NCBI GenBank assembly: GCA_041665265.1
Contig: JBAYJE010000004.1
Location: 507-64,506, forward strand
Reading direction: 5' to 3'
From: Minisyncoccota bacterium
Lineage (GTDB): Bacteria; Patescibacteriota; Minisyncoccia; UBA6257; GWB1-50-10
Length of the DNA stretch: 64,000 nt
Below are positions 1 through 64,000 of the stretch, in pieces (positions within the stretch are counted from its first letter, which is position 1; every line of letters begins with the position of its first letter). The position numbers and the translations under genes were made by a program. The notes under the pieces are model-generated. The model searched no databases, was not told the DNA's origin, and worked only from the letters and a program-made list of their open reading frames with translations.

Positions 1-99
1 TCAGGAATGACTATAAATTACATATTTTAGTGTTTAATGTCAATGAAGAACTGCTCTCCTTTGAGCATCTGCTTTCTATAAATAAATGCCCCTCAAAAA

Positions 100-471
100 T
101 TAGTTCGTCACTATAATACTCCCCTTCATCGGTAAGTGAACACCACAATGATAATTTACAGTACCCACATCATTAAAAGTGAAGCTAAATGATTGTCCCG
201 GAGAAAGCATCTCCGAATTAAGAAGGTCTCCCGAGTCAGATACTATAGTATGTGGTGCAGTATCATCATTAATCCAAGTGACTTTTGTTCCAATTTTTAC
301 AGACAGTGTTGCGGGATTAAAAGTATAGTTTCTTATATTAATAACAGCACCCGACACCTCAGAAGGTTGAGTTGAGGTCCCTACTATATCTATTTTGTTT
401 CTAAAACCAAAATAATATATTCCCAAACCAACAATAATCAACAATACGAAGGGTATTATTATTTTCTTCAT
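100..471 (-). CDS. cupredoxin-family (type-1 blue copper) protein with N-terminal membrane anchor/signal
   Basis: ORF 100..498; likely start at internal MKKIIIPF. Ligand pattern ...APHT...HCGVHLPM (His, Cys-x2-His-x2-Met) matches plastocyanin/amicyanin-type copper sites. Confidence 0.55.
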   Translation of the reverse strand: MKKIIIPFVLLIIVGLGIYYFGFRNKIDIVGTSTQPSEVSGAVINIRNYTFNPATLSVKIGTKVTWINDDTAPHTIVSDSGDLLNSEMLSPGQSFSFTFNDVGTVNYHCGVHLPMKGSIIVTN

Positions 472-570
472 ATACCAATTATAACAAATAGAAGGCATTG
501 CTCTCCGAGTAAAAAGGCTTATTTTCCTTGATTCACAGCAGACTCTATTTAATCCCTATAATTGGTGGTT

Positions 571-1170
571 CTACCTAGACTCACCTTCAAAATTTTGTAC
601 CACCTCACCAAACTGCATAGTAACTGGATCAAGTTTAAGCCATAAACTCTTACCCATTGAAGGTTTAGTGGCAAGGGGCTCATTTGGCAAACGAACAGCA
701 TAATTAACAACAATAACATTTTGCCTATCCGTTCCTTTGCTTGTTTTCCCCTCATCCATTCCGGTTGTCTGTGGAGCAATACGATCACCCAAGAAGACTG
801 CCTGTGAACCAACATAACCAGTTGGGGTATTTAAGGCAGCAACAAAATAGAAGAAAGTACCACTTCCGCCGGTTTCCTGAGTCAAAATAAAAGCGACATC
901 TTCACGACCATCATTATTAAAATCGTGCTTCACTTCATTGCCAAAATAACGAGTAATAATTTTTGTCGCTGAACCAGGAGTTATTTCAATTTCAGACAAC
1001 CCATTGATAAGGGTAATATGGCGCCCCTCAATGGTGTATGTCGCGTTTTTATAATCTTTTATTAAAATTTGATTAATCACTTTTTCTTTGCTTGAATATG
1101 ATTTGAAAACAATAAAGCCGACAAACAACATCAATACAACGAGAATTATCAAGATAATATTTTTTTTCAT
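571..1170 (-). CDS. hypothetical membrane-anchored protein
   Basis: 199-aa ORF with N-terminal hydrophobic segment (IILIILVVLMLFVGFIVF); no recognisable motif. Confidence 0.4.
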   Translation of the reverse strand: MKKNIILIILVVLMLFVGFIVFKSYSSKEKVINQILIKDYKNATYTIEGRHITLINGLSEIEITPGSATKIITRYFGNEVKHDFNNDGREDVAFILTQETGGSGTFFYFVAALNTPTGYVGSQAVFLGDRIAPQTTGMDEGKTSKGTDRQNVIVVNYAVRLPNEPLATKPSMGKSLWLKLDPVTMQFGEVVQNFEGESR

Positions 1171-1244
1171 ATGTATTCATTATACCGTTTAGGGTGCCAT
1201 TAAATGTACACAAAATAAAAATCCGAGCGATGCTCGGATTGTGC

Positions 1245-1526
1245 CTATTTTTTTTGTAACTTCGCTTCTTGGTGCCGGCATAGAGCAGCGAGATAATTCC
1301 AGGTCATCATGGCCGCTTGAAATCCATCCATGCCTCGTCCGTCTTTTATTATTTTTTTCACCACAGGATTACTACTTTTTGGCGATGGCCCTCCCTCAAA
1401 AATGAGCTTCATTCCATTTACCTTGAGACGACTCCTTTTTACGTGAGGTTTTACATAATCTCGCCAGAGTGCATAAGATATTGGATCAATTTTCTTCATT
1501 TCGCGAAGACTTATTCCTTTATCCAT
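1245..1526 (-). CDS. hypothetical small protein
   Basis: 93-aa ORF, basic, no recognisable motif. Confidence 0.3.
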   Translation of the reverse strand: MDKGISLREMKKIDPISYALWRDYVKPHVKRSRLKVNGMKLIFEGGPSPKSSNPVVKKIIKDGRGMDGFQAAMMTWNYLAALCRHQEAKLQKK

Positions 1527-1630
1527 ATTTCCACCTTTCTATTAGTGTGTAAAAAACTGCCCTCACTATAAGATTTTGAGATATTGAAGTCAACTTTAAT
1601 TTTTCAAGTAAGATGGGGCTAGGGTTATTT

Positions 1631-1663
1631 TAAAAATAAAAGCCCCTGATTTGTTCAGGGGCT
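1631..1663 (-). terminator. rho-independent terminator
   Basis: Hairpin AGCCCCTGA-TTTGT-TCAGGGGCT; on the minus strand it is followed by TTTATTTTTTA. Downstream of the 1682..2242 gene. Confidence 0.6.
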
Positions 1664-1681
1664 TCAATGTCTTTAATACAA

Positions 1682-2242
1682 CTACTTCTTTTCGGATGAT
1701 TTTGTCATCACTACAAAAGAATTTGGTTCACCAAGGATTTTTTCATAACTCGGTATGGAGATAACCCAAGGTGATATTTCGCGATAATAAACCGGTTGTT
1801 GGCACTCAATGAGAGAGCCCTGAAGTTCGTACACTGAGTTCTCTAACTCAATTATCTCTTCAACGGTTTTTGCGATTGTTTCGTTGCTCTTCAAAGTGGG
1901 GAATTCCAACAATACCTCTGGTTTAATATTCCCCATAATTTTTCGCTCAAGCTTTGGATATTTTGCCAGTTCCGTTTTAACAATATTGATCAACTTGTCT
2001 CGGCGACCTTCGTAAAGCCTGATTTTGTTGAGTACCGTTTTTATTTGAGTAAGACCTTCGAGTTGATTAGTATATGAGCCCGCTGACATTGATACGAGCC
2101 AAATACCGGCAACGACAAAAGCCACGATAGAAAAAATATTACAAACGGACTGACCGTCACTGTCTTCCATCTGATACCCGCTTAATACTGTTAAGGCGAT
2201 TCCTACAACAACAAAAATTGTTACTGCAATCTTGCTAAACAT
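1682..2242 (-). CDS. hypothetical membrane protein (2 predicted TM helices)
   Basis: 186-aa ORF with two hydrophobic helices near the N-terminus. Confidence 0.4.
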   Translation of the reverse strand: MFSKIAVTIFVVVGIALTVLSGYQMEDSDGQSVCNIFSIVAFVVAGIWLVSMSAGSYTNQLEGLTQIKTVLNKIRLYEGRRDKLINIVKTELAKYPKLERKIMGNIKPEVLLEFPTLKSNETIAKTVEEIIELENSVYELQGSLIECQQPVYYREISPWVISIPSYEKILGEPNSFVVMTKSSEKK

Positions 2243-2437
2243 AATTCGTTTCTCCTTTGATGACGCGGTTTATGAAATTGGTAATAAAACTACCTAGTTT
2301 TAACTGTTTACAGTATATAACATATTATTATATTTGTCAAGTATTCTTCTTAACCGAGACAGAATCTCGGTTTCTAGCTTTGTTCTTCGGGTAGAGCGAC
2401 GTTGGGGTGGCTTTAATAGAAAACCGCTTAAAATTTC

Positions 2438-3544
2438 TTAATAACTCTTGTGTTCTCTATCTTTCAAATCTTTTTTTGCTTTATTAACAAACTTTCCGAA
2501 CTGGCGGTCCTTTTCTCTCTTCTCAAGTTCGGTCATCTCATGATACTCGGCCTCCTTTTTCAAATTCGTATAATTGAGATATTTCCCCTTATCTAACTTG
2601 CCAGATTTCAATGCGGATAACACTTCACATCCGGGCTCGCTAACATGGGCGCAATTAATATATTTACACTTCTTGGCCAGGATAGTTATCTCGTCAAATA
2701 AATCAACCACTCCCTCTTTTGCAATTGCCATCCCTACTTCCCTCATCCCTGGGTTGTCTATCACGATACTCCCACTTTTCAAAAAATACATTTCGCGACT
2801 TGTGGTAGTGTGCTTACCCCTGCCGCTATATTTGCTTATGTCTCCAATTTTTATCTTCTCTCCCTCTCCAATTAATTTGTTGATTAAAGAAGATTTTCCA
2901 ACACCAGAAGAGCCTAAAAAGCAGTAGGTCTTCCCACGCACCATATGCTTCCTAAGTTCATCCAAGCCCTCGGTGCTTACCGTGCTCGTGGTAACAATGT
3001 CGACATCCTTAAATCTTCGTTTAAGCTCGCTCAATTTAGAATTCAAATTTTCTTTGGAGATTAGGTCTACCTTATTTAATACGATGACCGGTCTGACTCC
3101 CCCATCTCTCGCAATAGCAAAATATCTTTCAAAACGATTAAGATTATAATCTCTATCAACAGACTCAATTGCATATACCACATCTATATTTGCTCCAATA
3201 ACTTGTGTTTTAGTTTTCTTGCCAGCCCTATTCTCATCCCCAAACTTTCTCTTAATTATTGTTTTTCTAGGCAATATTCCGCGAATTACTGCTTGTCCGT
3301 CATTCAATTCATCAATAACCACCCAATCCCCAATTACCGGATAATCCTCCCTCGAAGAAGCTCTGAACATTTGCTTTCCAGTTATTTTTGCCAAAAATAT
3401 CCCGTTCTGATTTATCGCTTCGTAAACACTTCTATGCTCGGTAATAATGCGAGCAACCGAAAAACTATCTAAATTCAGCTTCTTTCGATTGATTTCAAAA
3501 AAGTCATCGTAGCCGAAGTCTTCAATTTTTGGCTTAGCATTCAT
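2438..3544 (-). CDS. rsgA: ribosome small-subunit-dependent GTPase A (circularly permuted GTPase)
   Basis: G4 VLNKVDL precedes G1 GSSGVGKSSL and G3 DNPG (permuted order). C-terminal Cys/His zinc knuckle CKYINCAHVSEPGC. ORF extends to 3622; start chosen at MNAKPK before the OB-fold. Confidence 0.75.
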   Translation of the reverse strand: MNAKPKIEDFGYDDFFEINRKKLNLDSFSVARIITEHRSVYEAINQNGIFLAKITGKQMFRASSREDYPVIGDWVVIDELNDGQAVIRGILPRKTIIKRKFGDENRAGKKTKTQVIGANIDVVYAIESVDRDYNLNRFERYFAIARDGGVRPVIVLNKVDLISKENLNSKLSELKRRFKDVDIVTTSTVSTEGLDELRKHMVRGKTYCFLGSSGVGKSSLINKLIGEGEKIKIGDISKYSGRGKHTTTSREMYFLKSGSIVIDNPGMREVGMAIAKEGVVDLFDEITILAKKCKYINCAHVSEPGCEVLSALKSGKLDKGKYLNYTNLKKEAEYHEMTELEKREKDRQFGKFVNKAKKDLKDREHKSY

Positions 3545-3696
3545 TAAAGTAATTGTTACCCACTTACTATATTCATTTGAAATTTCAATGTCTAATTCAA
3601 AATATAAAAACAACCCCATCAAATTAGGTCATTTTGTTAGCTCTCTAAGTGGGGTGATGTTAGAACAATTTTAGAAAATGCTCTACCATATCCACA

Positions 3697-3930
3697 ATGA
3701 CTAAATTAGTAACGGTAAAAGAAGTTGTTTCTCATTTCTTAGCCTCTAACGAAGCCAAAGACAATACTATCGTTACTATTATTAAAAGTGCTAACCCCGA
3801 CAAACGTTTAAAAACTCTATTAAACAAATACCTCAATTTGTCTCACACTTCTCTTTTTTCCTTAGTGAAAAACAAAGGGAGGCTTCAAATGTTCAATCAG
3901 CATTCGTGGACAATAAAAAAGTTGAATTGA
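3697..3930 (+). CDS. hypothetical protein; possibly the N-terminal part of a frameshifted gene with 3906..4271
   Basis: 77-aa ORF ending in A_AAA_AAG; the downstream ORF is in the -1 frame (see findings). Confidence 0.25.
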   Translation: MTKLVTVKEVVSHFLASNEAKDNTIVTIIKSANPDKRLKTLLNKYLNLSHTSLFSLVKNKGRLQMFNQHSWTIKKLN

Positions 3931-4271
3931 AATATATTGGAACTTGGCCGGGAACTGGGGACCTGCCCGTAGAATGGTGTCAGCTATCTGTCGTGGATGC
4001 CGCGTCTATAATTCAGGAAAATAAAGATAAATGTAAAAATCTAAAAAGTGTCAAAAGAATCTTTAGTATTCAAGAAAATATAGATACGGTATTAAAATAT
4101 TTTTATCCCATTCTCATTCCTGGTGGTGATATAAGGAAAAATAGCAACTGTTTGTTTCTACCCTTTGATGCTGACGATGGCTCACATCGTTTGATTGCAG
4201 CAGCACTTTCAGGTAGAAAAAGTGTTCTGGCATATGTAGGAACTACCACCAATATCTATAGCAAAAATTAA
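3906..4271 (+). CDS. ParB/sulfiredoxin-like nuclease-domain protein (GTG start)
   Basis: Motif DGSHRLIAAALSG resembles the ParB/Srx-fold DGxHR..AA..G box; starts with GTG and overlaps the upstream ORF in the -1 frame. Confidence 0.35.
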   Translation: MDNKKVELKYIGTWPGTGDLPVEWCQLSVVDAASIIQENKDKCKNLKSVKRIFSIQENIDTVLKYFYPILIPGGDIRKNSNCLFLPFDADDGSHRLIAAALSGRKSVLAYVGTTTNIYSKN

Positions 4272-4296
4272 GGACAAAAATACCAAACGACCTGGG

Positions 4297-4482
4297 TTAG
4301 TCAGATCTTTTCTTCTTGCTCTTTATCACACCTACAATACCCGTAATAAATAATAGAAGTCCGAGTAGCTGTCCTCCAGGACTATCATCAATTTCACCAT
4401 ATACAAACATAAATGCCCCGAATGATATTACTAAAAAGGAATATAGTATTCTGTTTCTTTTCATATAAGGAATATACCACAA
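4297..4482 (-). CDS. small hydrophobic protein (2 TM)
   Basis: 61-aa ORF, mostly hydrophobic, basic C-terminus. Confidence 0.25.
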   Translation of the reverse strand: MWYIPYMKRNRILYSFLVISFGAFMFVYGEIDDSPGGQLLGLLLFITGIVGVIKSKKKRSD

Positions 4483-4584
4483 TCATTAGTAATCAACCGA
4501 AATAAATTTACTCTCCTAGTAAAGTGGTATTGGAATGGTTTTAGAAAAATAAATACCTCCGAATTCGGAGGTAAAAACTTAAAG

Positions 4585-4899
4585 TTAATCAACAATAATA
4601 TAATCTTTTTGGACTGTACTGGAATTTAACGAGAAAACCCAACCTTCATCGTTAAATTGCATTACATAGAATTTTCCCTTTTCAATTTCTTCCCACATGG
4701 CCCGATCTTTAAATCGAATAAAACCATCACCACCCGAAGCATACAAGGTACCGGCTTCCATTCCTTTTGGATTATTTTCCGTCGATATCCCTTTATCCTT
4801 CACTTGCATATTTACTACATAGAACCCTCCAGAACTCTTACATCCTTGAAAAGACACAAGAAGCCCTAAAAATATTGGCAATAATATCAGTAAACGCAT
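4585..4899 (-). CDS. putative lipoprotein
   Basis: Signal peptide MRLLILLPIFLGLLVSFQGC with lipobox-like Cys. Confidence 0.4.
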   Translation of the reverse strand: MRLLILLPIFLGLLVSFQGCKSSGGFYVVNMQVKDKGISTENNPKGMEAGTLYASGGDGFIRFKDRAMWEEIEKGKFYVMQFNDEGWVFSLNSSTVQKDYIIVD

Positions 4900-4967
4900 A
4901 ACACCTCCAAAAAGTGATTAAAAAGTAACTGAAAGTAGAATAGCATATTTATGTACTTATGTCAATT

Positions 4968-4984
4968 ACTTGCTCCCCGGGTAG
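4968..4984. repeat. 17-nt direct copy of the tRNA-Asn 3' end plus trailer (ACTTGCTCCCCGGGTAG)
   Basis: Identical to 5196..5212 (3' acceptor end of tRNA-Asn). A shorter copy GCTCCCCGGGTA lies at 5117..5128. Confidence 0.6.
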
Positions 4985-5012
4985 CCTGTCTGCCGGTAGG
5001 CAGGGATTCGCC

Positions 5013-5067
5013 TCTCCCTTCGGTCGAGACCTCATTACTTCGTAATTTCGGCCACGGTTCGAATCCT
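5013..5067. repeat. ~55-nt repeat, copy 1 (inverted relative to copy at 5941..5995)
   Basis: Reverse complement aligns with 5941..5995 at ~88% identity (AGGATTyGAAC..TGGCCGAAATTACGAAGTAATGAGG..TCGACCGAAGGrAGA); contains hairpin ATTAC-GAA-GTAAT. Confidence 0.55.
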
Positions 5068-5076
5068 ATCGGAGAT

Positions 5077-5190
5077 AAAATACCGAATGACACAAAGTCA
5101 TTCGGTATTTTCATTAGCTCCCCGGGTAAGCGGACTTGCCCGGGAGCTGCGTTCGGAAATATAAATGCGCCATAAGGCGTATTTATATTT
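5077..5190. other. cluster of three strong hairpins downstream of tRNA-Asn
   Basis: Two perfect 15-bp AT-rich stems (5077..5111, 5157..5190) flank a GC stem GCTCCCCGGG..CCCGGGAGC (5117..5148). The 5157..5190 hairpin abuts the tRNA-Asn 3' end and is a likely terminator. Confidence 0.5.
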
Positions 5191-5200
5191 CACTCACTTG

Positions 5201-5272
5201 CTCCCCGGGTAGGATTCGAACCTACGACCATCGCGTTAACAGCGCGCCGCTCTACCGCTGAGCTACCGGGGA
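5201..5272 (-). tRNA. tRNA-Asn (anticodon GTT)
   Basis: Manual cloverleaf: acceptor TCCCCGG/CCGGGGA, D-arm GCTC-AGCGGTA-GAGC, anticodon loop CTGTTAA, T-arm GTAGG-TTCGAAT-CCTAC, discriminator G; CCA not encoded. Confidence 0.8.
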
Positions 5273-5313
5273 ATGTACTCATCCATTATAAGAAAAAACG
5301 GCCCGCTGTAAAG

Positions 5314-5706
5314 TCAGCGAGCCGTTATGTATGAATCGAGAATGGCTACTAATTGGCGTACGAGAGATAATTGTAATTGACGTTCTGTAAGGTTAAGGTC
5401 GACAGAAACAACGGGTACATTCGGATGCTGTTTTTTATGTTCCTCAGCCCAATAAGGGCCAGTCACCGAAAGTGGCATTAATGCGTAGCGTGTATTTACA
5501 CATACGACATAAAAATCAATTCCTTTGATTACATCATCAAAACTCAACTTCCCCGTTTCTATAAAATCTCTAATTCTCTTTTTCTCCTTAAGATATACAA
5601 GGATGTCGCGGATTTTCTTCTGGCGTTCATCTCCTACTACACGTGAACGTGCTGATTGAAATGGAATCACATCTTTTATCTGCGTCACGATTTGCTTAAA
5701 CCGCAT
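5314..5706 (-). CDS. hypothetical protein
   Basis: 130-aa ORF between the two tRNAs; no recognisable motif and no HuH or integrase signature. Confidence 0.4.
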   Translation of the reverse strand: MRFKQIVTQIKDVIPFQSARSRVVGDERQKKIRDILVYLKEKKRIRDFIETGKLSFDDVIKGIDFYVVCVNTRYALMPLSVTGPYWAEEHKKQHPNVPVVSVDLNLTERQLQLSLVRQLVAILDSYITAR

Positions 5707-5820
5707 GCGAATACCTCCTTTCTAAGGATTCTCAATAAAACAAATGACTGTCTGCAAGCATAAAAGTATTTTTGATTTCTTGCAAGGACGCCTGAAAATG
5801 GGTATAGTAAAAATCGCTAC

Positions 5821-5892
5821 GCCCCTATAGCTCAATGGTAGAGCAGCTGCCTTTTAAGCAGTTGGTTCTAGGTTCAAATCCTAGTGGGGGCA
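5821..5892 (+). tRNA. tRNA-Lys (anticodon TTT)
   Basis: Acceptor GCCCCTA/TGGGGGC, D-arm GCTC-AATGGTA-GAGC, anticodon stem GCTGC/GCAGT with loop CTTTTAA, T-arm CTAGG-TTCAAAT-CCTAG, discriminator A; followed by an imperfect hairpin plus T-run. Confidence 0.8.
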
Positions 5893-5940
5893 CAAAACGA
5901 AAAACATAGATACTTGTTATCTGTGTTTTTTGTTTTTATC

Positions 5941-5995
5941 AGGATTTGAACATTGGCCGAAATTACGAAGTAATGAGGCTTCGACCGAAGGAAGA
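5941..5995. repeat. ~55-nt repeat, copy 2
   Basis: See 5013..5067; lies ~50 nt downstream of tRNA-Lys in the same orientation relative to that tRNA as copy 1 has to tRNA-Asn. Confidence 0.55.
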
Positions 5996-6065
5996 ACGTC
6001 GAGAGGTAAATCCTATCTTCTTTTATCTCTTAATCGAAAGGGGAAACAATTCCATCTCATCTTCC

Positions 6066-6509
6066 TTATTTTTTCGTGCACTCAGTGACATCTTTTTCCC
6101 CTTCGATAAAACGAAATACGTCTTGATGTTCCCAAAATGAAAATGCGCCATCTTTTGTTGAAAATTTTGCGCCGCTCGCAGAGATAGCCGAAATCATTTC
6201 ATGATTTGTTATTATTCTTTCTCTTACTATAGTAAGAGAAAGTTTTTGTAGAATGCCTCCTGCATTGGGACTATAATAAGTAGCAGAAGCTACGCTTCCG
6301 TCCTTGCACACAAGACTAACCGTGGTCACTTTCGCCCTAGGAAGAATATCTCCGTTATCTATGAAATTAAAACGAATAAACCCTGCGATAGCGACAACAA
6401 GAATAAGACTGATAATTATGCCAAAATCGATGTGTGTTATATTCTTCATGTATGCTAAGAATATCATAAACCCCACCAAATGGTGGGGTTTATTACTCAA
6501 AACAATCAC
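6066..6509 (-). CDS. hypothetical membrane-anchored protein
   Basis: 147-aa ORF with one TM helix (IIISLILVVAIAGFI). Confidence 0.35.
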   Translation of the reverse strand: MIVLSNKPHHLVGFMIFLAYMKNITHIDFGIIISLILVVAIAGFIRFNFIDNGDILPRAKVTTVSLVCKDGSVASATYYSPNAGGILQKLSLTIVRERIITNHEMISAISASGAKFSTKDGAFSFWEHQDVFRFIEGEKDVTECTKK

Positions 6510-6521
6510 TTGTTTACTACT

Positions 6522-9299
6522 TTATGAGCATCCGCCTGAAGAATCACCACACTGGAGGCAAGTAAGACAGGTGCCAGTACGCACCATCATGCCCCCACAC
6601 TTTCTACACACCACATCAGCAACTACACTACTTTTTGCTTTCTTCTGTGGCTCATCGAATCCGTTCCCTCCTGTCACTGTGGCATGAACTGCTACAGGCG
6701 ACTGGATGTCTTGTACTTCCTTTGTGTCGTGCTTCCCCTCTTCAAGAAGTTGAATCATACCGAATTCGGAAAGATCATCTGAAGTAAGGAAGCGAAGTGC
6801 GAGATAACGAAAAATATAATCTACGATACTCGTCGCAATTCTAATATTTGGATTTTCTGTAAATCCTGCGGGCTCGAAACGAGTATAAATAAACTTATGA
6901 GAAAGATCCTTCAACGGCACACCGTACTGAAGTGCCATTGAAACGGAGATTGCAAATGCATCAAGTAATCCGGAAAGAGTACTTCCCTGCTTCGACATTC
7001 TAATAAATATTTCAGAGAGCGCTCCATCTTCGTAGGTGCTATAGGTAAGATATCCCTCATGCCCTGCAATTGAAAACTTATGTGTTTCAGATGCGCGTGT
7101 CGCAGGAAGTCGTCTTCGAGTAATAGTATCTGCTACCACCTCAGGTTCTTTTTTCTTCTTTTGTGCGGCGGTGCTGAGTGGTTGTGTTGCTTTTGATCCA
7201 TCACGATATACAGCAAATGCTTTAATGCCATGTTTCCACGCCATCATATATGCATCTGCAATTTCTTCTTTCGTCGTCTCATGCTCCATATTAAATGTTT
7301 TTGAAATAGCGCCAGAAATAAATGGTTGCACCGCTGCCACCATCTTCACATGACCACGCCACGAAATTGAACGTGTGCCGTTTGCCGATCTCACTGCGCA
7401 ATCAAATACAGGGAGGTGGTCATTTTTTAAATGGGGAGCACCTTCAATGGTATTATGTTCTGCAATCCATGTAGTGATATCTGCCTGTTCACTACTTGAG
7501 TAACCAAGATTTTGAAGCGCGGGTTCTACACTCGCATTTACAATCTTCATCCATCCTCCTCCGACGAGTTGTTTCATCTTCACTAATGAGAAGTCTGGTT
7601 CGATGCCTGTTGTATCACAATCCATCATGAAAGAAATAGTACCTGTGGGTGCAATCACGGTAGTTTGCGAATTACGAAATCCATTTTTCTCACCGAGTTT
7701 ATATGCCTCCTCCCACACTTCGCGAGCTGCCGCGCCAAGATTTTTATCATTCAATGAGAATGGATTGATGGTGTGTGATGCCGCGCCATGCATACGAATA
7801 ACATTAAGCATTGGGTCACGATTAATCGCATAGCCCTCAAACGCGCCCACCTGCCTTGCAATAACTGAGGAGAAACGATATGCCTCACCTGCCATAAGTG
7901 ACGCTATAGCGCCTCCAAGTGCCCTCCCCTCATCAGAATCGTAAGGAAAGCCTTTGGTCATAAGAAGTGCACCAAGATTAGCAAAACCAAGCCCTAGCTG
8001 CCTAAATTTATGAGCATTCTCCCCAATCTTCTCTGTGGGATAACTTGAGGCATCTACAATAATATCTTGCGCCAAAATAAAAGTATCAACGGTATGCTTA
8101 AACTCTTTTACCATGAAAGTGCCATCTTCCTTAAGAAATTTCATAAGATTGATGGACGCAAGATTACACGCCGAGTTATCAATGCTCATATATTCTGAAC
8201 ACGGATTCGATCCATTAATTCTTCCCGAATTTGGAATGGTGTGCCATCTATTAATAATTGAATCGAATTGCACTCCAGGATCACCACACTCCCATGCGGC
8301 GCTCGCAATTTCATTTAAAATATCTCGCGCACGATATTGTTGTGCCGGCAATCCACTTGTGAGAAATTTTGTCTCCCATGTGCCATCACGTTCCGCCGCC
8401 TGCATAAATTCATCAGTGATACGCACCGAATTATTTGCATTTTGATATTGGATAGAATTCCATGCCTCGTTATTTAAATCGAGCATGTTATACCCACCTT
8501 CCATGAGTACGCGAACCTTTTTCTCCTCCTCCGCTTTCACGCGAATGAATTCTAAAATATCTGGATGATCAATATTTAAAATAACCATCTTTGCTGCACG
8601 TCGTGTAGTGCCACCAGATTTAATCATACCCGCCACCGAATCTGCGCCACGCATAAAAGAAACGGGACCAGACGCATGACCACCCTTTGAAAGCGATTCA
8701 AGTTTTGAACGAAGTGTTGAAAGATTAATTCCCGCACCAGAACCTCCCTTAAAAATCATTCCTTCTGTTTTAATCCAATCAAGAATGGAACGCATATCAT
8801 CATCCACCGAAAGAATAAAACACGCAGAACATTGTGGTTTCTCTACCATGCCAACGTTAAACCACACAGGACTATTAAATGAGCCGCGTTGAAATAAAAG
8901 AATGCTCGCAAGTTCTTCTTCAAAAATTTTTCCCTGTGCCACATCGAAGTAACCGAACTTTTCTCCCCATGCACGAATATTTGTGGTGATTCTTGAAATC
9001 ATTTGCTTTGCACTCTCTTCGCGCTCTGCGCTGTCTACTTTTCCACGAAAATATTTTGCAACAGTAATATTAATTGCATTTGCAGACCAAAAATCAGGGA
9101 ACTCAACATTTTTTTGTTCAAATACTTTCTTTTCTCCTCCTACTACCGCATCTCGTCGCGCCCACGTTACCTCATCATAGGGATGAATTCCTTCATGCGT
9201 GAAAACACGTTTCAACGAAATCTCGTTTCGTGATTTTGTCTTTTCACCACTTCCTTTTTTTATAGTGGGGGTTCCTGGGGTTGTTTTCTTTATTACCAT
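6522..9299 (-). CDS. nrdJ: adenosylcobalamin-dependent ribonucleoside-triphosphate/diphosphate reductase (class II RNR)
   Basis: 925 aa; RNR active-site region SNPCSEY...ACNLASINL; C-terminal Cys-rich tail CRKCGGMM..CLTCLQCGDSSGGCS typical of NrdJ. Confidence 0.8.
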   Translation of the reverse strand: MVIKKTTPGTPTIKKGSGEKTKSRNEISLKRVFTHEGIHPYDEVTWARRDAVVGGEKKVFEQKNVEFPDFWSANAINITVAKYFRGKVDSAEREESAKQMISRITTNIRAWGEKFGYFDVAQGKIFEEELASILLFQRGSFNSPVWFNVGMVEKPQCSACFILSVDDDMRSILDWIKTEGMIFKGGSGAGINLSTLRSKLESLSKGGHASGPVSFMRGADSVAGMIKSGGTTRRAAKMVILNIDHPDILEFIRVKAEEEKKVRVLMEGGYNMLDLNNEAWNSIQYQNANNSVRITDEFMQAAERDGTWETKFLTSGLPAQQYRARDILNEIASAAWECGDPGVQFDSIINRWHTIPNSGRINGSNPCSEYMSIDNSACNLASINLMKFLKEDGTFMVKEFKHTVDTFILAQDIIVDASSYPTEKIGENAHKFRQLGLGFANLGALLMTKGFPYDSDEGRALGGAIASLMAGEAYRFSSVIARQVGAFEGYAINRDPMLNVIRMHGAASHTINPFSLNDKNLGAAAREVWEEAYKLGEKNGFRNSQTTVIAPTGTISFMMDCDTTGIEPDFSLVKMKQLVGGGWMKIVNASVEPALQNLGYSSSEQADITTWIAEHNTIEGAPHLKNDHLPVFDCAVRSANGTRSISWRGHVKMVAAVQPFISGAISKTFNMEHETTKEEIADAYMMAWKHGIKAFAVYRDGSKATQPLSTAAQKKKKEPEVVADTITRRRLPATRASETHKFSIAGHEGYLTYSTYEDGALSEIFIRMSKQGSTLSGLLDAFAISVSMALQYGVPLKDLSHKFIYTRFEPAGFTENPNIRIATSIVDYIFRYLALRFLTSDDLSEFGMIQLLEEGKHDTKEVQDIQSPVAVHATVTGGNGFDEPQKKAKSSVVADVVCRKCGGMMVRTGTCLTCLQCGDSSGGCS

Positions 9300-9351
9300 G
9301 AGTTCATGATATCAGAAAAAAAAATCGTTTTTTCTGTGCATAAGAGGCGCA

Positions 9352-9388
9352 AAAGATATAAAAAATGGCTCTCTGTCAAAAGAGAGCC
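9352..9388 (-). terminator. rho-independent terminator after ftsZ
   Basis: Hairpin GGCTCTCT-GTCAAA-AGAGAGCC followed on the minus strand by ATTTTTTATAT. Confidence 0.6.
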
Positions 9389-9400
9389 ACTCACCCTAAA

Positions 9401-10633
9401 TTATTTTTTCTTCTTCCGAAGGAATGCGGGAATCTCCCACGTTTCTTCGTTATCGGAAACCTGTGTTTTTCCCGCTTTCTCCTTTTCTGAAACATTTGAT
9501 ACCTTTTCCTTCGAGTCGGCTGTAGGAGGAGTAGGAATTTTTACTGTTTTAGGAAACTCATCAGTTATGAAAAGTGTGGGAGTTGCCATACGAGTTTGGA
9601 AAACGCCATTAAATCCGGTTGCAATGACCGTCACCTTAAGACTCTTATCTTTTAGACTCCTATCGTGATATGCGCCAAAAATAACACGTGCATTTGAATC
9701 AAGATTCCCCGCCACCGTCTTTGCAATATCATTTACTTCGGACATTTTAATGTCGCGCCCTCCTGCAATACTAAAAAGCACGCTTCGTGCACCATCAATA
9801 GAGATTTCGAGAAGTGGGGAATTCAACGCCGCATTTACTGCTTTCACACTTCTATCCTGACCTGAGGCGATACCAATACCTACCATCGTCTGCCCTGCAT
9901 CGCGTAAGATTGCACGCACGTCTGCAAAATCAACATTAATAAGGCCTGGCATATTAATAAGTTCTGCAAGCGACTGCACACCGTTACGTAATACGTCATC
10001 AATAAATCCAAATGCGCGCACTACCGAAGTGTCTTTATCAATTAATCCAAAAATGCGGTCATTCGGAATAACCACAAGCGCATCTACTTTTTCTTTAAAT
10101 TTAATAAGTGCTTCTTGTGCGATTGCCATGCGCTGTGCTCCCTCAAATCCGAATGGTTTTGTAATAATACCAATCGTAAGAATTCCTTTTTCTTTTGCGA
10201 TATCCGCAACCACTGGACCGGCACCACTCCCCGTACCACCACCAAGTCCTGCAGTCACAAAAACAATATCTGCATCTTCAAGTGCTTCACCAATCTCAGA
10301 ACGATTTTCTTCAGCGGCTTGCTTTCCTATTTCAGGATTCATTCCTGCACCAAGTCCTTTGGTAAGTGCTTTTCCAATATAAATTTTCTTATGTGCCGAT
10401 GCGTAATCCAAATCTTGTGCGTCGGTATTAATCGCAATATACTCCACACCACGAATACGATCACTCTCCATCATGCGAGTGATTGCGTTTCCCCCACCAC
10501 CACCTACTCCTATCACTTTAATTTTAGTAAGTGTGGAAGAAATCTTTTTCTTTACAGGCATATCAGTTGTTTTCTCAGATGACTGAGGGATTGTTCCTTT
10601 CTTTTTTTTCTTTGTCATTTTCTTTTTGTTCAT
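9401..10633 (-). CDS. ftsZ: cell division protein FtsZ
   Basis: Tubulin signatures GVGGGGGNAITRM and VTAGLGGGTGSGAGP. N-terminal Lys-rich extension; the start could be the internal MPVKKK at 10561. Confidence 0.9.
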   Translation of the reverse strand: MNKKKMTKKKKKGTIPQSSEKTTDMPVKKKISSTLTKIKVIGVGGGGGNAITRMMESDRIRGVEYIAINTDAQDLDYASAHKKIYIGKALTKGLGAGMNPEIGKQAAEENRSEIGEALEDADIVFVTAGLGGGTGSGAGPVVADIAKEKGILTIGIITKPFGFEGAQRMAIAQEALIKFKEKVDALVVIPNDRIFGLIDKDTSVVRAFGFIDDVLRNGVQSLAELINMPGLINVDFADVRAILRDAGQTMVGIGIASGQDRSVKAVNAALNSPLLEISIDGARSVLFSIAGGRDIKMSEVNDIAKTVAGNLDSNARVIFGAYHDRSLKDKSLKVTVIATGFNGVFQTRMATPTLFITDEFPKTVKIPTPPTADSKEKVSNVSEKEKAGKTQVSDNEETWEIPAFLRKKKK

Positions 10634-10636
10634 AGA

Positions 10637-11857
10637 TTAAGGAAAAAGATTCTTAAGCACTTGGCGAACTATATCTAATACATTACTCCCTGGTTTTTTA
10701 TCTTCCGCACTTCCCCACATAAGCAATCCAACCGCGGTCACAAACTCTGGATCATCTAATAACTCTTGATGTGCGGGATTGGTAATTTCCATATCGGAAA
10801 GATTGGGAAATCCTACTTGCGCAGGAAGTTTTAACTCCTGTCTCACAAACTCAGTCATTCCAGGAAGCTTCACACCACCCCCCACAATTACTACTCCACC
10901 TGGGAGTTGAAGATTGCGCCCAAGTGTTTTCAATTCATTATTTACGAGATCAAGGATTTCTTCAAGACGTACTTCAATAATCTCAGCAAGGAAGCGCTTT
11001 GAAATCTCAGTAGTATTCTTCGGATCAATCTCAGACAAGCGCACAAGTTCCTTACGCCCAATCTCTTTTGAGCTTGCAAAACCGTAAGCTACTTTTAATT
11101 TCTCCGCTACATCAAAGGGAATACGAAATCCTGCCACAATATCATTGGTAATATATCCAGAACCAAGAGGAATGCTCTTCGTACAAAGAACCTTCCCTTC
11201 TTCATAAATAACAAATGAGGTTGTATCAGATCCAAAATCAATAAGAAGAACTCCTAAATCTTTTTGTCTCTTGGTAAGCACGGTCCTTGCAGATGCGAGC
11301 GGATTAAAGATAACACCACCAACTCCGAAACCAACACGATCAAGTGTTTTTGTCACGATAGAAAGATGTGGTCCAAACACTTCAACAATAAGAGTATTTG
11401 CCTCAAGACGATTTCCGGACATACCAAGAGGATCAGCAATATCTCCTACACCATCAACAAAATATTCTCGCACCATATTATGGAGTACCATACGATTCTG
11501 CTGTACCTTACCTGCACGCGCTGCTTCAACTACACGATCAACATCATCTTGTTGAATTTCTTGATCTGCACGCGCCACTGCCACCATACCTTGTGACTGC
11601 CGAGACCACACATGATCACTATTAATATTTACCCACACATTTTCTGTCGCATGTTTTGAAACGCGTTTCAAATCAAGCACAAGTCCACGCAATGTAGCAG
11701 TCGCACTTTCTACATCAACAAGAATGCCGCGCTTAAATCCTGCGGACGGATGCCTAAACGCAGTAACTACCGAAAGAGTTCCATCTTTTTTTTGTGTCGC
11801 AACAATTCCTTTTATTTGTGATGATCCGATATCAAGACTAGTAATCAATGAAGACAT
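10637..11857 (-). CDS. ftsA: cell division protein FtsA (actin-like ATPase)
   Basis: LDIGSSQIKGIVA phosphate-1 motif and actin-fold layout; directly upstream of ftsZ with a 3-nt gap. Confidence 0.85.
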   Translation of the reverse strand: MSSLITSLDIGSSQIKGIVATQKKDGTLSVVTAFRHPSAGFKRGILVDVESATATLRGLVLDLKRVSKHATENVWVNINSDHVWSRQSQGMVAVARADQEIQQDDVDRVVEAARAGKVQQNRMVLHNMVREYFVDGVGDIADPLGMSGNRLEANTLIVEVFGPHLSIVTKTLDRVGFGVGGVIFNPLASARTVLTKRQKDLGVLLIDFGSDTTSFVIYEEGKVLCTKSIPLGSGYITNDIVAGFRIPFDVAEKLKVAYGFASSKEIGRKELVRLSEIDPKNTTEISKRFLAEIIEVRLEEILDLVNNELKTLGRNLQLPGGVVIVGGGVKLPGMTEFVRQELKLPAQVGFPNLSDMEITNPAHQELLDDPEFVTAVGLLMWGSAEDKKPGSNVLDIVRQVLKNLFP

Positions 11858-11889
11858 GGGTATGCAATAATGTAATCTATTTTATATTT

Positions 11890-12312
11890 TTATTTTCGCA
11901 CCGTGCGAGCAAGAAGACGATCTTCGGCTCGTTCCATCCTCATCCTATCACTCTTTTTTGCATGAGTATACTCGAACAAGTGGAGAAGCCCATGCACAGT
12001 TAAAAGTTTTATATCCTCCTCTTTCGCCTTAATAAAATCGGGCGCAAGATAGATTTCCCCAAGGTAGTGTTGCTTCCCAACGTCAGCACGCGGGAACTCT
12101 TTTGCTTCAAAACTTAGCACATTCGTTGGTACGTCCTTCCCTCGAAACGTGCGATTAAGTGTCTTCATTTCCTTATTTGAAACGAGATAGAGTTCGAGTG
12201 CTACCTCCGTCTTTTTGAGCTTCGCGAGTGATAAGGTAAGTACTGTCCGCACCACGCGAACAAGTGGTAAGAATTTCTTTTGAGAACAATTGATGGTTAT
12301 TGAGGATTTCAT
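11890..12312 (-). CDS. ybeY: rRNA maturation endoribonuclease YbeY
   Basis: Metal-binding motif VHGLLHLFEYTH (H-x3-H-x5-H); ORF extends to 12354, start chosen at MKSS. Confidence 0.75.
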   Translation of the reverse strand: MKSSITINCSQKKFLPLVRVVRTVLTLSLAKLKKTEVALELYLVSNKEMKTLNRTFRGKDVPTNVLSFEAKEFPRADVGKQHYLGEIYLAPDFIKAKEEDIKLLTVHGLLHLFEYTHAKKSDRMRMERAEDRLLARTVRK

Positions 12313-12381
12313 ATGCGTGGCTTCATTATAAAAAAAAACACGGATTGTTACCAATTCGTGTTCTACCCTCCTTTCTTACTT

Positions 12382-12840
12382 TTAGGAAAGAAGTTCTTTC
12401 AAGATTCTCGTGACAACTGCAGCGTCTGCTTTTCCTTTTAATTCTTTCATCACGGTACCCATAACTTTTCCAAAATCTTTTGGACTTACTTCTCCCGCTG
12501 CGCTCACTAATCTCTGAACTTCTTTTTTAATATCCTCATCGCTCATTTGTGCAGGAAGATACACTTCAAGTACTTTTAATTCCGCGAGTTCTTTTGCGGC
12601 GAGATCTTCACGCTTTCCTTGGGTATAAAGTGTAATTGCTTCTTTTCTCTTTTTTACTTCACGGCGCGCGATTTCAAGTGTCTCCTCATCGCTCAACTTC
12701 TCATTCTCCCCCTTCCCACGCTTTTCAATCGCACGATTATGAAGCGCTGACACAAGAAGACGAAGCGTATCTGCAACAATACTATTCCGCGATTTAAATG
12801 CGGCTTCAAAATCTGATTTTAATTTTTCTTCGAGAGACAT
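12382..12840 (-). CDS. GatB/YqeY domain-containing protein
   Basis: 152 aa; characteristic YqeY sequence (LKSDFEAAFKSRNS..ADTLRLL...KEL.GKAD). Confidence 0.7.
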   Translation of the reverse strand: MSLEEKLKSDFEAAFKSRNSIVADTLRLLVSALHNRAIEKRGKGENEKLSDEETLEIARREVKKRKEAITLYTQGKREDLAAKELAELKVLEVYLPAQMSDEDIKKEVQRLVSAAGEVSPKDFGKVMGTVMKELKGKADAAVVTRILKELLS

Positions 12841-12867
12841 GGATTGAGTATACCGAACAATACGTGG

Positions 12868-13083
12868 TTACTTACTTCCGTATTTTTTCGATTCCGCAAA
12901 CTCGCCCTGCTTTTCTATTTTATAGAGAGCTGCATTGCGTCGCTTTCCGCGGTTTGCTACGCGCTTAGTAAACTGGCGCTTACGCACCTCTTTTACCAAA
13001 CCACTATGTTGTACCCGTTTTGTGAAACGATAGAGCATTGAGCTCGATGTTTCCCCTTCTCTTTTTCGTACTTCTATTGCCAT
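12868..13083 (-). CDS. rpsU: 30S ribosomal protein S21
   Basis: 71 aa, MAIEVRKREGE...RKRQFTKR, very basic; classic S21. Confidence 0.8.
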   Translation of the reverse strand: MAIEVRKREGETSSSMLYRFTKRVQHSGLVKEVRKRQFTKRVANRGKRRNAALYKIEKQGEFAESKKYGSK

Positions 13084-13087
13084 AAGT

Positions 13088-13498
13088 CTATTCCTTTATA
13101 ATCTTATTTTTCATTTCCGTCAATGTTTCTTGAGAAGGATTTGATACTATGCCATGAATCGACGAGCCACCGTCAGTCTTCCAACGAGGGATTATATGAA
13201 TATGAAGATGATCAATCGCCTGTCCTGCCCACTTCCCATGATTAATACCAATAGTAAACCCATCAGGCTGAAGTGCATCCTGTAACCATCCTGTTACTTT
13301 CTTTACCGCACTAAAAAGTGGTCCTAAATCTGCATTGCTCACCCCAAGAATTGTTTCTGCGTGAATCTTCGGAAGTATCATGGTATGCCCTGGTGCAACT
13401 GGATGTACATCTAACACTGCGAGAGCCACGTCATCTTCATAGATAATTTCCGAGGGAATTTCCTTCTTCACTATTTTACAGAAAATACATTCGCTCAT
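13088..13498 (-). CDS. HIT-family (histidine triad) hydrolase
   Basis: HLHIHIIP histidine-triad motif; 136 aa. Confidence 0.75.
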   Translation of the reverse strand: MSECIFCKIVKKEIPSEIIYEDDVALAVLDVHPVAPGHTMILPKIHAETILGVSNADLGPLFSAVKKVTGWLQDALQPDGFTIGINHGKWAGQAIDHLHIHIIPRWKTDGGSSIHGIVSNPSQETLTEMKNKIIKE

Positions 13499-13499
13499 A

Positions 13500-14804
13500 C
13501 TACTTGAGACGCTTCTTTACCTGTTCCACAAATGTATCCACAATAAATGTTTCCTGAGCTCCCGACTTCATATCGCGCACGATAATTGTATTTTCGAATG
13601 CCTCTTTCTGTCCAAAAATAAGCGACATTGGTACGTGTGATTTTTCAGCAAACTTCATCTGTGCTTTTAATGTCTTCTTCCCTATTGCCTCAACCACACC
13701 CACCCCTCCCATGCGAAGCATATTCATGAGTCGTACACTCATTTTCCGTGCTTGGTCTCCCACCGCCATAAAGGCTACGCGTGGCTTCATCTTTCTGCGC
13801 AATTCTACGTTTTTTATCCTTAACTGCTCCACGATTCTATCTAATCCTAACGCAACACCTACTCCAGGAATTGTCTTTCCAAATAATGCCTCTGCAAGGT
13901 AGTCATAGCGTCCACCGCCTGCGAGCGCAAAATGAGTATCACTACTCATAATCTCAAAAATAGTACGATTACAATACTCTTTTTCGCGTACGAAAAATGG
14001 ATCGGGCTCATACACAATGCCGTTATCCTCTACGAGCTCTAATACTGCTTTGAAATGATTATTACAACCCTGACACAAATGATCGAGAATAATTGGTGCC
14101 TCCTTCCTACTCTCTCTGCATTCTGTCTTCGTGCAATTAAAAAGTCTCATGGGGTTCTCTTCGAGATCTGTTTTACACGTCGCGCACATTGGCTGCTTGC
14201 GATAATACACTTTTAATTTCTCGCGATAACTCGTGCGACACACCTTACAGCCCGCGGTATTAATGCGCAATCGAAGATTTTGAAATTTGAGTATTTTCAA
14301 AAATTCAAACGCTGCAAGAATAATCTGCATGTCATACACGGGGTCATTGTCTCCTATCACATCAAATCCCCACTGATGCACCTGACGCAATTTTCCATCA
14401 TCAATTTTTTCAAATCGAAAAATAGAACCATTTTGATATATCTTAAGGGGCGATGCAAAATAACCTAAATGATGTTGAATATAACTTCGCATCACAGGCG
14501 CGGAGAGATCAGCACGAAGTGACACTTGTTCATTATCGCGCGTCTTCAGCATAAATAACTTCTTTTCAATACCATCTGAAGCGCCATTCCCACGAATAAA
14601 AAGTTCTGCGTGTTCAAGCACGGGGGTTTCAATATAATGAAAATCATAAAGATCGCTTAACATCTTCCCGGTATCCCATACGGCGCGCCACCATTCTGCA
14701 TCCTTCGGAAGGATATCGTACATCCCGTGTACATTACCAAAATTCTCAAGTGACTTTGCTTTTTTCTTTGATTGTTTCTTTGGTGTCGTTTTTTCCATAT
14801 TCAA
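13500..14804 (-). CDS. hisS: histidine--tRNA ligase with Cys-rich insertion
   Basis: Class II motif 2 FRFEK..LRQVHQ and HisS motif 3 AGGGRYDYL..GVALGLDRI; C-terminal anticodon-binding domain. Four CxxC-like pairs (CKVC, CATC, CTKTEC, CQGC) sit between motifs 2 and 3. Confidence 0.8.
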   Translation of the reverse strand: MNMEKTTPKKQSKKKAKSLENFGNVHGMYDILPKDAEWWRAVWDTGKMLSDLYDFHYIETPVLEHAELFIRGNGASDGIEKKLFMLKTRDNEQVSLRADLSAPVMRSYIQHHLGYFASPLKIYQNGSIFRFEKIDDGKLRQVHQWGFDVIGDNDPVYDMQIILAAFEFLKILKFQNLRLRINTAGCKVCRTSYREKLKVYYRKQPMCATCKTDLEENPMRLFNCTKTECRESRKEAPIILDHLCQGCNNHFKAVLELVEDNGIVYEPDPFFVREKEYCNRTIFEIMSSDTHFALAGGGRYDYLAEALFGKTIPGVGVALGLDRIVEQLRIKNVELRRKMKPRVAFMAVGDQARKMSVRLMNMLRMGGVGVVEAIGKKTLKAQMKFAEKSHVPMSLIFGQKEAFENTIIVRDMKSGAQETFIVDTFVEQVKKRLK

Positions 14805-14812
14805 AAATTATA

Positions 14813-15355
14813 TTAGTACGATTGAGTACCGAATGCCATTGCTTTAGTTATCGGCCATAATCGAAAACGTACAAGGCCTATTACATCATCAGTAGGAACC
14901 GTCCCCCATCTTCTGGAATCATAACTCGCATCACGGTTGTCCCCCATCACAAAATACTCACCATCCTTCACTACAAATTTTTGTGTCTCTGTACCACTCA
15001 TACGATCCACATACGGCTCTGAGAGAATTTTCTGTGTTCCATCTTTTGCAAATACCGATACAGTATTCCCATCCACAAGCACACTTTCACCAGGAAGACC
15101 TATCACACGCTTAATATAGTACGAACGGGTATCTAAAGGGTATTTGAATACAAGCACCTCCCCACGCACTGGCTCACGAAAACGATACGCGAGTTCATCA
15201 ACAAGAAGATAATCACCATTCTGAAATCCCGGTTGCATACTAGAACCACTCACAAGAAATGGTTGTGCAACAAATGCACGCACAAGAACCACGGCAACGA
15301 CCGCAATCGCAACCGTCTCAACAACTTCAAACAGTGACCATAAAAAAGCTTTCAT
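14813..15355 (-). CDS. lepB: signal peptidase I
   Basis: Catalytic Ser box VSGSSMQPGF and GDNRDASYDSRRWG box; ORF extends to 15460, start chosen at MKAFLW to avoid overlap with pth. Confidence 0.75.
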   Translation of the reverse strand: MKAFLWSLFEVVETVAIAVVAVVLVRAFVAQPFLVSGSSMQPGFQNGDYLLVDELAYRFREPVRGEVLVFKYPLDTRSYYIKRVIGLPGESVLVDGNTVSVFAKDGTQKILSEPYVDRMSGTETQKFVVKDGEYFVMGDNRDASYDSRRWGTVPTDDVIGLVRFRLWPITKAMAFGTQSY

Positions 15356-15407
15356 TTTTGAGGGAAAATAGAATCTCCTTTTGAAATATGCGATAATCTT
15401 ACTGAAT

Positions 15408-15962
15408 ATGGAACGGAAACACAACCCTGCCAATGCTAAGGAAAAACCACGCATCATCACGCTTGTCGTGGGTCTTGGTAACCCTGGAGCCGAGTACGAG
15501 AATACTTATCACAATATAGGCTTTTCTACGGTTGATTTCCTTACCAACTACGAGCACTTCTCTCTCTCCCGTTCAAAGACTTTTACTTCGTTAGAAAAGG
15601 ACGGAATTCGCTTTATAAAACCTCTTACTTTTATGAATGATTCAGGAAGGGCGGTTGTAGATGCACTCCACTATTTCAAAAAAAAATCAGAGCACATGTG
15701 TATTATTCATGACGACATTGATGTGCCTGTAGGAAGTTATAAATTACAATTTGCGCGCGGCGCAGCGGGTCACCATGGTGTTGAATCAATTGCATCAACC
15801 CTCGACTCCACCGCCTTTTGGCGAATACGCATCGGTATAGGAAAAGAAAGCCCGTTAGGAGAAAAAATGCGCGCATCATCACTTGTACTTAGTCCCATTA
15901 CTAAAAGTGACCAAAATGCATTTATGGAAGTCTTTAAAGAAATAAAAGAACTTCTTTTTTAA
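15408..15962 (+). CDS. pth: peptidyl-tRNA hydrolase
   Basis: Signature VGLGNPGAEYENTYHNIGF; ORF from 15381, start chosen at MERKH. Confidence 0.8.
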   Translation: MERKHNPANAKEKPRIITLVVGLGNPGAEYENTYHNIGFSTVDFLTNYEHFSLSRSKTFTSLEKDGIRFIKPLTFMNDSGRAVVDALHYFKKKSEHMCIIHDDIDVPVGSYKLQFARGAAGHHGVESIASTLDSTAFWRIRIGIGKESPLGEKMRASSLVLSPITKSDQNAFMEVFKEIKELLF

Positions 15963-15964
15963 AA

Positions 15965-17476
15965 TTATTTAGATGGAATTCCTACAAAGAAAAAAGTAAG
16001 CTGAAATCCTGCTGAGCCATCTTCTCTTGTCGTAATCTGTGACACAAGAAGATCTACATCCTTAAAATCTTTTTCAGCGGCTATTGCATTCTTAAATGTG
16101 ATAATTGCATTATTGTCTGCCACATGTGCATTTAAAGTGATTAGTTTCTTGAGTGACGTGGCACCAATAGAATCAATAACTGCTTTATTTGCTGCAGCAA
16201 TTGTTTTAATTCTCGAGAAAAATGTTGTCCATGGTTCGCTTGTATCTTTCACAGAACGTGCAGTTTTTACAAGCGCATTGAACACACGCACGTTTTCTTC
16301 AAGACGCTGTAACTCCCCCGCAGGAATACGAGCGCTAAAAATAGAGAGGTTCCGTTGAGTTGATTTTAATTCACTTGCAAGCACATACGCACTTCCGCTA
16401 AAAAGAAGGAGAAAAATGCCGAGCACTCCAATTATAATAGTTCTCCATAGGTGTAAAAATTTAAGTCCCTGCTCTTCATAAAAATATTGTCCTGATCTTC
16501 CTGAACCCACATTAATTAAGATATCACGTTTCCTACTCTCACTCTCTCGAAGGGCGGCGCCCACTGCCGCATACCACTGAGAAGAAATGTTCCAGGTAGT
16601 AATCTGAAGTACGGCCACTGAGATACCAAATTTTAGTTGCACGAAGTTTTGCACTTCTGTTTCAAATCCAGGTGCAATCATAAAAAGTTTTTTTGGACTT
16701 TCTTTAAATTTACTCAGTGTAAAATTAATCACTTTTTGAATCTCTTCCGCAATCACCTCTTCAAATCGCTCTCGTGTAATTTGACGACTCTCACCCTGCA
16801 CTGAACGCCAGGAACGAAAATAATCAAAATAAAGTCCCCTACTTTTTAAAATAGAAAGATTCAACCCATCACTCGAAATCTGGAGGAGGAGTGAGGGGCT
16901 ATCATCCGCGCTTCCCGCAAGTGCAATAAGACGTGAAAGTGAGAGACTAGGAAACTCAAAGGCCACTGAAGAAAAATAAGACTCTTCAAGAAATTTTTGA
17001 AATTCATCTACATATTTTTTCTCCGCAAATGCGCCGAGAAGTTCATACTGGTCGGGCGTTTCTCGAATAACCTGCCAACTAATGTAGGCGGTGTCAGGTG
17101 ACATAGGAGAAATCATCTGAATGTTTAATGCGGCGGATTCTGCAAGTCTTTCAGAACCCACATTAGGCACCGTAAAACTTTGCGTGTACACCACATTCGG
17201 AGGAAGAGTAACGGTGACCGGAATTGGTTCCTTCTCTTTTCCAGGTAGCACTATTTGATGAAGTTGTTTTAAGTATGCAAAAAACTGTACCCCATCAACA
17301 AGTCTTCCCTCACGAACTACCCCAGGGGGCATCTTCACACTCGCAGTTTGCACGCCCCCTTTAAGCGCCACATATTGAAGCGCATAATCGCTTATCTGAA
17401 GCCCACCCACAAGAGGCTCTGAACTCAGTTGTTTTAAAAGAAATTGTAATTTTTGTATGATATCTTTTTTTGTCAT
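15965..17476 (-). CDS. type IV pilus assembly PilM-like actin-fold domain fused to a TM segment and PilN/PilO-like C-terminal domain
   Basis: N-terminal LVGGLQISDYALQYVALKGG resembles the PilM start; a single TM (IIIGVLGIFLLLFSGSAYVL) near aa 350 is followed by a ~150-aa periplasmic-type domain. Confidence 0.45.
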   Translation of the reverse strand: MTKKDIIQKLQFLLKQLSSEPLVGGLQISDYALQYVALKGGVQTASVKMPPGVVREGRLVDGVQFFAYLKQLHQIVLPGKEKEPIPVTVTLPPNVVYTQSFTVPNVGSERLAESAALNIQMISPMSPDTAYISWQVIRETPDQYELLGAFAEKKYVDEFQKFLEESYFSSVAFEFPSLSLSRLIALAGSADDSPSLLLQISSDGLNLSILKSRGLYFDYFRSWRSVQGESRQITRERFEEVIAEEIQKVINFTLSKFKESPKKLFMIAPGFETEVQNFVQLKFGISVAVLQITTWNISSQWYAAVGAALRESESRKRDILINVGSGRSGQYFYEEQGLKFLHLWRTIIIGVLGIFLLLFSGSAYVLASELKSTQRNLSIFSARIPAGELQRLEENVRVFNALVKTARSVKDTSEPWTTFFSRIKTIAAANKAVIDSIGATSLKKLITLNAHVADNNAIITFKNAIAAEKDFKDVDLLVSQITTREDGSAGFQLTFFFVGIPSK

Positions 17477-17479
17477 ATC

Positions 17480-17941
17480 TTATTGAACTGTTTGTTCGTT
17501 AAGTGATTGTAAGTCAGTAAGTCCTGTAATCTGATCTGCGGCGATAACTGCAACGAATTTTCTCTGTCGTGTTCCCGCAACTCCAATCGCGGTTATTGAA
17601 TATACATAACTTGAGCCCGACGAAACACGAGAAACGGTCACATTTGAGGTGTCACCATTTAGTGAAAATGAGTATAAAAGAGGACTTGCTCCAAATTCTT
17701 TATCACGAACGATGTGCATCTGTGCATCGCGCACACTCGACTGTGCAACAGTAAGTGCTCTTACATAAAGACGTTCACCAAGTCCAGAACTACTCAAAAA
17801 ATAGGTGACGAAACTTCCTGCAATTGCTATCTCAAGAATAAGACCACTTATCAAAATAATGAACGAGAGTGTCGCCTGCCCCATTCGTCTTTGATTATGT
17901 CGAAGAGCATAACTGCAAATCGGCGCCTGAGTCTTCATCAC
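17480..17941 (-). CDS. pilin-like/pseudopilin-like protein (non-canonical class III signal)
   Basis: RRMG|QATLSFIILISGLILEIAIA hydrophobic N-terminus reminiscent of prepilins, but lacks Glu+5; weak call. Confidence 0.3.
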   Translation of the reverse strand: MMKTQAPICSYALRHNQRRMGQATLSFIILISGLILEIAIAGSFVTYFLSSSGLGERLYVRALTVAQSSVRDAQMHIVRDKEFGASPLLYSFSLNGDTSNVTVSRVSSGSSYVYSITAIGVAGTRQRKFVAVIAADQITGLTDLQSLNEQTVQ

Positions 17942-17948
17942 TCTTTAT

Positions 17949-17979
17949 AATAGCAAAAAGCCCCGCACATTGCGGGACT
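17949..17979 (-). terminator. rho-independent terminator
   Basis: Hairpin GCCCCGCA-CAT-TGCGGGAC; minus-strand read is followed by TTTTTGCTATT. Downstream of 17998..18432. Confidence 0.55.
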
Positions 17980-17997
17980 CTTTGTAATTTATACTAA

Positions 17998-18432
17998 TTA
18001 TTTCTTCGTCTGAGGCTCTGGTTCAGGAATCGCCTGAGGTGCTGGAGCTTGCTGCTGCTGTCCCTGAGGAGGAACAAGATCAGGATTTGTCTCAAATACC
18101 TTTGCAAGTTCGCTATCGCTACGGAGCTGTGTATACCACACTACTTCTTCACGATTGATTTTCAAATAATCTTCTGGACCCCAGAATACATTCTTGAAAC
18201 GCTGTACGCTCAAAGGATTATCCTTGTTGCTCTGGTTTACTTGGAAGAGATACGGCTGCTTCAAACCAAAGTACGGAAATCGAACGAGTTTTCCGAAATA
18301 GAGATCTCCTGTTTTCAAATAGACTGCGGCGTACGAAGGTTTTCCTGCAACCTCTTTCCACACGACAAATCCAATGAGAACAAGAAGAAGAACTACGACC
18401 ACCGAGAGAAGAATTTTATTCATCTTATTCAT
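17998..18432 (-). CDS. hypothetical membrane-anchored protein with Gln/Pro-rich C-terminus
   Basis: 144 aa, one N-terminal TM, C-terminal PPQGQQQQAPAPQAIPEPEP. Confidence 0.35.
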   Translation of the reverse strand: MNKMNKILLSVVVVLLLVLIGFVVWKEVAGKPSYAAVYLKTGDLYFGKLVRFPYFGLKQPYLFQVNQSNKDNPLSVQRFKNVFWGPEDYLKINREEVVWYTQLRSDSELAKVFETNPDLVPPQGQQQQAPAPQAIPEPEPQTKK

Positions 18433-18492
18433 ATGGGTTTAGTATATCATTTCGCACTTCGCGGTCAAAAGAATATGTGGATAAACTGAGAC

Positions 18493-19425
18493 TTATTTTC
18501 CTTTGATGTGAAGATAGTCGTAAATATTAAGAATTGCCTTAATTGCATCACCCGCAGAAATATTATTCTGTCTATAAAGAGCGTCCGTCACATCCCCCGC
18601 CGCCCAGATACCAGGGCACGAAGTCTCCTGAGTTTGAGGATTTACCACAATTGAATTCCACTCACTTCGTTTTACAAGATCTTTTACTATCTCACTGTTT
18701 GGTTGAACTCCCGTTTCCACAAACACACCCTGAACTTTCAAAATCTTTTTCTCTCCTGTTTTTATGTCTTCATACAAAAGCTCACTTACTATCTTTCCTT
18801 CCCCATGAATCTCTCGTGGTACCGCGTTTAAAATAATTTCAACATTCTGATTTTGAACAATCTTGTCTTGGGTCGTCTTATCCCCCTTCAATGATTCTCC
18901 ACGATGAATAAGATAAATCTTGGTCGCGTAGGGTAAGAGATCTACTACCGCTTCAAGTCCAGAATTACCACCTCCTACTACGACCACTTCTTTTCCTTTA
19001 AAAAGGGGGGCGTCGCACGTTGCACAATACACTACTCCATGACCCTCAAACTCTTTCTCACCAGGAATTTCGAGTCTACGATGACGACTTCCAATAGTGA
19101 GAAGAATTGTCTTTGTTTCAAATACTTTTTTTGAACGCGTAGTCACATGAAATGTTCCATCGGAAAGCTTCTCAATTGTCTCCGCGCGCTCGCCATCAAC
19201 AATATTGATATTATCTTTCTGAGCACGAAGATGTCTCTCGAGTGCTTGTGAGAATTCAAATCCAGAAATCGAGGGGGTTCCAATCCAGTTCTGAATATCC
19301 ACTGAGATAACTGATTGCCCACCCACGGTATCCGCAATAATTGCCGTCTTCATTTTTTTGCGCGCCGCATACACGCCAGCTGCTACACCTCCAGGACCAC
19401 CACCAATAATAATTACATCGTACAT
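18493..19425 (-). CDS. trxB: thioredoxin-disulfide reductase
   Basis: FAD motif VIIIGGGPGG, redox-active CATCD, NADPH motif GGGNSG. Confidence 0.85.
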   Translation of the reverse strand: MYDVIIIGGGPGGVAAGVYAARKKMKTAIIADTVGGQSVISVDIQNWIGTPSISGFEFSQALERHLRAQKDNINIVDGERAETIEKLSDGTFHVTTRSKKVFETKTILLTIGSRHRRLEIPGEKEFEGHGVVYCATCDAPLFKGKEVVVVGGGNSGLEAVVDLLPYATKIYLIHRGESLKGDKTTQDKIVQNQNVEIILNAVPREIHGEGKIVSELLYEDIKTGEKKILKVQGVFVETGVQPNSEIVKDLVKRSEWNSIVVNPQTQETSCPGIWAAGDVTDALYRQNNISAGDAIKAILNIYDYLHIKGK

Positions 19426-19458
19426 AAGTTAAATAATTTCAAATTTTCAGTTTATCCA

Positions 19459-19623
19459 CTATTCCTCAGGGGGTACAAAATTCCACACAATCATTATGAC
19501 AATAAGACCTCCCGTGAGAATATTATTCCACACTGCTAAATTGACCGCAGAAAATCCGAGAATCCAAGGAGAAATCACAAGCCATACACTAAGACTCACC
19601 ACCACCCATTGATTCCATAACAT
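19459..19623 (-). CDS. small SPW-repeat-like membrane protein (55 aa, below ORF-track cutoff)
   Basis: Manual translation MLWNQWVVVSLSVWLVISPWILGFSAVNLAVWNNILTGGLIVIMIVWNFVPPEE; contains the SPW motif. Confidence 0.3.
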   Translation of the reverse strand: MLWNQWVVVSLSVWLVISPWILGFSAVNLAVWNNILTGGLIVIMIVWNFVPPEE

Positions 19624-19650
19624 ATGAGATTATTGTACCGCGAAAAGAAA

Positions 19651-19684
19651 GGTAATAAAAGAAATCCGCCCCTTAAGGGCGGAT
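19651..19684 (-). terminator. rho-independent terminator after the DsbA-like gene
   Basis: Hairpin ATCCGCCC-CTTAA-GGGCGGAT; T-rich tract TTCTTTTATT on the minus strand. Confidence 0.55.
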
Positions 19685-19690
19685 AGGTGG

Positions 19691-20533
19691 TTATTTAATA
19701 AGTGCATCCATTATCTTCTGAATCCAAGTATAAGGAAGTGCTCCTCCCATACTTACCATAGTCTCATCTTCTGAAATAAAGAACGGTGGTGGACTTGTAG
19801 GATCAAGCTTCAAGAAGTAAGCATTTGCACCCTCAACAAATGTTTTTGCTTCTTTCGTAATTCCTTTACTTATTACAAAGATAGAAAGTGGTGTTCCTGG
19901 TCTTCCTTTCAAAATAGCGGTTCCCTCTTCCACTTGTGCTCTCACTCTTGGAGCATTCCGCTCACTCTTCAAACATTCTTCAAATTTTGCCTTATTGAGT
20001 CCTACGTCTGTCGCAATCTTTGGAAGAAGTAAGGGGTCAAGTCCATTATTAGAAGGAGTAAGTTCAAGAAGACGTTTCGCATACTCCCAGAATTTTGTAT
20101 TTCCTCCAAGTTCTGCCGCACACTCGCTCGCTTCCGATTCTTTTACCGCTCTTGGGTGTAATTGATCCAAAGGAAGTTGGCGATAAACCCACGCCACATT
20201 ACTTGTGTACGCATCTACTGTTTGCTGCATTGTGTCATGGAATCGTTTACAAAACGGACATTCGAAATCAGAGTATTCAATAATTCTAATCGGTGCGTCA
20301 ATGCTTCCCAAAATATGATCATCTGGACTTATTGCTTTTACATCTTTAAATGAGGGTGTTGCATCAGCAATCTCTGCGAGATTTGCAGTTTGCGGTATAT
20401 TCACCTCTCCTTTCTTGCCTACATTATAAATAAGCGAAACAGAAATAAGTACCGCCGCAAGCACAATACTTGCGGGTAATAAATAATCTTTTTTTACTTT
20501 CTTTTCTTCAATTTGTTCATCCATGTAGTTCAT
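19691..20533 (-). CDS. membrane-anchored DsbA-like thiol:disulfide oxidoreductase
   Basis: Thioredoxin-fold CPFC active site; single TM (ASIVLAAVLISVSL). ORF extends to 20731; start chosen at MNYMDE (20533), which avoids overlapping the divergent gene. Confidence 0.65.
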   Translation of the reverse strand: MNYMDEQIEEKKVKKDYLLPASIVLAAVLISVSLIYNVGKKGEVNIPQTANLAEIADATPSFKDVKAISPDDHILGSIDAPIRIIEYSDFECPFCKRFHDTMQQTVDAYTSNVAWVYRQLPLDQLHPRAVKESEASECAAELGGNTKFWEYAKRLLELTPSNNGLDPLLLPKIATDVGLNKAKFEECLKSERNAPRVRAQVEEGTAILKGRPGTPLSIFVISKGITKEAKTFVEGANAYFLKLDPTSPPPFFISEDETMVSMGGALPYTWIQKIMDALIK

Positions 20534-20605
20534 GATATCGAACGAGTTACGCTTCGTCAACGCAACTTCCAAAAGATAAAAAAGCGGAGTATTATGAAAT
20601 AAATT

Positions 20606-21922
20606 ATGAATACGGTCAAAAAGACAATCCTCCTCTTGGGAGATATTGCGGTGCTCTATGGATCTCTCGTGATAGCCCTTATTCTCCGCTATTGGGACAC
20701 TACACAGCTCTCCGAGCGCCTTGCGGCCCATATTGTGCCTTTTTCTGCGCTCTTCCCTCTCTGGCTCCTTGTGGTCTATTTACACGATCTTTATCGCTAT
20801 CGCTCATTTCGTGACTCATTTTGGTTATTCAAAAAAATTGCGCGGGTCGCCGCAATAAGTATTTCTCTCTCTATTATTGTTCTTTACTTATTTCCAACAT
20901 TTTTTGAGCTCACTCCAAAAACAAATCTCCTTTTGTTTAGTATTCTCTTTCTTCTTCTGGTCCAACTTTGGAGAACGATTGCGTTGCACTTATTTGCCTC
21001 TGGAAAAACTCGCGTCGTAATGTTGGGAAACTCGCCACTCATTACCGAAACGGTCGCTTATCTCAAAAAAAATCCACATGCAGGATATGAGCTTGTGGAA
21101 TGGGTAGATTCCGTCGATGCCTCTGCGCTTCAAAAACTTGCCACCCTTGTGCAGTCTTCTCACATTCATCTTGTGGTTATTCCACAACACCTCACCAAAG
21201 ATCTCTCAATGCTTCGCTTTATTTATCAGCTACTTCCTTTAGAGGTCTCTCTTATGCGCTTCTCAGAATTTTATGAGATTAATTTTGAAAAAGAACCACT
21301 GAAAGAACTTGATGAAGGTTGGTTTGTAGAAAACATCTCCACGCGTCGACCATTCTTTGATATTGCAAAACGCATCTTTGATATTGGGGTCGCCATTCTT
21401 TGTACTCTTATCTTCCTTATTCCTGCACTCCTTATTGCATTTCTTATTGCGGCCACTTCAAAAGGACCCATTATCTACTCCCAAAAACGCACTGGGAAAA
21501 ATGGAGTTGCGTTTACGCTCTATAAATTTAGAACCATGAACCACAACACAGGTGGCGCACTCTGGACTGAGGCAAATGATTCACGCATTACAACATTCGG
21601 CAAAATACTTCGTGCTTCACATCTTGATGAGCTTCCTCAACTTATTAATATTTTAAATAACACTATTTCATTTGTAGGTCCCCGTCCTGAACGAACCGAA
21701 CTCTCCCTCCAATATACCCAGTTCCCCTACTACGATATTCGTCATGTGGTAAAACCGGGCCTTACTGGATGGGCACAAGTATTCTATAAACCAAGTGCGT
21801 CTCTTGAAGAAGCATATGAAAAACTCTGTTATGATGTGTACTACATAAAAAACAGGTCGTTTTTTCTCGATCTGATTATCTTTCTTAAAACTATTAAATA
21901 TCTCTTTACTGCCTCCTTATGA
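20606..21922 (+). CDS. undecaprenyl-phosphate sugar phosphotransferase (WbaP/CpsE-like priming sugar transferase)
   Basis: C-terminal bacterial sugar-transferase domain KRIFDIGVA...SQKRTGKNGVAFTLYKFRTM...DELPQLINIL..SFVGPRPE; N-terminal TM bundle. Confidence 0.8.
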   Translation: MNTVKKTILLLGDIAVLYGSLVIALILRYWDTTQLSERLAAHIVPFSALFPLWLLVVYLHDLYRYRSFRDSFWLFKKIARVAAISISLSIIVLYLFPTFFELTPKTNLLLFSILFLLLVQLWRTIALHLFASGKTRVVMLGNSPLITETVAYLKKNPHAGYELVEWVDSVDASALQKLATLVQSSHIHLVVIPQHLTKDLSMLRFIYQLLPLEVSLMRFSEFYEINFEKEPLKELDEGWFVENISTRRPFFDIAKRIFDIGVAILCTLIFLIPALLIAFLIAATSKGPIIYSQKRTGKNGVAFTLYKFRTMNHNTGGALWTEANDSRITTFGKILRASHLDELPQLINILNNTISFVGPRPERTELSLQYTQFPYYDIRHVVKPGLTGWAQVFYKPSASLEEAYEKLCYDVYYIKNRSFFLDLIIFLKTIKYLFTASL

Positions 21923-23379
21923 TTGCACGACTAAAACAGCTTCTCTTTCAAAATAAAAATGCTCGTCAAACAGTTGTAAAAAATATGTTTTGGCTATCCT
22001 TTGGCCAAATAGCGAGTCGTGGTATTCGCGCATTTATTATTATTTACAGCGCACGACTTCTTGGCACTACCGAATATGGTATCTTCTCGTATGCACTCAG
22101 TCTTGCTGGATTTTTTACTCTTTTTGCGGACATCGGCCTTAGTTCTATTCTCACACGAGAAGTGTCCCGAAAACCGGAAGAGGCATCACTCTATTTCTCT
22201 ACGGCTTTTTGGATGAAAGTCGTACTTCTTATTTTCACCGCCCTTGCAGTAATTTTTATTGCTCCGTATTTTTCAAAAATAGAAGGATCTAAGATTCTTC
22301 TCCCTCTCGTTGCAATTCTTGTGAGTTTCGACAATATTAGAGAATTTTGCAACGCGTTCTTTCGAGGGAAAGAGAAAATGGAACGCGAGGCATTTATCAC
22401 ACTACTCACCAATATATCAATTGCTGTTTTTGGTTTTTTTATCCTGTACTTCTATAAGAGTGCATTTGCAATCACATTTTCATATATTTCAAGTGCGGGA
22501 TTTGGCATGGTTGCAGCAATATTTATTCTAAAAGATGAGTTCGTCCATATCGTGCGCAATTTTAGAAAAGAACTGGTCCTCGCCATTTTTTCTTCTGCGT
22601 GGTCAATCGCATTACTTGGATTGCTTGGTGTGTTTATATTAAGTATTGATGTGGTAATGCTTGGCTGGCTTCGTACCGCATCAGATGTCGGCCTTTATTC
22701 TGCGGGCCAGCGCATTGTGCAAGTACTTTATGTGCTTCCCTCAATTCTTGCTGCAAGCACCTTCCCCGCACTCTCGCGCGCAATAGGAAAGAATAACCCA
22801 ACTCAAGTGCAAAACATCATAGAACGAACCATGGCAATGACTTTTTTTGTCGCCCTTCCTCTCGTCACTGGAGGAATAATACTCGGTGTACCTATTATGG
22901 CTTTTGTGTTTGGAAACGACTATCTTCCTGGAGCACTGACCTTCCAAATTCTTATAGGGACCGCTCTTTTTGTTTTTCCTGGGACCCTGATTGGTAACTA
23001 CATCTTAGGACACGATCGCCAACGCGACATTGCAAAATTTGCCGCAATAGCTTCAGTTGGTAATATTGTTTTAAATTATATTTTTATTATTCCATTTGGT
23101 ATAGCAGGAGCTGCACTCGCCACCATAATAATACAAGCATTTTACAATTTATTTCTTTGGCGCTTTGCAAAGAAAGTTCACAATTTTCATACCCTGCGCC
23201 ACTTAAAAAAAATTGCTATTGCAACAGTCACCATGGGTGTCGCCGCACTCTTTATGAACATTGCGGGCGCCCACGTTCTCATCACTATCGCCACCTCAAT
23301 CCTTCTTTATATGGGAGTCCTTGTCGCTCTTAAAGAGAAGATTATGCATGAAATTCTTCTTGTGGTACGCGGAATATAA
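21919..23379 (+). CDS. Wzx-type polysaccharide flippase (MOP superfamily)
   Basis: 486 aa, ~12-14 TM, N-terminus NMFWLSFGQIASRGIRAFIIIYSARLLG typical of Wzx/polysaccharide biosynthesis proteins; ATGA overlap with the upstream gene. Confidence 0.7.
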   Translation: MIARLKQLLFQNKNARQTVVKNMFWLSFGQIASRGIRAFIIIYSARLLGTTEYGIFSYALSLAGFFTLFADIGLSSILTREVSRKPEEASLYFSTAFWMKVVLLIFTALAVIFIAPYFSKIEGSKILLPLVAILVSFDNIREFCNAFFRGKEKMEREAFITLLTNISIAVFGFFILYFYKSAFAITFSYISSAGFGMVAAIFILKDEFVHIVRNFRKELVLAIFSSAWSIALLGLLGVFILSIDVVMLGWLRTASDVGLYSAGQRIVQVLYVLPSILAASTFPALSRAIGKNNPTQVQNIIERTMAMTFFVALPLVTGGIILGVPIMAFVFGNDYLPGALTFQILIGTALFVFPGTLIGNYILGHDRQRDIAKFAAIASVGNIVLNYIFIIPFGIAGAALATIIIQAFYNLFLWRFAKKVHNFHTLRHLKKIAIATVTMGVAALFMNIAGAHVLITIATSILLYMGVLVALKEKIMHEILLVVRGI

Positions 23380-23396
23380 AATTCAATACTAAATTG

Positions 23397-23497
23397 ATCC
23401 CGTTAGAGGCATCGTATTGAAAAAACTGATTTGAAGGGAGATTAAAAAAGTTAATATCAACAGAGTAACACCTAAAAAGTGTGGCCTCTAACGGGAT
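23397..23497. repeat. perfect 14-bp inverted repeat (ATCCCGTTAGAGGC / GCCTCTAACGGGAT) separated by 73 nt
   Basis: Arms at 23397..23410 and 23484..23497, in the intergenic region between wzx and the 23569 gene. Confidence 0.6.
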
Positions 23498-23568
23498 TGA
23501 CATAAGTCAATTTTCTTATTATTATAGTGCCAGTAGCTTAACATTCATTAATTTAATCGGAGAAACGA

Positions 23569-24072
23569 ATGAACGGAAATAAGCCTTCATCTTTTTTTAC
23601 ATTCTTTACGAAAAACTTTCGTCGAGGAATTGCGCCATGGTTTGGTGTTACACTTCTCGTAATACTCTGGAAGTTCGCAATGATTCCCCTAGAACTCATC
23701 ACTGCAAATCAACTCTTTCAAATCACGCTTGTGCCATTTGCAATTTTTCTTACAGGATTCATCATATCGCTTATAAGCAATATCAAAAATGGCAAAATAC
23801 TGAAACGCTTTATTGAAAAGAAAATTCCCAAAGACTTCGTCACTAAGAAAGTAGTGCGATGGCGTTCCGGCAACTTCTTTGTGAAAGGACTCCTTAATAA
23901 ACCTAATCCTGATGGAAAGACCGCCGAAATTATATGGATAAAAGCAGGAGTGCTCAATTTCATCTGGGAATATATTGATGTTCCCCTTGAAGATATTGAA
24001 GAAATCGAGGGAATAAATGCGGCAACGTTCATTATGCGACTCGTAACCTTCGGTCTCGCAAAAAACGGATAA
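23569..24072 (+). CDS. hypothetical membrane protein
   Basis: 167 aa, two TM helices then a soluble domain; no motif. Confidence 0.35.
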   Translation: MNGNKPSSFFTFFTKNFRRGIAPWFGVTLLVILWKFAMIPLELITANQLFQITLVPFAIFLTGFIISLISNIKNGKILKRFIEKKIPKDFVTKKVVRWRSGNFFVKGLLNKPNPDGKTAEIIWIKAGVLNFIWEYIDVPLEDIEEIEGINAATFIMRLVTFGLAKNG

Positions 24073-24080
24073 CAAAAATA

Positions 24081-24115
24081 TCCCGTTCGCTCTCAGGCGA
24101 ATGGGATTTTTATTT
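24081..24115 (+). terminator. bidirectional rho-independent terminator
   Basis: TCCCGTTCGC-TCTCAG-GCGAATGGGA followed by TTTTTATTT; flanked by A-run on the other side. Confidence 0.6.
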
Positions 24116-25297
24116 CAAATAATTTTGAATAACTTTTGCTATCTGTTCGGCTGCATGACCGTCACCAAACGCCGTGTGTTTTTTAGACATCGCTTCGTGA
24201 GCCTCTTTATTTTCCAAAAGATGCAATGTTTCTTTTATTATTTTCTCCTTATCGGCGCCCACAAGTAAAGCCCCGCCAAAACTCACTCCCTCTGGACGTT
24301 CTGTGACCTCACGCATAACCAACGTGGGTTTCCCCATAAATGAAACTTCCTCCTGAATACCTCCTGAATCCGTAAGGACGATTTTGGATTTGCTCATAAG
24401 GAAAGTAAACAATTCGTATCCGAGAGGCTCAATGAGACGCACATTCTGAATATTTTTTAATTTTGCAAAAACTACTTCTTTTACGTTTGGATTGGGATGT
24501 ACAGGATACACGAAAATCACATCAGGAAGCCTATGAGCAAGCTCTGCGATGGCCTCCATAATATTCTGCATACCTTCCCCAAAACTTTCTCTGCGATGTG
24601 CAGTAACAAGGACAACTCTTTTAGTAACATCTCCTAATGGAATATTATATTTTTCACTGAAAAGCGAGTAAAGTCTTTTTTGCGTTGCTTCTTCGCTGTG
24701 AAATTCCATAACAAGACGCAATGCATCAAGTACAGTGTTCCCCGTTACCCAAATTGTATCACTGCTAACACCCTCCTTAAGGAGGTTTTGTTTAGCGGAT
24801 TCGGTAGATGCAAAATGTAACTCAGCAATTGAACCGGTAAGTTTACGGTTCATTTCTTCAGGAAAAGGCGAATATTTGTCACCACTTCGAAGTCCTGCCT
24901 CAACATGAGCAACTGGAATTTTAAAATGAAATGCAATAAATGCAGTAATAAAAACTGTTGAGGTATCTCCTTGCACCACCACCAAATCAGGTCGTTCCTT
25001 TTTTATAACAAAAAGAAACCTCACAACACCAAAACAAACCTTCAAAGCGCTCCACGCCTTTTTAAAAATATTAGGGCTTAGGAGTCCGTGATTACCAAAT
25101 GGTAAATCAATATCAAAGTTTGGTTTTATATCAAAAACTTTAATCGGGTCATTTAAAAGTTTTCCCTGCTGACGAAGAACACAAGTGAGCACACTCAAAT
25201 TGGATACCTTCTCCAACTCTTTAATAACTGGAGCAAGTTTAATTGCTTCTGGTCTCGTACCAAAAACCACTAAGACTTTCTTATTCTTAAGAGACAT
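24110..25297 (-). CDS. wecB: UDP-N-acetylglucosamine 2-epimerase (non-hydrolysing)
   Basis: N-terminal VFGTRPEAIKLAPVI and overall WecB/MnaA layout, 395 aa. Confidence 0.85.
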   Translation of the reverse strand: MSLKNKKVLVVFGTRPEAIKLAPVIKELEKVSNLSVLTCVLRQQGKLLNDPIKVFDIKPNFDIDLPFGNHGLLSPNIFKKAWSALKVCFGVVRFLFVIKKERPDLVVVQGDTSTVFITAFIAFHFKIPVAHVEAGLRSGDKYSPFPEEMNRKLTGSIAELHFASTESAKQNLLKEGVSSDTIWVTGNTVLDALRLVMEFHSEEATQKRLYSLFSEKYNIPLGDVTKRVVLVTAHRRESFGEGMQNIMEAIAELAHRLPDVIFVYPVHPNPNVKEVVFAKLKNIQNVRLIEPLGYELFTFLMSKSKIVLTDSGGIQEEVSFMGKPTLVMREVTERPEGVSFGGALLVGADKEKIIKETLHLLENKEAHEAMSKKHTAFGDGHAAEQIAKVIQNYLK

Positions 25298-25341
25298 AAT
25301 ACCTAGAATACTACCTTAACCACAATAAATTACCAAAAAGG

Positions 25342-26562
25342 CTAGAATAACGCCTCCCACTTAGCGGCGCAAACCTCTTTTGTAAAATGAGCTTCGGCAT
25401 AATGAAGTCCATTCTCTCCGCACTCTTTTAATGTATTACGTTCTTTGTACATTCTTACAACAACCTCTAAGGCTGCCTCCTCGTCTCCATAAAGTGCCGA
25501 GTATCCACAATGAGCTTCTTTGATTATCAAATGTCCCTCACTTTCCTTATGAAGAAGGGCTAAAACAGGTAATCCTGCCGCCAAATATCCCATAAGTTTT
25601 GCCGGCACAGCAGGGGTGGTATTTTTATTTGTAAGACTGAAAAATCCTACATCCATATCCTTTAAGAGACTCGGATAGTCTTCTTTAGAAACCCAATCTC
25701 CAAAGATAACGTTTTTTAAATCCATCTCTTTCTTCATTTTCACAAGCCTTTCTTTCTCACCTCCCTCGCCCACAAAAAGAAATACAATATCGAGATAGTT
25801 CTTTAACTTTGTTGCAACACGAAGAACGAGATCAAGTCCCTGTGATGGACCGAGCACGCCGCCAAACACAAATACAAATTTGCTTTCCAATCCAAATTGC
25901 TTTCTAAATCTTCCCGTTTTCCTTGCTTCACGAAATGGTCCCATATTTATCCAATGAGGAATTACTCGAATCTTCTCGTTTTTTACGCCACGATTTTTTT
26001 CCAGAAAAAATTGGTGCTCGTTTGAAGGAACAACTATTAAGTCAGATTTTTCATATGCACCATGCTCCATCCGCTCAAAAAACTTAATAATGGGCTCGAG
26101 AGTGAGAATCCCAAGATCAACCGCATTCTGCGGAAAAAAATCGTGCAAATTAAGAAGAAATTTTGCACCGTAAAACTTTTTTACCATTGCGGTAGTAATA
26201 GTAAGCGGAAGAGGTGGGCTATGCACAATCACTACATCGAATCGTTCTTTTGCTCTTTTTCTAAGCGCAAACCAAAAAATATAAGGTAAGAAAAGCTGTG
26301 AAATGCCTCGAATTATGAAATGAACCTTATGATGTGGTAAGGTTTTCACGCGAAGTACGCGCACCCCATCTTCGGTAGCATCTAATGCAAAGGTTACCGC
26401 ATGACCATGAGAATCAGCTAAGTTGTATTTAGGATAGGAAGTAAGAACAGTTACCTCGTGCCCCCTTTCTTTTAATGCGTTCGCCAAGTCCCCCATTAAT
26501 TCGGATGCCGATCTAAGCTCTGGCGGATAAGAATCCGTAATGATGAGAATTTTTTTCTTCAT
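25342..26562 (-). CDS. glycosyltransferase family 4
   Basis: GT-B; ILIITDSYPP N-terminus and a GT4-like C-terminal domain. Confidence 0.7.
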   Translation of the reverse strand: MKKKILIITDSYPPELRSASELMGDLANALKERGHEVTVLTSYPKYNLADSHGHAVTFALDATEDGVRVLRVKTLPHHKVHFIIRGISQLFLPYIFWFALRKRAKERFDVVIVHSPPLPLTITTAMVKKFYGAKFLLNLHDFFPQNAVDLGILTLEPIIKFFERMEHGAYEKSDLIVVPSNEHQFFLEKNRGVKNEKIRVIPHWINMGPFREARKTGRFRKQFGLESKFVFVFGGVLGPSQGLDLVLRVATKLKNYLDIVFLFVGEGGEKERLVKMKKEMDLKNVIFGDWVSKEDYPSLLKDMDVGFFSLTNKNTTPAVPAKLMGYLAAGLPVLALLHKESEGHLIIKEAHCGYSALYGDEEAALEVVVRMYKERNTLKECGENGLHYAEAHFTKEVCAAKWEALF

Positions 26563-26579
26563 ACACACATAACCGACTA

Positions 26580-28202
26580 TTACTTTACGTAACTTTCGAA
26601 CCGAGCCTTTGCTTTTTCATATTTATCGCCCCACCCCTTCATCTTTTTTAATTTCTCTTCAAGGTCCAACATTATTTTTGAGGTAATAAGAATTGACTCT
26701 ATTGAATCACCATCTTCGTTTGTAGCTATTTTCCTTCCTATCTCTTGATACATCTCTCGATAACTATCAGTCTTAAATATTCTCTTTTTTCTGATAATCC
26801 TGTGATTATCCTCGGACATATATTTTATTGCATCCGTTATTTTTACATTCCTTCCATGAACCTTGAGCTCCACGTGGTCTCTTGGTCCTACGCGTAAACT
26901 ACCTTTCTCACTAAAAGTTGTCGTGAATGAAGCTCCGTTTTCAAGCTCAATCCACACCTCAACCGCATCATCCTGTAAAAGTTTGATATCGGAATTTTTG
27001 GGCTTACTGAAATTATTAAGATGAAGAAAGTGGTCAATCTGATGACATCCGTTTGATAAAAAGGTGCTTCTTGAAACCGGCCAATTATACCAGAAAAATT
27101 CGGGTTGAATGAGTTCATACACAATGGAGTGATACGAAATAGGGTCTCCCTGTTGTATACCCAAATCCTTTAACGCCAATTTGTTAAACGTTCCATAACG
27201 CTTATGGAAGCCAATAAATAATTTTCTTCCTACTTGTCGCAATGTTTTTTCCAATTCTGCTAATTCGTCATAATCCATGACCACTGGCTTTTCTACTACC
27301 ACATAAGAACCTTGCCGTAGCGCATGCAGTGTTATTGGTACGTGAGTGTGATTGTAGCTTGCAACAAAAAATACGTCTGCTTTTTCATCTTTTCTCGGAA
27401 AAGGTGAGGAGTCCCATTGTTGCACGCGCTTCTCCATAAATATCTGTGTAGGGTCAATTTCATGCACGGACTTAATGTCCACATAAGGTCTCGAATACGG
27501 AATAATGTTTATCTTCGCATAATTGCCATATCCAAAGAGTACACCACTTTTTACACCGGGCTTTCTTGCTTTGATTTCTCCCTTCATATCAGCAGTGGGC
27601 TCTGCGTTTTGTATATCGATTCTTTCTGCTTTTGCCCAATCGGTAGCAAGAAGCTCTTTTTTGACTCCCCCTCTTAAGGTGTCTTGTGTCTCTTCGGAAA
27701 CTTCTATACCGGAATAAATACTCCATGCTTTTACTTTATTCCACCACACATTACGTAAATCAACCTTCTGTAATGAAGAATATAAAATCGTGTCCGTGGG
27801 CATATCCAACATATCGGACTTTTCAATATTAAAAATCATCTCTTTTGGCAATGAGATGCGTTCCGCAAGAGCGGGGTGCCATGGAGCCACAAATCTTACT
27901 ATCTCTCCCACCTTAAAATTCCCATCATCGGCACTCTCAATAATTCTTCCTATGCCACAAGAAATATATTTATCATTGCGTCTATCCTCTCGAAGGCGTG
28001 ACCATGTCTTTGTAAATAATCCTTGAAACCCTACTACTGGGAAATAATTAATTAAGAGCCGTATACTTTTTGGCCTTGTATGATAAACATTCTCTAGTTT
28101 TTCAAGGTTCTTCCATGCAAGAACCTGAATTCTGTACTCACTTTTATTTCGAAAATAATCTAAAAAACCACTTCTCCATTTTTTCCCAGTAAGTATTCTC
28201 AT
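26580..28202 (-). CDS. fusion protein: unknown N-terminal domain (~210 aa) + Gfo/Idh/MocA-family NAD(P)-dependent oxidoreductase
   Basis: C-terminal half has Rossmann start KSGVLFGYGNYAKINI and the EKP motif (YVVVEKPVVMD) of Gfo/Idh/MocA sugar dehydrogenases; N-terminal half unrecognised. Confidence 0.5.
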   Translation of the reverse strand: MRILTGKKWRSGFLDYFRNKSEYRIQVLAWKNLEKLENVYHTRPKSIRLLINYFPVVGFQGLFTKTWSRLREDRRNDKYISCGIGRIIESADDGNFKVGEIVRFVAPWHPALAERISLPKEMIFNIEKSDMLDMPTDTILYSSLQKVDLRNVWWNKVKAWSIYSGIEVSEETQDTLRGGVKKELLATDWAKAERIDIQNAEPTADMKGEIKARKPGVKSGVLFGYGNYAKINIIPYSRPYVDIKSVHEIDPTQIFMEKRVQQWDSSPFPRKDEKADVFFVASYNHTHVPITLHALRQGSYVVVEKPVVMDYDELAELEKTLRQVGRKLFIGFHKRYGTFNKLALKDLGIQQGDPISYHSIVYELIQPEFFWYNWPVSRSTFLSNGCHQIDHFLHLNNFSKPKNSDIKLLQDDAVEVWIELENGASFTTTFSEKGSLRVGPRDHVELKVHGRNVKITDAIKYMSEDNHRIIRKKRIFKTDSYREMYQEIGRKIATNEDGDSIESILITSKIMLDLEEKLKKMKGWGDKYEKAKARFESYVK

Positions 28203-28229
28203 ATGTGGTATGATTTCGCGTCACTCGCC

Positions 28230-29069
28230 TTACTTACCGCGAATTATCTTCTCGGTCTCATAAAGCTTTGCGTCTATAAGAAAACGATACCAGAACCCCT
28301 GTAAAAAGTGAAACGCGAGTCCTTCCATTCCATCTAAAAATCCAAATCGGAAGAAATATCGATAAATGAAGTATAAAAATGCCCTTAAGAACCTTGGTGA
28401 CTGGTAATATAGATTATTTTTAAGCCAACGCTTTCTTTCTGTTTGTGAGCCATCAAGCTTTTCAGAAACACTTTCATTCTGTGCTAAAATTGCATTCACC
28501 TCACGTGTCGAATACTTATTGTATCGTTCAATCCACCACGAAAGCTCATTTAGGTTCTCATCAATAAAGTCATTTTTAAAATTCGCTGTTCTTCCCTGCA
28601 GTAAAACGATATGCTCATCCATCTCACGCTCCTCTGACCGTGCTTTATTTTTTCTAAAAAGACGCAAAATCCATGTCGGATAATATGCACCATGTTTTAT
28701 CCAACGTCCCATAAAATAGACTTTTCGTTTTATGTAAAATCCTGAGACATCATCCGCGACACGAGGAAGAGTTTCTATAATTTCTTTCTCAAGTTCTTTG
28801 GTAATAACCTCATCGGCATCAAGTCTTAATATCCACTCGTGTTTGATTTCTATATTATCAAGCGCCCAATTAAATTGGGTTGCTTGATTCTTAAACTCGT
28901 GTTGCACCACACGTGCTCCATATTTCTTTGCAATATCAAGCGTTTTGTCTGTGGAATACGAATCAACCACAATAACATCATTAGACAAATTCAAAATACT
29001 CTCCAAGCACTTAGTGAGATTTACCTCTTCATTGTAAGTAAGGATGATAATGCTTATATTCGATTCCAT
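28230..29069 (-). CDS. glycosyltransferase family 2
   Basis: ISIIILTYNEEVNLTKCLESI ... DxD region; ORF extends to 29156, start chosen at MESNIS. Confidence 0.75.
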   Translation of the reverse strand: MESNISIIILTYNEEVNLTKCLESILNLSNDVIVVDSYSTDKTLDIAKKYGARVVQHEFKNQATQFNWALDNIEIKHEWILRLDADEVITKELEKEIIETLPRVADDVSGFYIKRKVYFMGRWIKHGAYYPTWILRLFRKNKARSEEREMDEHIVLLQGRTANFKNDFIDENLNELSWWIERYNKYSTREVNAILAQNESVSEKLDGSQTERKRWLKNNLYYQSPRFLRAFLYFIYRYFFRFGFLDGMEGLAFHFLQGFWYRFLIDAKLYETEKIIRGK

Positions 29070-29070
29070 T

Positions 29071-29712
29071 TTATTTTTTTCTTGCAAGAACCACCATTGA
29101 TTTGGAAAATGGGCGGAGCCGTCCATAGTAATCATATTTTTCAATCTCGAACCCATTCTGCTTCAAAAGTCTTGTCATGGTTCTTTTAGAGAAGAAGCGC
29201 ACGTGAGGGCCTGTCGGATCGAAGTGTCTATCAAAATCAAAAAGGACAATCATCAGATTTTTTAAAAATCCGTGATATGGAACAGTTATCAAGGCCTTTC
29301 CACCAGACTTCAACACACGAGAAATCTCACCCACTGCATTTTCTGTGTCATATATATGCTCAATTACCTCAGAAGAAAAAACAAAATCCACCGATGAGTC
29401 AGAAAGTGGGATTGCTCCCCCATCAACTATTTTGTGAAAAATCGCATTTGGCACTTTTGTGCGCGCAGTTTGAAGTGCGGTCTCGGATACATCGCAGCCA
29501 ATAAGCTTCGCCTTCGGATTTAAATACAAAATTTCAGAAAGAATGTGCCCCTTGCCGCAACCAAAATCAAGGATCGTTACTTCTTTGTCTTTCGGTATAT
29601 AAGGAAACAACACGGGCCACTTAAGACCGAAGTCAGAAAGTTCGCTCTTGTCTCCTTCCCAATATCGCTCGTAAAATATTTTATTTTTTGCTGGAATTTC
29701 CATATTTTTCAA
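29071..29712 (-). CDS. class I SAM-dependent methyltransferase
   Basis: Motif I ILDFGCGKGH; post-I acidic residue. Confidence 0.65.
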   Translation of the reverse strand: MKNMEIPAKNKIFYERYWEGDKSELSDFGLKWPVLFPYIPKDKEVTILDFGCGKGHILSEILYLNPKAKLIGCDVSETALQTARTKVPNAIFHKIVDGGAIPLSDSSVDFVFSSEVIEHIYDTENAVGEISRVLKSGGKALITVPYHGFLKNLMIVLFDFDRHFDPTGPHVRFFSKRTMTRLLKQNGFEIEKYDYYGRLRPFSKSMVVLARKK

Positions 29713-30886
29713 TTAACTTATTATATTCGTCATACATGTTTTGTGCCACGCCCTCAATCGCGAATTCACTTTGAACAAGTTTTTTCCCTCTCTCTCCCAT
29801 TTTATGAGCGCCTTCACTATTGTTCAATAATTCAACAACGGAATCGGCTAGCTCTTTTTCATTTTTTTTAATAATGTGCCCTGCACGCGCACTTAAAATA
29901 TCTTTTGATATGCCAACCCCTTCTGTGACAACGACGGGAAGCTCACAATACATTGCTTCAATAATTGCCATTCCGAAATTCTCTGAATATGACGGCAAAA
30001 CAAATACATTACTTTCTCGAAATGCACCTATGCGCATTGCTCCTGAAACAAGGCCCACAAACATCACATGATTATCTACGTTATAAAAATGTATTAATTT
30101 TTTTATTTCTTTACCATAATTCTCATTGTCATCCCCGGCAATTACAAGGATTGCCTCTGGTATATCAACCACAATTTTTGAAAGTGCTGGAATTAAAGTG
30201 TCAAATCCCTTCTTCCAATTTAAGCGACCAAGGGATAAAATTATCTTTTTTTCCGGAGCAATTTTAAATTTTTTTCTAAATTCTCCGTGTGTTGGTGAGG
30301 CGATCTCTCTATCAAATTCGGAGGGATCAAAACTATTAGGAATAACAAAAGAGTGCGCCAAAGGAAGATGTTGAGCATTATATTCTTCCTTCTCTTGTGT
30401 GGTTGTAAAATGGATTGCCGCAGCACGAAAAAGGGCGCGCCCCTCTATACACGAGAGATATAGCCGCTTTTTGTGTGCACTTTTCATACGAAGAGGTTCT
30501 TTCATGAGACTTCCATGGGGAGAGATAATATACGGTTTATTATTTTTCAGAGAATAACGAGATCCAAAATATGAAATAGCAAGGAATACTGAGGTTATAT
30601 GCACGAGATCAAAATTGCCTATCGTTTTAGAAATCATCTTGCACATTTCTGGCGAATAGTACCACGACCTAAAAACTGTCGAAAAATAATACACCTTCAC
30701 GCCATCAATGATAATAGGTTCTCCAGTTGGAACAGAAAGCATATCGAAGCCATCGAGGTTTGTCGTATAGACAGTAACCTCAACCCCCCTACGAACAAGT
30801 TCTTTATTTAAAAAATGTGTCGGAGCTATAGGTCCCATTGCTTTCTGAGCGGGAAAGTATGTAGGAATCAAATGAAGTATTTTCAT
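29681..30886 (-). CDS. glycosyltransferase family 4
   Basis: C-terminal E-x7-E region ...FGMAIIEAMYCELPVVVTEGVG. Confidence 0.75.
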   Translation of the reverse strand: MKILHLIPTYFPAQKAMGPIAPTHFLNKELVRRGVEVTVYTTNLDGFDMLSVPTGEPIIIDGVKVYYFSTVFRSWYYSPEMCKMISKTIGNFDLVHITSVFLAISYFGSRYSLKNNKPYIISPHGSLMKEPLRMKSAHKKRLYLSCIEGRALFRAAAIHFTTTQEKEEYNAQHLPLAHSFVIPNSFDPSEFDREIASPTHGEFRKKFKIAPEKKIILSLGRLNWKKGFDTLIPALSKIVVDIPEAILVIAGDDNENYGKEIKKLIHFYNVDNHVMFVGLVSGAMRIGAFRESNVFVLPSYSENFGMAIIEAMYCELPVVVTEGVGISKDILSARAGHIIKKNEKELADSVVELLNNSEGAHKMGERGKKLVQSEFAIEGVAQNMYDEYNKLIEKYGNSSKK

Positions 30887-30888
30887 GT

Positions 30889-31944
30889 TTATTTTTTAAC
30901 AATGCCCCCTAAAAGCTCTCTTATTATAAAAAAATGGCGATAAAAACCTGCGCCAAAAATGGAAAGCAGAAGACTTGCTAAACTTTTCAAATCCAAAAAA
31001 TTAATCCTCAACGCCTCCATAAAATACTTCCTTGCGAGGATGGGGCTATCACCAAGAAGATAAAGCATGCCAACTCCCCTCAATTTTCCGCCATAAAAAG
31101 ATCCTAACTCTTTATAAAACGGATGGGCCCCCAACAAATGTGAAAATCTATTAGCTCGTTGAAGGGCTTGTTTAGAATTAAATGAGCCGTACGACTTGGT
31201 TAGATTATTTGTGTGCTTATGAACTACGAAAAGCGGTTCATCTACAAGATAAAATTGGAGCCCCGCTTCAGCAATACGAAACACTATATCAGTATCTTCA
31301 AATTCTCCGACTTCCTCATTTCGTAATCCAAGGATATCTAATATTTTCTTCGAAAAAAACATCCCGCTATTATTGCTTGCATAAAGCTCTGGGTGAATAA
31401 ACACATCCTTCAAGGACTTATACAAAACTTTTTTGAAGGACGGGGTTCTCTCATCTATATTTACTATATTCTTATTACCGCCCCAAAATGGCTTTGCAAC
31501 TTCACGATGCACTAATCCACTCTCAAGCAAATGAGTGGTTTCATATTCTATATATGCATTAGAACTTATCACACCAAAACTATTAATATCCTCCAAACTC
31601 TCAACAAGCTCTAATTGCCTTTCAAGCTTTTGAGGAAGCCACTCATCGTCATGATCTAAATATGCAATATAATTTCCTTGCGCAATAGAAAGTCCGATAT
31701 TTTTAGGAAACGCTGGTCCTCCAGAATTTTTCTCAAGAAATATTGATTTGGTGCGTTTATCTTCGTTCTTAAAAAAATCTATTATTTCTTGGGTGTTGTC
31801 TTGAGAACAATCATCAACAATAATAAGTTCGAAATTGTGAAATGTCTGATTTAAAACACTTTTGATTGTTCTATGCAGGAAACGACTTGCATTATATGTC
31901 GGTATAATAACAGAAACCTTTGGAACTAAAGGGCTATGAGACAT
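30889..31944 (-). CDS. glycosyltransferase family 2
   Basis: VSVIIPTYNASRFLHRTIKSVLNQTF..LIIVDDCSQD. Confidence 0.75.
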   Translation of the reverse strand: MSHSPLVPKVSVIIPTYNASRFLHRTIKSVLNQTFHNFELIIVDDCSQDNTQEIIDFFKNEDKRTKSIFLEKNSGGPAFPKNIGLSIAQGNYIAYLDHDDEWLPQKLERQLELVESLEDINSFGVISSNAYIEYETTHLLESGLVHREVAKPFWGGNKNIVNIDERTPSFKKVLYKSLKDVFIHPELYASNNSGMFFSKKILDILGLRNEEVGEFEDTDIVFRIAEAGLQFYLVDEPLFVVHKHTNNLTKSYGSFNSKQALQRANRFSHLLGAHPFYKELGSFYGGKLRGVGMLYLLGDSPILARKYFMEALRINFLDLKSLASLLLSIFGAGFYRHFFIIRELLGGIVKK

Positions 31945-32698
31945 AAAAGAGTCCTATTCCTCCCCATCCCTGACCCTTATCTTTTATAATTTCGACTATT
32001 TTACCAGCATCTTTCATTTCCCCCCAGAGTCGACTAACCTCGCACCCAGACTCACTCGAATGTTGGGCAACGTCATGAAATGCGATTATACCACCTTTTC
32101 TCACAAGTCCTTTATACATAAGAAAGTCATGCTTCGCTCCCTCATAGGTATGGTCTCCATCTATGAAAAGTAAATCAACGCTTTTGTTTTCAAGAATAGT
32201 TTCTACTTTTGAAAGAGTTTCCTTGCTGTGTGAGTCTGCTTTTATGAGGCTTATTGACTGATTAAAAAGAGTAAATATTTTATATATACTTTTTCTCCAT
32301 TCTGGATAACCGCCCTGAGCACCCGGTAAATCAATGCTAATAATGGTTGCATCACGATGTGCAACTCTTGAAAAAAGAAACAGAACGCCACCAAAGGAGG
32401 TGCCAATCTCTAAAACAACCTTCGGCCGTTCTTCCTCTACAATTTTTAAAAAACTTAATATCTCCTCCCTCACCTGAAGTGGTCTTATTATCCCCCAACA
32501 CATCGTTGACGCAAAATCAAACAATCTACCAATATCTTGCTTTTCAGAAAGATGAGTAATTTTCCATCGAGCAATAGGCGCGACCAAAAACCAGAAAAAT
32601 GGTCTTGCTGGCTCAATCATCTTTATAAAAAGTCTCGCCACAAAACCAAGAACACCTCGCTCTTTTAATGCTTTTTTAATCCTGTTCACAATTTGCAT
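31934..32698 (-). CDS. SAM-dependent methyltransferase, TylF/MycF/CmcI-like (Methyltransf_24-type)
   Basis: VVLEIGTSFGG (SAM motif I) and LLFIDGDHTYEG characteristic of the macrocin-O-MT/CmcI family. Confidence 0.55.
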   Translation of the reverse strand: MQIVNRIKKALKERGVLGFVARLFIKMIEPARPFFWFLVAPIARWKITHLSEKQDIGRLFDFASTMCWGIIRPLQVREEILSFLKIVEEERPKVVLEIGTSFGGVLFLFSRVAHRDATIISIDLPGAQGGYPEWRKSIYKIFTLFNQSISLIKADSHSKETLSKVETILENKSVDLLFIDGDHTYEGAKHDFLMYKGLVRKGGIIAFHDVAQHSSESGCEVSRLWGEMKDAGKIVEIIKDKGQGWGGIGLFYVS

Positions 32699-32796
32699 AT
32701 TATCACATTCATTTGGCCTTAGCCAACATTAAATAACGGGCGCCATTGCTACCCAAAATCAAAAAAGTATAATTATGACTACCGAAAGAAATCAGA

Positions 32797-33981
32797 ATGT
32801 CTTTTACACTACCACCAAAAGAAATTGGAGCGACTCCCTCAAGTCACCTAAACCTTGTTCGTGCCATTACCGCAATGGCAGTCGTTGCAGGACATATTCG
32901 GTCCTTGTTTTTGGTTGAATATGGATCCATTGAAAACCCTAATATTTTTCATAAATTGTTCTATTTTTTCACTGGTCTCGGGCATCAAGGGGTAATCGCC
33001 TTTTTTGTACTAAGTGGCCTACTTGTTGGTGGGTCTGTTCTTAAAATAGTCAAAGAAAATAAGTGGAGTTGGACGGAATACATTGCCGCAAGGCTCTCGC
33101 GGCTCTACATCGTTCTTATACCGGGACTCATTATCACTTTTTTGTTTGACACCATCGGAATGGCATTAGCAAAAAATTCGTCTATCTATACAGGCAATTC
33201 TCTTTTCGGGAATGTCATCACATTTCAAATAATAGACGCGCAAACTTTCAAAAATTTTTGGGGGAGCTTGTTCTTTCTACAGACAATAATAACAAGACCA
33301 TTTGGATCAAACACACCACTGTGGAGCTTAGCTAATGAATTTTGGTATTATGTGCTATTCCCTTTTTGTCTTTTTTTCTTTTTAAAAAACGGGAGGTCTA
33401 TTCTCATGCGGCTCTTCATGGGAATTGTTGCCACAGGAATATTTTTCTTTATTGGTTGGAATATTTCTTTCTTATTCCTTGTTTGGCTCTTGGGTATAGT
33501 TGTTTTTATTCTACAAAAAAATAACACAAGCTCATCAAAAACCCTTCATTATTTATTTATTTTTCTTATTGGCCTTCAGCTTTTTGCCACCCTATCAATT
33601 TCGCGATTTTCATTAATCGAGAATAGCATGCTAATGGATTTTCTACTGGGAGTTTCTATTTCTCTCTTTTTGTGGGGCATCCTGTCTCTTTCAAAAAAAG
33701 AGGTGAGCAACCAATATAAATGGCTCGCAAGAACAGGGGCTGGCTTTTCCTACACCCTCTACGTGGTACACCTACCTCTCGTTATTTTTATTCATGGAAT
33801 AATCGGCTCTCACACAAATTACTTTTTAGAAGGGCGTTGGAATCCGGACATACCACACATTGCCTTCATTTTAACTATCTTTCTTGTTGTTCTGTTTTTT
33901 GCCTATCTTGTGTCTCTATTTACCGAAAACAAAACATCACTTGTGCGGCGCATAATAAGTGATCTTATCAAAAAACACTAA
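32797..33981 (+). CDS. acyltransferase family 3 membrane O-acyltransferase (OafA-like)
   Basis: ~10 TM; N-terminal NLVRAITAMAVVAGHI typical of acyltransferase_3. Confidence 0.7.
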   Translation: MSFTLPPKEIGATPSSHLNLVRAITAMAVVAGHIRSLFLVEYGSIENPNIFHKLFYFFTGLGHQGVIAFFVLSGLLVGGSVLKIVKENKWSWTEYIAARLSRLYIVLIPGLIITFLFDTIGMALAKNSSIYTGNSLFGNVITFQIIDAQTFKNFWGSLFFLQTIITRPFGSNTPLWSLANEFWYYVLFPFCLFFFLKNGRSILMRLFMGIVATGIFFFIGWNISFLFLVWLLGIVVFILQKNNTSSSKTLHYLFIFLIGLQLFATLSISRFSLIENSMLMDFLLGVSISLFLWGILSLSKKEVSNQYKWLARTGAGFSYTLYVVHLPLVIFIHGIIGSHTNYFLEGRWNPDIPHIAFILTIFLVVLFFAYLVSLFTENKTSLVRRIISDLIKKH

Positions 33982-34010
33982 TTGCTTGTTTTTTAATCAG
34001 TTTTTTGTTT

Positions 34011-35171
34011 CTACTTTTTTAAAGTTAGTATTCTCTTGTATTCAGCTATCATGCGCTTTCCATAATCATCCCATGTAAAACCGGAAGAGACTCTCTGCTT
34101 TGCCGACTTGCCCATCTCCTTTGCTTTGTCCGAATTCTCATAAAAGTATAATAATTTTTCTTTTATTGCGTTTTCACTTCTTATGGGAATAATAAATCCG
34201 TCCAAACCATTTCTCACGATATCTTCCCCTCCCGTATTTGTTGTGCAAATAACAGGGAGACCACAAGCCATTGCCTGTAGCAGTACCATTCCAAAACCAT
34301 CTTGAATTGATGCGATAGCAAACACAGAGCCTTGTGAATAATGCTTATAGAGCTCCGATTGAGAAATGTGCCCTTTGTATGTAAACGATCCTTCATATCT
34401 TTTGAAAAATGGTTCCATTTCTTCGCTCATCGAACCAATAAGTACAAGTTCGGAATTTGGTAAATTTAATTGTGAAAATGCCTTGAGAAGATAGTGAACG
34501 CCCTTTTGAAGGGTCATTCCTCCTACATATATCACACGAAATACATTATCGCTTTTCGGAACCTGCCTAAACTCAGAAAGGTCCACACCATACGGAATGT
34601 GAATTATTTTGTTTTCTGGAATACCGTATTCAAGAAATGTTCTTTTTACAAAAAGAGAAGGAACGCTCACATAATCCATATCTCGATATGCAAGAACATC
34701 CTTTTCAACAAGTTTCTCATGTGAGAGCTGAAAGACTCCTGGCACTATTCCAAACCTATCATACTCCTCTCTCAATATTTTCATCACATAAAGCGTATGT
34801 GCACTTCCATTCTCCACAATTATTGTTGCTCCCAGTTTTTTTGCTTTCTGCATTGTTTTTGGATATGTAGCGGGAGTTCCCACAAAAAAATCTGTTGCCC
34901 TTACGCGTAATGAAGCCTCCCAATCAAAAATTTCATGGATTAAATTTTGAGGATTGTACATTTTTTTAAGTGCGCGCGGAAGCAGTAGCCATCCTCGTTG
35001 TACCACCTCTTTTAGAGGGACGCTGTATATTTTTTCACTCGGAATTCCATACTTTCTTACCATAAATTTTGGATACGAGGTGATTAGTTGCTCTAAATAC
35101 CCGAACTTAAAAAGTTGCTCTGCGAGTTGAAATAAGTGAAATTTTCCCGGAACACCAATGGCCACTTTCAT
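34011..35171 (-). CDS. glycosyltransferase family 4
   Basis: ...EDGFGMVLLQAMACGLPVICTTNTGGEDIV. Confidence 0.75.
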   Translation of the reverse strand: MKVAIGVPGKFHLFQLAEQLFKFGYLEQLITSYPKFMVRKYGIPSEKIYSVPLKEVVQRGWLLLPRALKKMYNPQNLIHEIFDWEASLRVRATDFFVGTPATYPKTMQKAKKLGATIIVENGSAHTLYVMKILREEYDRFGIVPGVFQLSHEKLVEKDVLAYRDMDYVSVPSLFVKRTFLEYGIPENKIIHIPYGVDLSEFRQVPKSDNVFRVIYVGGMTLQKGVHYLLKAFSQLNLPNSELVLIGSMSEEMEPFFKRYEGSFTYKGHISQSELYKHYSQGSVFAIASIQDGFGMVLLQAMACGLPVICTTNTGGEDIVRNGLDGFIIPIRSENAIKEKLLYFYENSDKAKEMGKSAKQRVSSGFTWDDYGKRMIAEYKRILTLKK

Positions 35172-35176
35172 ATGCT

Positions 35177-36184
35177 TTATCTAAAAAATTTTCCTGCTTG
35201 TGTTTTTAATCTATGTCGAACCGAGACTGGAAATAACGCTTTTAAAACGTGTACTATGTTTTTCCCAATTCTCCCCTTGTCTCCATTCATAAGTTGGCCC
35301 ACTCTCATTAGAAAGTCTTGTCGAATAAACCCACGCGATTCCTCTTTAAGAAATTGGTTTTGCACAAAAAATTCATACATACCAAACAACACACCAATTC
35401 CTTCATGTACTTCAAAAGAGGAGAGCTTTGTCTCATTCAAAGAAAACCACCTATTTACATTAGAAGGGATGGACAACCCAAAAATATCTTTCAAAAAATG
35501 CTCGCGGAGCACCAAGCTTAACCTGTATTGGGCTTCTGATTGGGTACTTCCTATTGATGCGGGGTGTAATCGATGCATAAGTAACACATCAGGAAGATTT
35601 GCAAATTTTGTTTTTCTTATCATTCTCATCCATAGTTCCGTGTCTTCAATATGAGGAAAATTTATATCATACCCACCCACCTCCAAGACAAGGTCCCTCC
35701 TCATCATCACGGTAGGATGAATAACAGCACACTCAAAACACATCTTCCAAAGTATCCCCTCATGAGAGGTGGGCTGCGTAAGTATTGAGATTTTTCTTCC
35801 TTGCGCGTCGGCGTGACTCACGGCAGTTCCCAACACTCCAACTTCGATATTTTTTTCCAAATAACCAATTTGCTTTTCAAATCTTTCTGGTTCACTTATA
35901 TCATCAGCATCCATTCTTGCAATAAATTCACCTCGAGCAACCCCAATCCCCTTGTTTAACGAATTAATAAGGCCAATATTCTTCTCATTTACAATTATTA
36001 CTATTCTCTCGTCTTGAAAAGACTTAATGATGTCTCGCGTTCCATCTGACGAGCCATCATCTATGATAATTAATTCAAAATCCTTAAATGTTTGAGTGAG
36101 TATGCTTTCCACAGCACGTGAAATAAACAAAAAGCCATTATATACTGGCAAAACAACTGATATCTTAGGATTCTTTAATAACAT
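35177..36184 (-). CDS. glycosyltransferase family 2
   Basis: ISVVLPVYNGFLFISRAVESILTQTFKDFELIIIDDGSSDGT. Confidence 0.75.
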   Translation of the reverse strand: MLLKNPKISVVLPVYNGFLFISRAVESILTQTFKDFELIIIDDGSSDGTRDIIKSFQDERIVIIVNEKNIGLINSLNKGIGVARGEFIARMDADDISEPERFEKQIGYLEKNIEVGVLGTAVSHADAQGRKISILTQPTSHEGILWKMCFECAVIHPTVMMRRDLVLEVGGYDINFPHIEDTELWMRMIRKTKFANLPDVLLMHRLHPASIGSTQSEAQYRLSLVLREHFLKDIFGLSIPSNVNRWFSLNETKLSSFEVHEGIGVLFGMYEFFVQNQFLKEESRGFIRQDFLMRVGQLMNGDKGRIGKNIVHVLKALFPVSVRHRLKTQAGKFFR

Positions 36185-37229
36185 AGCGTAATTGTTCCTC
36201 CATGCGACCACAATATTCTTGAGGAGTCATAGAAATAGGAATACGAACACGATAAAGCTTTAGACGAGAAAATGCCTCAAAAAGTATTTCCTTCTGCTTC
36301 AACTGAAACTCAACCAAATTGAACTCCCCAAAAGCAGCGAGCGCCGAACAATAATACATCCCTTCCCCAAATTCTAAATTAAGAATTCCAATGATTTTAT
36401 TTACTAAAACATCGATGCTCATCGAGTCAATAATCATTTCTTCGCCACTATACCTCTCAAGAAAAATGCTTGCGGCTAGATTTGTCTTCTTCCCAATTTT
36501 TTCATCTGATATTAATTCACGCACGGGAACCTTTGCATATGAAGCGCTCCATCCCTTCAGAAGGGGGTGTCCTAATCCGAATGCTTTTTTTGCAAGAAAA
36601 TTAATTGCTTGTTTTGTTTTATAAAATAAGCCGAACAAGGTCCTCTTCCGAAGATACGCCCCGCCCGCTAATTTCTTAAGCTCGGGGAAAAGAGGTATAT
36701 GATATGGATAAATAGAGAAATCACTTGGGTACGAATACATCTCCCCGAGTGCGCTCACAATAACATAATCGTCACCAAAAAACTTAAAATCCTCTTTTCC
36801 ACGAAGTGCCGACATTAATATTGTTTTCCCAACACCGCCCAATGCGGGAAAAATGATACCCTTACCTCCAATTTCAATACCAGCACTATGAACAAAACTA
36901 AGCCCTTTTTTAAGCAATATTGTTTGAATTAGAAGGTTTGTTGCTTGATTCGCATATTCGGTATATTCACATACTTTATTGTAATCAAAAGAAATGGCGT
37001 ACTTCTTCTCTGGAAAACAAATGCCATTCTTAATTTTTACAAATTCTCCCACGCGTGAAACGAGGTTCTGCGCTGAAAGCTTCTTAAAGTCAGCAACCTC
37101 ATATTCGCTATCCCTCTCTTCGGGAGAAAAAAAATGCCGGATATAGTGATCATACCCATTCAAAATGTCTGCTGAGTCAGAAGATATTTTTATACTGAGA
37201 AAATTATGAATATTATAATGCTTTTCCAT
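36165..37229 (-). CDS. HPr-kinase-related P-loop protein (HprK C-terminal-like)
   Basis: HSAGIEIGGKGIIFPALGGVGKTIL aligns with the HprK pattern LHGvlvdvyGvGvLItGeSGiGKSE (Walker A GGVGKT). Confidence 0.35.
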   Translation of the reverse strand: MEKHYNIHNFLSIKISSDSADILNGYDHYIRHFFSPEERDSEYEVADFKKLSAQNLVSRVGEFVKIKNGICFPEKKYAISFDYNKVCEYTEYANQATNLLIQTILLKKGLSFVHSAGIEIGGKGIIFPALGGVGKTILMSALRGKEDFKFFGDDYVIVSALGEMYSYPSDFSIYPYHIPLFPELKKLAGGAYLRKRTLFGLFYKTKQAINFLAKKAFGLGHPLLKGWSASYAKVPVRELISDEKIGKKTNLAASIFLERYSGEEMIIDSMSIDVLVNKIIGILNLEFGEGMYYCSALAAFGEFNLVEFQLKQKEILFEAFSRLKLYRVRIPISMTPQEYCGRMEEQLRYVIKES

Positions 37230-37293
37230 ACAGTCCTAATATATCACTATTTAAAACAAAATGAAGGGATTGCCCCTCATGTGTATGCTACCG

Positions 37294-38343
37294 TCAGCGA
37301 ATGGTCCTCTTTATGGCTTGATACACATCCTCACAAAATTTTTCAGTAGTAAAAGGTCGATACTGTTCTGAATTTATATACTTCCAACCGCGTTCGCGCA
37401 TAGCCACGTACTCGCTCGTGTTCACAAAATTTTGCAAATGATGAACTAGCTCATCAAGATTTTTAAAATTATTATAATTAATATATGTGTCACGTGGAAT
37501 ATATTCATCAACATTAGGGGGTGGTAAATATATAGGTATTGTTCCAGTCGCCATAGCCATGAATGGATCATACTCAAAATCACCGGCAGGGATTGAATTC
37601 TGAATGCAAAATGCAAACCAATATTCTGAGAATGTCTCCCATTTATCAGAGGAGATTCCTTTGTAAAGAGTTGAATAAAATGGATTGGAATTTCCCAGTC
37701 CTTTAACATCTTTTGTGTTCCATCCAGGTCCATAGAGATCTAGAAGGCTGTCTCCGCGCGTTTCAAAATATTTAATAATTTTTCTTCTTAAAGAATATAA
37801 TTCTCCTGGCACCGGTGAGGTTTTGTTTGATTGCATAAGCACACAAAGATTTCGCTTTTGGTTGCCAAGAAAATGGGCATGGCGACTTCCCTCAAATGGA
37901 ACGGGAACCTTAAATTCAACAAATTGCTTTGGATGTTTCTTTGCTAAATCACTCGACCAAGAAAGAAATGTTCGGTGAAGCCATCGGTAAAGAAAGAGAT
38001 ACTTCCACGCCCAAGGATTTACAACTCTAGGTTCTAATATAAAAAAAATTACTTTTTTAGGATTAATGAGGTTCTTTAAAATAAAAAGATACCTTCGAAT
38101 TCCCGGTTCGAACATAATCCATATATCTGCTTCCTTACGAGGGTTTTTATATATATCGAAGGTATTAATATCGATATTTTTTTCAAAAAGAAATTGTTTA
38201 AGTGCGGCGTAGCGATTCATTACAGGAAGCCCACCCAATTCCTTACTTACCTGGGACCCCTCATCAAACATTTGATTCTTCATCATGTTTGAATATCCAG
38301 GCTCCACCGCTACTCTTATAAAAGGTTTTTTATTTTTGGACAT
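37294..38343 (-). CDS. GT10-like (alpha-1,3-fucosyltransferase-like) glycosyltransferase
   Basis: YWFAFCIQNSIPAGDFEYDPFMAMATGTIPIY resembles the FucT motif YxFxLxFENSxxxxYxTEK...G.VPVV; by recall only. Confidence 0.35.
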   Translation of the reverse strand: MSKNKKPFIRVAVEPGYSNMMKNQMFDEGSQVSKELGGLPVMNRYAALKQFLFEKNIDINTFDIYKNPRKEADIWIMFEPGIRRYLFILKNLINPKKVIFFILEPRVVNPWAWKYLFLYRWLHRTFLSWSSDLAKKHPKQFVEFKVPVPFEGSRHAHFLGNQKRNLCVLMQSNKTSPVPGELYSLRRKIIKYFETRGDSLLDLYGPGWNTKDVKGLGNSNPFYSTLYKGISSDKWETFSEYWFAFCIQNSIPAGDFEYDPFMAMATGTIPIYLPPPNVDEYIPRDTYINYNNFKNLDELVHHLQNFVNTSEYVAMRERGWKYINSEQYRPFTTEKFCEDVYQAIKRTIR

Positions 38344-39430
38344 TTACAAAAAAACTTTTTATTTGGTCGCATATAAAATCAATTTCCTCATCAGTGAGCT
38401 TGCTTGCCGAAGGAAGCCACAATCCTTCTTGTGCAACTTCTTCAGCAATTGGATAACTTTTCTTGATGCCATACACGGGCTCTGCGTGAAGTGCGGGATA
38501 AAAAGTTCGGGTACCCACCCCTCTCTGTTTTAAGTATTCTGCCAATAAGTCCCTTTTCCCTTCTTTTATAAGAAGATCGATAAACCATGGCGATGTATTT
38601 TTTGTGTTTGTGGATACAAAAGACACACCTTCAACATTTTTTAAATTCTCATAATAATGCTCATATATTTTTTTCTTTCGCTCAACACGCCAGGGAAGCT
38701 TCTTCATTTGCTCAATTCCAATAACCGCCTGGATATCAGTAAACTTAAAATTCCACCCCATAGTTAAATAGTGATCTGATCCTGGTTTATCACGACCAAA
38801 ATCCCGCATTTTCCTTATGCGGTCAATGAGGGCATCGCTATTAGTAATAAGTGCGCCACCCTGACCTGTGGTAATGACTTTGGGTGCGCTAAACGAAAAA
38901 CTTCCTACGTCTCCGAATGTTCCCAGATGCTTTCCGTTCTTAAATGAACCGAGTGATTGTGCCGCATCTTCGACTACTTTAATATTTCTTTCCTTACACC
39001 AAGAAACGAATTCTTCGATATTTTCTGGATACCGCCCATTTATTGTGACGAGGATGACTGCTTTTGTTTTTGGTGTGACACTCTTCTTCATCTGCTCAAA
39101 ATCCATACACAAATCATTTTTAGTAATATCTACAAAAACAACCTTCGCGCCAGTAAGTGCTACTGAGTTTGCACTCGCAACCATTGTATAATCTGGCACT
39201 AATACCTCGTCCCCTGGCCCCACATCGCACGCAAAAAGCGCGAGAACGAGACTCACGGTGCCGTTTGCAACTACGGAGCAATATTTTGCCCCCGCATATT
39301 CTGCAATCATCTTCTCAAACTCTCTTGTTTTTTGAAACTCAGTAACCCAACCACCACCTCTCATATACACATTAAGTGCTTCGGTTTCCTGCTCATCAAA
39401 CCACGGTTCCATCTGCAAAATAGAGCGCAT
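38330..39430 (-). CDS. DegT/DnrJ/EryC1/StrS-family PLP-dependent sugar aminotransferase
   Basis: VANGTVSLVLAL..GDEVLVP...SFSAPKVITTGQGGALITN (PLP-Lys region). Confidence 0.8.
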   Translation of the reverse strand: MRSILQMEPWFDEQETEALNVYMRGGGWVTEFQKTREFEKMIAEYAGAKYCSVVANGTVSLVLALFACDVGPGDEVLVPDYTMVASANSVALTGAKVVFVDITKNDLCMDFEQMKKSVTPKTKAVILVTINGRYPENIEEFVSWCKERNIKVVEDAAQSLGSFKNGKHLGTFGDVGSFSFSAPKVITTGQGGALITNSDALIDRIRKMRDFGRDKPGSDHYLTMGWNFKFTDIQAVIGIEQMKKLPWRVERKKKIYEHYYENLKNVEGVSFVSTNTKNTSPWFIDLLIKEGKRDLLAEYLKQRGVGTRTFYPALHAEPVYGIKKSYPIAEEVAQEGLWLPSASKLTDEEIDFICDQIKSFFVNVQK

Positions 39431-39434
39431 GCGA

Positions 39435-40022
39435 TTATTTTTTTACAGCTTCCACATTTAAGCTGATCAATATCCCCTTTTTTTCATCCATATGAGGAAC
39501 GTATGCCCTTGAATAGTCATCATGGTCTTTATGAATTCGATTCTTCCAATTATATTTTTTCACTTTTGTAAATCCGTTTTCTTCCAAAAGTTTCTTTAAA
39601 CTTTTAAAATCGTATGTTGTTTTGTGATACACAATTTTCGTCGTACCAGGAATTTGCCACCGACCAAAAAGTGGACCCAAAATCCCTTGATGGTCGAGGT
39701 TCTTTCCATATTTTATATACACTCTTACCATTGCCTCAAAATCAGGAACCGCTAATCGAAGTATTCCATTCCTTTTTAATGTTCTTCTCCATTCCTTTAG
39801 AACATTTATTGCCTCGAGGCGATCAAAATACTCGAATGAATGAGAACTATAAATTAGGTCAACGGATCCAGTTTTAAAAATAGAAAGATTATCAATTGGG
39901 CGACGATAATGAATATGAGAAAATCGAGCAAGATCAACGTTAATAAATCCAGGAATGTCTCTTTTCCCACATCCGAGATGTAATTGTAGTGGTGCCTTAG
40001 TTTTGTTCATGATGTTCATCAA
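39435..40022 (-). CDS. class I SAM-dependent methyltransferase
   Basis: LHLGCGKRDIPGFINVD motif I; Methyltransf_11/23-like. Confidence 0.6.
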   Translation of the reverse strand: MMNIMNKTKAPLQLHLGCGKRDIPGFINVDLARFSHIHYRRPIDNLSIFKTGSVDLIYSSHSFEYFDRLEAINVLKEWRRTLKRNGILRLAVPDFEAMVRVYIKYGKNLDHQGILGPLFGRWQIPGTTKIVYHKTTYDFKSLKKLLEENGFTKVKKYNWKNRIHKDHDDYSRAYVPHMDEKKGILISLNVEAVKK

Positions 40023-40830
40023 GAGGGTGAGGAATTGTTACTTGCTCCCCTACTACACATGTATTTCTTACCACCTCTGCATCTTCTTCATTTCGACAAA
40101 ATATTGCATTCGAAGGATTGGTACAACATTCAACATATCCAAGCTCCTTCATAATTCTCTCAACTGGCTCTCGTTTTATAGAAATTTCTGCAATGATCAC
40201 GCGTGGCATGTATTTTTTTACATCGAAACCCCCAAATACATCTTCTTCGGTCCCTTCTGTGTCGAGAGAAAGTAAATCAATTGATATTGGAACATGATGC
40301 TTTTCAAATACTGAATTGAGCGTTACTTGAGGAACTTGTATTGTCTTAAATCCACCAAAAAAGGATCCGTAATGGGCTCTAAAAAAACCTTCGAGGCTTT
40401 TATCCAATGTCGACATTGACCCTCGATAATTTGTATAAAAATCCACCGCGTCTTTGTCTGTTCCTCCCGCCGCAGCGCGTATTAAAATTGAGCCAGGACG
40501 GTTGTGCTGCAATAAAGAAAAATAGTCTGGATGAGGCTCTATGCAAATACCCTTCCACCCCATGCGCTCAAATAAATATGTGTTACTAAAACGAATTCCC
40601 TCCATTGCACCAACCTCGACGAAGTACCCATCTTTTTTTCCACTAAAAAGGTTCTTTAGCTTCGCATCCTCTCCATATTGCCCATAAAACCTATGGCTTT
40701 TCATCCAAGAAGAGGGGTAAGAATACGCGCTATTTGCATCTACTAAAAGCGGCCTATCCACACCCAACATTCTCCGCGTCGCACATTTCACAGATTCAGG
40801 TACAATTTTTTTTACAAAGTTTTTGAGCAT
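39997..40830 (-). CDS. FkbM-family methyltransferase
   Basis: YFVEVGAMEGIRFSNTYLFERMGWKGICIEPHPDYFSLL typical of FkbM. Confidence 0.65.
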   Translation of the reverse strand: MLKNFVKKIVPESVKCATRRMLGVDRPLLVDANSAYSYPSSWMKSHRFYGQYGEDAKLKNLFSGKKDGYFVEVGAMEGIRFSNTYLFERMGWKGICIEPHPDYFSLLQHNRPGSILIRAAAGGTDKDAVDFYTNYRGSMSTLDKSLEGFFRAHYGSFFGGFKTIQVPQVTLNSVFEKHHVPISIDLLSLDTEGTEEDVFGGFDVKKYMPRVIIAEISIKREPVERIMKELGYVECCTNPSNAIFCRNEEDAEVVRNTCVVGEQVTIPHPLDEHHEQN

Positions 40831-40844
40831 AATAGATAATTACG

Positions 40845-41234
40845 TTATTTATCAAATACTATCTTATCTTCTATAAATGGACCGTTTTTAAACTCCATCA
40901 TTTCAGCATCCTCAAGTATTTCAATCCCAATACCTCCATCAACAATAAGAATTCCTTGTCCTTTTCCTAACTCGATTTTTTCAACAAAAGAGCCCTCACG
41001 AGTATAAGCAGTAATCGCAACACGACCAGAAAAAACAATGAGTGCCTCCACAAGGGTTTTTGTTGTCCTCTCTTTGGGAGAATGGGAATGGGAAACTAGT
41101 TTTTTTCCTTTTGGATGCTTAAGTGCAATAACCTGAAGTGCTAGTTGTTCATCAGTAAGTGGTCGTGTCCCATCTTCAAATACACCATCAAAAACCATTG
41201 CGACAAGCAATTCACCGCTTTTAATCATTTTCAT
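40845..41234 (-). CDS. cupin-fold sugar nucleotide 3,4-ketoisomerase-like protein (FdtA/WxcM-like)
   Basis: 129 aa, His pair in VSHSHSP as in the FdtA metal site; sits between the methyltransferase and gmd. Confidence 0.4.
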   Translation of the reverse strand: MKMIKSGELLVAMVFDGVFEDGTRPLTDEQLALQVIALKHPKGKKLVSHSHSPKERTTKTLVEALIVFSGRVAITAYTREGSFVEKIELGKGQGILIVDGGIGIEILEDAEMMEFKNGPFIEDKIVFDK

Positions 41235-42211
41235 ATTGAAATGTATGTGTCTTTTTTACTTTCGATATCATTTTTTAACATTTCTCTTAACACTCCTTTC
41301 CAGTCATATTCCGGGCTCCATCCCAATGCGCGAATCTTACTTGCGTCTCCCTGAAGATACGGGACCTCATTCGGACGAAAATATTTTTTATCTATCTCTA
41401 CATACTTCTGCCACTCAAGGCCGACCTCATGAAAACAGAATTCAAGTGCCTCCTTAATACTATGAGCCTCTCCTGTAGCAACCACGAAATCGCCTGGCTT
41501 TTCCTGTTGCATCATAAGATAAATTGCTCTCATGTAATCTTTTGAATGTCCCCAGTCACGAATCGCATCAAGATTTCCAAATGGTATTTTTTTAATTTCC
41601 CCGCGTAGTAATGCTGCTATACTTCTTGTAATCTTTCGTGTTACAAATGTTTCCCCTCTTCGTGGACTTTCGTGATTAAAAAGAATCCCATTTACCGCAA
41701 ACAAGCCATATCCTTCGCGATAAATTCTCGTGAGGTGGAATGCTCCCAACTTTGAAACACCATAAGGACTTTGTGGTCTAAACTCTGAATTCTCATTAAA
41801 CGGGGGTGGGGTACGCGGAGCTCCAAACATCTCAGAACTTGAGGCTTGATAATATTTCGTCTGTGGAGCGTGTACTCGAAGATACTCCAAAATACTTACA
41901 GGGCCAAGAGTGTTTGCAGCAAGCGTGAAATAGGGAACATCGAACGAAACCCGCACTTGACTCATTGCACCAAGATTGTAAATCTCGTCAGGTTTAAATT
42001 CTTGAATAAGATTATGCATCGAAACGGGGTCGGTAAGATCTCCATATTTCGTATCAAAATTTTCGTTCTTATACAAAGAATCAATTCGTGAAGTATTAAA
42101 ATTACTTGACCTTCGTTGTACGCCACAGACACGATATCCCTTTTCAAGAAGTAGCTCAGAAAGATAGCTTCCGTCTTGACCTGTCACTCCAGTAATCAGT
42201 GCCTTTTTCAT
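41231..42211 (-). CDS. gmd: GDP-mannose 4,6-dehydratase
   Basis: KKALITGVTGQDGSYLSELLLEKGYRVCGVQRRSSNFNTSRIDSLY is the classic Gmd N-terminus; ORF extends to 42247. Confidence 0.85.
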   Translation of the reverse strand: MKKALITGVTGQDGSYLSELLLEKGYRVCGVQRRSSNFNTSRIDSLYKNENFDTKYGDLTDPVSMHNLIQEFKPDEIYNLGAMSQVRVSFDVPYFTLAANTLGPVSILEYLRVHAPQTKYYQASSSEMFGAPRTPPPFNENSEFRPQSPYGVSKLGAFHLTRIYREGYGLFAVNGILFNHESPRRGETFVTRKITRSIAALLRGEIKKIPFGNLDAIRDWGHSKDYMRAIYLMMQQEKPGDFVVATGEAHSIKEALEFCFHEVGLEWQKYVEIDKKYFRPNEVPYLQGDASKIRALGWSPEYDWKGVLREMLKNDIESKKDTYISI

Positions 42212-42252
42212 GTTTTTAATAATAATCTCAAAAAAATACAAGGTCAAACAAA

Positions 42253-43005
42253 CTAAGAATATTTTTTTGCAATTAATTCATCAGAATTCTCTACCAGAGC
42301 GCCGGAGAACATAGGCACTACCTCATACCCAAGTTCCTCCAATAAAGTGACGCATTTCTGTCTTGATGTTTTTCCATGAATTGCGAGCAATATTGTGGGA
42401 TAAAATTCCTTTAAAATCTTATATGCGCCACGCAAGACTTCAAACTCTGCCCCCTCCACATCTATCTTTATAACATTAGGGGGTGCTATTTTCTTTTCTT
42501 CTAAAAGATGGTCGAGGGTGACAATGCGAACACTAAGAGATCCCCCCGAAGGAGAAAGCATTCCCGTAAAGGTACTTTCCCCTTCTTTAAATAAGGAGAA
42601 TCCTTCGGTGTCTCCTACTGCGGCCTCTATAACTGTCACGTTTTTGCACCCATTCAGTAAGGTGTGTTTCCGCAAGTAATTAGCATTTAAAGGAAATGGT
42701 TCAAATGAATACACCAATCCGTCTCTCCCGGAAAGAAAAGATGCAAGAAGTGTATAAAACCCAACATGAGCTCCTATGTCATACACCACACTCCCTCTTT
42801 TTATCGCTTCAACGAACTTAGTCTGCAGAGGTAATTCATAAGATCCTAACCAATATCCATTCACTCCCGATCCTTTTATCCATTTTTTTCCGAATAAGGG
42901 CCCTCTTAATATTCTCATCACACAGCCCGGAGGAATTATCATCAACAATGACCTTAGAAGCCTTCCAAGGAAACTTTTTGTGGAAATATTTGAAAAATTA
43001 ACCAT
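42253..43005 (-). CDS. FkbM-family methyltransferase
   Basis: VYDIGAHVGFYTLLAS...FEPFPLNANYL. Confidence 0.65.
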   Translation of the reverse strand: MVNFSNISTKSFLGRLLRSLLMIIPPGCVMRILRGPLFGKKWIKGSGVNGYWLGSYELPLQTKFVEAIKRGSVVYDIGAHVGFYTLLASFLSGRDGLVYSFEPFPLNANYLRKHTLLNGCKNVTVIEAAVGDTEGFSLFKEGESTFTGMLSPSGGSLSVRIVTLDHLLEEKKIAPPNVIKIDVEGAEFEVLRGAYKILKEFYPTILLAIHGKTSRQKCVTLLEELGYEVVPMFSGALVENSDELIAKKYS

Positions 43006-44197
43006 GTTTTATTGAAGAAACCGCTTTAATAATGCCCTCAATGTCTTTTTCTTGACTATATCCTTGAATAATTTGAAACGACCTTAAACCAAAGCGCTCC
43101 CGCACTTCTTGGTTTGATACAATTTTTAAAATTGCTCCCGCAAGATCGTCTATGTTATCAAGTTGAGTGATATATCCATTTTCTCCAATACGAACCAAAT
43201 CGGAGCCACATCCCACTACATCAGAAACAACAACAGGAAGAGAAAAACACATCGCTTCATTTACCACCATTCCCCATGTCTCACCAACCCCCGAAGGCAA
43301 AACAAAAACATCAGCCATACTCATATATTGATACACCTTATCTTTTGTTTGGAAGCCAGCAAAATGAACTTTCTCTAAGTGAGCTCCCTTCGCATACAAC
43401 TCGAGACTACTTCGTAATGCCCCATCCCCCACAAACGCAAGCGTTGGAATTTGAGTGAATACATTGCCCTTCACTATTTTTTCATATGCTTTAAGAAGAT
43501 TGAGAGGTCTCTTTTTCTCTATAAGTTTTCCCACGAATAAAATGAGTGGGGCCTTTGAATCTATCCCACACTGCTCACGCAATTCATTTTTTCTAGACTG
43601 GAAAACATGCGCTTTTTCAATACACAACTCGTTATTTGTAGCATACGGTGCAAAAAAAAGTTTGCGGGGAGGGACCCCAAAAAATTCATAAAATTTTTTA
43701 TTTTCGTTTCCTATATATAAAAATCCAGTTGCTATCTTAAAAAGATTTTTAAGTATGAAACGTTTTATGTTTTTAAGCGCTCCTCTTTTTATTATTTCTT
43801 GATGTAGTGGGTTTTCCCCCCAAATAAATATCGGGGTGCGCATAAAAAAGCACACCAGAAAGGCAAACCAGAAAGTAGGTACATTCCACCCATATACCAA
43901 AACTGCATCATACTTATTCTTCAAAAGCTCTGTAATAATTCCAACATTCACCCACATATCATTCTTCTCGGAAATCTTCTGCGGAAGAAGATTTTTTAAA
44001 AAAATGTGCGGATATCCATCAAGAACCCCTTCTCCCCAATTAACTTGCGTGTTAAATTCGCTATCATAATCAAACTTTCCCACCCCGATGTCAGTACAAT
44101 AATATACAGTAGATTCTAAAAAAGAGTTGTGTGCAATTTTTTTGAAAAGAGGGGCATTTGTAGGACCTGCGCGAGCTATCAAAATGGCAATTTTCAT
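42998..44197 (-). CDS. glycosyltransferase family 4
   Basis: ...GETWGMVVNEAMCFSLPVVVSDVVGCGSDLV. Confidence 0.75.
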   Translation of the reverse strand: MKIAILIARAGPTNAPLFKKIAHNSFLESTVYYCTDIGVGKFDYDSEFNTQVNWGEGVLDGYPHIFLKNLLPQKISEKNDMWVNVGIITELLKNKYDAVLVYGWNVPTFWFAFLVCFFMRTPIFIWGENPLHQEIIKRGALKNIKRFILKNLFKIATGFLYIGNENKKFYEFFGVPPRKLFFAPYATNNELCIEKAHVFQSRKNELREQCGIDSKAPLILFVGKLIEKKRPLNLLKAYEKIVKGNVFTQIPTLAFVGDGALRSSLELYAKGAHLEKVHFAGFQTKDKVYQYMSMADVFVLPSGVGETWGMVVNEAMCFSLPVVVSDVVGCGSDLVRIGENGYITQLDNIDDLAGAILKIVSNQEVRERFGLRSFQIIQGYSQEKDIEGIIKAVSSIKHG

Positions 44198-44457
44198 AAT
44201 AGTAAATCTAAATTTCTGAAGTCGACGCCTGTAAAAACTTTACCTTGCGAACTCACACACATTCAAGTATATTTTTTTGTTCCTTCAATGCGTATAAGAA
44301 AAACAGCAAAAGAATCTCACTAACAAGACATCGAATTCTTCCCAAAAGGGGGGTGTTCCGCGAGATGAGACCTAAAAAATCCCGCGCCACCATTAATAAT
44401 TATTTTTCTCTTCATACTCCTCCTATAATAGGCTTTATCTAATCATCTTGAATGACT

Positions 44458-45021
44458 CTATTTTTGAAGTAAACTCTTAACCTTCTCATCGTTTGGCCAA
44501 TATTTAAGGATTTCTTCGCTTATTTTCTGAATATTCTCCTCATCTCCCTTTGCAGAATACAATCCAAGAAAACCGTATAAAACTGGTGGAAGTTGTGGGC
44601 CAATTCTTTTTGCTTTCTTTAAATAATTTTCGGCTATTACAAAATCTTCGCTATGTCCAAACTTTTGCCAAAGAATAGAATGTAGCCTGCTCCCATTCAA
44701 TAAATGAATTACGCTGTTTGCAAAAAGATGAGGTTCGAGGTAATCAACAAGCGCCCTCGACGCCTCCTCGGACATATTCTCCTGAAAAATAATTTCTGAG
44801 ATGTCATTGCTTAAAAATTTTATAACCTCTTCATCTCCCACAGGCGAATTAAAAAAGACCGGTGTATCAAATATCGTTTTAAACTCTCCTACAGATCTCG
44901 CCGTTTGAACCTTACCCAACGCGCCAATATAGCTCGATGCTTTTACAAGTGGTTTATATGCTCCATAAATCAAACTTAATGTCGCCAAGATAATTCCAAT
45001 AACAATGATAATTGATCTCAT
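44458..45021 (-). CDS. hypothetical membrane-anchored protein
   Basis: 187 aa, N-terminal TM, helical soluble domain. Confidence 0.35.
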   Translation of the reverse strand: MRSIIIVIGIILATLSLIYGAYKPLVKASSYIGALGKVQTARSVGEFKTIFDTPVFFNSPVGDEEVIKFLSNDISEIIFQENMSEEASRALVDYLEPHLFANSVIHLLNGSRLHSILWQKFGHSEDFVIAENYLKKAKRIGPQLPPVLYGFLGLYSAKGDEENIQKISEEILKYWPNDEKVKSLLQK

Positions 45022-45025
45022 ATAA

Positions 45026-46384
45026 TTATTTATTTTTTGTTCGTGTTCCGTTATTTAATTCAGGCGACTGAAACTGATAAACACCAAACGCTAAGACAAG
45101 AAATACATTTAAATAAATTGGGGACACATCAAAAAGCACAATTCCCTGCACAAGATATGCAACAAGTATGGAAAAGATGAGTGTCTGCTCAAGAATAGAT
45201 TTTGAACTAAGCACCGAGTTGTTTTTTCGTTTTTTCCAAAATTGCATATAAAATACTACAAATATTCCTAGAAAACTAACAAGCCCAAGAGCGCCCGTCT
45301 CTACTAAATAATCAAAGTAAATGCTATGAGCCCTATCAAACCACGCACCAAACCCCTCACTTGGTTTAAAATAATTTAAATCCATGTGTCTCTCAAACAC
45401 CCGAATATAATTTTCAGGCCCCCAACCAAGCAAAGGACGGTCCTTAAAACCTTCGATGGCGGTATGCCACATATATGTGCGATGTTCAAATGTTTCCGCC
45501 GTAATAGAAATATCAAAAATACGAGAGCCGGGGAGAGACTTGATAAAAGGTGTGTCTTTTAATTTTATGAACGTTCCCACAATAAGCAGAAGAGCAATCA
45601 TAGCCCCAATCCCCCACTTTCTCAGTCGTTCTTTGGAAAAGACTATATATCCAATGCCTACAAGCAACGATGCGATAAGTCCCACAAATGCGCCTCGCGT
45701 TGCCGCCATATAAAACGTTATAAGAGAGATAGCCGATACCAAATAAAGCACAATAGCACCAAAAGAAGATAGTCTCGTGCGATATTTGCTTACCAAAATA
45801 TACCCCGCATAGAAAAGCATAAAGATGGCATATGCCGCCGCATATGCAGAATTTCCAATAGAACCCGAGAAACGATATCCGGGTTGCGAAAACTTACCAC
45901 CGATATATCCGCCAATCTCTGCATTTGCTAAATATCCGTACAAAATCATTAAAAGCCCACCAACAAGAGAAAATCCAAACAACTTTTGCCAATCTTTTTC
46001 TTCTTTAAAAAGAGTTGCGAGAAGTGTAAACCAAATCCAAAAATGAATGAGTTGAAGGCCTCCCTCACCACGTTCAAAATTTGACCAGAAGGACATCTTA
46101 GGGTCAACACCAAAAAATCCCGCCAAAAGAAAAATAAACACAAAGAGTGATACCGCGATTACTAAAGGTTGCTTTAAAACAAATTTAACTCTGTTCCACA
46201 TCAACGACTGATTATCGTAAAACAAGAGTCCAAGAAGGAACAAAATAAGAGCAATATCAACCGTAGAGCGAAACCATACATATTTTCCTACTATAAAAGG
46301 GAATAAGGTTGAGGTCGTTACGATAAAAATTCCTAATACAGGAAATAAGAGAAAAAACTTAGAAACCTTAAAATAATTAAACAT
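45026..46384 (-). CDS. O-antigen ligase/Wzy_C-family membrane protein (candidate polymerase or oligosaccharyltransferase)
   Basis: ~11 TM; conserved Wzy_C motif AHSIYFDYLVETGALGLVSF (H-N/S-x-Y-L-x3-E-x-G) in the large extracytoplasmic loop. Confidence 0.6.
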   Translation of the reverse strand: MFNYFKVSKFFLLFPVLGIFIVTTSTLFPFIVGKYVWFRSTVDIALILFLLGLLFYDNQSLMWNRVKFVLKQPLVIAVSLFVFIFLLAGFFGVDPKMSFWSNFERGEGGLQLIHFWIWFTLLATLFKEEKDWQKLFGFSLVGGLLMILYGYLANAEIGGYIGGKFSQPGYRFSGSIGNSAYAAAYAIFMLFYAGYILVSKYRTRLSSFGAIVLYLVSAISLITFYMAATRGAFVGLIASLLVGIGYIVFSKERLRKWGIGAMIALLLIVGTFIKLKDTPFIKSLPGSRIFDISITAETFEHRTYMWHTAIEGFKDRPLLGWGPENYIRVFERHMDLNYFKPSEGFGAWFDRAHSIYFDYLVETGALGLVSFLGIFVVFYMQFWKKRKNNSVLSSKSILEQTLIFSILVAYLVQGIVLFDVSPIYLNVFLVLAFGVYQFQSPELNNGTRTKNK

Positions 46385-46429
46385 GTAACGTTCAGTTTAC
46401 TGCACCATTTATTAAAACTCAATAGAATC

Positions 46430-46459
46430 AAAAAACCCCCGAAGGGGTTTTTTTGATTC
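46430..46459 (-). terminator. rho-independent terminator downstream of the surface-protein gene
   Basis: AAAAAACCCC-CGAA-GGGGTTTTTTT perfect hairpin with flanking A/T runs (bidirectional). Confidence 0.7.
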
Positions 46460-46495
46460 AGTTGTATGCTACTGAAAAACCAAGTAAGAAGACTA

Positions 46496-49400
46496 TTAAG
46501 TCTTTGCAGTTACTGTTGAAAGTGAAGGAGTGCCATCAACATAAAGATTGATGATAGTATCCGACAAATCATTATCAGTTACAGGATTACCTGAGAATCC
46601 GAGATCAGCTTCATCCACACTGTAGAGGACGTTGCCGAGCGCAGATACTGCGAGACCAAACGTGTCGTTGTTTAACGCCGTTCCAGTCGTCTTCACGGTG
46701 AAATATCTCCATGAACCACCATCAATCTTACGATTTGCTGAAGTCACAAGAGTGAGATCAAAAGGAATCGTAGATGATGCTCCAGTTGCAGTAGATGTTG
46801 CAATGTATGTTACTGATGCATCGCTCTGCGTACCACCCATGATGGATGAGTAGAGACCGAAGCTTACAGAATTTGTTGCAGATCCACCGTTTGCAAGGCT
46901 CAACGTTGAGCTTGAGAGGTAAATCGGAGCAGAACCATTGTTGGTAATCTTAAAGATTCCAACAGTTTGTCCAGCCGACAAACCAATCGTTGCTGCTGAA
47001 GTAGGAGAAACTGCGGAGATTGAGACGCTTGCTGGCGTTACGTATGTCGCGCCGCTTGCTGCCGCAGAACCCGTCTTTGTACCTGCCGTTGAAGCAGTGA
47101 CTGCACCCTTGATTGCGATATCACCAGTTGTTGAAGCAATCTGGAATTTAAAGCTATCGCCAAGCTGTGCTGATCCACCTGCCGCTACGTTTGCCTTTAC
47201 GTAAATTGTTACGCCAGTTGTAGGAACAGCTGCGGACAATAAGTTATCACTTGAAGTGAAAGTAACCTGACACTTGCTTGCGTCGCACGTATCAAACTGA
47301 GGTGCGGTTGCAAACGGTGTCGTAGCAGCTCCTTCATAAAGTGCGATGTTATTGAGCGTAGTTGTTGCAACGCTGTTTGCGGCTGTGGTCGTCGCAGTAA
47401 TCTTCAAAGAAGTGACCTTCTGAGCTTCATACTGTGAGGTTAACTTGAATGCGAAAAGTGTCGCACCCGAAGTTCCTACCTGCATCACTTGGTTCTGGGA
47501 AGGTGAAGCAGTTGATCCAGAAACCACGGACAAGATAAGGTTACCCGCTGCCACATGTGCCATGGCCTGTCCACCACCTGCATAGGTAATGTCAGTACCA
47601 TTTGTCAACGAATTTCCAGTTACTGAACCAACTGCCGTTAATGCGGAAGTTGATGAAGCAATTGAGAATGTGTGTGAACCGGTTCCTGAAACTGCATCCG
47701 CTTTAAGACGAAGAGTGACCGGAGTCGCTTTCGTTACCAAAATTGGAGTTGAGAAGTTAAAGGTTACAGTTGCCGCATTCGTTGCTGTTGAACCACTGGT
47801 TACAAGCGGTGATGTGTCGCTATCCTTATACATTGAAAGATTTGCAACTTCACCTACTGCACCACCAGAATGTGTTACCACAATCTTTGAGACCTTCACA
47901 TCCTCTCCACCCGACTGGGCATTGAGTTGGAAGTCTGCATACTCATAGCCATTCGTACCCGCAACCACAGAATTTGCTACCGGAGTAGAAAGTGTAGTTA
48001 CCGCGAGTGCCGCTGCTTTGACTGCAATTGAGAGACCAGAAACAACGCCTGTACCTGGATCAACGAGATCGTTTGTGACGAGTCTCTTTGCCTGGATAAG
48101 GTCGAAGTTAGTAACAGTATAGCTGCTTGCTGCTACTGCTGAAGAATTAATTGAGCCTTCGATTGTGATTGCTGAATCCACACCCGCAGTTAAGACTGTG
48201 TATGAGGAAAGAGTAAACGTTGAAGCACTAGCATAACTAATATTCGTAGCTGCAGTGCTGTATACGATTGCGCCATTAATCTTCACATAGATTGTGCCTG
48301 TAAGTGCAGTGGAGCCTGAGCTACTTGCAACATAGAAGCTTACCTGACGAAGTTCGAAGTTCTCTCCAGTTGGCTTTGCATTAAATTTCGCAAGCACCAC
48401 GTTAGTAGTACCAGGAGTTACTGCAGAGCTTGGTGAGTCAGATGCTCTCGTCAAGGTCATTGAGCCAGAACCAATGGTCTGAATGTTGAATCCATTACCA
48501 ATTGGGAAGGCTGTGTCATTTGAACCAACTCCAGGAATAACGGAGACGTTTGTTGCTGCGCCATAGAGATCAATATCATAGTTGTTATACACTACGAAGT
48601 TGATTGTCTTTGTCGTGCCATTTACGATCTTCGCTTTTACTGTGAAATCTTTTGTCTGACCCTTATCAATAAAGTAAGGAGACGCAAGATTGAACGTGAC
48701 GTTCTTATCGCTTACGAGGCCGGTTGAAAGAATCGTGCCATCTTGTGCAATAAGTTGTACATCGCTCAAATCACTTGCCGCTGCGTTACCGTAGTTGTAC
48801 AAAGCCAACTTGCGGAGGTAGACGCCCTCGTTTGAGGAAGTTTCCTGCACGCGGAATTTGGTGATTTCTTGTGAGTTCGCTGGGTCAACATTTAAAGTTG
48901 AAGAACCAGTGCTCGTCAACACGTCTAAGGTGATTGTCGAGAGTGATGAACCACCATTTACAATGCTCATAGCAGTTCCATAAATAGGAAATGCTCCTGA
49001 GATTGAAGTGGTGTCAGCAGTAATAGACGCAATGTCATTAATGCTGAAACTGACGGTACCTGAGTAGTCACCAGTTACAAGGTTAAACCGGACCGTAAGG
49101 GTCTCAGAAGAACCTGCGGCAACCATCACAGGATCAGATGACATAGTTACAATGATGCTGTTGTCAGCATTCACTGAAGTCACCACATTTCCATGACGTA
49201 CGCCTTTTGAATCAACGATATCAACACCATTCAAGTTCGTATTCGCAACGAATCCGCTCTTCATGATTTTGATTGCGCTAATTTTTACTGCCTTTGAGCC
49301 TGCAGTAAATGCTACTTTCATAGCAGGGTTAAATGCAGTTCCCGAACCGATTGTCCTTGCAGAAGGATTATCAGAAGCGAGAGAGACAACGAGGTCGGTT

Positions 49401-49882
49401 CCTGAAGGAACTGTTACAACCGGAGTTGTGCCAGTGCCAGGAGTGACTGTGCCGCTCATGCTATTCATCTTTGCACGGCTGATTGCTCCAAAATAACCAA
49501 CTGCAGGGGAAATCCCTTCTGCAGCCTGCCACGCGCTGAGCGCAGCTTTAGTCATAGGACCAAATGTCGTGGTCGGAGCTGAGAGTTTCAAGAATCCTTT
49601 GCTAATCAAAACGCCCTGGAGTGCTTTTACATCTGCGCCAGTTGAGCCAAGAGTGAGGTTCTTAGCAAAATTGTATGCAGAGGTTGATGCGCTCTGTTGG
49701 CCGAGTTGAGCTTGCAAAGTTTGGATCTGCGCTAAAAGCGCAGCGATTTGTGCCTGTAAATCCACCGATTGGGCGAATACAGGTCCAGAAAGTGTTGCAA
49801 TCGTTGCGATCGCAATACTAACTGTTGCAATTTTTTGTGTTAATTTACTCATTTTATACTTTCTTTTCGACTTTGCATTCAT
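46496..49882 (-). CDS. large secreted cell-surface (S-layer-like) protein with N-terminal peptidoglycan-binding domain
   Basis: 1128 aa; signal peptide ...LSGPVFA|QS; coiled-coil Q/A/L stretch; PG_binding_1-like LTLGSTGADVKALQGVLISKGF...GPMTKAALSAWQAAEGI; remainder is T/S/A/G/V-rich beta-type repeats. Confidence 0.6.
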   Translation of the reverse strand: MNAKSKRKYKMSKLTQKIATVSIAIATIATLSGPVFAQSVDLQAQIAALLAQIQTLQAQLGQQSASTSAYNFAKNLTLGSTGADVKALQGVLISKGFLKLSAPTTTFGPMTKAALSAWQAAEGISPAVGYFGAISRAKMNSMSGTVTPGTGTTPVVTVPSGTDLVVSLASDNPSARTIGSGTAFNPAMKVAFTAGSKAVKISAIKIMKSGFVANTNLNGVDIVDSKGVRHGNVVTSVNADNSIIVTMSSDPVMVAAGSSETLTVRFNLVTGDYSGTVSFSINDIASITADTTSISGAFPIYGTAMSIVNGGSSLSTITLDVLTSTGSSTLNVDPANSQEITKFRVQETSSNEGVYLRKLALYNYGNAAASDLSDVQLIAQDGTILSTGLVSDKNVTFNLASPYFIDKGQTKDFTVKAKIVNGTTKTINFVVYNNYDIDLYGAATNVSVIPGVGSNDTAFPIGNGFNIQTIGSGSMTLTRASDSPSSAVTPGTTNVVLAKFNAKPTGENFELRQVSFYVASSSGSTALTGTIYVKINGAIVYSTAATNISYASASTFTLSSYTVLTAGVDSAITIEGSINSSAVAASSYTVTNFDLIQAKRLVTNDLVDPGTGVVSGLSIAVKAAALAVTTLSTPVANSVVAGTNGYEYADFQLNAQSGGEDVKVSKIVVTHSGGAVGEVANLSMYKDSDTSPLVTSGSTATNAATVTFNFSTPILVTKATPVTLRLKADAVSGTGSHTFSIASSTSALTAVGSVTGNSLTNGTDITYAGGGQAMAHVAAGNLILSVVSGSTASPSQNQVMQVGTSGATLFAFKLTSQYEAQKVTSLKITATTTAANSVATTTLNNIALYEGAATTPFATAPQFDTCDASKCQVTFTSSDNLLSAAVPTTGVTIYVKANVAAGGSAQLGDSFKFQIASTTGDIAIKGAVTASTAGTKTGSAAASGATYVTPASVSISAVSPTSAATIGLSAGQTVGIFKITNNGSAPIYLSSSTLSLANGGSATNSVSFGLYSSIMGGTQSDASVTYIATSTATGASSTIPFDLTLVTSANRKIDGGSWRYFTVKTTGTALNNDTFGLAVSALGNVLYSVDEADLGFSGNPVTDNDLSDTIINLYVDGTPSLSTVTAKT

Positions 49883-50320
49883 AAGATACGAATGCAGAAT
49901 TTCGACTTAATTTTTAGTTCATTTTTCCATCTTCGACCTTTCTTTATTCAGGAACACTGCGATCTCCCGTTTCCGACCTTCCGCCATAGTGAGGATGAGG
50001 AGGAAGAAACAAGGGGAGCAATGTGTTTAATATTGATGTTAAATTTTTAGGACTCCCTAAAAATGAAAAACTCGCTCTTAGAGCGAGGTGGAATACAGCG
50101 GAGAACAACCGCATGGTTGTTTCCTAAATACCTCTGGCACTAGCCAGAAGGTTGCTGTAAAGCCTAGCCTCACACTAAGCCCTGTCTACCGACAGGAAGG
50201 TCTATCTTACGATAGTACCCGATTACTGTATAGATATTCTCTTGGAAAAGCAACAAATGCCGATTTTCCTGCATTTATTACCTCTACATATATAACGAGG
50301 AGAAAATAAGCCTGTTACTA
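49883..50320 (-). promoter_or_regulatory. long (438-nt) structured upstream region/leader of the surface-protein gene
   Basis: Non-coding, multiple stable hairpins (CTCGCTCT-TA-AGAGCGAG; GAGAACAACC-GCAT-GGTTGTTTC; CCTGTC-TACC-GACAGG). Confidence 0.4.
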
Positions 50321-51064
50321 CTAGATTCCCCAGGGGGAGGCAGCAAAAATGAGTGCAGTACCAAAGAGGAGAATAACACTACTTCTTAAGGCAAAAGAGA
50401 GATTAAAGGAGCCTTCAAAGTGAGCTTTTATTGCATCTCGTAGGAGGACGAGGAAGAGACATAAAAATAGTGCTGCGTTTATAAACCCAAGTGGTAAAAA
50501 TCGAACAAGAAATGCGAGTTCAAGTGAGAGAAATGAGGCAACGATGCTCCCTAAAAATACCCTCCCCTGCCAAGGAATCTGCGCAAAAAGAAAGAATTCA
50601 CGCAAAAGGAGGAAGACACCTATTGCAGTAAAAAAGAGGAGAGTCCACGAAAGTGGGAAAATGAAAAAATGAAGGAAAAATCCAAAAAGAAGAACCGTAT
50701 TTACCACCCCATATACTGCAACGCGGTCATGAAAGAAAAAACGGAGAAGCCCCAAGAGAACAGAAAGGAGTGTGGTAAATACTATTACTATGAGGATAGG
50801 AACATAAAATGAAATATCGTTTTGAACCGCAAACCGAATTCCTAAAATACTTAACAACGCGAGAAGCCAAGATGAAGCAACAAAAGACTCGCGTTCGTGC
50901 GATTCGGAGAAATAAATAAAGGAAAAACCAACCAAAAAGAAAATGATAGACCACCACGAAGAATTCTCCACCCAAAGAAAGACGAGGAGTGCGACGACAA
51001 GGGCTATTTTAACGACTGATTTCCACTCGATCTCCCTTAAGAGAGATAGCAATTTTTTGGCCAT
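50321..51064 (-). CDS. hypothetical polytopic membrane protein
   Basis: 247 aa, ~7 TM; annotated start overlaps the clpB 3' end by 56 nt, so the true start may be downstream or non-ATG. Confidence 0.35.
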
Positions 51065-53699
51065 CTTTTACTTCGCCGCGAATTATCTTATCGGCAAGCG
51101 CGTCCACAATGACCTTTTGAATAAGACGTCGAATAGGACGTGCGCCATAATCCGGATCAAATCCTTTTTCCGCAATATATTTTTTAATCTGTGGCTTCAC
51201 CATAATCTGGATATTGCGCTGCTTTAGTCTCTCTTCAAGTTTCTTTAATTGAATCTCTACGATTTTTTCAATCGCCTGTGCATTCAACGTATTAAAGATA
51301 ACTATCTCATCTAAGCGGTTTAAAAATTCAGGTCTAAATGTTTCACGAAGTGCTTCATTTACTCCTTCCTTAAACTTCTCTTCTTTTGCGGCAATACTCT
51401 TTTTTTCCTCTCCCATACCGAACCCGAGATGAGACATTTCCTTAAAGTAGGTGCTTCCCACATTCGAAGTAAGAATAATTATTGTATTCTTGAAATTAAT
51501 TGTCTTCCCTTTTCCATCAGTCAGTCGTCCATTATCAAGCACCTGGAGGAGAATATTAAATACCTCAGGGTGTGCTTTTTCTATCTCATCGAACAAGATG
51601 AGGCTGTAAGGCCTATGACGCACAATCTGTGTAAGTTGTCCTCCCTCATCGTGACCTACATACCCAGGAGGCGAACCAATAAGACGCGCAACCGCATGTC
51701 GCTCCATATACTCGGACATATCAATGCGAATAAGCGCCTTTTCGTCATTAAACATGAGCTCCGCAAGTGCCTTTGCAAGCTCAGTCTTTCCTACGCCTGT
51801 GGGACCAAGGAACATAAAAGAACCCGAAGGACGATCATCCTCAGCAAGACCTGCGCGTGAGCGACGAAGCGCACGAGACACCCCCTCAATTGCCTCACGT
51901 TGTCCTACTACCCTATTTTCAAGATCCTCCTCAAGACGAGAGAGTTTCTTCATTTCAGGTTCCAACATACGCGACACGGGAATCCCCGTCCATCGTGCGA
52001 CCACGCCCGCAATATCCTCTTCATCAACTGTTTCTTTAATAAAACGAAGTTCTACTTTCTTTTTATCTTCTTTAGTTTTCTCTTTTTTCGTCTTTCCCTC
52101 TTTTCCTATTTTCTGATTTAAATATCGCTTTTCAAATGCCTGATACTCTTTTTCTGCAGAAGGAAGTTCTCCGTAGAGAATCTTAGCCACGCGCTCAAAA
52201 TTACCTTCGCGTTCTGCGACTTCCGCCTCGTGGCGCAAGTCATCAATTTTCTTCCTTAAATTGTGAAACTTCTCAAACGTAACTTTCTCATTGTGCCACT
52301 GTCCTGAGAGCGTGGTATTTTCCCCCTTCAATTTTGAAATTGCCATATCAACCTCCTTAAGGCGTGTACCGTTCTTTTTATTATTTTTCTCTTGTACCAG
52401 CGCAGAGCGCTCAATCTCAAGACGGGTAAGTTCGCGACGTACTTTATCAAGTTCGTTAGGAATACTTTCTGATTCTAACCTTCTTGCGGCAGCTGCCTCA
52501 TCAATAAGATCGACTGCTTTATCTGGTAAAAATCGGTCGGTAATATAACGCGCTGAGAGATTTACTGCTGATACGATTGCCTCATCGGAAATCTTAAGCC
52601 CATGATGCATCTCATATTTTTCCTTTAATCCGCGCAAAATAGAAATTGAATCTTCAATCGTCGGTTCATCAACAAGAATAGGCTGAAACCTGCGCTCAAG
52701 CGCCGCATCTTTCTCAATATGTTTCTGATACTCCTTAAGGGTAGTGGCACCAATCGCGTGAAGTTCGCCACGCGCAAGTGCGGGCTTCAATAAATTAGAA
52801 GCATCGATTGCGCCTTCTGCGGCACCTGCCCCCACAATCATATGAATCTCATCAATAAATAAAAGAAGCTTCCCTTCAGAACGCTGGATCTCCTTTAAGA
52901 ATGCTTTGAGGCGATCTTCAAATTCTCCACGAAACTTCGTGCCTGCAATAAGTGAACCTAAATCAAGCATAATTACCTCTCTTCCTTTCAAGGGTTCTGG
53001 GATATCGCCTGAGACGATGCGCTGTGCGAGACCTTCCACAATAGCGGTCTTTCCTACGCCAGGCTCGCCAATAAGGATGGGATTGTTCTTGGTACGTCGC
53101 GAGAGAATCTGCATAAGACGACGCAATTCCTCTTCTCTTCCAATCACTGGATCAAGTTTTCCCTGTCGTGCTTTCTCGGTAATATTAATCGCATATTTTT
53201 CGAGCACCTGAAATTTTGATTCTGGTGTCTCGTCTGTTACTCGTGAAGTACCACGCAAATCAACAAGCGCCTTCAAAAGCACATCTCTGCGAGCACCTGC
53301 CTGAGTAAGTAATTCTTGTGCCATTGAGGGCGCGTCAGCAAGCCCAAGAAGAAGATGTTCGCAAGAAATAAAATCATCTTTTTGCTTTGTTGCAAACTCT
53401 CCTGCTTTATCCAAAATCTTCATAAGTTCTTGAGAGAGATAAAGCTGATTATTCGTCCCACCCGTTCCCGCAAACACGCGCGGAAGGCGTGCAAGCGTGG
53501 TACCTACTTGTTCAGCAAGCGTTGCTACATTTACATTCGCACGAATAAGCATGGGGCGCACAAGTGTTTGCTCGTCTTCAATAAGCGCCGAAAGGAGATG
53601 AAGTCCCTTGAGTTCTCCGTGATTTTGACGCGCTACAAGTTCCTGTGCTCCCTGAAGTGCTTCCTGTGCTTTAATAGTAAATCGATTAAAATTTGGCAT
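51009..53699 (-). CDS. clpB: chaperone ClpB (AAA+ disaggregase)
   Basis: 896 aa; Clp N-domain; two Walker A motifs GEPGVGKT / GPTGVGKT; long coiled-coil middle domain between the AAA modules. Confidence 0.9.
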
Positions 53700-53816
53700 A
53701 AGGTTTAAAAATTCCTTACGATTATTATACCAGGCCTTCGCAAATTGGCAAACTCAACACTCGAGTGCTAATACGTCATCTCACGCCTAACAACCCGCCG
53801 AAGCGGGTTGTTACAG

Positions 53817-55085
53817 TTACAACTCAGGACGCTCTTCAAGAGTTACCTCAAGAGAGAGTGTTTTATCTCCTCGTTTTATTTCAAGAGTCACTTTATCGCC
53901 GATACCAAACTTCTGAATAATCTGTCCAAGCGTATTCTCTACGGTTATCTTCTCTCCGTTTATTTTTGTAATAATATCTTCTGCCTGAACTCCCGCTTTT
54001 GCGGCCGGAGAATCAAGAATGACGCCAGGGCCTTCATCGGTCCCGCGCACAAGAGCACCCTCAGACGCCACTAGCTTCTGTTTCTTCGCAACATCTTCAG
54101 TTACCAAAGAATAACGAACGCCAAGATAAGGGACCTTAATACTCCCCGTTTCCTTTACCGACTTGATTGCCTTCTTTGCTTGATTAATAGGAATTGCAAA
54201 ACCAATACTCTGTGCATCTGATGCGATTGCAGTATTCACTCCAATCACTTCTCCACGAAGATTTAAAAGTGGTCCACCAGAATTCCCAGGATTAATTGCG
54301 GCATCGGTTTGAATCACGCCCTGAATTGTCTCCGTGCCAAAGCCAGCACCTGATGCAGTAACGGTGCGCGCAAGCCCAGAAATAACACCTACAGAAACAG
54401 TATTTCTAAATTCTCCAAGCGAATTTCCAATTGCAATTGCGGTCTGTCCCAACTTCACCGAATCAGAATCACCAAGAATCGCGGGGGTGAGTTTTGATGC
54501 CTCAATTTTAAGGATTGCAATATCGTTTACTGGACTTCGTGCAAGTACCTTTGCATTGTATTTCTTTCCGTCATTCGTAAATACGGTATATTCCGCTTTT
54601 GTATCAACCACTACATGTTTGTTGGTAAAGATAAGCCCATCTTCTGAGACTACGAATCCACTCCCCCCTCCTATTTCTTTTTTAGTAGTCCCTTTTTCAC
54701 ATGGCTGTGAGAATTGAAATCCTCTTCCAAAAAACTGCTGGAACTCTGGAGGAAGGTTTCCGAAAGGATCTGTGGTCTGACACTCCTCAATAAGAGGAAC
54801 ATCTTTCGAAATAACAATAGAAACCACCGAAGGTGCTGCTTTATCCACGCCCGCAATTACTGCCTCTTCATAATCAAATGCAGGTTTATATAATGGAGTT
54901 ACTTTTGAAACCTCTGACACTGTCGAAGTGGTAATCCGAGGAGAGGAGGAAGGAGTAAGTGTTTGCTTCAAAAAGTCTTTGAGTGTATCAAAGAAACTCG
55001 CATGTGCCACACGATATCCCACTCCTAACGATGCTACCACTGCGATTACTAAACCAAAGAAAACTATTTTTTTATATGTAGTCAT
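53817..55085 (-). CDS. HtrA/DegP-family serine protease with PDZ domain
   Basis: Trypsin-like motifs GGGSGFVV..TNKHVV and GNSGGPLLN; C-terminal PDZ; N-terminal TM/signal. Confidence 0.8.
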   Translation of the reverse strand: MTTYKKIVFFGLVIAVVASLGVGYRVAHASFFDTLKDFLKQTLTPSSSPRITTSTVSEVSKVTPLYKPAFDYEEAVIAGVDKAAPSVVSIVISKDVPLIEECQTTDPFGNLPPEFQQFFGRGFQFSQPCEKGTTKKEIGGGSGFVVSEDGLIFTNKHVVVDTKAEYTVFTNDGKKYNAKVLARSPVNDIAILKIEASKLTPAILGDSDSVKLGQTAIAIGNSLGEFRNTVSVGVISGLARTVTASGAGFGTETIQGVIQTDAAINPGNSGGPLLNLRGEVIGVNTAIASDAQSIGFAIPINQAKKAIKSVKETGSIKVPYLGVRYSLVTEDVAKKQKLVASEGALVRGTDEGPGVILDSPAAKAGVQAEDIITKINGEKITVENTLGQIIQKFGIGDKVTLEIKRGDKTLSLEVTLEERPEL

Positions 55086-55161
55086 AGTGTTGATAATTCT
55101 CTTTTATGCTGTGTTTCAACAACTTACTTTATTTCATCAAACGAGGAATGAAACAAGACTT

Positions 55162-55935
55162 TTATCTTATTTCGTACTGAAGAGTTACATTCACGGTCGT
55201 TTCCTGAGAGCCTGGCTCAATTGAAGGTGCTGAGGACATTTCTGCATCTCCCCCCATGCCTTTTGTTGCATAGTTATACATCATAGGACGAGGATAATTT
55301 CCACTTTCCGAAATACCAAGCAATCGTCCAAGTGAAAATCCTCCTGCTTTCGCAATTGATTGTGCCTTTACTTTTGCTTTTTGTATTGCTTCCGCACGAG
55401 CTACATCTTGTGCTGCAGTTTGATCATCTATTGTGAATTGAAAATCAGACACAGTATTTGCGCCATTATTTACTACTCCTGCAAGAATATCGCCTACCTT
55501 TGCGAAATCACGTACTTTTACTAATACCGTCTGAGTAATCTCATACCCCACTATCTGAGGAGGAGGACACGCGCCACCATCCTTTGGACAACTAAAATAC
55601 TGGTAGCGTGGCTGTAAATTATAATTTTGCGTTTTAATATCTTTATCCTGTACCCCATTCTCTTTTACAAACGAAATTGCTTTATTCATCTTGTTTGAAT
55701 TTTCCTTTTGAATATTCGCAAGATTTTTATCACCTTGTGTTAATACACTAAAAGTAAACGCCGCAATATCAGGAATAGAAATTGATTTTCCTTCTGCGTT
55801 CACCGAGAAACTACGAAACGAACTTGGTTGAATCGACTCTGAATATGAGGAAGCAAAACGCCATGCGGAACTTCCTAATAAAAGAACTGACACTCCTACC
55901 GCCGCCCAAAAATATTTTTTTATATTATCGTTCAT
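55162..55935 (-). CDS. SIMPL-domain (DUF541) secreted protein
   Basis: Signal/TM then ...GYEITQTVLVKVRDFAKVGDIL... pattern typical of the SIMPL / 26-kDa periplasmic immunogenic protein family. Confidence 0.5.
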   Translation of the reverse strand: MNDNIKKYFWAAVGVSVLLLGSSAWRFASSYSESIQPSSFRSFSVNAEGKSISIPDIAAFTFSVLTQGDKNLANIQKENSNKMNKAISFVKENGVQDKDIKTQNYNLQPRYQYFSCPKDGGACPPPQIVGYEITQTVLVKVRDFAKVGDILAGVVNNGANTVSDFQFTIDDQTAAQDVARAEAIQKAKVKAQSIAKAGGFSLGRLLGISESGNYPRPMMYNYATKGMGGDAEMSSAPSIEPGSQETTVNVTLQYEIR

Positions 55936-55967
55936 ACCTTTAATGATATAGAGCGCGCATCATCCTT

Positions 55968-57170
55968 TCAACCCTGTCTTCGGGATATCTTCCCCATTCT
56001 TCTTATTACCTCACTTATTTCCTCTTGTGTGGTTATCCTTCCTAAGCTAAATCGAATACCCCTCGCACCCCCTTTAAAAAGAGCCGAGAGTACGTGTGAA
56101 TGTGTTGGGGCACGAGATGCGCACGCAGAACCCGTAGAGACCGCGATACCTGCTATATCAAATCGCGCGAGCAACTCATCTGAAGGAAATTCGTTAAATG
56201 CCACGTTTAAAATGTGCGGTGCGGCATCTTTAAAATCACTCTCTCCACTTCCATTCACCATCGCTTCAGGAAATAAATTATTAATACCTTTCCACAAAAG
56301 ACGTTTTAATCCAAGCGCGCGTACAAATTCTTTTTTGCGTCGTGCAGTGGCAAGTGTAATTGCCTCCGCAAACCCCACAATGCCCGCCACATTCTCCGTG
56401 CCTGAACGCATGCCAAACTCTTGCCCACCACCTGTAATAAGTGGAGCAACACAACCTATTTTATCTTTTTGATTTTTAACGAATAAAACTCCTACTCCTT
56501 TTGGTCCATATAATTTATGAGCTGAAAGCGTCATGAGATCTACCCCTAATGTAGTTACGTCACAAGAGAAATATTGGAATGCCTGCACGGCATCAGTGTG
56601 AAATAAGGGATAAGGATAGGAAGAATTCTTCTCCCTTCGGGAGACGTCCCGTAGGGACGCAATTACTGATGCAATTTCTCTAATCGGTTGAATACTTCCC
56701 ACTTCATTATTTACATACATTACCGACACAAGAACTGTGTTCGTATTAATTGCTTCGTATAATTTCTTTATGTCAATGACGCCTCTCGTATCAACAGGAA
56801 TTATTATGCACTCTACCCCTTCTCGCTCAAGATCTTTTGCGGTCTCAAGCACCGACTCATGTTCAATCGCAGATATCACAATGCGCGGCTTCACCGAGGG
56901 AAATTCTCCGCAAAACTTTTTTACCGCGCCACGCAAAGCAAGGTTGTTCGCCTCCGTTGCTGAACCAGTAAAAAGAAGTTCGCGAAAACCTGCGCCAAGT
57001 ATTGTTGCGATTTGTGCCCTCGCCTTATCAACCGCCCCCATCGCCTCCTGCCCAAAAGAATGAAGTGAGCTTGGATTGCCAAAGCTCTCTGCGGCATAAT
57101 GTGCCATCGCTTTTGCCACTTTTAGGTCCATTGGTGCGGTTGCTGCATAATCGAGATAAATAGGCTTCAT
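55968..57170 (-). CDS. cysteine desulfurase (IscS/NifS-type, class V aminotransferase)
   Basis: N-terminal IYLDYAATAP; PLP-Lys SAHKLYGPKG; active-site Cys in VSTGSACAS. Confidence 0.8.
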   Translation of the reverse strand: MKPIYLDYAATAPMDLKVAKAMAHYAAESFGNPSSLHSFGQEAMGAVDKARAQIATILGAGFRELLFTGSATEANNLALRGAVKKFCGEFPSVKPRIVISAIEHESVLETAKDLEREGVECIIIPVDTRGVIDIKKLYEAINTNTVLVSVMYVNNEVGSIQPIREIASVIASLRDVSRREKNSSYPYPLFHTDAVQAFQYFSCDVTTLGVDLMTLSAHKLYGPKGVGVLFVKNQKDKIGCVAPLITGGGQEFGMRSGTENVAGIVGFAEAITLATARRKKEFVRALGLKRLLWKGINNLFPEAMVNGSGESDFKDAAPHILNVAFNEFPSDELLARFDIAGIAVSTGSACASRAPTHSHVLSALFKGGARGIRFSLGRITTQEEISEVIRRMGKISRRQG

Positions 57171-57335
57171 ATATGCAGTAGTATACGATGTTTCATCTGA
57201 TGCTGCATCACCCTGTAGAGGGTCACTGTCGAGTGCTTATTCCCCCTCACCTTTCGACATATTGACAATAATGCTATTTCGTGATATTTTAATGCTAGTT
57301 CACTGATTTAATCACATTTACGTCTGGAGGCTTTT

Positions 57336-57911
57336 ATGCCAAAAGAAAGAAAAGACTGGTTCGACTTTGCACGAACCCCCGTGGGAGCCGACTATACCGT
57401 TTCGGTTCAAGTAGAACTCTGGGATATTGAACATACACATGTGTGTTTTGTACTCGATCAGGGCGGAACAAAAACGCGTCGCGGTATCACTCACGAGAAA
57501 CCTCGCGGCTGGGGCAATCCCGGTGGTGCCGTTTCTGAAGGAGAAACACCACTTGAAGGAGCAATCCGAGAAGTGGAGCAGGAAACAAATCACATGCGAA
57601 AAACATTTCGCATCAATCCGATTCCTGTGGAGGTAATTCCGATTCATGGTGCAAAGGCAAAAGAAGGAAAAGAAAGATATAAGGTTGTCTTTGTAGGAAG
57701 AATTATTGATCCCCATGAATTATTAATGAGTGGACCAGTAAAAGACCCTGCCGGCGGAAGCGCGGGTGGTGTTATCTCCCGTCTTTGGATTGCATTTCAT
57801 GATCTTCCAGGAATGGAGGAGGTAATGAGTCCAGGATTTCTCTTGCACGGAGAGCCAATATATCGTTCTCATCTTGGAAATATCTATTCTCACCAAGGAG
57901 AGGAGATATAA
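57336..57911 (+). CDS. NUDIX hydrolase
   Basis: Nudix box GGAVSEGETPLEGAIREVEQETN (G-x5-E-x7-REUxEE). Confidence 0.7.
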   Translation: MPKERKDWFDFARTPVGADYTVSVQVELWDIEHTHVCFVLDQGGTKTRRGITHEKPRGWGNPGGAVSEGETPLEGAIREVEQETNHMRKTFRINPIPVEVIPIHGAKAKEGKERYKVVFVGRIIDPHELLMSGPVKDPAGGSAGGVISRLWIAFHDLPGMEEVMSPGFLLHGEPIYRSHLGNIYSHQGEEI

Positions 57912-57916
57912 AATAA

Positions 57917-57949
57917 TATTCCCCGCATCATGCGGGGAATTTTTATTCT
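57917..57949 (+). terminator. rho-independent terminator (bidirectional)
   Basis: ATTCCCCGCA-TCA-TGCGGGGAAT followed by TTTTATTCTT. Confidence 0.7.
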
Positions 57950-57954
57950 TCTCA

Positions 57955-58440
57955 TTAATCATCCACTGACTCCCCTCTCTCCGTACTTGTTCGAGGTAAA
58001 AGACTAAGTTTCCTAAGCACCACAAGAAGAAACACCATACTCAATGTTGCAACAGCCGCAAATGAAGTGAGACCAATCCCCGCGAGTACTCCGATTGCTG
58101 ATGCAAACCATACCGTTGCTGCAGTGGTAAGACCGCGTACATGCATCCCGTGTTTTACAATGATACCCGCACCTAAAAAACCGACACCCACAACCACATT
58201 TGCAATCACACTTAAAAATCCACTATTGCGTGCAATCACCTCTGAAAGATTTTCAGGAGAAGTGGTAATAAGATAAGGAAGACTAATGCTGATAATGGCA
58301 AAAATGGCTGACCCTGCGGCAACCATAATATTCGTGCGTATCCCCGCTTCTTTCCCTATCCACTCACGTTCGAATCCCACAATAGCTCCGAGAACTACTG
58401 CGACCACAAGTCTTATTATCATCTGCTCAAGAGTTAACAT
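57955..58440 (-). CDS. mgtC: MgtC/SapB-family membrane protein
   Basis: IIRLVVAVVLGAIVGFEREWIGKEAGIRTNIMVAAGSAIF is the MgtC-family signature. Confidence 0.7.
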   Translation of the reverse strand: MLTLEQMIIRLVVAVVLGAIVGFEREWIGKEAGIRTNIMVAAGSAIFAIISISLPYLITTSPENLSEVIARNSGFLSVIANVVVGVGFLGAGIIVKHGMHVRGLTTAATVWFASAIGVLAGIGLTSFAAVATLSMVFLLVVLRKLSLLPRTSTERGESVDD

Positions 58441-58444
58441 ATGA

Positions 58445-58939
58445 CTATTCTTCTTTTTTATTTTTTATTAGCTCGGCCGCCTTCGTAAGATATAAATCTA
58501 CAAAAGGGTCTATTTTTTTTGCTACCTCACTTCCATAATCATGAGTAATAAAATCGAGAAGTTCCTGCTTTAATCCGACACCTCGAGAATGTTCGAATTC
58601 ATCAGGAGTGCGTATTGCCTCTCCATACTCATAAAATGAACGAAGCTCATGACGGAGTGTATTTACCATCGCATCCGTCTGAGTGAAATCCAGATTGTAC
58701 TTCTCTTTCATAAGGGTATAGAGCTGTTCTCGTTGATTTTCATCACTTAATAGCTCATCAAATTTTTCTTCTAAAAACTTTTTCTCTCGTTCAACCTCTT
58801 CAAATAAAATTTCTTTCCCTTCGTCTACCACTTCTTTTTCAACATCGATAATATCGTTTGCATGAACCACGAGCTGCTCCATTGATGCTTCGTCTTGTGC
58901 GGTAGGTTTTTGAAATCGTTCAGAAAACATAGTGTGCAT
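58445..58939 (-). CDS. hypothetical acidic protein
   Basis: 164 aa, Glu/Asp-rich, helical; 4-nt gap to mgtC. Confidence 0.35.
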   Translation of the reverse strand: MHTMFSERFQKPTAQDEASMEQLVVHANDIIDVEKEVVDEGKEILFEEVEREKKFLEEKFDELLSDENQREQLYTLMKEKYNLDFTQTDAMVNTLRHELRSFYEYGEAIRTPDEFEHSRGVGLKQELLDFITHDYGSEVAKKIDPFVDLYLTKAAELIKNKKEE

Positions 58940-58962
58940 AGTATATCACTGCTCTTTTATTA

Positions 58963-59526
58963 TTAATATACAGGATGCTGTTCACAAACACCGAGAGTAT
59001 GATTACTAAGACGCGCGAGCGCAAAAAGCACGCTCGAAAGACGATTTAAAAATGCGAGAAGTTCAGGAGAACATTTTTTTGAGCGATTAAAAGAAATAAT
59101 TGCTCGCTCTGCATCGCGCGTACTCGCACGCGCGATGTCGAGTCGGGTTGCGAGTTCACATCCACCGGGAATAATGAATTTTGTAATAGATGGAAGTTTC
59201 TTATCGACATCCTTAATAATTTCTTCAAGGCGCTTAATATGTGTGTTATTTACCTTTTTGGTGTTTTTAACACAAAAGCCAATTGAGGCAATCTCAGCCT
59301 GTGCAATAAAAAGCATTTCTTGAAACTCATGAAGTGCGCCAGTAAAAACGTCTCTTTCTTTCTTCTTTCGTAGTTGTGTTGCTTCAACTACACACCACCC
59401 AAGTAAAGAATTTAAAGTATCAAGAGCACCCAACGCATAAAATAATACATTATCTTTTAAAAATTTCTTTTTTCCAAAACCACTCTTCCCCTTATCACCA
59501 TTTCCAGTAAAAAACATCGTCTTCAT
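58963..59526 (-). CDS. PduO-type ATP:cob(I)alamin adenosyltransferase
   Basis: N-terminal FTGNGDKGKSGFGKK....ALGALDTLNS matches the PduO-type pattern TGxGDxG(T/S)...G.(V/L)DELNS. Confidence 0.65.
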   Translation of the reverse strand: MKTMFFTGNGDKGKSGFGKKKFLKDNVLFYALGALDTLNSLLGWCVVEATQLRKKKERDVFTGALHEFQEMLFIAQAEIASIGFCVKNTKKVNNTHIKRLEEIIKDVDKKLPSITKFIIPGGCELATRLDIARASTRDAERAIISFNRSKKCSPELLAFLNRLSSVLFALARLSNHTLGVCEQHPVY

Positions 59527-59538
59527 AATGTTAGTGTA

Positions 59539-59575
59539 ACAAAAATCCCCGCATTTTTTGCGGGGATTTTTTCTT
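59539..59575 (-). terminator. rho-independent terminator (bidirectional)
   Basis: AAAAATCCCCGCA-TTTTT-TGCGGGGATTTTTT. Confidence 0.7.
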
Positions 59576-59855
59576 ACAATGCGTTCATATCCTGATCAAT
59601 GGTCTGAAATTCTTGTTCAAGATTTCCCATATCAATATTCTGCAATGAATCATTGATGGCCTGTGGCTTATCCTCTGCAGAAACTCCCGCGGGTAGTGTG
59701 GAGGTGGTTGAAGGTTCTCCGACATAAGCAGGAGGGCTCTCTCTTGGTCCTCGCTGTTGCAACCACGCAAGTACAGCAATTGCAAGCACGATAAGTATTG
59801 CAACAATGATAAGCGTATTTTTTTTCGAGTTAGTTGGCATAGTTGAAGTGTCCAT
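59574..59855 (-). CDS. small single-TM protein
   Basis: 93 aa; TM LIIVAILIVLAIAVLAWL then a Pro/Ser/Thr-containing tail. Confidence 0.3.
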   Translation of the reverse strand: MDTSTMPTNSKKNTLIIVAILIVLAIAVLAWLQQRGPRESPPAYVGEPSTTSTLPAGVSAEDKPQAINDSLQNIDMGNLEQEFQTIDQDMNAL

Positions 59856-59888
59856 AATGTAATAATAAATAATTAATTAATTCGCCCT

Positions 59889-61010
59889 TTACTGAGTGCT
59901 CGTTCCAGAAGGAACAATTGGAGAACTCGTAGGAGTTACATCCGTTTCGTTAATGCGAGGAATCTGTGCAAGGGTGGTCGCACTCACACGAATTGCATCG
60001 TGTGCCGCACGCACTCCATCTTGAACCGCCTTAAGATCCTTCTTTAAAGCATCACGCATATTTTGAACATCGACTCGTGGTGCGTTTGGGTCCTGAATGG
60101 TCACCGTATATGTTTTTGATGCCTGAGCTATCACTAATGCACGAGCGTCAGTGATTGCTTTTTGTGCGGTCGCAATTGCAGTACGAACTGACTCAATACC
60201 AAGACCATGTACTTCAGCCTTATCAGCTCGAGAAATAATATTTAATACCACGCTGTCCATCTGATCCAAATTTTTTGTGAACTGGTTCGTCATCCTTGTG
60301 TTCGTGTCACTTAAATTTGTATCAACGCGCTTTACTGCCTCTTTTTTGTTTGTGTCTTTAATTGCTTCTATCTGCTTCTTTGCTTCTTCGCGCTTTACCT
60401 CCATCTGCTTCTTTGCTTCTTCGCGCTTTGTTTCGAGTTCCTGTTTAAAACCTTCTCGCTTTATTTCAACGGTTGCTTTAAATTCTTCACGACGTTGTTG
60501 TAATTCCCGTATGGTTCCTGTGGCACTTTCCTTAATACTTGCACGGACAGTTCCCATTTCATTGCGGAAATCTTCCTGAGTCTTCTTTATCTCCGAACGA
60601 AAGGACTCTTGGGCTTTTTTCATCGCCTCCTGATTTCCCTCGCGAAGTTGTTTTACTTCCTGCTGTTTTATCTCACGAACCTGCTTCATCTCTTCCTGTC
60701 TCACTTCACGAGCTTGCTTTGTTTCTTCTTTTTCGTTTTCGCGCACCTGCTTCACTTCTTCTCGTTTATTCTCTTGTAACCGCTTCATCTCTTCATTTCG
60801 CTGCTCTTGTTCTTTGTTTATATTTCCTGGAAAAATATTTTTAATTGCTTCTGTATTCATGCCGCGAATTGGATTTACTCCTTCGCGAGTTCCTCCCAAA
60901 GGAAGTGTTGGAGGGGTCTGCCCCGGAAGAGTTACGGAAGCCTGCGCCATCACAAGACCTGGAACGACGAGAACTGCTGCACACACATATGTAATTATTT
61001 GTTTCTTCAT
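59889..61010 (-). CDS. secreted coiled-coil repeat protein (Glu/Lys/Gln-rich)
   Basis: Signal peptide ...VVPGLVMA|QAS; repeated EEMKQVRE / REEAKKQ heptad-like units; DNA has a 33-nt-period tandem duplication at 60371..60436. Confidence 0.5.
   Translation of the reverse strand: MKKQIITYVCAAVLVVPGLVMAQASVTLPGQTPPTLPLGGTREGVNPIRGMNTEAIKNIFPGNINKEQEQRNEEMKRLQENKREEVKQVRENEKEETKQAREVRQEEMKQVREIKQQEVKQLREGNQEAMKKAQESFRSEIKKTQEDFRNEMGTVRASIKESATGTIRELQQRREEFKATVEIKREGFKQELETKREEAKKQMEVKREEAKKQIEAIKDTNKKEAVKRVDTNLSDTNTRMTNQFTKNLDQMDSVVLNIISRADKAEVHGLGIESVRTAIATAQKAITDARALVIAQASKTYTVTIQDPNAPRVDVQNMRDALKKDLKAVQDGVRAAHDAIRVSATTLAQIPRINETDVTPTSSPIVPSGTSTQ
60371..60436. repeat. tandem duplication (27 of 33 nt identical) inside the coiled-coil gene
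   Basis: ATCTGCTTCTTTGCTTCTTCGCGCTTT occurs at 60371..60397 and 60404..60430. Confidence 0.6.
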
Positions 61011-61074
61011 TTTTATTATTTGGTTTTTTGAAGACCTTTTATACTTATAGTATACACCATATGAAAATGTCCTC

Positions 61075-61108
61075 GCAAAATAAAAATCCCCGTACTTTCA
61101 CGGGGATT
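61075..61108 (-). terminator. rho-independent terminator overlapping the last codons of the 61098..61541 gene
   Basis: AATCCCCGT-ACTTTC-ACGGGGATT; minus-strand read is followed by TTTTATTTT. Confidence 0.6.
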
Positions 61109-61541
61109 CATTTTTTTCCAATTTTCCATTGGTAGTTACCTCATATACACCGCCCTCAGAAGGAAATAATTCTCTTTCTCCTTCGGCGCGCATGCGTCGA
61201 ATGGTGAGAGTGAGCTCATTACACTCATCTTCAATCCAGCGACACACCTCTACTGATGGATTCACAGAATAAAAAAACGAGATAAGCTTGGGAAGTTGGC
61301 ATCTTGCATTGCGGAATGCAAAAATAATTTCTGTTTTTCTTGAGAAATCTCGAGAAAGATTTCTTTCAAAAAGCTCGAACATTTTTTCTGCATCTCTACA
61401 ACACTCCTGGGCTTCTCCCATAGCAATCGTCGCATATTCTTTCGCCTTCTTTTTTTCTTCTCGTACGAGTCGAATGTGAAAGAATAATCTTACACACAAA
61501 AGAAGTATTGCGGTAATAAAAAAATAGAGATAGTTAGGCAT
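61098..61541 (-). CDS. hypothetical membrane-anchored protein
   Basis: 147 aa, N-terminal TM, Cys pair CC in the soluble part. Confidence 0.35.
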   Translation of the reverse strand: MPNYLYFFITAILLLCVRLFFHIRLVREEKKKAKEYATIAMGEAQECCRDAEKMFELFERNLSRDFSRKTEIIFAFRNARCQLPKLISFFYSVNPSVEVCRWIEDECNELTLTIRRMRAEGERELFPSEGGVYEVTTNGKLEKNESP

Positions 61542-61666
61542 ATCGTGCCTCCCTCTTTGTTATAAATATATGCAAATGACTGAATATAGAGTAATACAAA
61601 TAACAATATTAGTCAATTTATATATTACCTTAAAAAATTGCCCAGAAGAGCAATTTCTTTTTTTGT

Positions 61667-61740
61667 GGGTGCCTATCGGGAATTGAACCCGAATCGAGAG
61701 TTCCACAAACTCCAGTGTTAACCTTTACACCATAGGCACC
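61667..61740 (-). tRNA. tRNA-His (anticodon GTG) with encoded G-1
   Basis: G-1 + acceptor GTGCCTA/TAGGCAC, C73 opposite G-1 (His hallmark), D-arm GTGT-AAAGGTTA-ACAC, anticodon stem GGAGT/ACTCT with loop TTGTGGA, T-arm TCGGG-TTCAATT-CCCGA. Confidence 0.8.
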
Positions 61741-61786
61741 ATGCGCACCATACTAACGGAAAAATATTAAGATGACAACCAAAATT

Positions 61787-62236
61787 CTACTTCCCTTCCT
61801 CTTCAAAAAGCTTCTGTATTTCTGTATCAGAGGTTCGTTTTGAGTCCTTTCGATCCTTACTCTTCATATAGCGCAGTCGTCGCTGATGAATGGCTTCTTG
61901 CATGGCAGGACGAGGCACTTCTGTCGGAATTCTTGGTGCCTTTACTGTAATCGCTTTTGCAATAAGATCGGTCATGTGCTGTGTCGCATTGTCCATATTC
62001 TCCTCCTGAGAACGCTCTTCCTCACACGATGCCTCAAGTTCGTCTTCGCTGTTTATATATTTCTGATATTTTGCGCGCAATCCTTTTTTTTGCTCGTCAG
62101 TAAGTATCAATTTTTCTACGGGTACCCAAATCTGCACTTTTGTAGAACGTCTGCTCGCATTCATACCGCCCGGACCGCTCGCACGCGACGTCTTCATTCG
62201 TACATCATCGTTGTGAAAAAATGGTGAGATATGCAT
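61787..62236 (-). CDS. class-I release-factor-family (ArfB/YaeJ-like) protein with GGM in place of GGQ
   Basis: SRASGPGGMNASRRSTKVQI aligns with ArfB RAQGAGGQHVNKTSTAIHL; basic C-terminal tail; DNA reads GGT ATG AAT. ORF extends to 62281, start uncertain. Confidence 0.5.
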   Translation of the reverse strand: MHISPFFHNDDVRMKTSRASGPGGMNASRRSTKVQIWVPVEKLILTDEQKKGLRAKYQKYINSEDELEASCEEERSQEENMDNATQHMTDLIAKAITVKAPRIPTEVPRPAMQEAIHQRRLRYMKSKDRKDSKRTSDTEIQKLFEEEGK

Positions 62237-62279
62237 AAGTGTTGGTATTTTACCTTCCCTCATAGTATAACAAGTAGGC

Positions 62280-62951
62280 ATGGATAATCTACTCGATAGT
62301 TTAGGTCAGCTCGTCATTCACTATCCCTCCTGGGCAAATGTCATTATCGCCGCCATCATTCTCATTCAAGGAGAATTTGCGGTTCTTCTTTCTGTATTTC
62401 TTATCGTAAGTGGCAACTTAACGTGGGGCGCATATCTTTTAACTGCTCCTACTGCACTTCTTGTAGGAGAAACATTTGCCTACTTTGTAGGACGCACACT
62501 TCGCAATACTCGCTTTGGGTGGAAATTATACCGCAATAAGATTAAACCGAATAAAAAATACCAGCCTTATTTTTATTACTTAAAAATGAATCTCACAAAA
62601 CTTCTTGTTGCTTCAAAATTTCTTGTGGGTGCAAACCTTTTTATTCTTCTTCTTGTGGGGTGGTCAAAAACAAAATTCGGCATCTTTATGAAGTCTTATA
62701 TAAAAGGGCTTGCGTTTTGGTTTATTAGTATGACCACGCTCGCCTACTTCCTTATGTCGGGATTAAATTATCTCAAAACTGCAAAACTCTTCAAACAAGC
62801 AGAATATGGACTCGTGCTCGTCTTCATTCTTATCTTTGGGTTCGAATTTCTTCTAAAGAAATCCATACAGAAAGGAATACCATTTAAAACAAAGGGTGAG
62901 GACATGAGCACATTCCTCGAAGACGAGGAAGAGGGTATTACAAAAAAATAA
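62280..62951 (+). CDS. DedA/VTT-family membrane protein
   Basis: GETFAYFVGRTLRNTRFG fits the DedA motif G(D/E)xxxYxxGRxxG; ~5 TM. Confidence 0.45.
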   Translation: MDNLLDSLGQLVIHYPSWANVIIAAIILIQGEFAVLLSVFLIVSGNLTWGAYLLTAPTALLVGETFAYFVGRTLRNTRFGWKLYRNKIKPNKKYQPYFYYLKMNLTKLLVASKFLVGANLFILLLVGWSKTKFGIFMKSYIKGLAFWFISMTTLAYFLMSGLNYLKTAKLFKQAEYGLVLVFILIFGFEFLLKKSIQKGIPFKTKGEDMSTFLEDEEEGITKK

Positions 62952-63015
62952 TTTTTTTCAAATTTTGTCGTTTAATTCTCTCCCGCAAAAAATCCAGCGT
63001 TATGCCCGATTTTTC

Positions 63016-63036
63016 TTTGTGCCGCGGGAGGGAATT
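63016..63036. repeat. 21-nt direct copy of the 3' end of the intron-containing tRNA
   Basis: TTTGTGCCGCGGGAGGGAATT is identical to 63222..63242; the ~185 nt in between is unusually GC-rich. Confidence 0.6.
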
Positions 63037-63195
63037 TCCTTCGCCTCTCGGCTCGCCGTCGCTCGCCTCGGGTTAGGCACCGCCTCGCGTCCTTCGCTAC
63101 TGCTCAGGAACATTGGCCCTCACAAGGGAGACGAAGCGTCTTCCGGCATTCAATTCCCGAACATCTCGCAATAAATTGCGAGATTCCCCTCGGCA

Positions 63196-63224
63196 AATAA
63201 AAATCCCCCTTCGGGGATTTTTTT
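63196..63224 (-). terminator. rho-independent terminator immediately 3' of the tRNA (bidirectional)
   Basis: AAATAAAAATCCCCC-TTCG-GGGGATTTTTTT. Confidence 0.7.
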
Positions 63225-63225
63225 G

Positions 63226-63515
63226 TGCCGCGGGAGGGAATTGAACCCCCGACGCCAGCCTCTTCCAAGGCTGAATTTGGACTATCTCATCATCCTGTTA
63301 TAGGATGTCGGGCGCTGTGTGCGGGGTTATTGTTGGGACTCACCCACTAGTCTCTACGCCTTCTCTGCAACCTAATGCCCTGCAGAGCTTGGTTCGGGAT
63401 TGTTTTCTGTTATATCAAGAAAGTTTTCCCCGAGTTCACCCGATTTTCATCGATTCGTTACCGAATCGCGCCCCAAAGAGTTTAGGGCTGCGCTCTACCA
63501 CTGAGCTACCGCGGC
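63226..63515 (-). tRNA. tRNA (anticodon GAA, Phe, if spliced after U33) interrupted by a group I intron
   Basis: 5' exon (63484..63515) GCCGCGG-TA-GCTCAGTGGTAGAGC-G-CAGCC-CU; 3' exon (63226..63265) GAAGA-GGCTG-GCGTC-GGGGGTTCAATTCCCTC-CCGCGGC-A; acceptor and anticodon stems pair perfectly. Confidence 0.6.
63266..63483 (-). ncRNA. group I intron (~218 nt) in the tRNA anticodon loop
   Basis: P1: exon CCCU pairs with intron GGGG (U.G at splice site) across loop AAACUCUUU. Conserved P7 halves GAGACUAG and GAUAGUCC; intron ends in G before the 3' exon. Confidence 0.55.
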
Positions 63516-63567
63516 AATGTTCGCTTTTCCAACAATTCAAGTATAATCATTTATATAGCATAGTCAA

Positions 63568-64000
63568 AATGAAATCAGAACCATTATTAAAAGTTGATAA
63601 TCTCGCAGTGACCATTGGCACCAACCACATTCTAAAAAATGTGTCATTTGAACTTCATAAAGAACAAGTGCTTGCGATTATCGGACCAAACGGCGCAGGG
63701 AAATCAATTCTCCTTAAAACATTACTTGGGCTCTTCCCTCTCTCTCATGGCTCCTTCACATGGGCACCAGGAGTTACTTACGGCTACCTCCCACAACGTT
63801 TTCATATCGACCATTACCTCCCTATGACCGTAGAAGAATTTCTAAGACTAAAACCAAATCCAAAATATTCATTAAGCGCCGTACTCGAGCTTGTTGAAAT
63901 AGAAAGAAGCTGGCTTCATAAAAATTTATCTCAATTTTCTAGTGGCCAACTCCAGAAAATTCTCCTTGCCTGGGCAATTATTGATCAGCCTCAGGTGCTT
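63568..64000 (+). CDS. ABC transporter ATP-binding protein (metal-uptake ZnuC-like), 3' partial at window end
   Basis: Manual ORF from ATG at 63568: MKSEPLLKVDNLAVTIG...; Walker A GPNGAGKS; signature-like FSSGQLQK. Confidence 0.7.

Follow-up and report, generated by a model that had tools for sequence, protein, structure and literature searches.

A cluster of sugar-assembly genes lying beside the gene for a long secreted protein, in a metagenome-assembled genome of Candidatus Paceibacterota (Paceibacteria, CPR; the contig assignment follows NCBI naming), raises the question of what acceptor receives the assembled glycan. The window analysed is a stretch of 64,000 nucleotides whose host the first-pass annotation had guessed to be Gram-positive-like or CPR-like, and the latter is borne out by the NCBI name. 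Read along the minus strand, the gene order is that of a 1128-aa surface protein (46496..49882), a 452-aa Wzy_C/WaaL-fold membrane enzyme (45026..46384), a 187-aa TPR partner (44458..45021) and a 24-kb sugar-assembly cluster. We predict, with moderate confidence, that the locus serves the O-glycosylation of an S-layer-type protein in this Paceibacteria (CPR) bacterium.

The 111-bp gap between the first two genes separates the stop of the surface-protein gene from the start of the Wzy_C gene, both on the minus strand, so that the minus-strand glycan run opens with Wzy_C. The first-pass annotation had instead placed Wzy_C at the end of the run, with its stop about 110 bp from the start of the surface-protein gene. 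Within the gap is an intrinsic-terminator-like hairpin, AAAAAACCCCTTCGGGGGTTTTTT (46430..46453, minus strand), and a second terminator-like hairpin (50071..50087, minus strand) lies upstream of the surface-protein gene; their positions on both sides suggest that this gene is a separate transcription unit. All of the genes listed earlier were recovered where they had been placed (ORFs, Pfam and NCBIfam), but that list had missed the TM-TPR, GFO/IDH-like and HprK-like genes as well as both hairpins.

The glycan-assembly genes are of several types. On the plus strand are a WbaP/WcaJ-type polyprenyl-phosphate hexose-1-phosphate transferase, the priming enzyme (20606..21922; Bac_transf, with TIGR03025 at 311 bits against a cut-off of 295.6), a Wzx-type flippase (21919..23379; Wzx/Polysacc_synt in Pfam/NCBIfam), and an Acyl_transf_3 (OafA-like) membrane O-acyltransferase with eight TM-like segments (32797..33981; Pfam). 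On the minus strand, a GT4 glycosyltransferase (42998..44197), among the downstream genes most often kept in relatives, precedes a GDP-sugar cassette (37294..43005) composed of an FkbM methyltransferase (42253..43005), GDP-mannose 4,6-dehydratase (GMD, 41231..42247), a WbuC-like cupin (40845..41234), a second FkbM methyltransferase (39997..40830), a Methyltransf_11 protein (39435..40022), a DegT aminotransferase (38330..39430) and a GT10-like transferase (37294..38343; a weak match, E 2e-6). This cassette probably makes and transfers a methylated amino sugar derived from GDP-4-keto-6-deoxymannose. The remaining minus-strand assembly genes (24110..36211) encode, in order, GT2 (35177..36211), GT4 (34011..35171), a Methyltransf_24/CmcI-type methyltransferase (31934..32698), GT2 (30889..31944), GT4 (29681..30886), Methyltransf_11 (29071..29712), GT2 (28230..29156), a 540-aa GFO/IDH-like oxidoreductase (26580..28202), GT4 (25342..26568) and a wecB-type UDP-GlcNAc 2-epimerase (24110..25297), with the assignments of both groups resting on Pfam and NCBIfam. 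The earlier count of five methyltransferases, two of them FkbM and two type-11, stands, but the one called TylF-like is of the Methyltransf_24/CmcI type. The only polytopic membrane proteins of the cluster are Wzx, the acyltransferase and Wzy_C, and we found no Wzz/PCP chain-length regulator, LCP protein or second polymerase in the window; there is thus no sign there of a conventional Wzy polymerase accompanied by a separate ligase. LPS genes are likewise absent from the window, as the first-pass annotation had said of LPS-core genes, and to our knowledge CPR bacteria are not expected to have a lipid A-core.

The Wzy_C assignment is sound at the level of the family, with a Pfam match of 73 bits against a cut-off of 31.7 and a structure model that has 12 TM helices and the WaaL fold. 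In the structure search WaaL is the best match and the SEDS proteins FtsW and RodA are the next-best folds, within a set that holds no O-oligosaccharyltransferase (O-OTase) or Wzy structure. Identity to the WaaL O-antigen ligase (PDB 7TPG/7TPJ), which differs in having lipid A-core as its acceptor, is 14–16%, and profile searches gave no sequence-level match between Wzy_C and WaaL. R230, R302 and H353, spaced by 72 and 51 residues, are invariant in 26 orthologues, and their counterparts are R215/R288/H338 in WaaL and R224/R298/H349 in PglL. No NCBIfam match is specific or reaches its cut-off, and the top one (the IctB family) is far below. Neither the PglL-specific PglL_A motif (PF15864) nor Wzy_C_2 was detected in the protein with Pfam, and the known TfpO/TfpM O-OTases are likewise without PF15864 (PMC12645811). 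The proposal that the enzyme is an O-OTase acting on the adjacent protein is supported in part. The computational checks put forward with it, on the enzyme's fold, its co-occurrence with that protein and the structure of the protein, all spoke for it, and the TPR partner adds support that had not been foreseen; on the other hand PF15864 is absent, and sequence and fold do not tell an O-OTase from a ligase or polymerase that uses wall or lipid acceptors.

Directly downstream of Wzy_C is the gene for the 187-aa protein, which has a single TM segment and a TPR-like domain. It is 42–44% identical (E 1e-47) to the C-terminal part of fused homologues of 647–661 aa, and is therefore regarded as a split-off partner of Wzy_C. 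TPR_19 is matched by 14 of 18 members of its family, the match of the window's own copy falling short of significance in Pfam. The partner is directly downstream of Wzy_C in 77 of 80 species-level loci and fused to it in seven, and long Wzy_C paralogues in other lineages are Wzy_C-TPR fusions too. As likened by published architecture, this split or fused pattern is that of the proposed S-layer O-OTases, in which WsfB has a C-terminal TPR domain and WsaB is accompanied by WsaA, a 168-aa TPR protein encoded by an adjacent gene (PMC2943079).

The surface protein is a candidate S-layer or surface-layer-type protein and the proposed glycan acceptor. It consists of a signal peptide, a coiled-coil helix, a PG_binding_1 anchor (28.3 bits against a cut-off of 23 in Pfam), a linker and a chain of Ig-like beta-sandwich domains, with 26% Ser+Thr, a pI of 6.5 and two conserved Cys residues. 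The AlphaFold (AF2) model gives the beta-sandwich chain confidently (pLDDT 82), with one flexible Thr/Pro/Gly-rich linker at residues ~142–160. The description of a secreted, PG-binding, Ser/Thr-rich protein is therefore retained, and structure prediction points to a wall-anchored Ig-like array, but what had been read as long repeats is this folded domain chain rather than low-complexity sequence. A structure search with the protein returned generic Ig-like arrays only and no S-layer-specific match. Homologues across Paceibacteria are 1100–1180 aa long, and those of Peregrinibacteria have an SLH domain in place of the PG_binding_1 anchor. Cryo-EM of Nealsonbacteria has revealed an apparent S-layer on the cell.

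Comparison with relatives shows that Wzy_C and the surface protein co-occur. A homologue of the surface protein is encoded upstream of Wzy_C on the same strand at 43 of 55 loci, and in the reverse direction, Wzy_C lies no more than 4.5 kb downstream of a surface-protein homologue in 26 of 27 metagenome loci. ClpB and HtrA are likewise syntenic, and part of the kept gene order is therefore simple backbone conservation; in one of these 26, a Magasanikbacteria locus, however, the trio is kept behind an ECF-sigma/DUF5667 pair and not ClpB/HtrA. There are exceptions, with Wzy_C-TPR lacking an upstream surface protein at 10 of 55 loci, where its neighbours are RNase Y, SMC or PBP genes, and one locus with a distant surface-protein homologue where a TPR protein alone follows and Wzy_C is absent from the 10 kb downstream. 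Most loci have sugar-assembly genes of one sort or another (GT4, GMD, DegT, methyltransferases) after Wzy_C-TPR, but their identity varies: of the window's 22 sugar genes, no more than one is found again downstream at 44 of 48 loci, while Wzy_C is 40–69% identical across the 48. The retention of Wzy_C with replacement of the sugar genes is in keeping with a transferase that tolerates different glycans and has a conserved acceptor. As judged by sequence comparison, the order of surface protein, Wzy_C, TPR partner and sugar genes is kept across the class Paceibacteria.

Could the acceptor be something other than protein? Wzy_C-TPR might be a polymerase or ligase for a secondary cell-wall polymer, a lipoglycan or a capsule-like polysaccharide, its position beside the surface protein reflecting mere clustering of envelope genes, as with S-layer and wall-polymer genes in Firmicutes. 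We consider this rather unlikely, although the Wzy_C family spans WaaL ligases as well as some Wzy polymerases, the top structural match acts on a lipid acceptor (in a set lacking the relevant alternatives), the NCBIfam matches are uninformative, ten loci have no surface protein upstream, and the ClpB/HtrA synteny shows a generally conserved backbone. Wzy polymerases are generally known to co-vary with their own repeat unit, whereas Wzy_C here remains steady through the turnover of sugar genes; nor were Wzz/PCP, LCP or another Wzy-like protein found in the window. The TPR domain is a protein-interaction module that accompanies proposed S-layer O-OTases, a PG_binding_1 anchor needs no secondary wall polymer, and the surface protein stays linked to Wzy_C where the backbone has changed and also when the comparison is run in reverse.

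The enzyme might alternatively be the O-OTase of a general system whose main targets are secreted proteins of another kind, type IV pilins for example, with the surface protein a minor target at most. PglL-type enzymes act generally, with pilins as the classical targets, the two or three tandem Wzy_C paralogues of many lineages would suit different acceptors, and the ten loci by RNase Y, SMC or PBP genes point the same way; yet no pilin gene adjoins Wzy_C in the window or the loci examined, and the surface protein is its neighbour far more consistently, which makes this reading improbable. Least probable of all is that there is no functional link, and that Wzy_C-TPR is a conserved housekeeping membrane module (with IctB-like or SEDS-like lipid-linked chemistry, for example) that happens to have the surface-protein gene on one side and a variable polysaccharide island on the other. 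The IctB family as best NCBIfam match, the FtsW and RodA folds and the lack of conservation of the downstream sugar genes could be taken in its favor, but sugar-assembly genes of some kind follow in most loci, and the invariant Arg/Arg/His residues agree with the chemistry of a ligase whose donor is linked to undecaprenyl-PP.

For O-glycosylation of the surface protein we envisage the following pathway. The WbaP-type transferase would load hexose-1-phosphate onto undecaprenyl phosphate, on which the eight glycosyltransferases, five methyltransferases and the GDP-amino-deoxyhexose and UDP-ManNAc modules would build one non-polymerised oligosaccharide of roughly nine sugars. Wzx would flip it across the membrane; on the outer side the Acyl_transf_3 protein may add acyl groups, and the WaaL-fold Wzy_C, with its putatively outward-facing TPR partner, would transfer the whole glycan from undecaprenyl-PP to Ser/Thr residues of the 1128-aa protein, which presumably builds an S-layer. 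Further secreted proteins may serve as acceptors too.

S-layer O-glycosylation loci are known as a kind, but, in agreement with the first-pass annotation, none is described for CPR bacteria in the literature searched. The WsaB/WsfB systems (PMC2943079) share a WbaP-type priming enzyme, a methylated glycan, a predicted O-OTase with a Wzy_C domain, and an S-layer gene with its own transcript beside the glycan cluster (sgsE adjoins slg); they differ in exporting a polymerised glycan via a Wzm/Wzt ABC transporter, where the present locus has Wzx and no ABC transporter, in their S-layer proteins, which are unrelated in sequence and anchored otherwise, and in host. The S-layer gene also adjoins the glycan cluster in the Clostridioides difficile SLCT-11 cassette (PMC6254364), but there the glycan is repeating and exported by an ABC transporter, and the cassette is present in some strains only rather than class-wide. 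Similar in size and content is the 27-kb general O-glycosylation cluster of Tannerella forsythia (PMC6120980), with Wzx, several glycosyltransferases and methyltransferases, wecB, and a non-polymerised complex decasaccharide O-linked to S-layer proteins, although its host is a diderm Bacteroidota and its OTase, which that paper does not identify, is not encoded beside the S-layer genes. TfpO/PilO, TfpM, PglS and PglL (PMC3643930, PMC12645811) have a Wzy_C/WaaL-like core with conserved Arg/Arg/His, and provide precedents for an O-OTase gene beside its target, often in the same orientation; the proposed target here is a wall-anchored protein and not a pilin, and Wzy_C has a TPR partner and no detected PglL_A or Wzy_C_2. 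Finally, a 2024 preprint (bioRxiv 10.1101/2024.05.28.596244), the searched text of which makes no mention of glycosylation or neighbouring Wzy_C-TPR genes, predicts hexagonal lattices for S-layer candidates of 1131–1185 aa in Nealsonbacteria, Kaiserbacteria and Parcubacteria, a likeness to the present family by size and taxa only.

The GMD-to-GT10-like block of the GDP-sugar cassette recurs in one related locus (L016) and largely in another (L034), at 52–75% identity. In the window, the gene adjoining the GT10-like end of this block (36165..37229, minus strand) encodes a 354-aa protein with a weak HprK-like P-loop match.

An ORF map together with Pfam and NCBIfam scans confirms the gene list that the first-pass annotation gave for 20.6–49.9 kb. 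The forward strand carries a priming transferase of the WbaP/WcaJ type (TIGR03025, 311 bits against a cut-off of 295.6), a Wzx flippase and an Acyl_transf_3 gene. On the reverse strand lie wecB, genes for four GT4 and three GT2 glycosyltransferases and a weak GT10-like enzyme, five methyltransferase genes (two FkbM, two Methyltransf_11 and one Methyltransf_24/CmcI), and genes for GMD, a WbuC-like cupin and a DegT aminotransferase, together with two genes assigned by Pfam: that of the Wzy_C protein (45026–46384) and that of a 1128-aa protein with a signal peptide and a PG_binding_1 domain (46496–49882), referred to here as the surface protein. The order of these last two does need revision. Wzy_C had been placed at the end of the cluster, but both genes are on the reverse strand and Wzy_C starts 111 bp past the stop of the surface-protein gene, so that it heads the glycan operon. 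Genes of the cluster are also found on metagenome contigs of 146–258 kb.

The base composition of the region is uneven: G+C is 0.37–0.40 across the sugar cluster (28000–46000) versus 0.41–0.45 in the flanks, and is highest in the surface-protein gene (0.435–0.45), a pattern consistent with an exchangeable glycan island beside a compositionally distinct gene. A run of genes for GMD, cupin, FkbM, Methyltransf_11, DegT, the GT10-like enzyme and a 354-aa HprK-like P-loop protein (36165–42247, reverse strand) recurs in the same order at one related locus (L016) and, up to and including the GT10-like gene, at another (L034), with 52–75% identity. Most other relatives lack this run, which thus has the behavior of a mobile sugar cassette.

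The 452-aa Wzy_C protein matches the Wzy_C family (PF04932) over residues 216–372 with 73.1 bits, against a cut-off of 31.7. Its model, made from 26 orthologues (pLDDT 84, pTM 0.88), has twelve transmembrane helices, and a polytopic WaaL-like fold is predicted with a large external loop at residues ~274 to 353. None of the 26 orthologues deviates at R230, R302 or H353, which stand 72 and 51 residues apart, much like the Arg/Arg/His residues that WaaL of E. coli needs (R215/R288/H338) and that PglL has as R224/R298/H349 (PMC3643930). A plain global alignment to WaaL puts R288 on R302 and leaves R215 and H338 2–4 residues off, and hhalign returned no alignment of the Wzy_C family profile with E. 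coli K-12 WaaL. With only R288 cleanly placed, the case for equivalence of the catalytic residues is built on invariance, spacing and local motifs, which are suggestive of a shared R230/R302/H353 site. Sequence searches against solved structures gave nothing relevant, whether Wzy_C was entered alone or as a profile of 26 sequences. Two other identities were considered and rejected: WaaL proper, as the window is without LPS genes and an outer membrane is not expected in CPR bacteria, and a dedicated pilin O-oligosaccharyltransferase (O-OTase), as no pilin gene is adjacent.

Only 4 bp past Wzy_C begins a gene for a 187-aa protein (44458–45021, reverse strand) that was missing from the first-pass list. 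It has one N-terminal TM segment and shares 42–44% identity (E 1e-47) with the last ~185 residues of Wzy_C homologues of 647–661 aa in other Paceibacteria. Among 80 species-level loci drawn from GTDB genomes, 77 have a homologue of this protein directly 3′ of Wzy_C, fused to it in seven and separate in 70. TPR_19 matches were obtained for 14 of 18 family members (best E 6e-6), the window's own copy not being among the 14. Should the N- and C-termini of the twelve-helix core of Wzy_C both be cytoplasmic, like those of WaaL, the additional helix after it would place the TPR domain outside the cell. The pairing also supports the idea that TPR modules may present protein acceptors to this class of O-OTases.

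In about 20 loci (L011, L021, L032, L061 and some 16 others) the surface-protein gene and Wzy_C are separated by another, longer Wzy_C paralogue, 2–4 kb upstream of the Wzy_C orthologue; these paralogues have 728–908 aa and 26–34% identity. All four that were scanned contain the Wzy_C domain, and three (L011, L032 and L061) also have a fused C-terminal TPR. Three tandem Wzy_C genes are present at L055 and two Wzy_C-TPR pairs at L042.

The surface protein had been described as having Thr/Ser repeats. It is indeed rich in these residues, Ser and Thr making up 26% of the sequence versus 11% in its neighbors, with a pI of 6.5; the notion of low-complexity sequence does not hold, since the AlphaFold model (pLDDT 82) has the region as a folded beta-sandwich chain. 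From the N- to the C-terminus the model predicts a signal peptide, a coiled-coil helix, a three-helix PG-binding domain, a Thr/Pro/Gly linker of low model confidence at ~142–160, and beta-sandwich domains that run unbroken to the C-terminus. The only two cysteines, C866 and C871 (C-DASK-C), hardly vary among family members, suggestive of a disulfide. Terminator-like hairpins lie just 3′ of the stop (46453–46430) and ~190 bp 5′ of the start (50087–50071), so that the gene looks like a separate transcription unit; reviewed S-layer genes likewise have their own transcript (PMC2943079). The leader is an unusually long non-coding stretch of ~440 bp (49883–50320, reverse strand) with GC-rich, potentially structured segments, in which Rfam and tRNA scans found no RNA element.

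Several features make it likely that this protein is an S-layer protein. It is secreted, hydroxyl-rich and weakly acidic, with few cysteines and a PG_binding_1 wall anchor, as expected from sequence criteria for S-layer proteins. The assignment itself draws on four observations: homologues across Paceibacteria are of constant length (50–82% identical); relatives in Peregrinibacteria, annotated as S-layer proteins, have an SLH domain in place of PG_binding_1, an exchange of anchors typical of surface-layer proteins bound to the wall; an apparent S-layer was seen by cryo-EM in a Nealsonbacteria culture, and the authors named PG-binding proteins as candidates for it; and in a 2024 preprint hexagonal lattices have been predicted for Patescibacteria proteins of 1131–1185 aa, which resemble the surface protein in size (bioRxiv 10.1101/2024.05.28.596244). 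In a Foldseek comparison of the model with the PDB, all matches were generic arrays of Ig-like domains, from PrgB, antigen I/II, integrins and ciliary ASH-domain proteins, a result that speaks neither for nor against an S-layer.

We lean towards reading the locus as an S-layer-type protein O-glycosylation system in which Wzy_C and its TPR partner move a glycan onto the surface protein, and the genomic association of the components bears directly on this. A surface-protein homologue is found upstream of Wzy_C on the same strand in 43 of the 55 loci that have at least 4.5 kb upstream of Wzy_C; these homologues have 1077–1215 aa, except for one of 630 aa (L060), and 21–28% Ser+Thr. In the reverse direction, metagenome contigs were scanned with the surface protein as query, for which the narrower surface-protein alignment (A4) worked and the broad one (A2) was too divergent, and a Wzy_C homologue is present in the first 4.5 kb downstream in 26 of the 27 loci for which 1.8 kb or more of downstream sequence is available (about 21 of the 27 are independent, as near-duplicate contigs are included). 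Some of this adjacency could be explained by backbone synteny, as ClpB and HtrA are conserved upstream too. At a Magasanikbacteria locus (L086), however, the trio is preceded not by ClpB and HtrA but by an ECF sigma factor with a DUF5667 protein, and the order is surface protein, a Wzy_C-TPR fusion of 674 aa, then genes of the methyltransferase, DegT and GT4 kinds. We regard the lack of any functional link as very improbable. The association does have exceptions: in 10 of the 55 loci Wzy_C-TPR lies beside unrelated genes (e.g. RNase Y, SMC or PBP), and the downstream gene of one distant surface-protein homologue (L087) encodes only a TM-TPR protein. Pairs away from the surface protein might be seen if Wzy_C served a general O-glycosylation system with its main targets elsewhere; set beside the two-way counts, this is an improbable reading, if somewhat less so than the absence of any link.

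More weight is due to the proposal that Wzy_C ligates or polymerizes a wall or lipid polymer, although we still think it unlikely. An O-OTase of the PglL type would be expected to have PglL_A and/or Wzy_C_2 flanking its Wzy_C domain, and neither PglL_A (PF15864) nor Wzy_C_2 (PF11846) was among the Pfam matches of the window protein at E ≤0.001, Wzy_C being the sole family reported; these motifs are missing from the known O-OTases TfpO and TfpM too (PMC12645811). The 64-kb window contains none of the companions of a Wzy polymerase, whether a chain-length regulator (Wzz/PCP), a separate ligase or an LCP protein, and its remaining genes are housekeeping genes. The polytopic membrane proteins of the cluster are Wzx, the acyltransferase and Wzy_C only, which leaves no second Wzy candidate; a hidden one was also sought among the ORFs without a Pfam match (167, 129, 187 and 354 aa), and rejected as each has at most two TM-like segments. 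Over the 48 loci with at least 8 kb downstream, Wzy_C is 40–69% identical (median 50%), and 44 of these loci retain downstream no more than one of the window's 22 sugar genes, counted at 45% identity or more. The poor conservation expected of a repeat-unit Wzy polymerase is thus not seen in Wzy_C, whose sugar genes have been exchanged around it. Wzy polymerases generally co-vary in sequence with their repeat unit, the opposite of this pattern; a conserved transferase before a rapidly exchanged sugar island is what would be expected of a glycan-tolerant ligase with a conserved acceptor.

In the O-glycosylation system that we favor, a hexose-1-phosphate would be placed on undecaprenyl phosphate and the chain extended by the eight glycosyltransferases, supplied with UDP-ManNAc (wecB) and an amino sugar derived from GDP-4-keto-6-deoxymannose (GMD, cupin and DegT), the latter probably transferred by the GT10-like enzyme. 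The five methyltransferases and the acyltransferase would modify the chain and Wzx would flip the completed glycan, which, there being no polymerase partner, would probably stay a single complex oligosaccharide. Wzy_C and the TPR partner would then transfer it en bloc to Ser/Thr of the secreted surface protein.

The components and logic of the locus are those of known S-layer O-glycosylation loci. Of the proposed S-layer O-OTases in the slg (S-layer glycosylation) loci, WsfB has a C-terminal TPR, as does PglL, whereas WsaB is without one and adjoins wsaA, encoding a 168-aa TPR protein (PMC2943079). Compared by published architecture, Wzy_C is likewise an enzyme with a fused or adjacent TPR module, a WbaP-type priming enzyme is present in both, and both adjoin a surface-protein gene, provided that the 1128-aa protein is an S-layer protein. 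The slg loci differ in exporting a polymerized glycan through an ABC transporter (Wzm/Wzt); Pfam finds no such transporter in the window's cluster, which has Wzx instead. The 27-kb cluster of Tannerella forsythia also combines Wzx, several methyltransferases and wecB, and makes a single complex oligosaccharide (PMC6120980). A full-text literature search found no paper treating CPR together with O-antigen ligase and none describing CPR S-layer glycosylation, and Patescibacteria are unmentioned in a 2026 review of S-layer glycosylation.

The locus differs from the known ones in export by Wzx, a new surface-protein family that has a PG-binding domain as its anchor, a separate branch of Wzy_C paired with a TPR module (77 of 80 loci), and class-wide conservation in a major uncultured radiation. 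CPR bacteria (Patescibacteria) account for a large share of bacterial diversity; they live attached to other cells, with an envelope that is molecularly almost uncharacterised. More tentatively, the trio may be the core S-layer glycoprotein system of Paceibacteria and neighboring CPR classes: the ~1100-aa PG-binding (or SLH) protein would be the S-layer of these ultra-small bacteria, O-glycosylated by a CPR-specific WaaL-fold O-OTase branch that needs a TPR acceptor-binding module, and the rapidly exchanged sugar island downstream would give each species its own glycan coat, shaping host and phage recognition. If so, the gene for a class-wide surface-layer protein would be named, along with its decorating enzyme pair and the variable island that sets the glycan, and Wzy_C-type S-layer O-glycosylation, described for a few Firmicutes in the literature consulted, would reach monoderm-like ultra-small bacteria. 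The targets would be testable by glycoproteomics, cryo-ET labelling and studies of host and phage specificity, some relatives in Paceibacteria now growing in co-culture.

Several smaller observations concern the related loci and the borders of this one. Short contigs with a CPR-type Wzy_C-TPR pair are labelled as a Spirochaetia MAG (L015) and a Nanoarchaeota MAG (L050), probably through binning contamination in public records, and many loci titled 'uncultured Candidatus Saccharibacteria' also have the Paceibacteria-type locus. In two distant relatives, L086 (7941–9757) and L087 (5642–9338), an ECF sigma factor and a DUF5667 protein immediately precede the surface-protein homologue, and in L087 parts of a diversity-generating retroelement (bAvd and reverse transcriptase) lie just upstream. 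Between clpB and the surface-protein gene lies a gene for a 247-aa protein (50321–51064, reverse strand) with ~8 TM segments and no family match, overlapping the last 56 nt of clpB; homologues at the same position in several relatives (L005, L006, L007, L019 and L027) suggest that it may belong to the envelope module. At the far border is a gene for a DsbA/thioredoxin-like membrane-anchored protein (19691–20731, reverse strand). Its ORF shares 126 nt with the beginning of the priming-transferase gene, which makes it probable that one or other start codon was set too early. Finally, Rfam identifies a group I catalytic intron at 63256–63493 on the reverse strand (63.6 bits against a gathering score of 50).

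What the first reader, a model, noticed from the sequence alone, without database searches (positions are those of the whole stretch)
61787..62236. ArfB/release-factor-family protein with GGM instead of the universally conserved GGQ
The protein has the ArfB-like layout: a short N-terminus, then SRASGPGGMNASRRSTKV aligning to RAQGAGGQHVNKTSTA, and a basic C-terminal tail that would probe the empty mRNA channel. However the catalytic Gln of GGQ is Met; the codons GGT ATG AAT were checked on the DNA. Gln is essential for peptidyl-tRNA hydrolysis in all class I release factors, so this may be a hydrolysis-deficient ribosome-binding paralogue. Such a protein would be a stalling factor, a rescue factor with altered chemistry, or an inactive decoy. 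A sequencing error is unlikely, since converting the Met codon ATG to a Gln codon (CAA/CAG) requires two substitutions.
Basis: partly seen in the sequence, partly recalled or inferred. Interest (0 to 1): 0.55.

Follow-up and report, generated by a model that had tools for sequence, protein, structure and literature searches.

The report
ArfB rescue factor with GGM motif
A small ribosome-rescue protein (ArfB) of an uncultured ultra-small bacterium has methionine in place of the supposedly universal catalytic glutamine, and its relatives have made similar replacements about ten times while the rest of the protein stays conserved.

Summary
Window 61787-62236 (minus strand) encodes a 149-aa stand-alone RF-1/GGQ-domain protein with the ArfB layout. 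GGC GGT ATG aligns to E. coli ArfB G26-G27-Q28.

- **Not an artefact or pseudogene.** An independent Paceibacterota MAG carries the same ATG codon. dN/dS between the two genes is 0.017.
- **An orthologue, not an extra paralogue.** In 13 of 13 related loci, with or without Gln, the gene sits just upstream of tRNA-His(GTG).
- **A clade-wide pattern.** In the Patescibacterial ArfB clade, 21 of 83 sequences lack Gln (M, S, H, E or R), from about 11 inferred changes. The two Gly, the loop length, the RSQxxN motif, the PRIPT linker and the basic tail stay conserved. All 55 ArfBs outside the clade, and 126 further family representatives, keep GGQ.
- **The window protein is the most derived.** It also changes two of the six ribosome contacts essential in E. 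coli ArfB (R118 to Ala, K129 to Ser) and has an acidic C-terminal extension.

Best reading: it still docks on ribosomes with an empty mRNA channel and places the GGM loop in the peptidyl-transferase centre. It probably still releases peptides through the backbone amide, less efficiently. A non-hydrolytic binding role is a serious rival. This is a new variant of a known kind.

The parts
61787..62236 (-). CDS of the ArfB-type protein (149 aa, ATG start at 62236, TAG stop at 61787-61789)
   Evidence: ORF list. Pfam RF-1 40.2 bits, NCBIfam ArfB 68.9 bits. dN/dS 0.017 against L003 over these 149 codons.
62237..62281 (-). Upstream in-frame ATGs (62281, 62263) included in the public 164-aa gene call; probably not translated
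   Evidence: dN/dS is 0.49 in these 15 codons (2 synonymous, 4 non-synonymous changes) against 0.017 downstream. Homologues start at the position of M16.
62162..62170 (-). GGC GGT ATG = Gly23-Gly24-Met25, the counterpart of GGQ (E. coli ArfB G26-G27-Q28)
   Evidence: Sequence, codon listing, alignments.
61946..62203 (-). GGQ-type (RF-1) domain, residues ~12-97. Includes R18, P22, R30, K33, W37, E66 and the R75-S76-Q77-x-x-N80 motif, all conserved with and without Gln
   Evidence: Pfam alignment over residues 23-144 of the 164-aa form. Conservation table. AF2 secondary structure.
61910..61936 (-). Linker PRIPTEVPR (residues 101-109). R102 corresponds to the essential E. coli ArfB R105 and is invariant in 137/137 sequences
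   Evidence: PMC7427801 for essentiality.
61793..61912 (-). C-terminal helix (residues 109-148): a basic tail (counterpart of the mRNA-channel probe) followed by an acidic extension, TSDTEIQKLFEEEGK. E. coli R118/L119/K122/K129/R132 correspond to A115/I116/R119/S126/R129
   Evidence: AF2 helix H109-148; residue mapping.
61667..61739 (-). tRNA-His(GTG), 47 nt downstream on the same strand. This partnership is conserved for the gene across the clade
   Evidence: ARAGORN and Rfam. The same arrangement is seen in L001/L003, L002, L004-L012 and L038.
61750..61778 (-). Sigma-70-like promoter match (TTGTCA-17-TAGTAT) between the stop codon and tRNA-His. It may give the tRNA its own transcript
   Evidence: This is a consensus match only: 1 site was found against 2.3 expected in shuffles, so it is not significant.

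Best explanation
This is the ArfB (YaeJ/ICT1-type) ribosome-rescue factor of a Paceibacterota (Patescibacteria/CPR) bacterium. It is a functional gene in which the Gln of the GGQ loop has been replaced by Met.

**Proposed mechanism**
1. The basic C-terminal helix probes and occupies an empty mRNA entry channel. This step is inferred from homology.
2. The PRIPT linker and the GGQ-type domain dock in the A site of the large subunit. This is inferred from conserved rRNA-contact residues and the predicted fold.
3. The Gly-Gly-X loop enters the peptidyl-transferase centre. This is inferred from the invariant GG and fixed loop length.
4. The loop still promotes peptidyl-tRNA hydrolysis through its backbone amide, probably more slowly and with poorer selection of water. 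This step is inferred and untested.

In this clade the Gln side chain is only moderately constrained and has been swapped repeatedly for M, S, H, E or R. This suggests that a slow rescue factor is tolerated in these small, slow-growing cells.
For: **Homology and architecture**
- establish the RF-1 domain, the ArfB layout and the ArfB/ICT1-like fold.

**The gene is functional**
- dN/dS is 0.017 with dS 0.66, and the ATG codon is kept in both genomes.

**Orthology with GGQ-bearing genes**
- The gene-then-tRNA-His arrangement is present in 13/13 loci.

**Clade pattern**
- 21 of 83 clade members lack Gln, from about 11 parsimony changes on a rough NJ tree. The median column has 19 changes.
- Both Gly have 0 changes and Pro22 has 2. 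R18, R30, K33, W37, E66, R75, Q77, N80, R102 and R129 are as conserved in non-Gln members as in Gln members.
- Loop length is unchanged in all lineages except GGR.
- Burroughs & Aravind (PMC6514570) found that catalytic RF families keep loop length within a narrow range while inactive families do not.
- Known non-catalytic derivatives lose the whole motif, not just the Gln: MRPS35 and Dom34 (PMC6514570), the tick ICT1-like protein (PMC3472500) and Balon (PMC10901736).
- Within sublineages the replacement residue is itself retained: His in 8 sequences, Ser in 5-7, and Met in the KPGGM group. The position therefore still matters.

**Chemistry**
- The Gln backbone amide is held to be the catalytic group (PMC6742477). 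The side chain packs around and selects water (PMC4691834).

**Tail**
- Across 137 sequences the six residues essential in E. coli ArfB are conserved. The window protein keeps four of them (PMC7427801).

**Rate**
- Non-Gln members are only about 4% more divergent from outgroup ArfBs than Gln members.
Against: - GGQ is otherwise universal. All 55 non-clade ArfBs in the tree and 126 further full-length family representatives keep Gln. About 75% of the clade still keeps it, so the side chain normally matters in vivo.
- Gln loss goes with loss of the Asn three residues later (N in 94% of Gln members; D, S or E in non-Gln members). This hints that the catalytic pocket is remodelled.
- The window protein additionally lacks two essential tail contacts (R118 -> A115, K129 -> S126) and has an acidic extension.
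- From my own recollection, Gln mutants of RF1/RF2 do not complement in vivo (Mora et al. 2003). I did not re-read that paper here.
- No biochemical data exist for any GGX ArfB.
Confidence: 0.5

Rival explanations
1. It is a hydrolysis-dead ribosome binder. The protein still recognises ribosomes with an empty mRNA channel and occupies the A site and peptidyl-transferase centre, but it no longer releases the peptide. It would then act as one of three things: a hibernation or protection factor; a Dom34-like non-catalytic rescue factor that hands the complex to splitting or Pth-type pathways; or a structural ribosome-associated protein like mS35 or ICT1/mL62.
For: - The universally conserved Gln is lost together with N28.
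- Two of the six essential tail contacts are changed, and a lineage-specific C-terminal extension is shared with the GGH clade.
- Non-Gln members evolve slightly faster.
- There are precedents for RF-type proteins turned into non-catalytic ribosome binders: MRPS35 and Dom34 (PMC6514570), the tick ICT1-like protein (PMC3472500) and Balon (PMC10901736).
- The protein gives weak Pfam and PDB similarity to mS35.
- Strong purifying selection shows that some function is retained, not which one.
Against: - Gly-Gly, Pro22 and loop length remain invariant in every GGX lineage. The precedents all lost the whole motif.
- Apart from the Gln, N28 and T32 columns, constraint is much the same in Gln and non-Gln members. 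About 11 independent switches to a new function without any other signature seems unparsimonious.
- The replacement residues share no chemistry.
Confidence: 0.33
2. It is a regulatory decoy that exists alongside a canonical ArfB elsewhere in the genome. The GGM copy would compete for stalled ribosomes and tune rescue.
For: Only 64 kb of the genome is visible, so a second copy cannot be excluded. The genome-contig scan used one narrow peptide pattern.
Against: - The gene sits in the ancestral ArfB locus next to tRNA-His, as do the GGQ versions.
- The scan returned one ArfB-type locus per genome for L003-L012.
- CPR genomes are small and poor in paralogues (general knowledge).
Confidence: 0.08
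3. It is a decaying gene or an assembly/sequencing artefact.
For: None beyond the unusual residue.
Against: - The ORF is intact and the same ATG codon occurs in an independent MAG.
- dN/dS is 0.017 with dS 0.66.
- At least 25 distinct GGX relatives come from JGI, ENA, Logan and NCBI sources.
- ATG is two substitutions away from CAA or CAG.
Confidence: 0.02

Closest known systems
ArfB / YaeJ (E. coli; NCBIfam NF006718) and mitochondrial ICT1/mL62
   Same: - Stand-alone RF-1/GGQ-type domain of about 100 aa, a PRxPT linker and a basic C-terminal helix, with no codon-recognition domain.
- Best sequence, profile and fold matches.
- Four of the six residues essential in E. coli ArfB are conserved.
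   Different: - GGM instead of GGQ, and Ser instead of the Asn of GGQxVN.
- R118 and K129 equivalents are replaced by Ala and Ser.
- A 12-15-residue acidic C-terminal extension is added.
- The score is below NCBIfam's ArfB cutoff (68.9 against 100).
- Conserved linkage to tRNA-His rather than the proteobacterial pseudouridine-synthase linkage described in PMC6514570.
mS35 (MRPS35; yeast MRPS28 domain PF10213) and the tick 'extra ICT1 without GGQ'
   Same: Both are ArfB/ICT1-derived RF-1 domains that have lost the catalytic Gln yet are retained (PMC6514570, PMC3472500). The window protein gives weak Pfam (20.6 bits), PDB and Foldseek matches to mS35.
   Different: - They are eukaryotic paralogues that lost the whole GGQ motif. 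mS35 also gained flanking helical domains and a fixed structural place in the small subunit.
- Here only the Gln is replaced and Gly-Gly is invariant.
- The gene is the bacterial orthologue in its ancestral locus.
Dom34/Pelota and Balon (aeRF1 superfamily without GGQ)
   Same: They are a functional analogy for the rival reading: release-factor-shaped proteins that enter the A site of stalled or idle ribosomes without hydrolysing peptidyl-tRNA (PMC6514570, PMC10901736).
   Different: They have an unrelated fold (aeRF1, not bacterial RF-1), several domains, a GTPase partner and no Gly-Gly loop. They are not homologous to the window protein.
RF1/RF2 Gln mutants studied in vitro (Shaw & Green 2007; Santos et al. 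2013, as cited in PMC4691834 and PMC6742477)
   Same: They have the same kind of change, GGQ -> GGX with Gly-Gly intact. This is the experimental basis for expecting residual hydrolysis through the backbone amide.
   Different: Those are laboratory mutants of codon-dependent factors. The proteins here are natural, selected variants of a codon-independent rescue factor.

Membership tests
ArfB / YaeJ / ICT1 family | Homologous RF-1 (peptidyl-tRNA hydrolase, GGQ-type) domain | tested here: met
   Pfam PF00472 scores 40.2 bits against a cutoff of 35. phmmer gives E 1.5e-6 to E. coli ArfB (4v95).
ArfB / YaeJ / ICT1 family | Passes NCBIfam's curated ArfB equivalog model (NF006718, cutoff 100 bits) | tested here: not met
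   68.9 bits, E 3.5e-19. It is the best family hit but lies below the cutoff.
ArfB / YaeJ / ICT1 family | Stand-alone domain of about 130-150 aa without PCRF or codon-recognition domains | tested here: met
   149 aa. No other Pfam domain reaches its cutoff. RF1, RF2 and PrfH models score only 14-20 bits.
ArfB / YaeJ / ICT1 family | Catalytic Gly-Gly-Gln motif | tested here: not met
   GGC GGT ATG gives Gly-Gly-Met, aligned to G26-G27-Q28. Both Gly are kept; the Gln is not.
ArfB / YaeJ / ICT1 family | Flexible linker plus basic C-terminal helix carrying the residues essential in E. coli ArfB (R105, R118, L119, K122, K129, R132; PMC7427801) | tested here: inconclusive
   The helix is predicted at residues 109-148. 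R102, I116, R119 and R129 are kept. A115 and S126 replace R118 and K129.
ArfB / YaeJ / ICT1 family | Three-dimensional similarity to ribosome-bound ArfB/ICT1 | tested here: met
   Foldseek gives 7nql_BL (ICT1) E 8e-8 and 6yss_y (ArfB) E 1.7e-7, with TM about 0.52-0.57. The model has pLDDT 89.8.
ArfB / YaeJ / ICT1 family | Orthology by conserved locus with GGQ-bearing members of the same phylum | tested here: met
   The gene is followed by tRNA-His(GTG) in 13/13 loci, including the GGQ, GGH, GGS and GGM versions.
ArfB / YaeJ / ICT1 family | Codon-independent peptidyl-tRNA hydrolysis on ribosomes stalled on truncated mRNA | not testable with these tools
   Needs biochemistry.
mS35 / MRPS28-type inactive RF-1 domain | Passes Pfam PF10213, lacks the whole GGQ loop and has flanking helical domains | tested here: not met
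   PF10213 scores 20.6 bits against a cutoff of 22.3. The GG loop is intact and there are no flanking domains.
PrfH (RF-H) | Passes TIGR03072 and is linked to RtcB | tested here: not met
   13.9 bits against a cutoff of 166.65. The neighbours are unrelated.

The most novel reading that the evidence does not exclude
A whole set of Patescibacterial lineages has turned the ancestral ArfB orthologue into a non-hydrolytic factor. It would still sense an empty mRNA channel and plug the A site and peptidyl-transferase centre with an intact Gly-Gly loop. This would be a bacterial-type RF-domain pseudo-enzyme acting as a hibernation, protection or Dom34-like rescue factor. It would have arisen about ten times independently and be caught at an early stage, before the loop decays.
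Probability: 0.3. Interest if true: 0.75.

Novelty: new variant of a known kind. Interest (0 to 1): 0.6.

Why it matters
GGQ is treated as a universally conserved, indispensable motif of peptide release. The comparative survey consulted here states that ArfB retains the catalytic Gln (PMC6514570).

Here a natural, strongly selected ArfB lineage replaces that Gln repeatedly with chemically unrelated residues while never touching the two glycines. This is a ready-made natural mutagenesis series: GGM, GGS, GGH, GGE and GGR alongside closely related GGQ sisters.

It bears on a long-running question: is the Gln side chain needed for hydrolysis in vivo, or only for speed and for choosing water as the nucleophile?

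- If the variants are active, they show that the side chain is dispensable in living cells with low translational demand.
- If they are inactive, they are the first bacterial-type RF-domain pseudo-enzymes in bacteria, and a possible new class of ribosome-silencing or non-catalytic rescue factor in CPR organisms.

It also matters for annotation. Such proteins are currently labelled ArfB, aminoacyl-tRNA hydrolase or 'ribosome-associated protein' without regard to the motif.

Tried and rejected
- **Sequencing error or pseudogene: rejected.** The same ATG codon occurs in an independent MAG, and dN/dS is 0.017.
- **Not an RF homologue: rejected**.
- **Isolated oddity: rejected.** At least 25 distinct GGX relatives were found.
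- **The 164-aa start used in public gene calls: rejected.** The first 15 codons have dN/dS 0.49, and homologues align from M16.
- **Neighbouring genes as functional clues: nothing found.** The flanking ORFs have no Pfam hits or are unrelated: PduO-type cobalamin adenosyltransferase, MgtC, aminotransferase, SIMPL, HtrA, ClpB. There is no prfA, prmC, smpB or tmRNA in the window.
- **First search for related loci attempt failed.** The broad alignment A1 had no conserved stretch. The tighter A2 worked, but its single pattern also pulled in RF2 genes (L013-L037), which were discarded.
- **Shaw & Green 2007 (PMC2175178) could not be read** because it is not held. Its conclusions are cited second-hand from PMC4691834 and from memory.
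- **Literature searches found no report of natural GGQ variants in bacterial ArfB or in CPR bacteria**. The library is incomplete, so this is weak evidence of novelty.
- **The relative-rate comparison showed only about 4% acceleration in non-Gln members.** Its p-values ignore phylogenetic non-independence.
- **The NJ tree is rough.** It uses a BLOSUM distance on 127 columns, with the Gln column and the four following columns masked. The count of about 11 changes is approximate; at least 5-6 separate lineages are clear by eye.

Full report
**1. What is in the sequence**

The minus strand of window 61787-62236 carries an ORF of 149 codons. It runs from MHISPFFHNDDVRMKTSRASGPGGMNASRRSTKVQ... to ...KLFEEEGK and ends in TAG. 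The Met codon lies at 62162-62164.

Two further in-frame ATGs lie upstream, at 62263 and 62281, and public gene calls use the longest form of 164 aa. The 15 extra codons have dN/dS 0.49 against the closest relative (2 synonymous, 4 non-synonymous changes), compared with 0.017 for the 149 codons downstream. Homologues also begin at the position of M16.

**2. It is a true ArfB-type protein**

- Pfam RF-1 (PF00472) is matched above its gathering threshold: 40.2 bits against 35.
- NCBIfam's ArfB equivalog model is by far the best hit (68.9 bits, E 3.5e-19) but stays below its curated cutoff of 100. The RF1, RF2 and PrfH models score only 14-20 bits.
- Against solved structures the best matches are E. 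coli ArfB/YaeJ and ICT1/mL62. The alignment is ungapped, and GGM lies exactly on G26-G27-Q28.
- An AlphaFold2 model built on 106 homologues is confident (mean pLDDT 89.8). As expected for this loop, confidence dips to 61 in residues 21-30. The model shows a small alpha/beta domain followed by a 40-residue C-terminal helix.
- Foldseek ranks ribosome-bound ICT1 (7nql) and ArfB (6yss, 7jt1, 4v95) first. The mS35 proteins of mitoribosomes follow.

**3. Organism and locus**

The closest relative (97% aa identity) lies on contig JBAYKY010000011 of a 'Candidatus Paceibacterota' MAG, with the same gene order. All other close relatives are also from Patescibacteria/CPR MAGs.

The window has ordinary chromosomal content: FtsZ/FtsA, class II ribonucleotide reductase, YbeY, RsgA, ClpB, HtrA and glycosyltransferases.

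The gene is followed 47 nt downstream, on the same strand, by tRNA-His(GTG). The same arrangement, with gaps of 3-94 nt (about 560 nt in one case), occurs in all 13 loci examined. This holds whatever the motif: GGM (window, L001/L003), GGS (L002), GGH (L004-L006) or GGQ (L007-L012, L038). The GGM gene is therefore the orthologue of the GGQ genes in the ancestral locus, not an added paralogue.

**4. The gene is under strong purifying selection**

Window and L003 differ by 41 synonymous and 4 non-synonymous changes over the 149 codons. This gives dS 0.66, dN 0.011 and dN/dS 0.017. The ATG codon is identical in both. This excludes a sequencing artefact and a decaying gene.

**5. The Gln is replaced again and again in this clade, and only there**

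- An exhaustive HMMER search of 1.84 billion representatives gave 1722 family members at E <= 0.001. Among the best 150, every full-length protein from rank 30 onwards has GGQ (126 of 126). All deviants are among the closest relatives.
- With the two word-index searches the list grew to at least 25 distinct GGX proteins (loci):
  - GGM: the window lineage and a separate 'KPGGM' group.
  - GGS: two groups.
  - GGH: eight sequences.
  - GGE and GGR.
- On a neighbour-joining tree of 138 sequences, with the Gln column and the four columns after it masked, all deviants fall in one clade of 83 sequences. Of these, 21 lack Gln. The 55 sequences outside the clade all have Gln.
- Fitch parsimony needs about 11 changes at the Gln column. 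The median column needs 19. Gly23, Gly24, R75, N80 and R102 need 0, and R18, R30, E66 and R129 need 1. The 'universal' Gln is thus less constrained than about a third of the protein.
- The tree is rough. Even so, the different flanking contexts and codons show at least five or six separate origins: ATG for Met, TCA for Ser, CAT/CAC for His.
- Met and Ser each require at least two nucleotide steps from CAA or CAG. Intermediate non-Gln states were therefore tolerated too.

**6. What else changes when Gln goes**

Comparing 62 Gln members with 18 non-redundant non-Gln members of the clade, only three columns are clearly better conserved in the Gln set:

| Column | Gln members | Non-Gln members |
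|---|---|---|
| Gln itself | Q 100% | H 33% (most frequent) |
| N28 (the Asn of GGQxVN) | N 94% | D 56% (most frequent; also S, E) |
| T32 | T 98% | T 67% |

Pro22, both Gly, R30, K33, W37, L43, E66, R75-S-Q77, N80, R102-I-P-T and R129 are equally conserved in the two sets. Loop length is constant except for a one-residue deletion in the GGR lineage. Non-Gln members are only about 4% more distant from outgroup ArfBs.

Within sublineages the new residue is itself kept. His, for example, is present in all eight members of its group.

**7. The tail**

Chan et al. (PMC7427801) list R105, R118, L119, K122, K129 and R132 as the essential rRNA-contacting residues of E. coli ArfB. Across 137 aligned sequences they are conserved as follows:

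| E. coli residue | Conservation in 137 sequences | Window residue |
|---|---|---|
| R105 | R in 137 | R102 |
| R118 | R in 114 | A115 |
| L119 | L, I or V | I116 |
| K122 | K or R in 134 | R119 |
| K129 | K in 132 | S126 |
| R132 | R in 136 | R129 |

This marks the clade as genuine ArfB. The window protein keeps four of the six.

- A115 is shared with its GGQ sister P0007, and the GGH group has Gly at this position.
- S126 is unique to the window lineage.
- The window lineage and the GGH group also share a C-terminal extension beyond the basic tail, of the form TSxTE(I/M)xxLxxxxG. In the window it is acidic.

The window protein is thus the most derived member seen.

**8. How it most likely works**

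*Shown*
- Homology, fold and orthology.
- Purifying selection.
- The conservation pattern.

*Inferred*
- The tail still probes the empty mRNA channel.
- The domain still docks in the 50S A site.
- The Gly-Gly loop still enters the peptidyl-transferase centre.

Whether hydrolysis follows is the open point. I favour retained, probably attenuated hydrolysis (confidence 0.5), for four reasons:

1. The only known role of the two glycines is to allow the backbone conformation that places the loop at the ester bond (PMC5799190). They are invariant in every GGX lineage.
2. The catalytic group is held to be the backbone amide of the third residue (PMC6742477). The Gln side chain packs around the water and selects it as the nucleophile (PMC4691834).
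3. Families judged inactive lose the whole motif and the constraint on loop length (PMC6514570; PMC3472500; PMC10901736). That does not happen here.
4. About ten independent shifts to a new function, without any other change in constraint, would be unparsimonious.

The rival is a hydrolysis-dead A-site and mRNA-channel binder acting in hibernation, protection or Dom34-like rescue (confidence 0.33). It is supported by the universality of Gln elsewhere, the coupled loss of N28, and the extra tail changes and extension in the window lineage. A decoy acting beside a canonical ArfB elsewhere in the genome (0.08) cannot be excluded from 64 kb.

**9. Comparison with what is known**

The protein works like ArfB/ICT1 and descends from it. 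It fails two formal membership criteria: the GGQ motif and NCBIfam's score cutoff. I therefore file it as a GGQ-variant derivative of the ArfB lineage rather than as a canonical ArfB.

Burroughs & Aravind state that ArfB retains the catalytic Gln. GGQ-less relatives have been described only as eukaryotic paralogues (MRPS35, a tick ICT1-like protein, plant mtRF2b) or in the unrelated aeRF1 superfamily (Dom34, Balon). I found no report of natural GGX ArfBs in bacteria, although the paper library is incomplete.

**10. Verdict**

- Novelty: a new variant of a known kind.
- Interest: 0.6. A specialist would be surprised by recurrent, selected loss of the 'invariant' Gln with intact Gly-Gly. The GGM/GGS/GGH/GGE/GGR series, with GGQ sisters available, makes the in vivo role of the Gln side chain directly testable.

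Noticed in passing
window 63225-63515 (minus strand): exon 1 63515-63484, intron 63483-63266, exon 2 63265-63225: A tRNA-Phe(GAA) gene is interrupted by a 218-nt group I intron between U33 and G34 of the anticodon loop (Rfam RF00028, 63.6 bits). ARAGORN misses the gene. After in-silico splicing, ARAGORN calls tRNA-Phe(GAA), and the sequence is identical to the uninterrupted tRNA-Phe at the syntenic site of the related MAG (L001 375-447). The intron is therefore a recent gain or loss between close relatives.
   Followed up: yes
window 62947-63169 (minus strand); repeat copy at about 63010-63036: A ~223-nt insertion relative to L001 lies just downstream of tRNA-Phe. It ends near a 21-27-nt copy of the tRNA-Phe 3' end (AATTCCCTCCCGCGGCACAAA, also at 63242). 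It looks like an att-type scar of an integrated or excised element, or a small mobile insertion.
   Followed up: partly
window 61667-61789 and loci L001-L012, L038: The ArfB-type gene is followed by tRNA-His(GTG) on the same strand in 13/13 Patescibacterial loci. In L010 and L011 only 3 nt separate the stop codon from the tRNA. If the two are co-transcribed, RNase P cleavage would leave the mRNA ending almost at its stop codon. This might couple expression of the rescue factor to 3'-end processing, in the way ArfA is regulated through its truncated mRNA; this is speculation.
   Followed up: partly
window 61790-61834 (minus strand; residues 135-149): A C-terminal extension beyond the basic ArfB tail, TSDTEIQKLFEEEGK, is shared in form (TSxTE(I/M)xxLxxxxG) with the GGH group. 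It is absent from most GGQ members. [quoted passage not shown]
   Followed up: partly
window 62237-62281 and public protein P0001: Public gene calls start the protein 15 codons too early (164 aa). This makes it overlap the divergent gene that starts at 62280. The extra codons evolve almost neutrally, with dN/dS 0.49.
   Followed up: yes
window 59889-61010 (minus strand): A 373-aa ORF has an N-terminal signal-like segment and a long Glu/Lys/Gln-rich region with reiterated 'EExKQxRE'-type units. It has no Pfam match and is conserved in position in the related MAG (343 aa). It is probably a secreted or surface coiled-coil protein.
   Followed up: no
window 62280-62951 (plus strand): The divergently transcribed 223-aa multi-pass membrane protein has no Pfam hit. 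It is the conserved upstream neighbour of the ArfB-type gene in the window, L001 and L038 (224 aa).
   Followed up: no

Follow-up and report, generated by a model that had tools for sequence, protein, structure and literature searches.

A tRNA-Phe(GAA) gene of Patescibacteria very likely split after U33 by an ORF-less group I intron

Introduction

Does the interrupted tRNA at positions 63226-63515 of the window (the whole stretch of 64,000 nucleotides analyzed here) belong to a working gene and, if so, which amino acid does it serve and where is it spliced? The reading that we prefer, with a probability of roughly 0.93, is a functional tRNA-Phe(GAA) gene of Patescibacteria (the tiny, uncultured bacteria of the Candidate Phyla Radiation, CPR) that carries a 218-nt, ORF-less group I intron between U33 and G34. 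The split gene is real and very likely functional, whereas the splicing chemistry and its occurrence in the organism are what we infer from membership of the group I family. The question matters for annotation. Because standard tRNA finders miss the split gene when they run without an intron mode, the genome would appear to have no tRNA-Phe, an error that recognition of the split gene mends. Lui et al. (2021; PMC8172020) noted that group I introns often conceal the tRNAs of CPR bacteria.

The split gene and its surroundings

The two exons lie on the minus strand, at 63515..63484 (32 nt) and 63265..63226 (40 nt). Together they make up a tRNA-Phe(GAA) of 72 nt, and the split gene spans exactly 63226-63515 from G1 to A73. 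The gene, its flanks, and the other tRNA genes of the 64-kb window are as follows.

63540..63567, minus strand: promoter-like site TTGACT, 16-nt spacer, TATACT (10/12 matches to the consensus)
63484..63515, minus strand: tRNA-Phe 5′ exon, 32 nt (acceptor 5′ strand, D arm, anticodon-stem 5′ strand, C32, U33)
63266..63483, minus strand: group I intron, 218 nt (Rfam RF00028 and covariation)
63226..63265, minus strand: tRNA-Phe 3′ exon, 40 nt (G34 A35 A36 G37 A38, stem 3′ strand, variable loop, T arm, acceptor 3′ strand, A73)
63205..63217, minus strand: terminator-like hairpin UCCCC-GAA-GGGGG with a U run, 8 nt past A73
5200-5272, 5821-5893, and 61667-61739: other tRNA genes

The 5′ exon, read from 63515 down to 63484, is GCCGCGGUAGCUCAGUGGUAGAGCGCAGCCCU, and its last base, U33 (63484), is the -1 base; the 3′ exon, read from 63265 down to 63226, is GAAGAGGCUGGCGUCGGGGGUUCAAUUCCCUCCCGCGGCA. 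Once joined, the exons form a canonical cloverleaf that ARAGORN calls as tRNA-Phe(GAA). It has an acceptor stem of GCCGCGG/CCGCGGC followed by the discriminator A73, the D arm GCUC-AGUGGUA-GAGC, the anticodon stem CAGCC/GGCUG, a 5-nt variable loop (GCGUC), and the T arm GGGGG-UUCAAUU-CCCUC. No CCA is encoded in the gene, A73 being followed by CAAAAAAA. In intron mode, ARAGORN reports tRNA-Phe(gaa) i(33,218), that is, a 218-nt intron from position 33; the gene goes unreported by its default mode and by the Rfam tRNA model. A preliminary description of the locus had given coordinates, stems, P1, P7, and a terminal G that all prove correct in the minus-strand sequence, with an intervening part of exactly 218 nt, and its placement of the intron in the anticodon loop agrees with the intron-mode call.

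The promoter-like site is the only one within 62800-63700, and the end of its -10 element lies 25 nt upstream of the first tRNA nucleotide. Two loci are nearest to this region: L073, which comes from a MAG of ‘Candidatus Jorgensenbacteria’ (88% identity over 337 nt), and L004 (80% over 513 nt). The neighboring gene is also conserved in both, and the window thus most probably derives from a Patescibacteria member of the Parcubacteria type. The window sequence is present as well in ENA ERZ27249449 and JGI 3300037810. Public calls of the neighboring ABC-transporter ATPase differ: in ENA it is a 318-aa protein whose start lies within the intron, on the other strand (L001 gene 4038-4994), and in JGI it has 234 aa with an ATG at 63569. 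The longer ATPase call (63317-63568, plus strand) is probably a spurious N-terminal extension across an unrecognized split tRNA; recognition of the split tRNA would correct the ATPase start in the public gene call.

Architecture of the intron

The intron matches the Rfam Intron_gpI model (RF00028) over its full length (model positions 1-253) at 63.6 bits and E = 8.8e-14, the gathering cut-off being 50 bits. Together with a fold that covaries in 64 homologues, this match bears out the group I assignment of the preliminary description. No open reading frame is present in the 218 nt, and the intron therefore lacks a homing endonuclease. Helices P1-P8 can all be drawn. An additional hairpin, P7.1, separates P7 from P3′, and the intron closes with a short 3′ tail; P3 and P7 form a pseudoknot in the core. 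An intron position converts to a window coordinate as 63484 minus the position.

63480..63475, minus strand: P10 guide CUCUUU, pairing with GAAGAG of the 3′ exon (6/6 pairs)
63474..63470, minus strand: intron 10-14, forming P1 with exon G29-U33 (GCCCU/GGGGC, U33.G wobble, AAA/UUU extension)
63470..63480, minus strand: internal guide region holding the P1 and P10 guides (exon covariation)
63451..63468, minus strand: P2 hairpin, intron 16-33 (CGAUUCG-GUAA-CGAAUCG, capped by a GNRA tetraloop)
63443..63437 and 63314..63308, minus strand: P3, intron 41-47/170-176 (UCGGGUG with CGCCCGA)
63308..63443, minus strand: catalytic core enclosed by P3, holding P4, P5, P6-P6a, the P7 5′ strand, and P7.1
63433..63428 and 63399..63394, minus strand: P4, intron 51-56/85-90
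63422..63404, minus strand: P5, intron 62-80
63393..63358, minus strand: P6/P6a, intron 91-126
63354..63348 and 63284..63279, minus strand: P7, intron 130-136/200-205 (G-GACUA/UAGUCC, bulged A)
63347..63321, minus strand: P7.1 extra hairpin, intron 137-163 (loop UGAGUCCCAACAAUAAC)
63307..63291, minus strand: P8 hairpin, intron 177-193
63290..63285, minus strand: J8/7 AUGAGA, intron 194-199
63266..63278, minus strand: 3′ tail of 13 nt, intron 206-218 (AAAUUCAGCCUUG, omega-G at 63266)

The P10 guide lies directly 5′ of the P1 guide and complements the six bases that open the 3′ exon. P7.1 is a 5-bp hairpin with a conserved loop of 16-17 nt. The 13-nt tail contains no P9 hairpin, and the L9 tertiary contact is consequently missing. 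A P9.0 pairing (AA...UU) within the tail was considered and set aside, relatives giving it no consistent support. In P6, the window copy has an A.C where relatives carry a G.U.

Homologues and covariation of the fold

A scan with the P7-P7.1 motif, restricted to one genome per species, returned at least 120 loci, and most of those listed are Patescibacteria MAGs from many candidate phyla. ARAGORN calls a split tRNA-Phe(GAA) at 70 of these listed loci, and 68 of the 70 have the intron after U33 with the U(-1)/omega-G combination. No fewer than 68 species-level genomes, Patescibacteria for the most part, have the same intron at the same site, and at least five further loci are Phe genes that are mis-called through junction ambiguity.

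When the helices drawn on the window sequence are applied to an alignment of 64 sequences, 93.8% of cells are paired, compared with 33.6-47.1% in a control in which the 3′ partner is slid by one to three columns. None of 500 shuffles reached the observed pairing values, and compensatory changes are seen in 36 of 52 pairs. They affect all seven pairs of P2, whose loop conserves G and AA throughout the alignment, all seven of P6a (96.4% paired), all six of P8, and four of the five in P7.1 (98.7% paired); P3 and P4 are 99.5% and 100% paired across the 64 sequences. P7 and the P7.1 loop are invariant, for P7 partly by design, since the scan motif demanded its 5′ strand and the P7.1 loop; they yield no covariation evidence, and the support for P7 is its complementarity. 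Of the P3-P9 structure that the preliminary description had in mind, P3-P8 can thus be drawn at the above level of pairing, but the P9 hairpin is absent. That the locus looks like a tRNA split by a group I intron through chance has next to no probability, given the Rfam E value of 8.8e-14, the covariation in 64 homologues, and a published seed of its class that is ~80% identical.

The same intron family also resides in tRNA-Asn(GUU) genes of Patescibacteria, after U35 (loci L022, L029, L034, L053, L072, L114, and L115), and in tRNA(CAU) genes of cultured Isosphaeraceae, after U36, for example in Singulisphaera acidiphila DSM 18658. The Isosphaeraceae (Planctomycetes) loci include L015 and L016 (Singulisphaera, complete genomes), L040, L107, and others, all with the same P7.1 loop motif. 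ARAGORN often labels the split Asn and CAU genes Gln, Lys, Arg, or Thr because their junction is ambiguous.

Splice junction and tRNA identity

The evidence supports a 5′ splice site after U33, an intron terminus at omega-G (63266), and a mature anticodon GAA. The predicted ligation junction reads AGCCCU/GAAGAGGCU, the slash marking the ligation site. Among 69 homologues, the P1 guide forms 5/5 pairs with the exon in 54 and 4/5 in 15. It tracks the anticodon stem, exon GCCCU occurring with guide GGGGC in 35 of the 69 and GGACU with GGUCC in 18, while a third variant couples exon NGCCU with guide GGGCC. The P10 guide covaries with nucleotide 37 (GAAGA with UCUUY for G37, GAAAA with UUUUC for A37). 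A37 is usual in bacterial tRNA-Phe; position 37 of the tRNA described here is G, and the P10 guide of its intron matches G37.

Unsplit relatives point to the same junction. A 29-mer across the predicted ligation site is found uninterrupted in at least 120 metagenome contigs, and among the matches listed, 118 of 121 are intronless tRNA-Phe(GAA) calls. The exact 72-nt predicted spliced product recurs in at least 23 natural unsplit genes among these metagenome matches, so the same tRNA occurs in nature with and without the intron. Splicing after U33 to give the anticodon GAA (Phe), as first proposed in the preliminary description, accordingly finds agreement in the ARAGORN junction, in the covariation of P1 and P10, and in identical natural intronless genes.

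A real intron could still have another junction or belong to another tRNA, for example if splicing took place after A34 or later and produced a different anticodon. ARAGORN does shift the intron position in some homologues, an effect of bases that repeat at the intron borders. Yet U33 with G63266 is the only combination that yields the P1 U.G, a terminal G, and a 7-nt loop, the six-pair P10 fits no other 3′ site than G63266, and the 23 unsplit genes equal the predicted product exactly. We regard a different junction or identity as very improbable and retain the U33/G63266 junction.

The remaining alternative is a tRNA pseudogene whose intron has stopped splicing, which we judge improbable. Such a dead copy could account for the A.C in P6, the absent P9 hairpin, and the blindness of default tRNA finders to the gene. 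However, the exons and the catalytic core are intact, and at least 68 species preserve this architecture, nearly all variable helices showing compensatory changes. The guides also track the exon sequence, as selection for splicing would lead one to expect. A short tail without P9 is common to 38 homologues and is therefore a trait of the subfamily rather than a sign of decay. Finally, in the work of Lui et al. (2021; PMC8172020), closed CPR genomes had full tRNA sets only once split genes of this kind were counted.

For a functional split gene, splicing would proceed by the standard route of group I introns. A precursor of ~310 nt would be transcribed from the gene’s own promoter-like site. 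The guide GGGGC would pair with exon G29-U33 and so form P1 with its U33.G wobble at the expense of the lower three anticodon-stem pairs, and an external guanosine held in P7 would attack after U33. The guide CUCUUU would pair with G34-G39 of the 3′ exon to form P10, and the terminal G (63266) would enter the G site. The free 3′-OH of U33 would attack after 63266 G, joining the 72-nt tRNA and releasing the intron, and CCA would be added after splicing.

Relation to known tRNA and tmRNA introns

A tRNA-Phe split after U33 constitutes class Phe.2Ug in a catalog that extended the four classical types, Leu.3Ug, Arg.5Ug, fMet.2Ug, and Ile2.5Ug, to 21 (Williams, 2020, preprint; bioRxiv 10.1101/2020.01.27.920355). 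The classical cyanobacterial tRNA-fMet intron, too, is inserted at position 2, after U33 (10.1101/2020.01.27.920355). Judged by its sequence, the window intron is a further member of Phe.2Ug, without difference of substance, and the class is already known. With the seed ‘Mba55.Phe.2Ug’ of the Williams 2020 alignment it has 79-82% identity, and it shares with the seed of this class the tRNA-Phe host, the insertion after U33, U at -1, G at omega, and the extra-hairpin loop UGAGUCCCAACAAUAA; it differs in a shorter P8 and in its tail, CAGCCUUG compared with UGCCUUG in the seed. Neither host tRNA nor position is new, given the Phe.2Ug class, the fMet intron at position 2, and the report of Lui et al. 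The ‘unusual intron position and host tRNA’ of the preliminary description was thus an overstatement for a class that was catalogued in 2020, is common in Patescibacteria, and occurs in at least 68 species-level genomes; to a specialist, the window intron adds one unsurprising example.

The cyanobacterial tRNA-fMet(CAU) intron (fMet.2Ug) resembles the window intron in its insertion after U33, its P1 U.G, and its terminal G, but it has a different host tRNA, and the classical introns belong to subgroup IC3. In comparison with four classical published seeds, the window intron does not show the IC3 layout, in which P7 runs straight into P3′ and a P9 hairpin is present. The classical seeds have nothing between P7 and P3′, whereas the window intron has a covarying hairpin there and no P9, which places it outside the classical IC3 layout. 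In this respect it resembles the Lys.2Ug, Asn.4Ug, Leu.1Ug, and tmRNA seeds.

The Azoarcus tRNA-Ile(CAU) intron (Ile2.5Ug), the structural model for tRNA group I introns, is likewise a small, ORF-less ribozyme of the anticodon loop with a GNRA loop on P2, and we infer the same chemistry for the window intron from group I family membership. The Azoarcus intron is inserted after position 36, and its P1 is formed from anticodon bases only. In the window intron, by comparison, P1 extends three pairs into the anticodon stem, and the tail would supply a substitute for the captured strand. The group I introns of the tmRNA T loop (seeds Cbo40 and Tsu4) also have extra helices between P7 and P3′; they differ in host RNA and site and have two extra hairpins compared with one in the window intron. 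These tmRNA introns were reportedly placed in subgroup IA3 by Williams in 2002.

The intron tail and the anticodon stem

How does an intron lacking P9 hold its 3′ splice site? Three bases ahead of omega-G, the tail carries CAGCC (63273..63269), which duplicates the 5′ strand of the anticodon stem and could pair with GGCUG of the 3′ exon (63256-63260); such a pairing would put the 3′ splice site in an 8-nt loop. P1, for its part, withdraws G29-C31, that is, the lower three pairs, from the anticodon stem. Among the short-tailed homologues, 15 distinct combinations of tail and stem with other stems give 62 pairs between tail and own exon, compared with a shuffled mean of 49.0 (sd 2.65), and one of 5000 shuffles attained 62, although kinship among the sequences inflates tests of this kind.

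Our hypothesis is that the tail supplies a substitute helix, which keeps the 3′ splice site in place as long as the other strand is engaged in P1. The tail may pair with the freed strand of the anticodon stem in place of the missing P9, an exchange of strands between intron and tRNA. The covariation of tail and stem suggests how an intron with a stem-invading P1 keeps the other strand occupied. Along with a module downstream of the gene, the tail pairing is the sole point here that is perhaps worth further work.

A module downstream that duplicates the tRNA end

Beyond the terminator-like hairpin, and outside the intron, the window holds a GC-rich insertion module. It comprises ~175 nt of GC-rich sequence followed by an exact second copy of the last 17 tRNA nt and an 8-nt trailer, which creates a 25-nt direct repeat (96% identical, spacing 206 nt).

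63012..63204, minus strand: GC-rich, palindrome-rich insertion module, ~190 bp
63036..63012, minus strand: second tRNA 3′ end AAUUCCCUCCCGCGGCA with 8 nt of trailer (direct repeat)

The same arrangement is seen in L004, L073, L091, and L092. A covariance model of the 3′ 91 nt of the module, run on 1.56 Mb of fetched loci, identified 13 additional instances with scores of 28-52 bits. Each of the 18 modules, which range in length from ~175 to 205 bp, has a tRNA gene on its own strand 54-127 nt upstream, and seven types of tRNA are targeted (Phe, Gly-GCC, Arg-UCG, Arg-CCU, Leu-GAG, Val-GAC, and Val-UAC). Every module ends in a copy of its own tRNA’s 3′ end: the identical block from the T loop measures 17-21 nt in 11 of the 18 and 13-15 nt in two, and it is degenerate (2-6 nt) in five. 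Instances are located as follows.

L004:2377-2560
L073:1205-1376
L091:454-669
L092:4766-4986
L147:2454-2615
L222:92-268
L144:4184-4349 and 5735-5905
L100:3404-3575

The module follows split and unsplit tRNA-Phe genes alike and is therefore independent of the intron. A syntenic pair consists of an empty site in L047 and a filled site in L222, where the native flank resumes after the second copy. In the consensus fold, which comprises several hairpins, 25 of 30 pairs show compensatory changes, and folding of the module by itself gives modest z-scores (-2.2 and -2.75). G.U pairs number 24 and A.C pairs 17 in the module, compared with 311 and 54 in the intron as a control; G.U is thus not clearly enriched, and the hairpins may therefore matter at the level of DNA. 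An RNA made from the tRNA-sense strand was considered and is unsupported by this G.U/A.C comparison, a DNA-level element remaining likely. An Rfam search at E <= 1 gave the module no family, only weak chance matches (mir-9428, and a tmRNA fragment from the T arm), and four other instances had no Rfam match.

A regenerated tRNA with a displaced fragment is a hallmark of integrase-mediated islands (PMC4383910; PMC1762012), and phage Ms6 has its attB in a tRNA T loop (PMC1762012). Like the tyrosine-integrase islands (Islander, PMC4383910; Ms6, PMC1762012), the module combines an intact tRNA, an insert, and a displaced 3′ copy from the T loop. Unlike them, it has an insert of only ~175-205 bp and no integrase domain in the genes called within 3 kb, and it recurs with a conserved hairpin set after at least seven tRNA types. 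A phage attachment region was also considered: a scan of viral contigs for the core motif with the tRNA end returned four matches, all by chance in GC-rich coding sequence.

We tentatively suggest, in the knowledge that the idea is somewhat likelier to be wrong than right, that the module represents an undescribed family of Patescibacteria miniature insertion elements and, as a smaller point held with the same reserve, that the tail replaces P9 of the intron. Such elements may land at the tRNA T loop, bringing a replacement 3′ end and often a terminator, and may displace the original tRNA 3′ end as a copy; they would have conserved hairpins and no gene. The module may be a miniature insertion element, or it may be a structured RNA with a tRNA-like 3′ end; such an element may act as DNA, mobilized in trans by an integrase, or also as RNA. 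In the first case, the module would represent a novel type of miniature mobile element among bacteria whose genomes are very small.

Two smaller observations concern the sequences around tRNA 3′ ends. The terminator hairpins that follow the first and second tRNA 3′ copies are swapped in order between L004:2377-2600 and L073:1205-1420: CCCCC-GAAA-GGGGG comes first in L004 and CCCC-GAAA-GGGG second in L073, while CCCGCC-AUNG-GCGGG is second in L004 and first in L073. This suggests either an exchange between direct repeats or independent insertions. Separately, L174, L190, and L238 carry longer partial second copies of tRNA-Phe, 50-170 nt downstream of an intact unsplit gene. These copies begin in the D stem or the anticodon loop and extend through the 3′ end, some with 30-nt insertions, and look like other displaced fragments or decayed duplicates.
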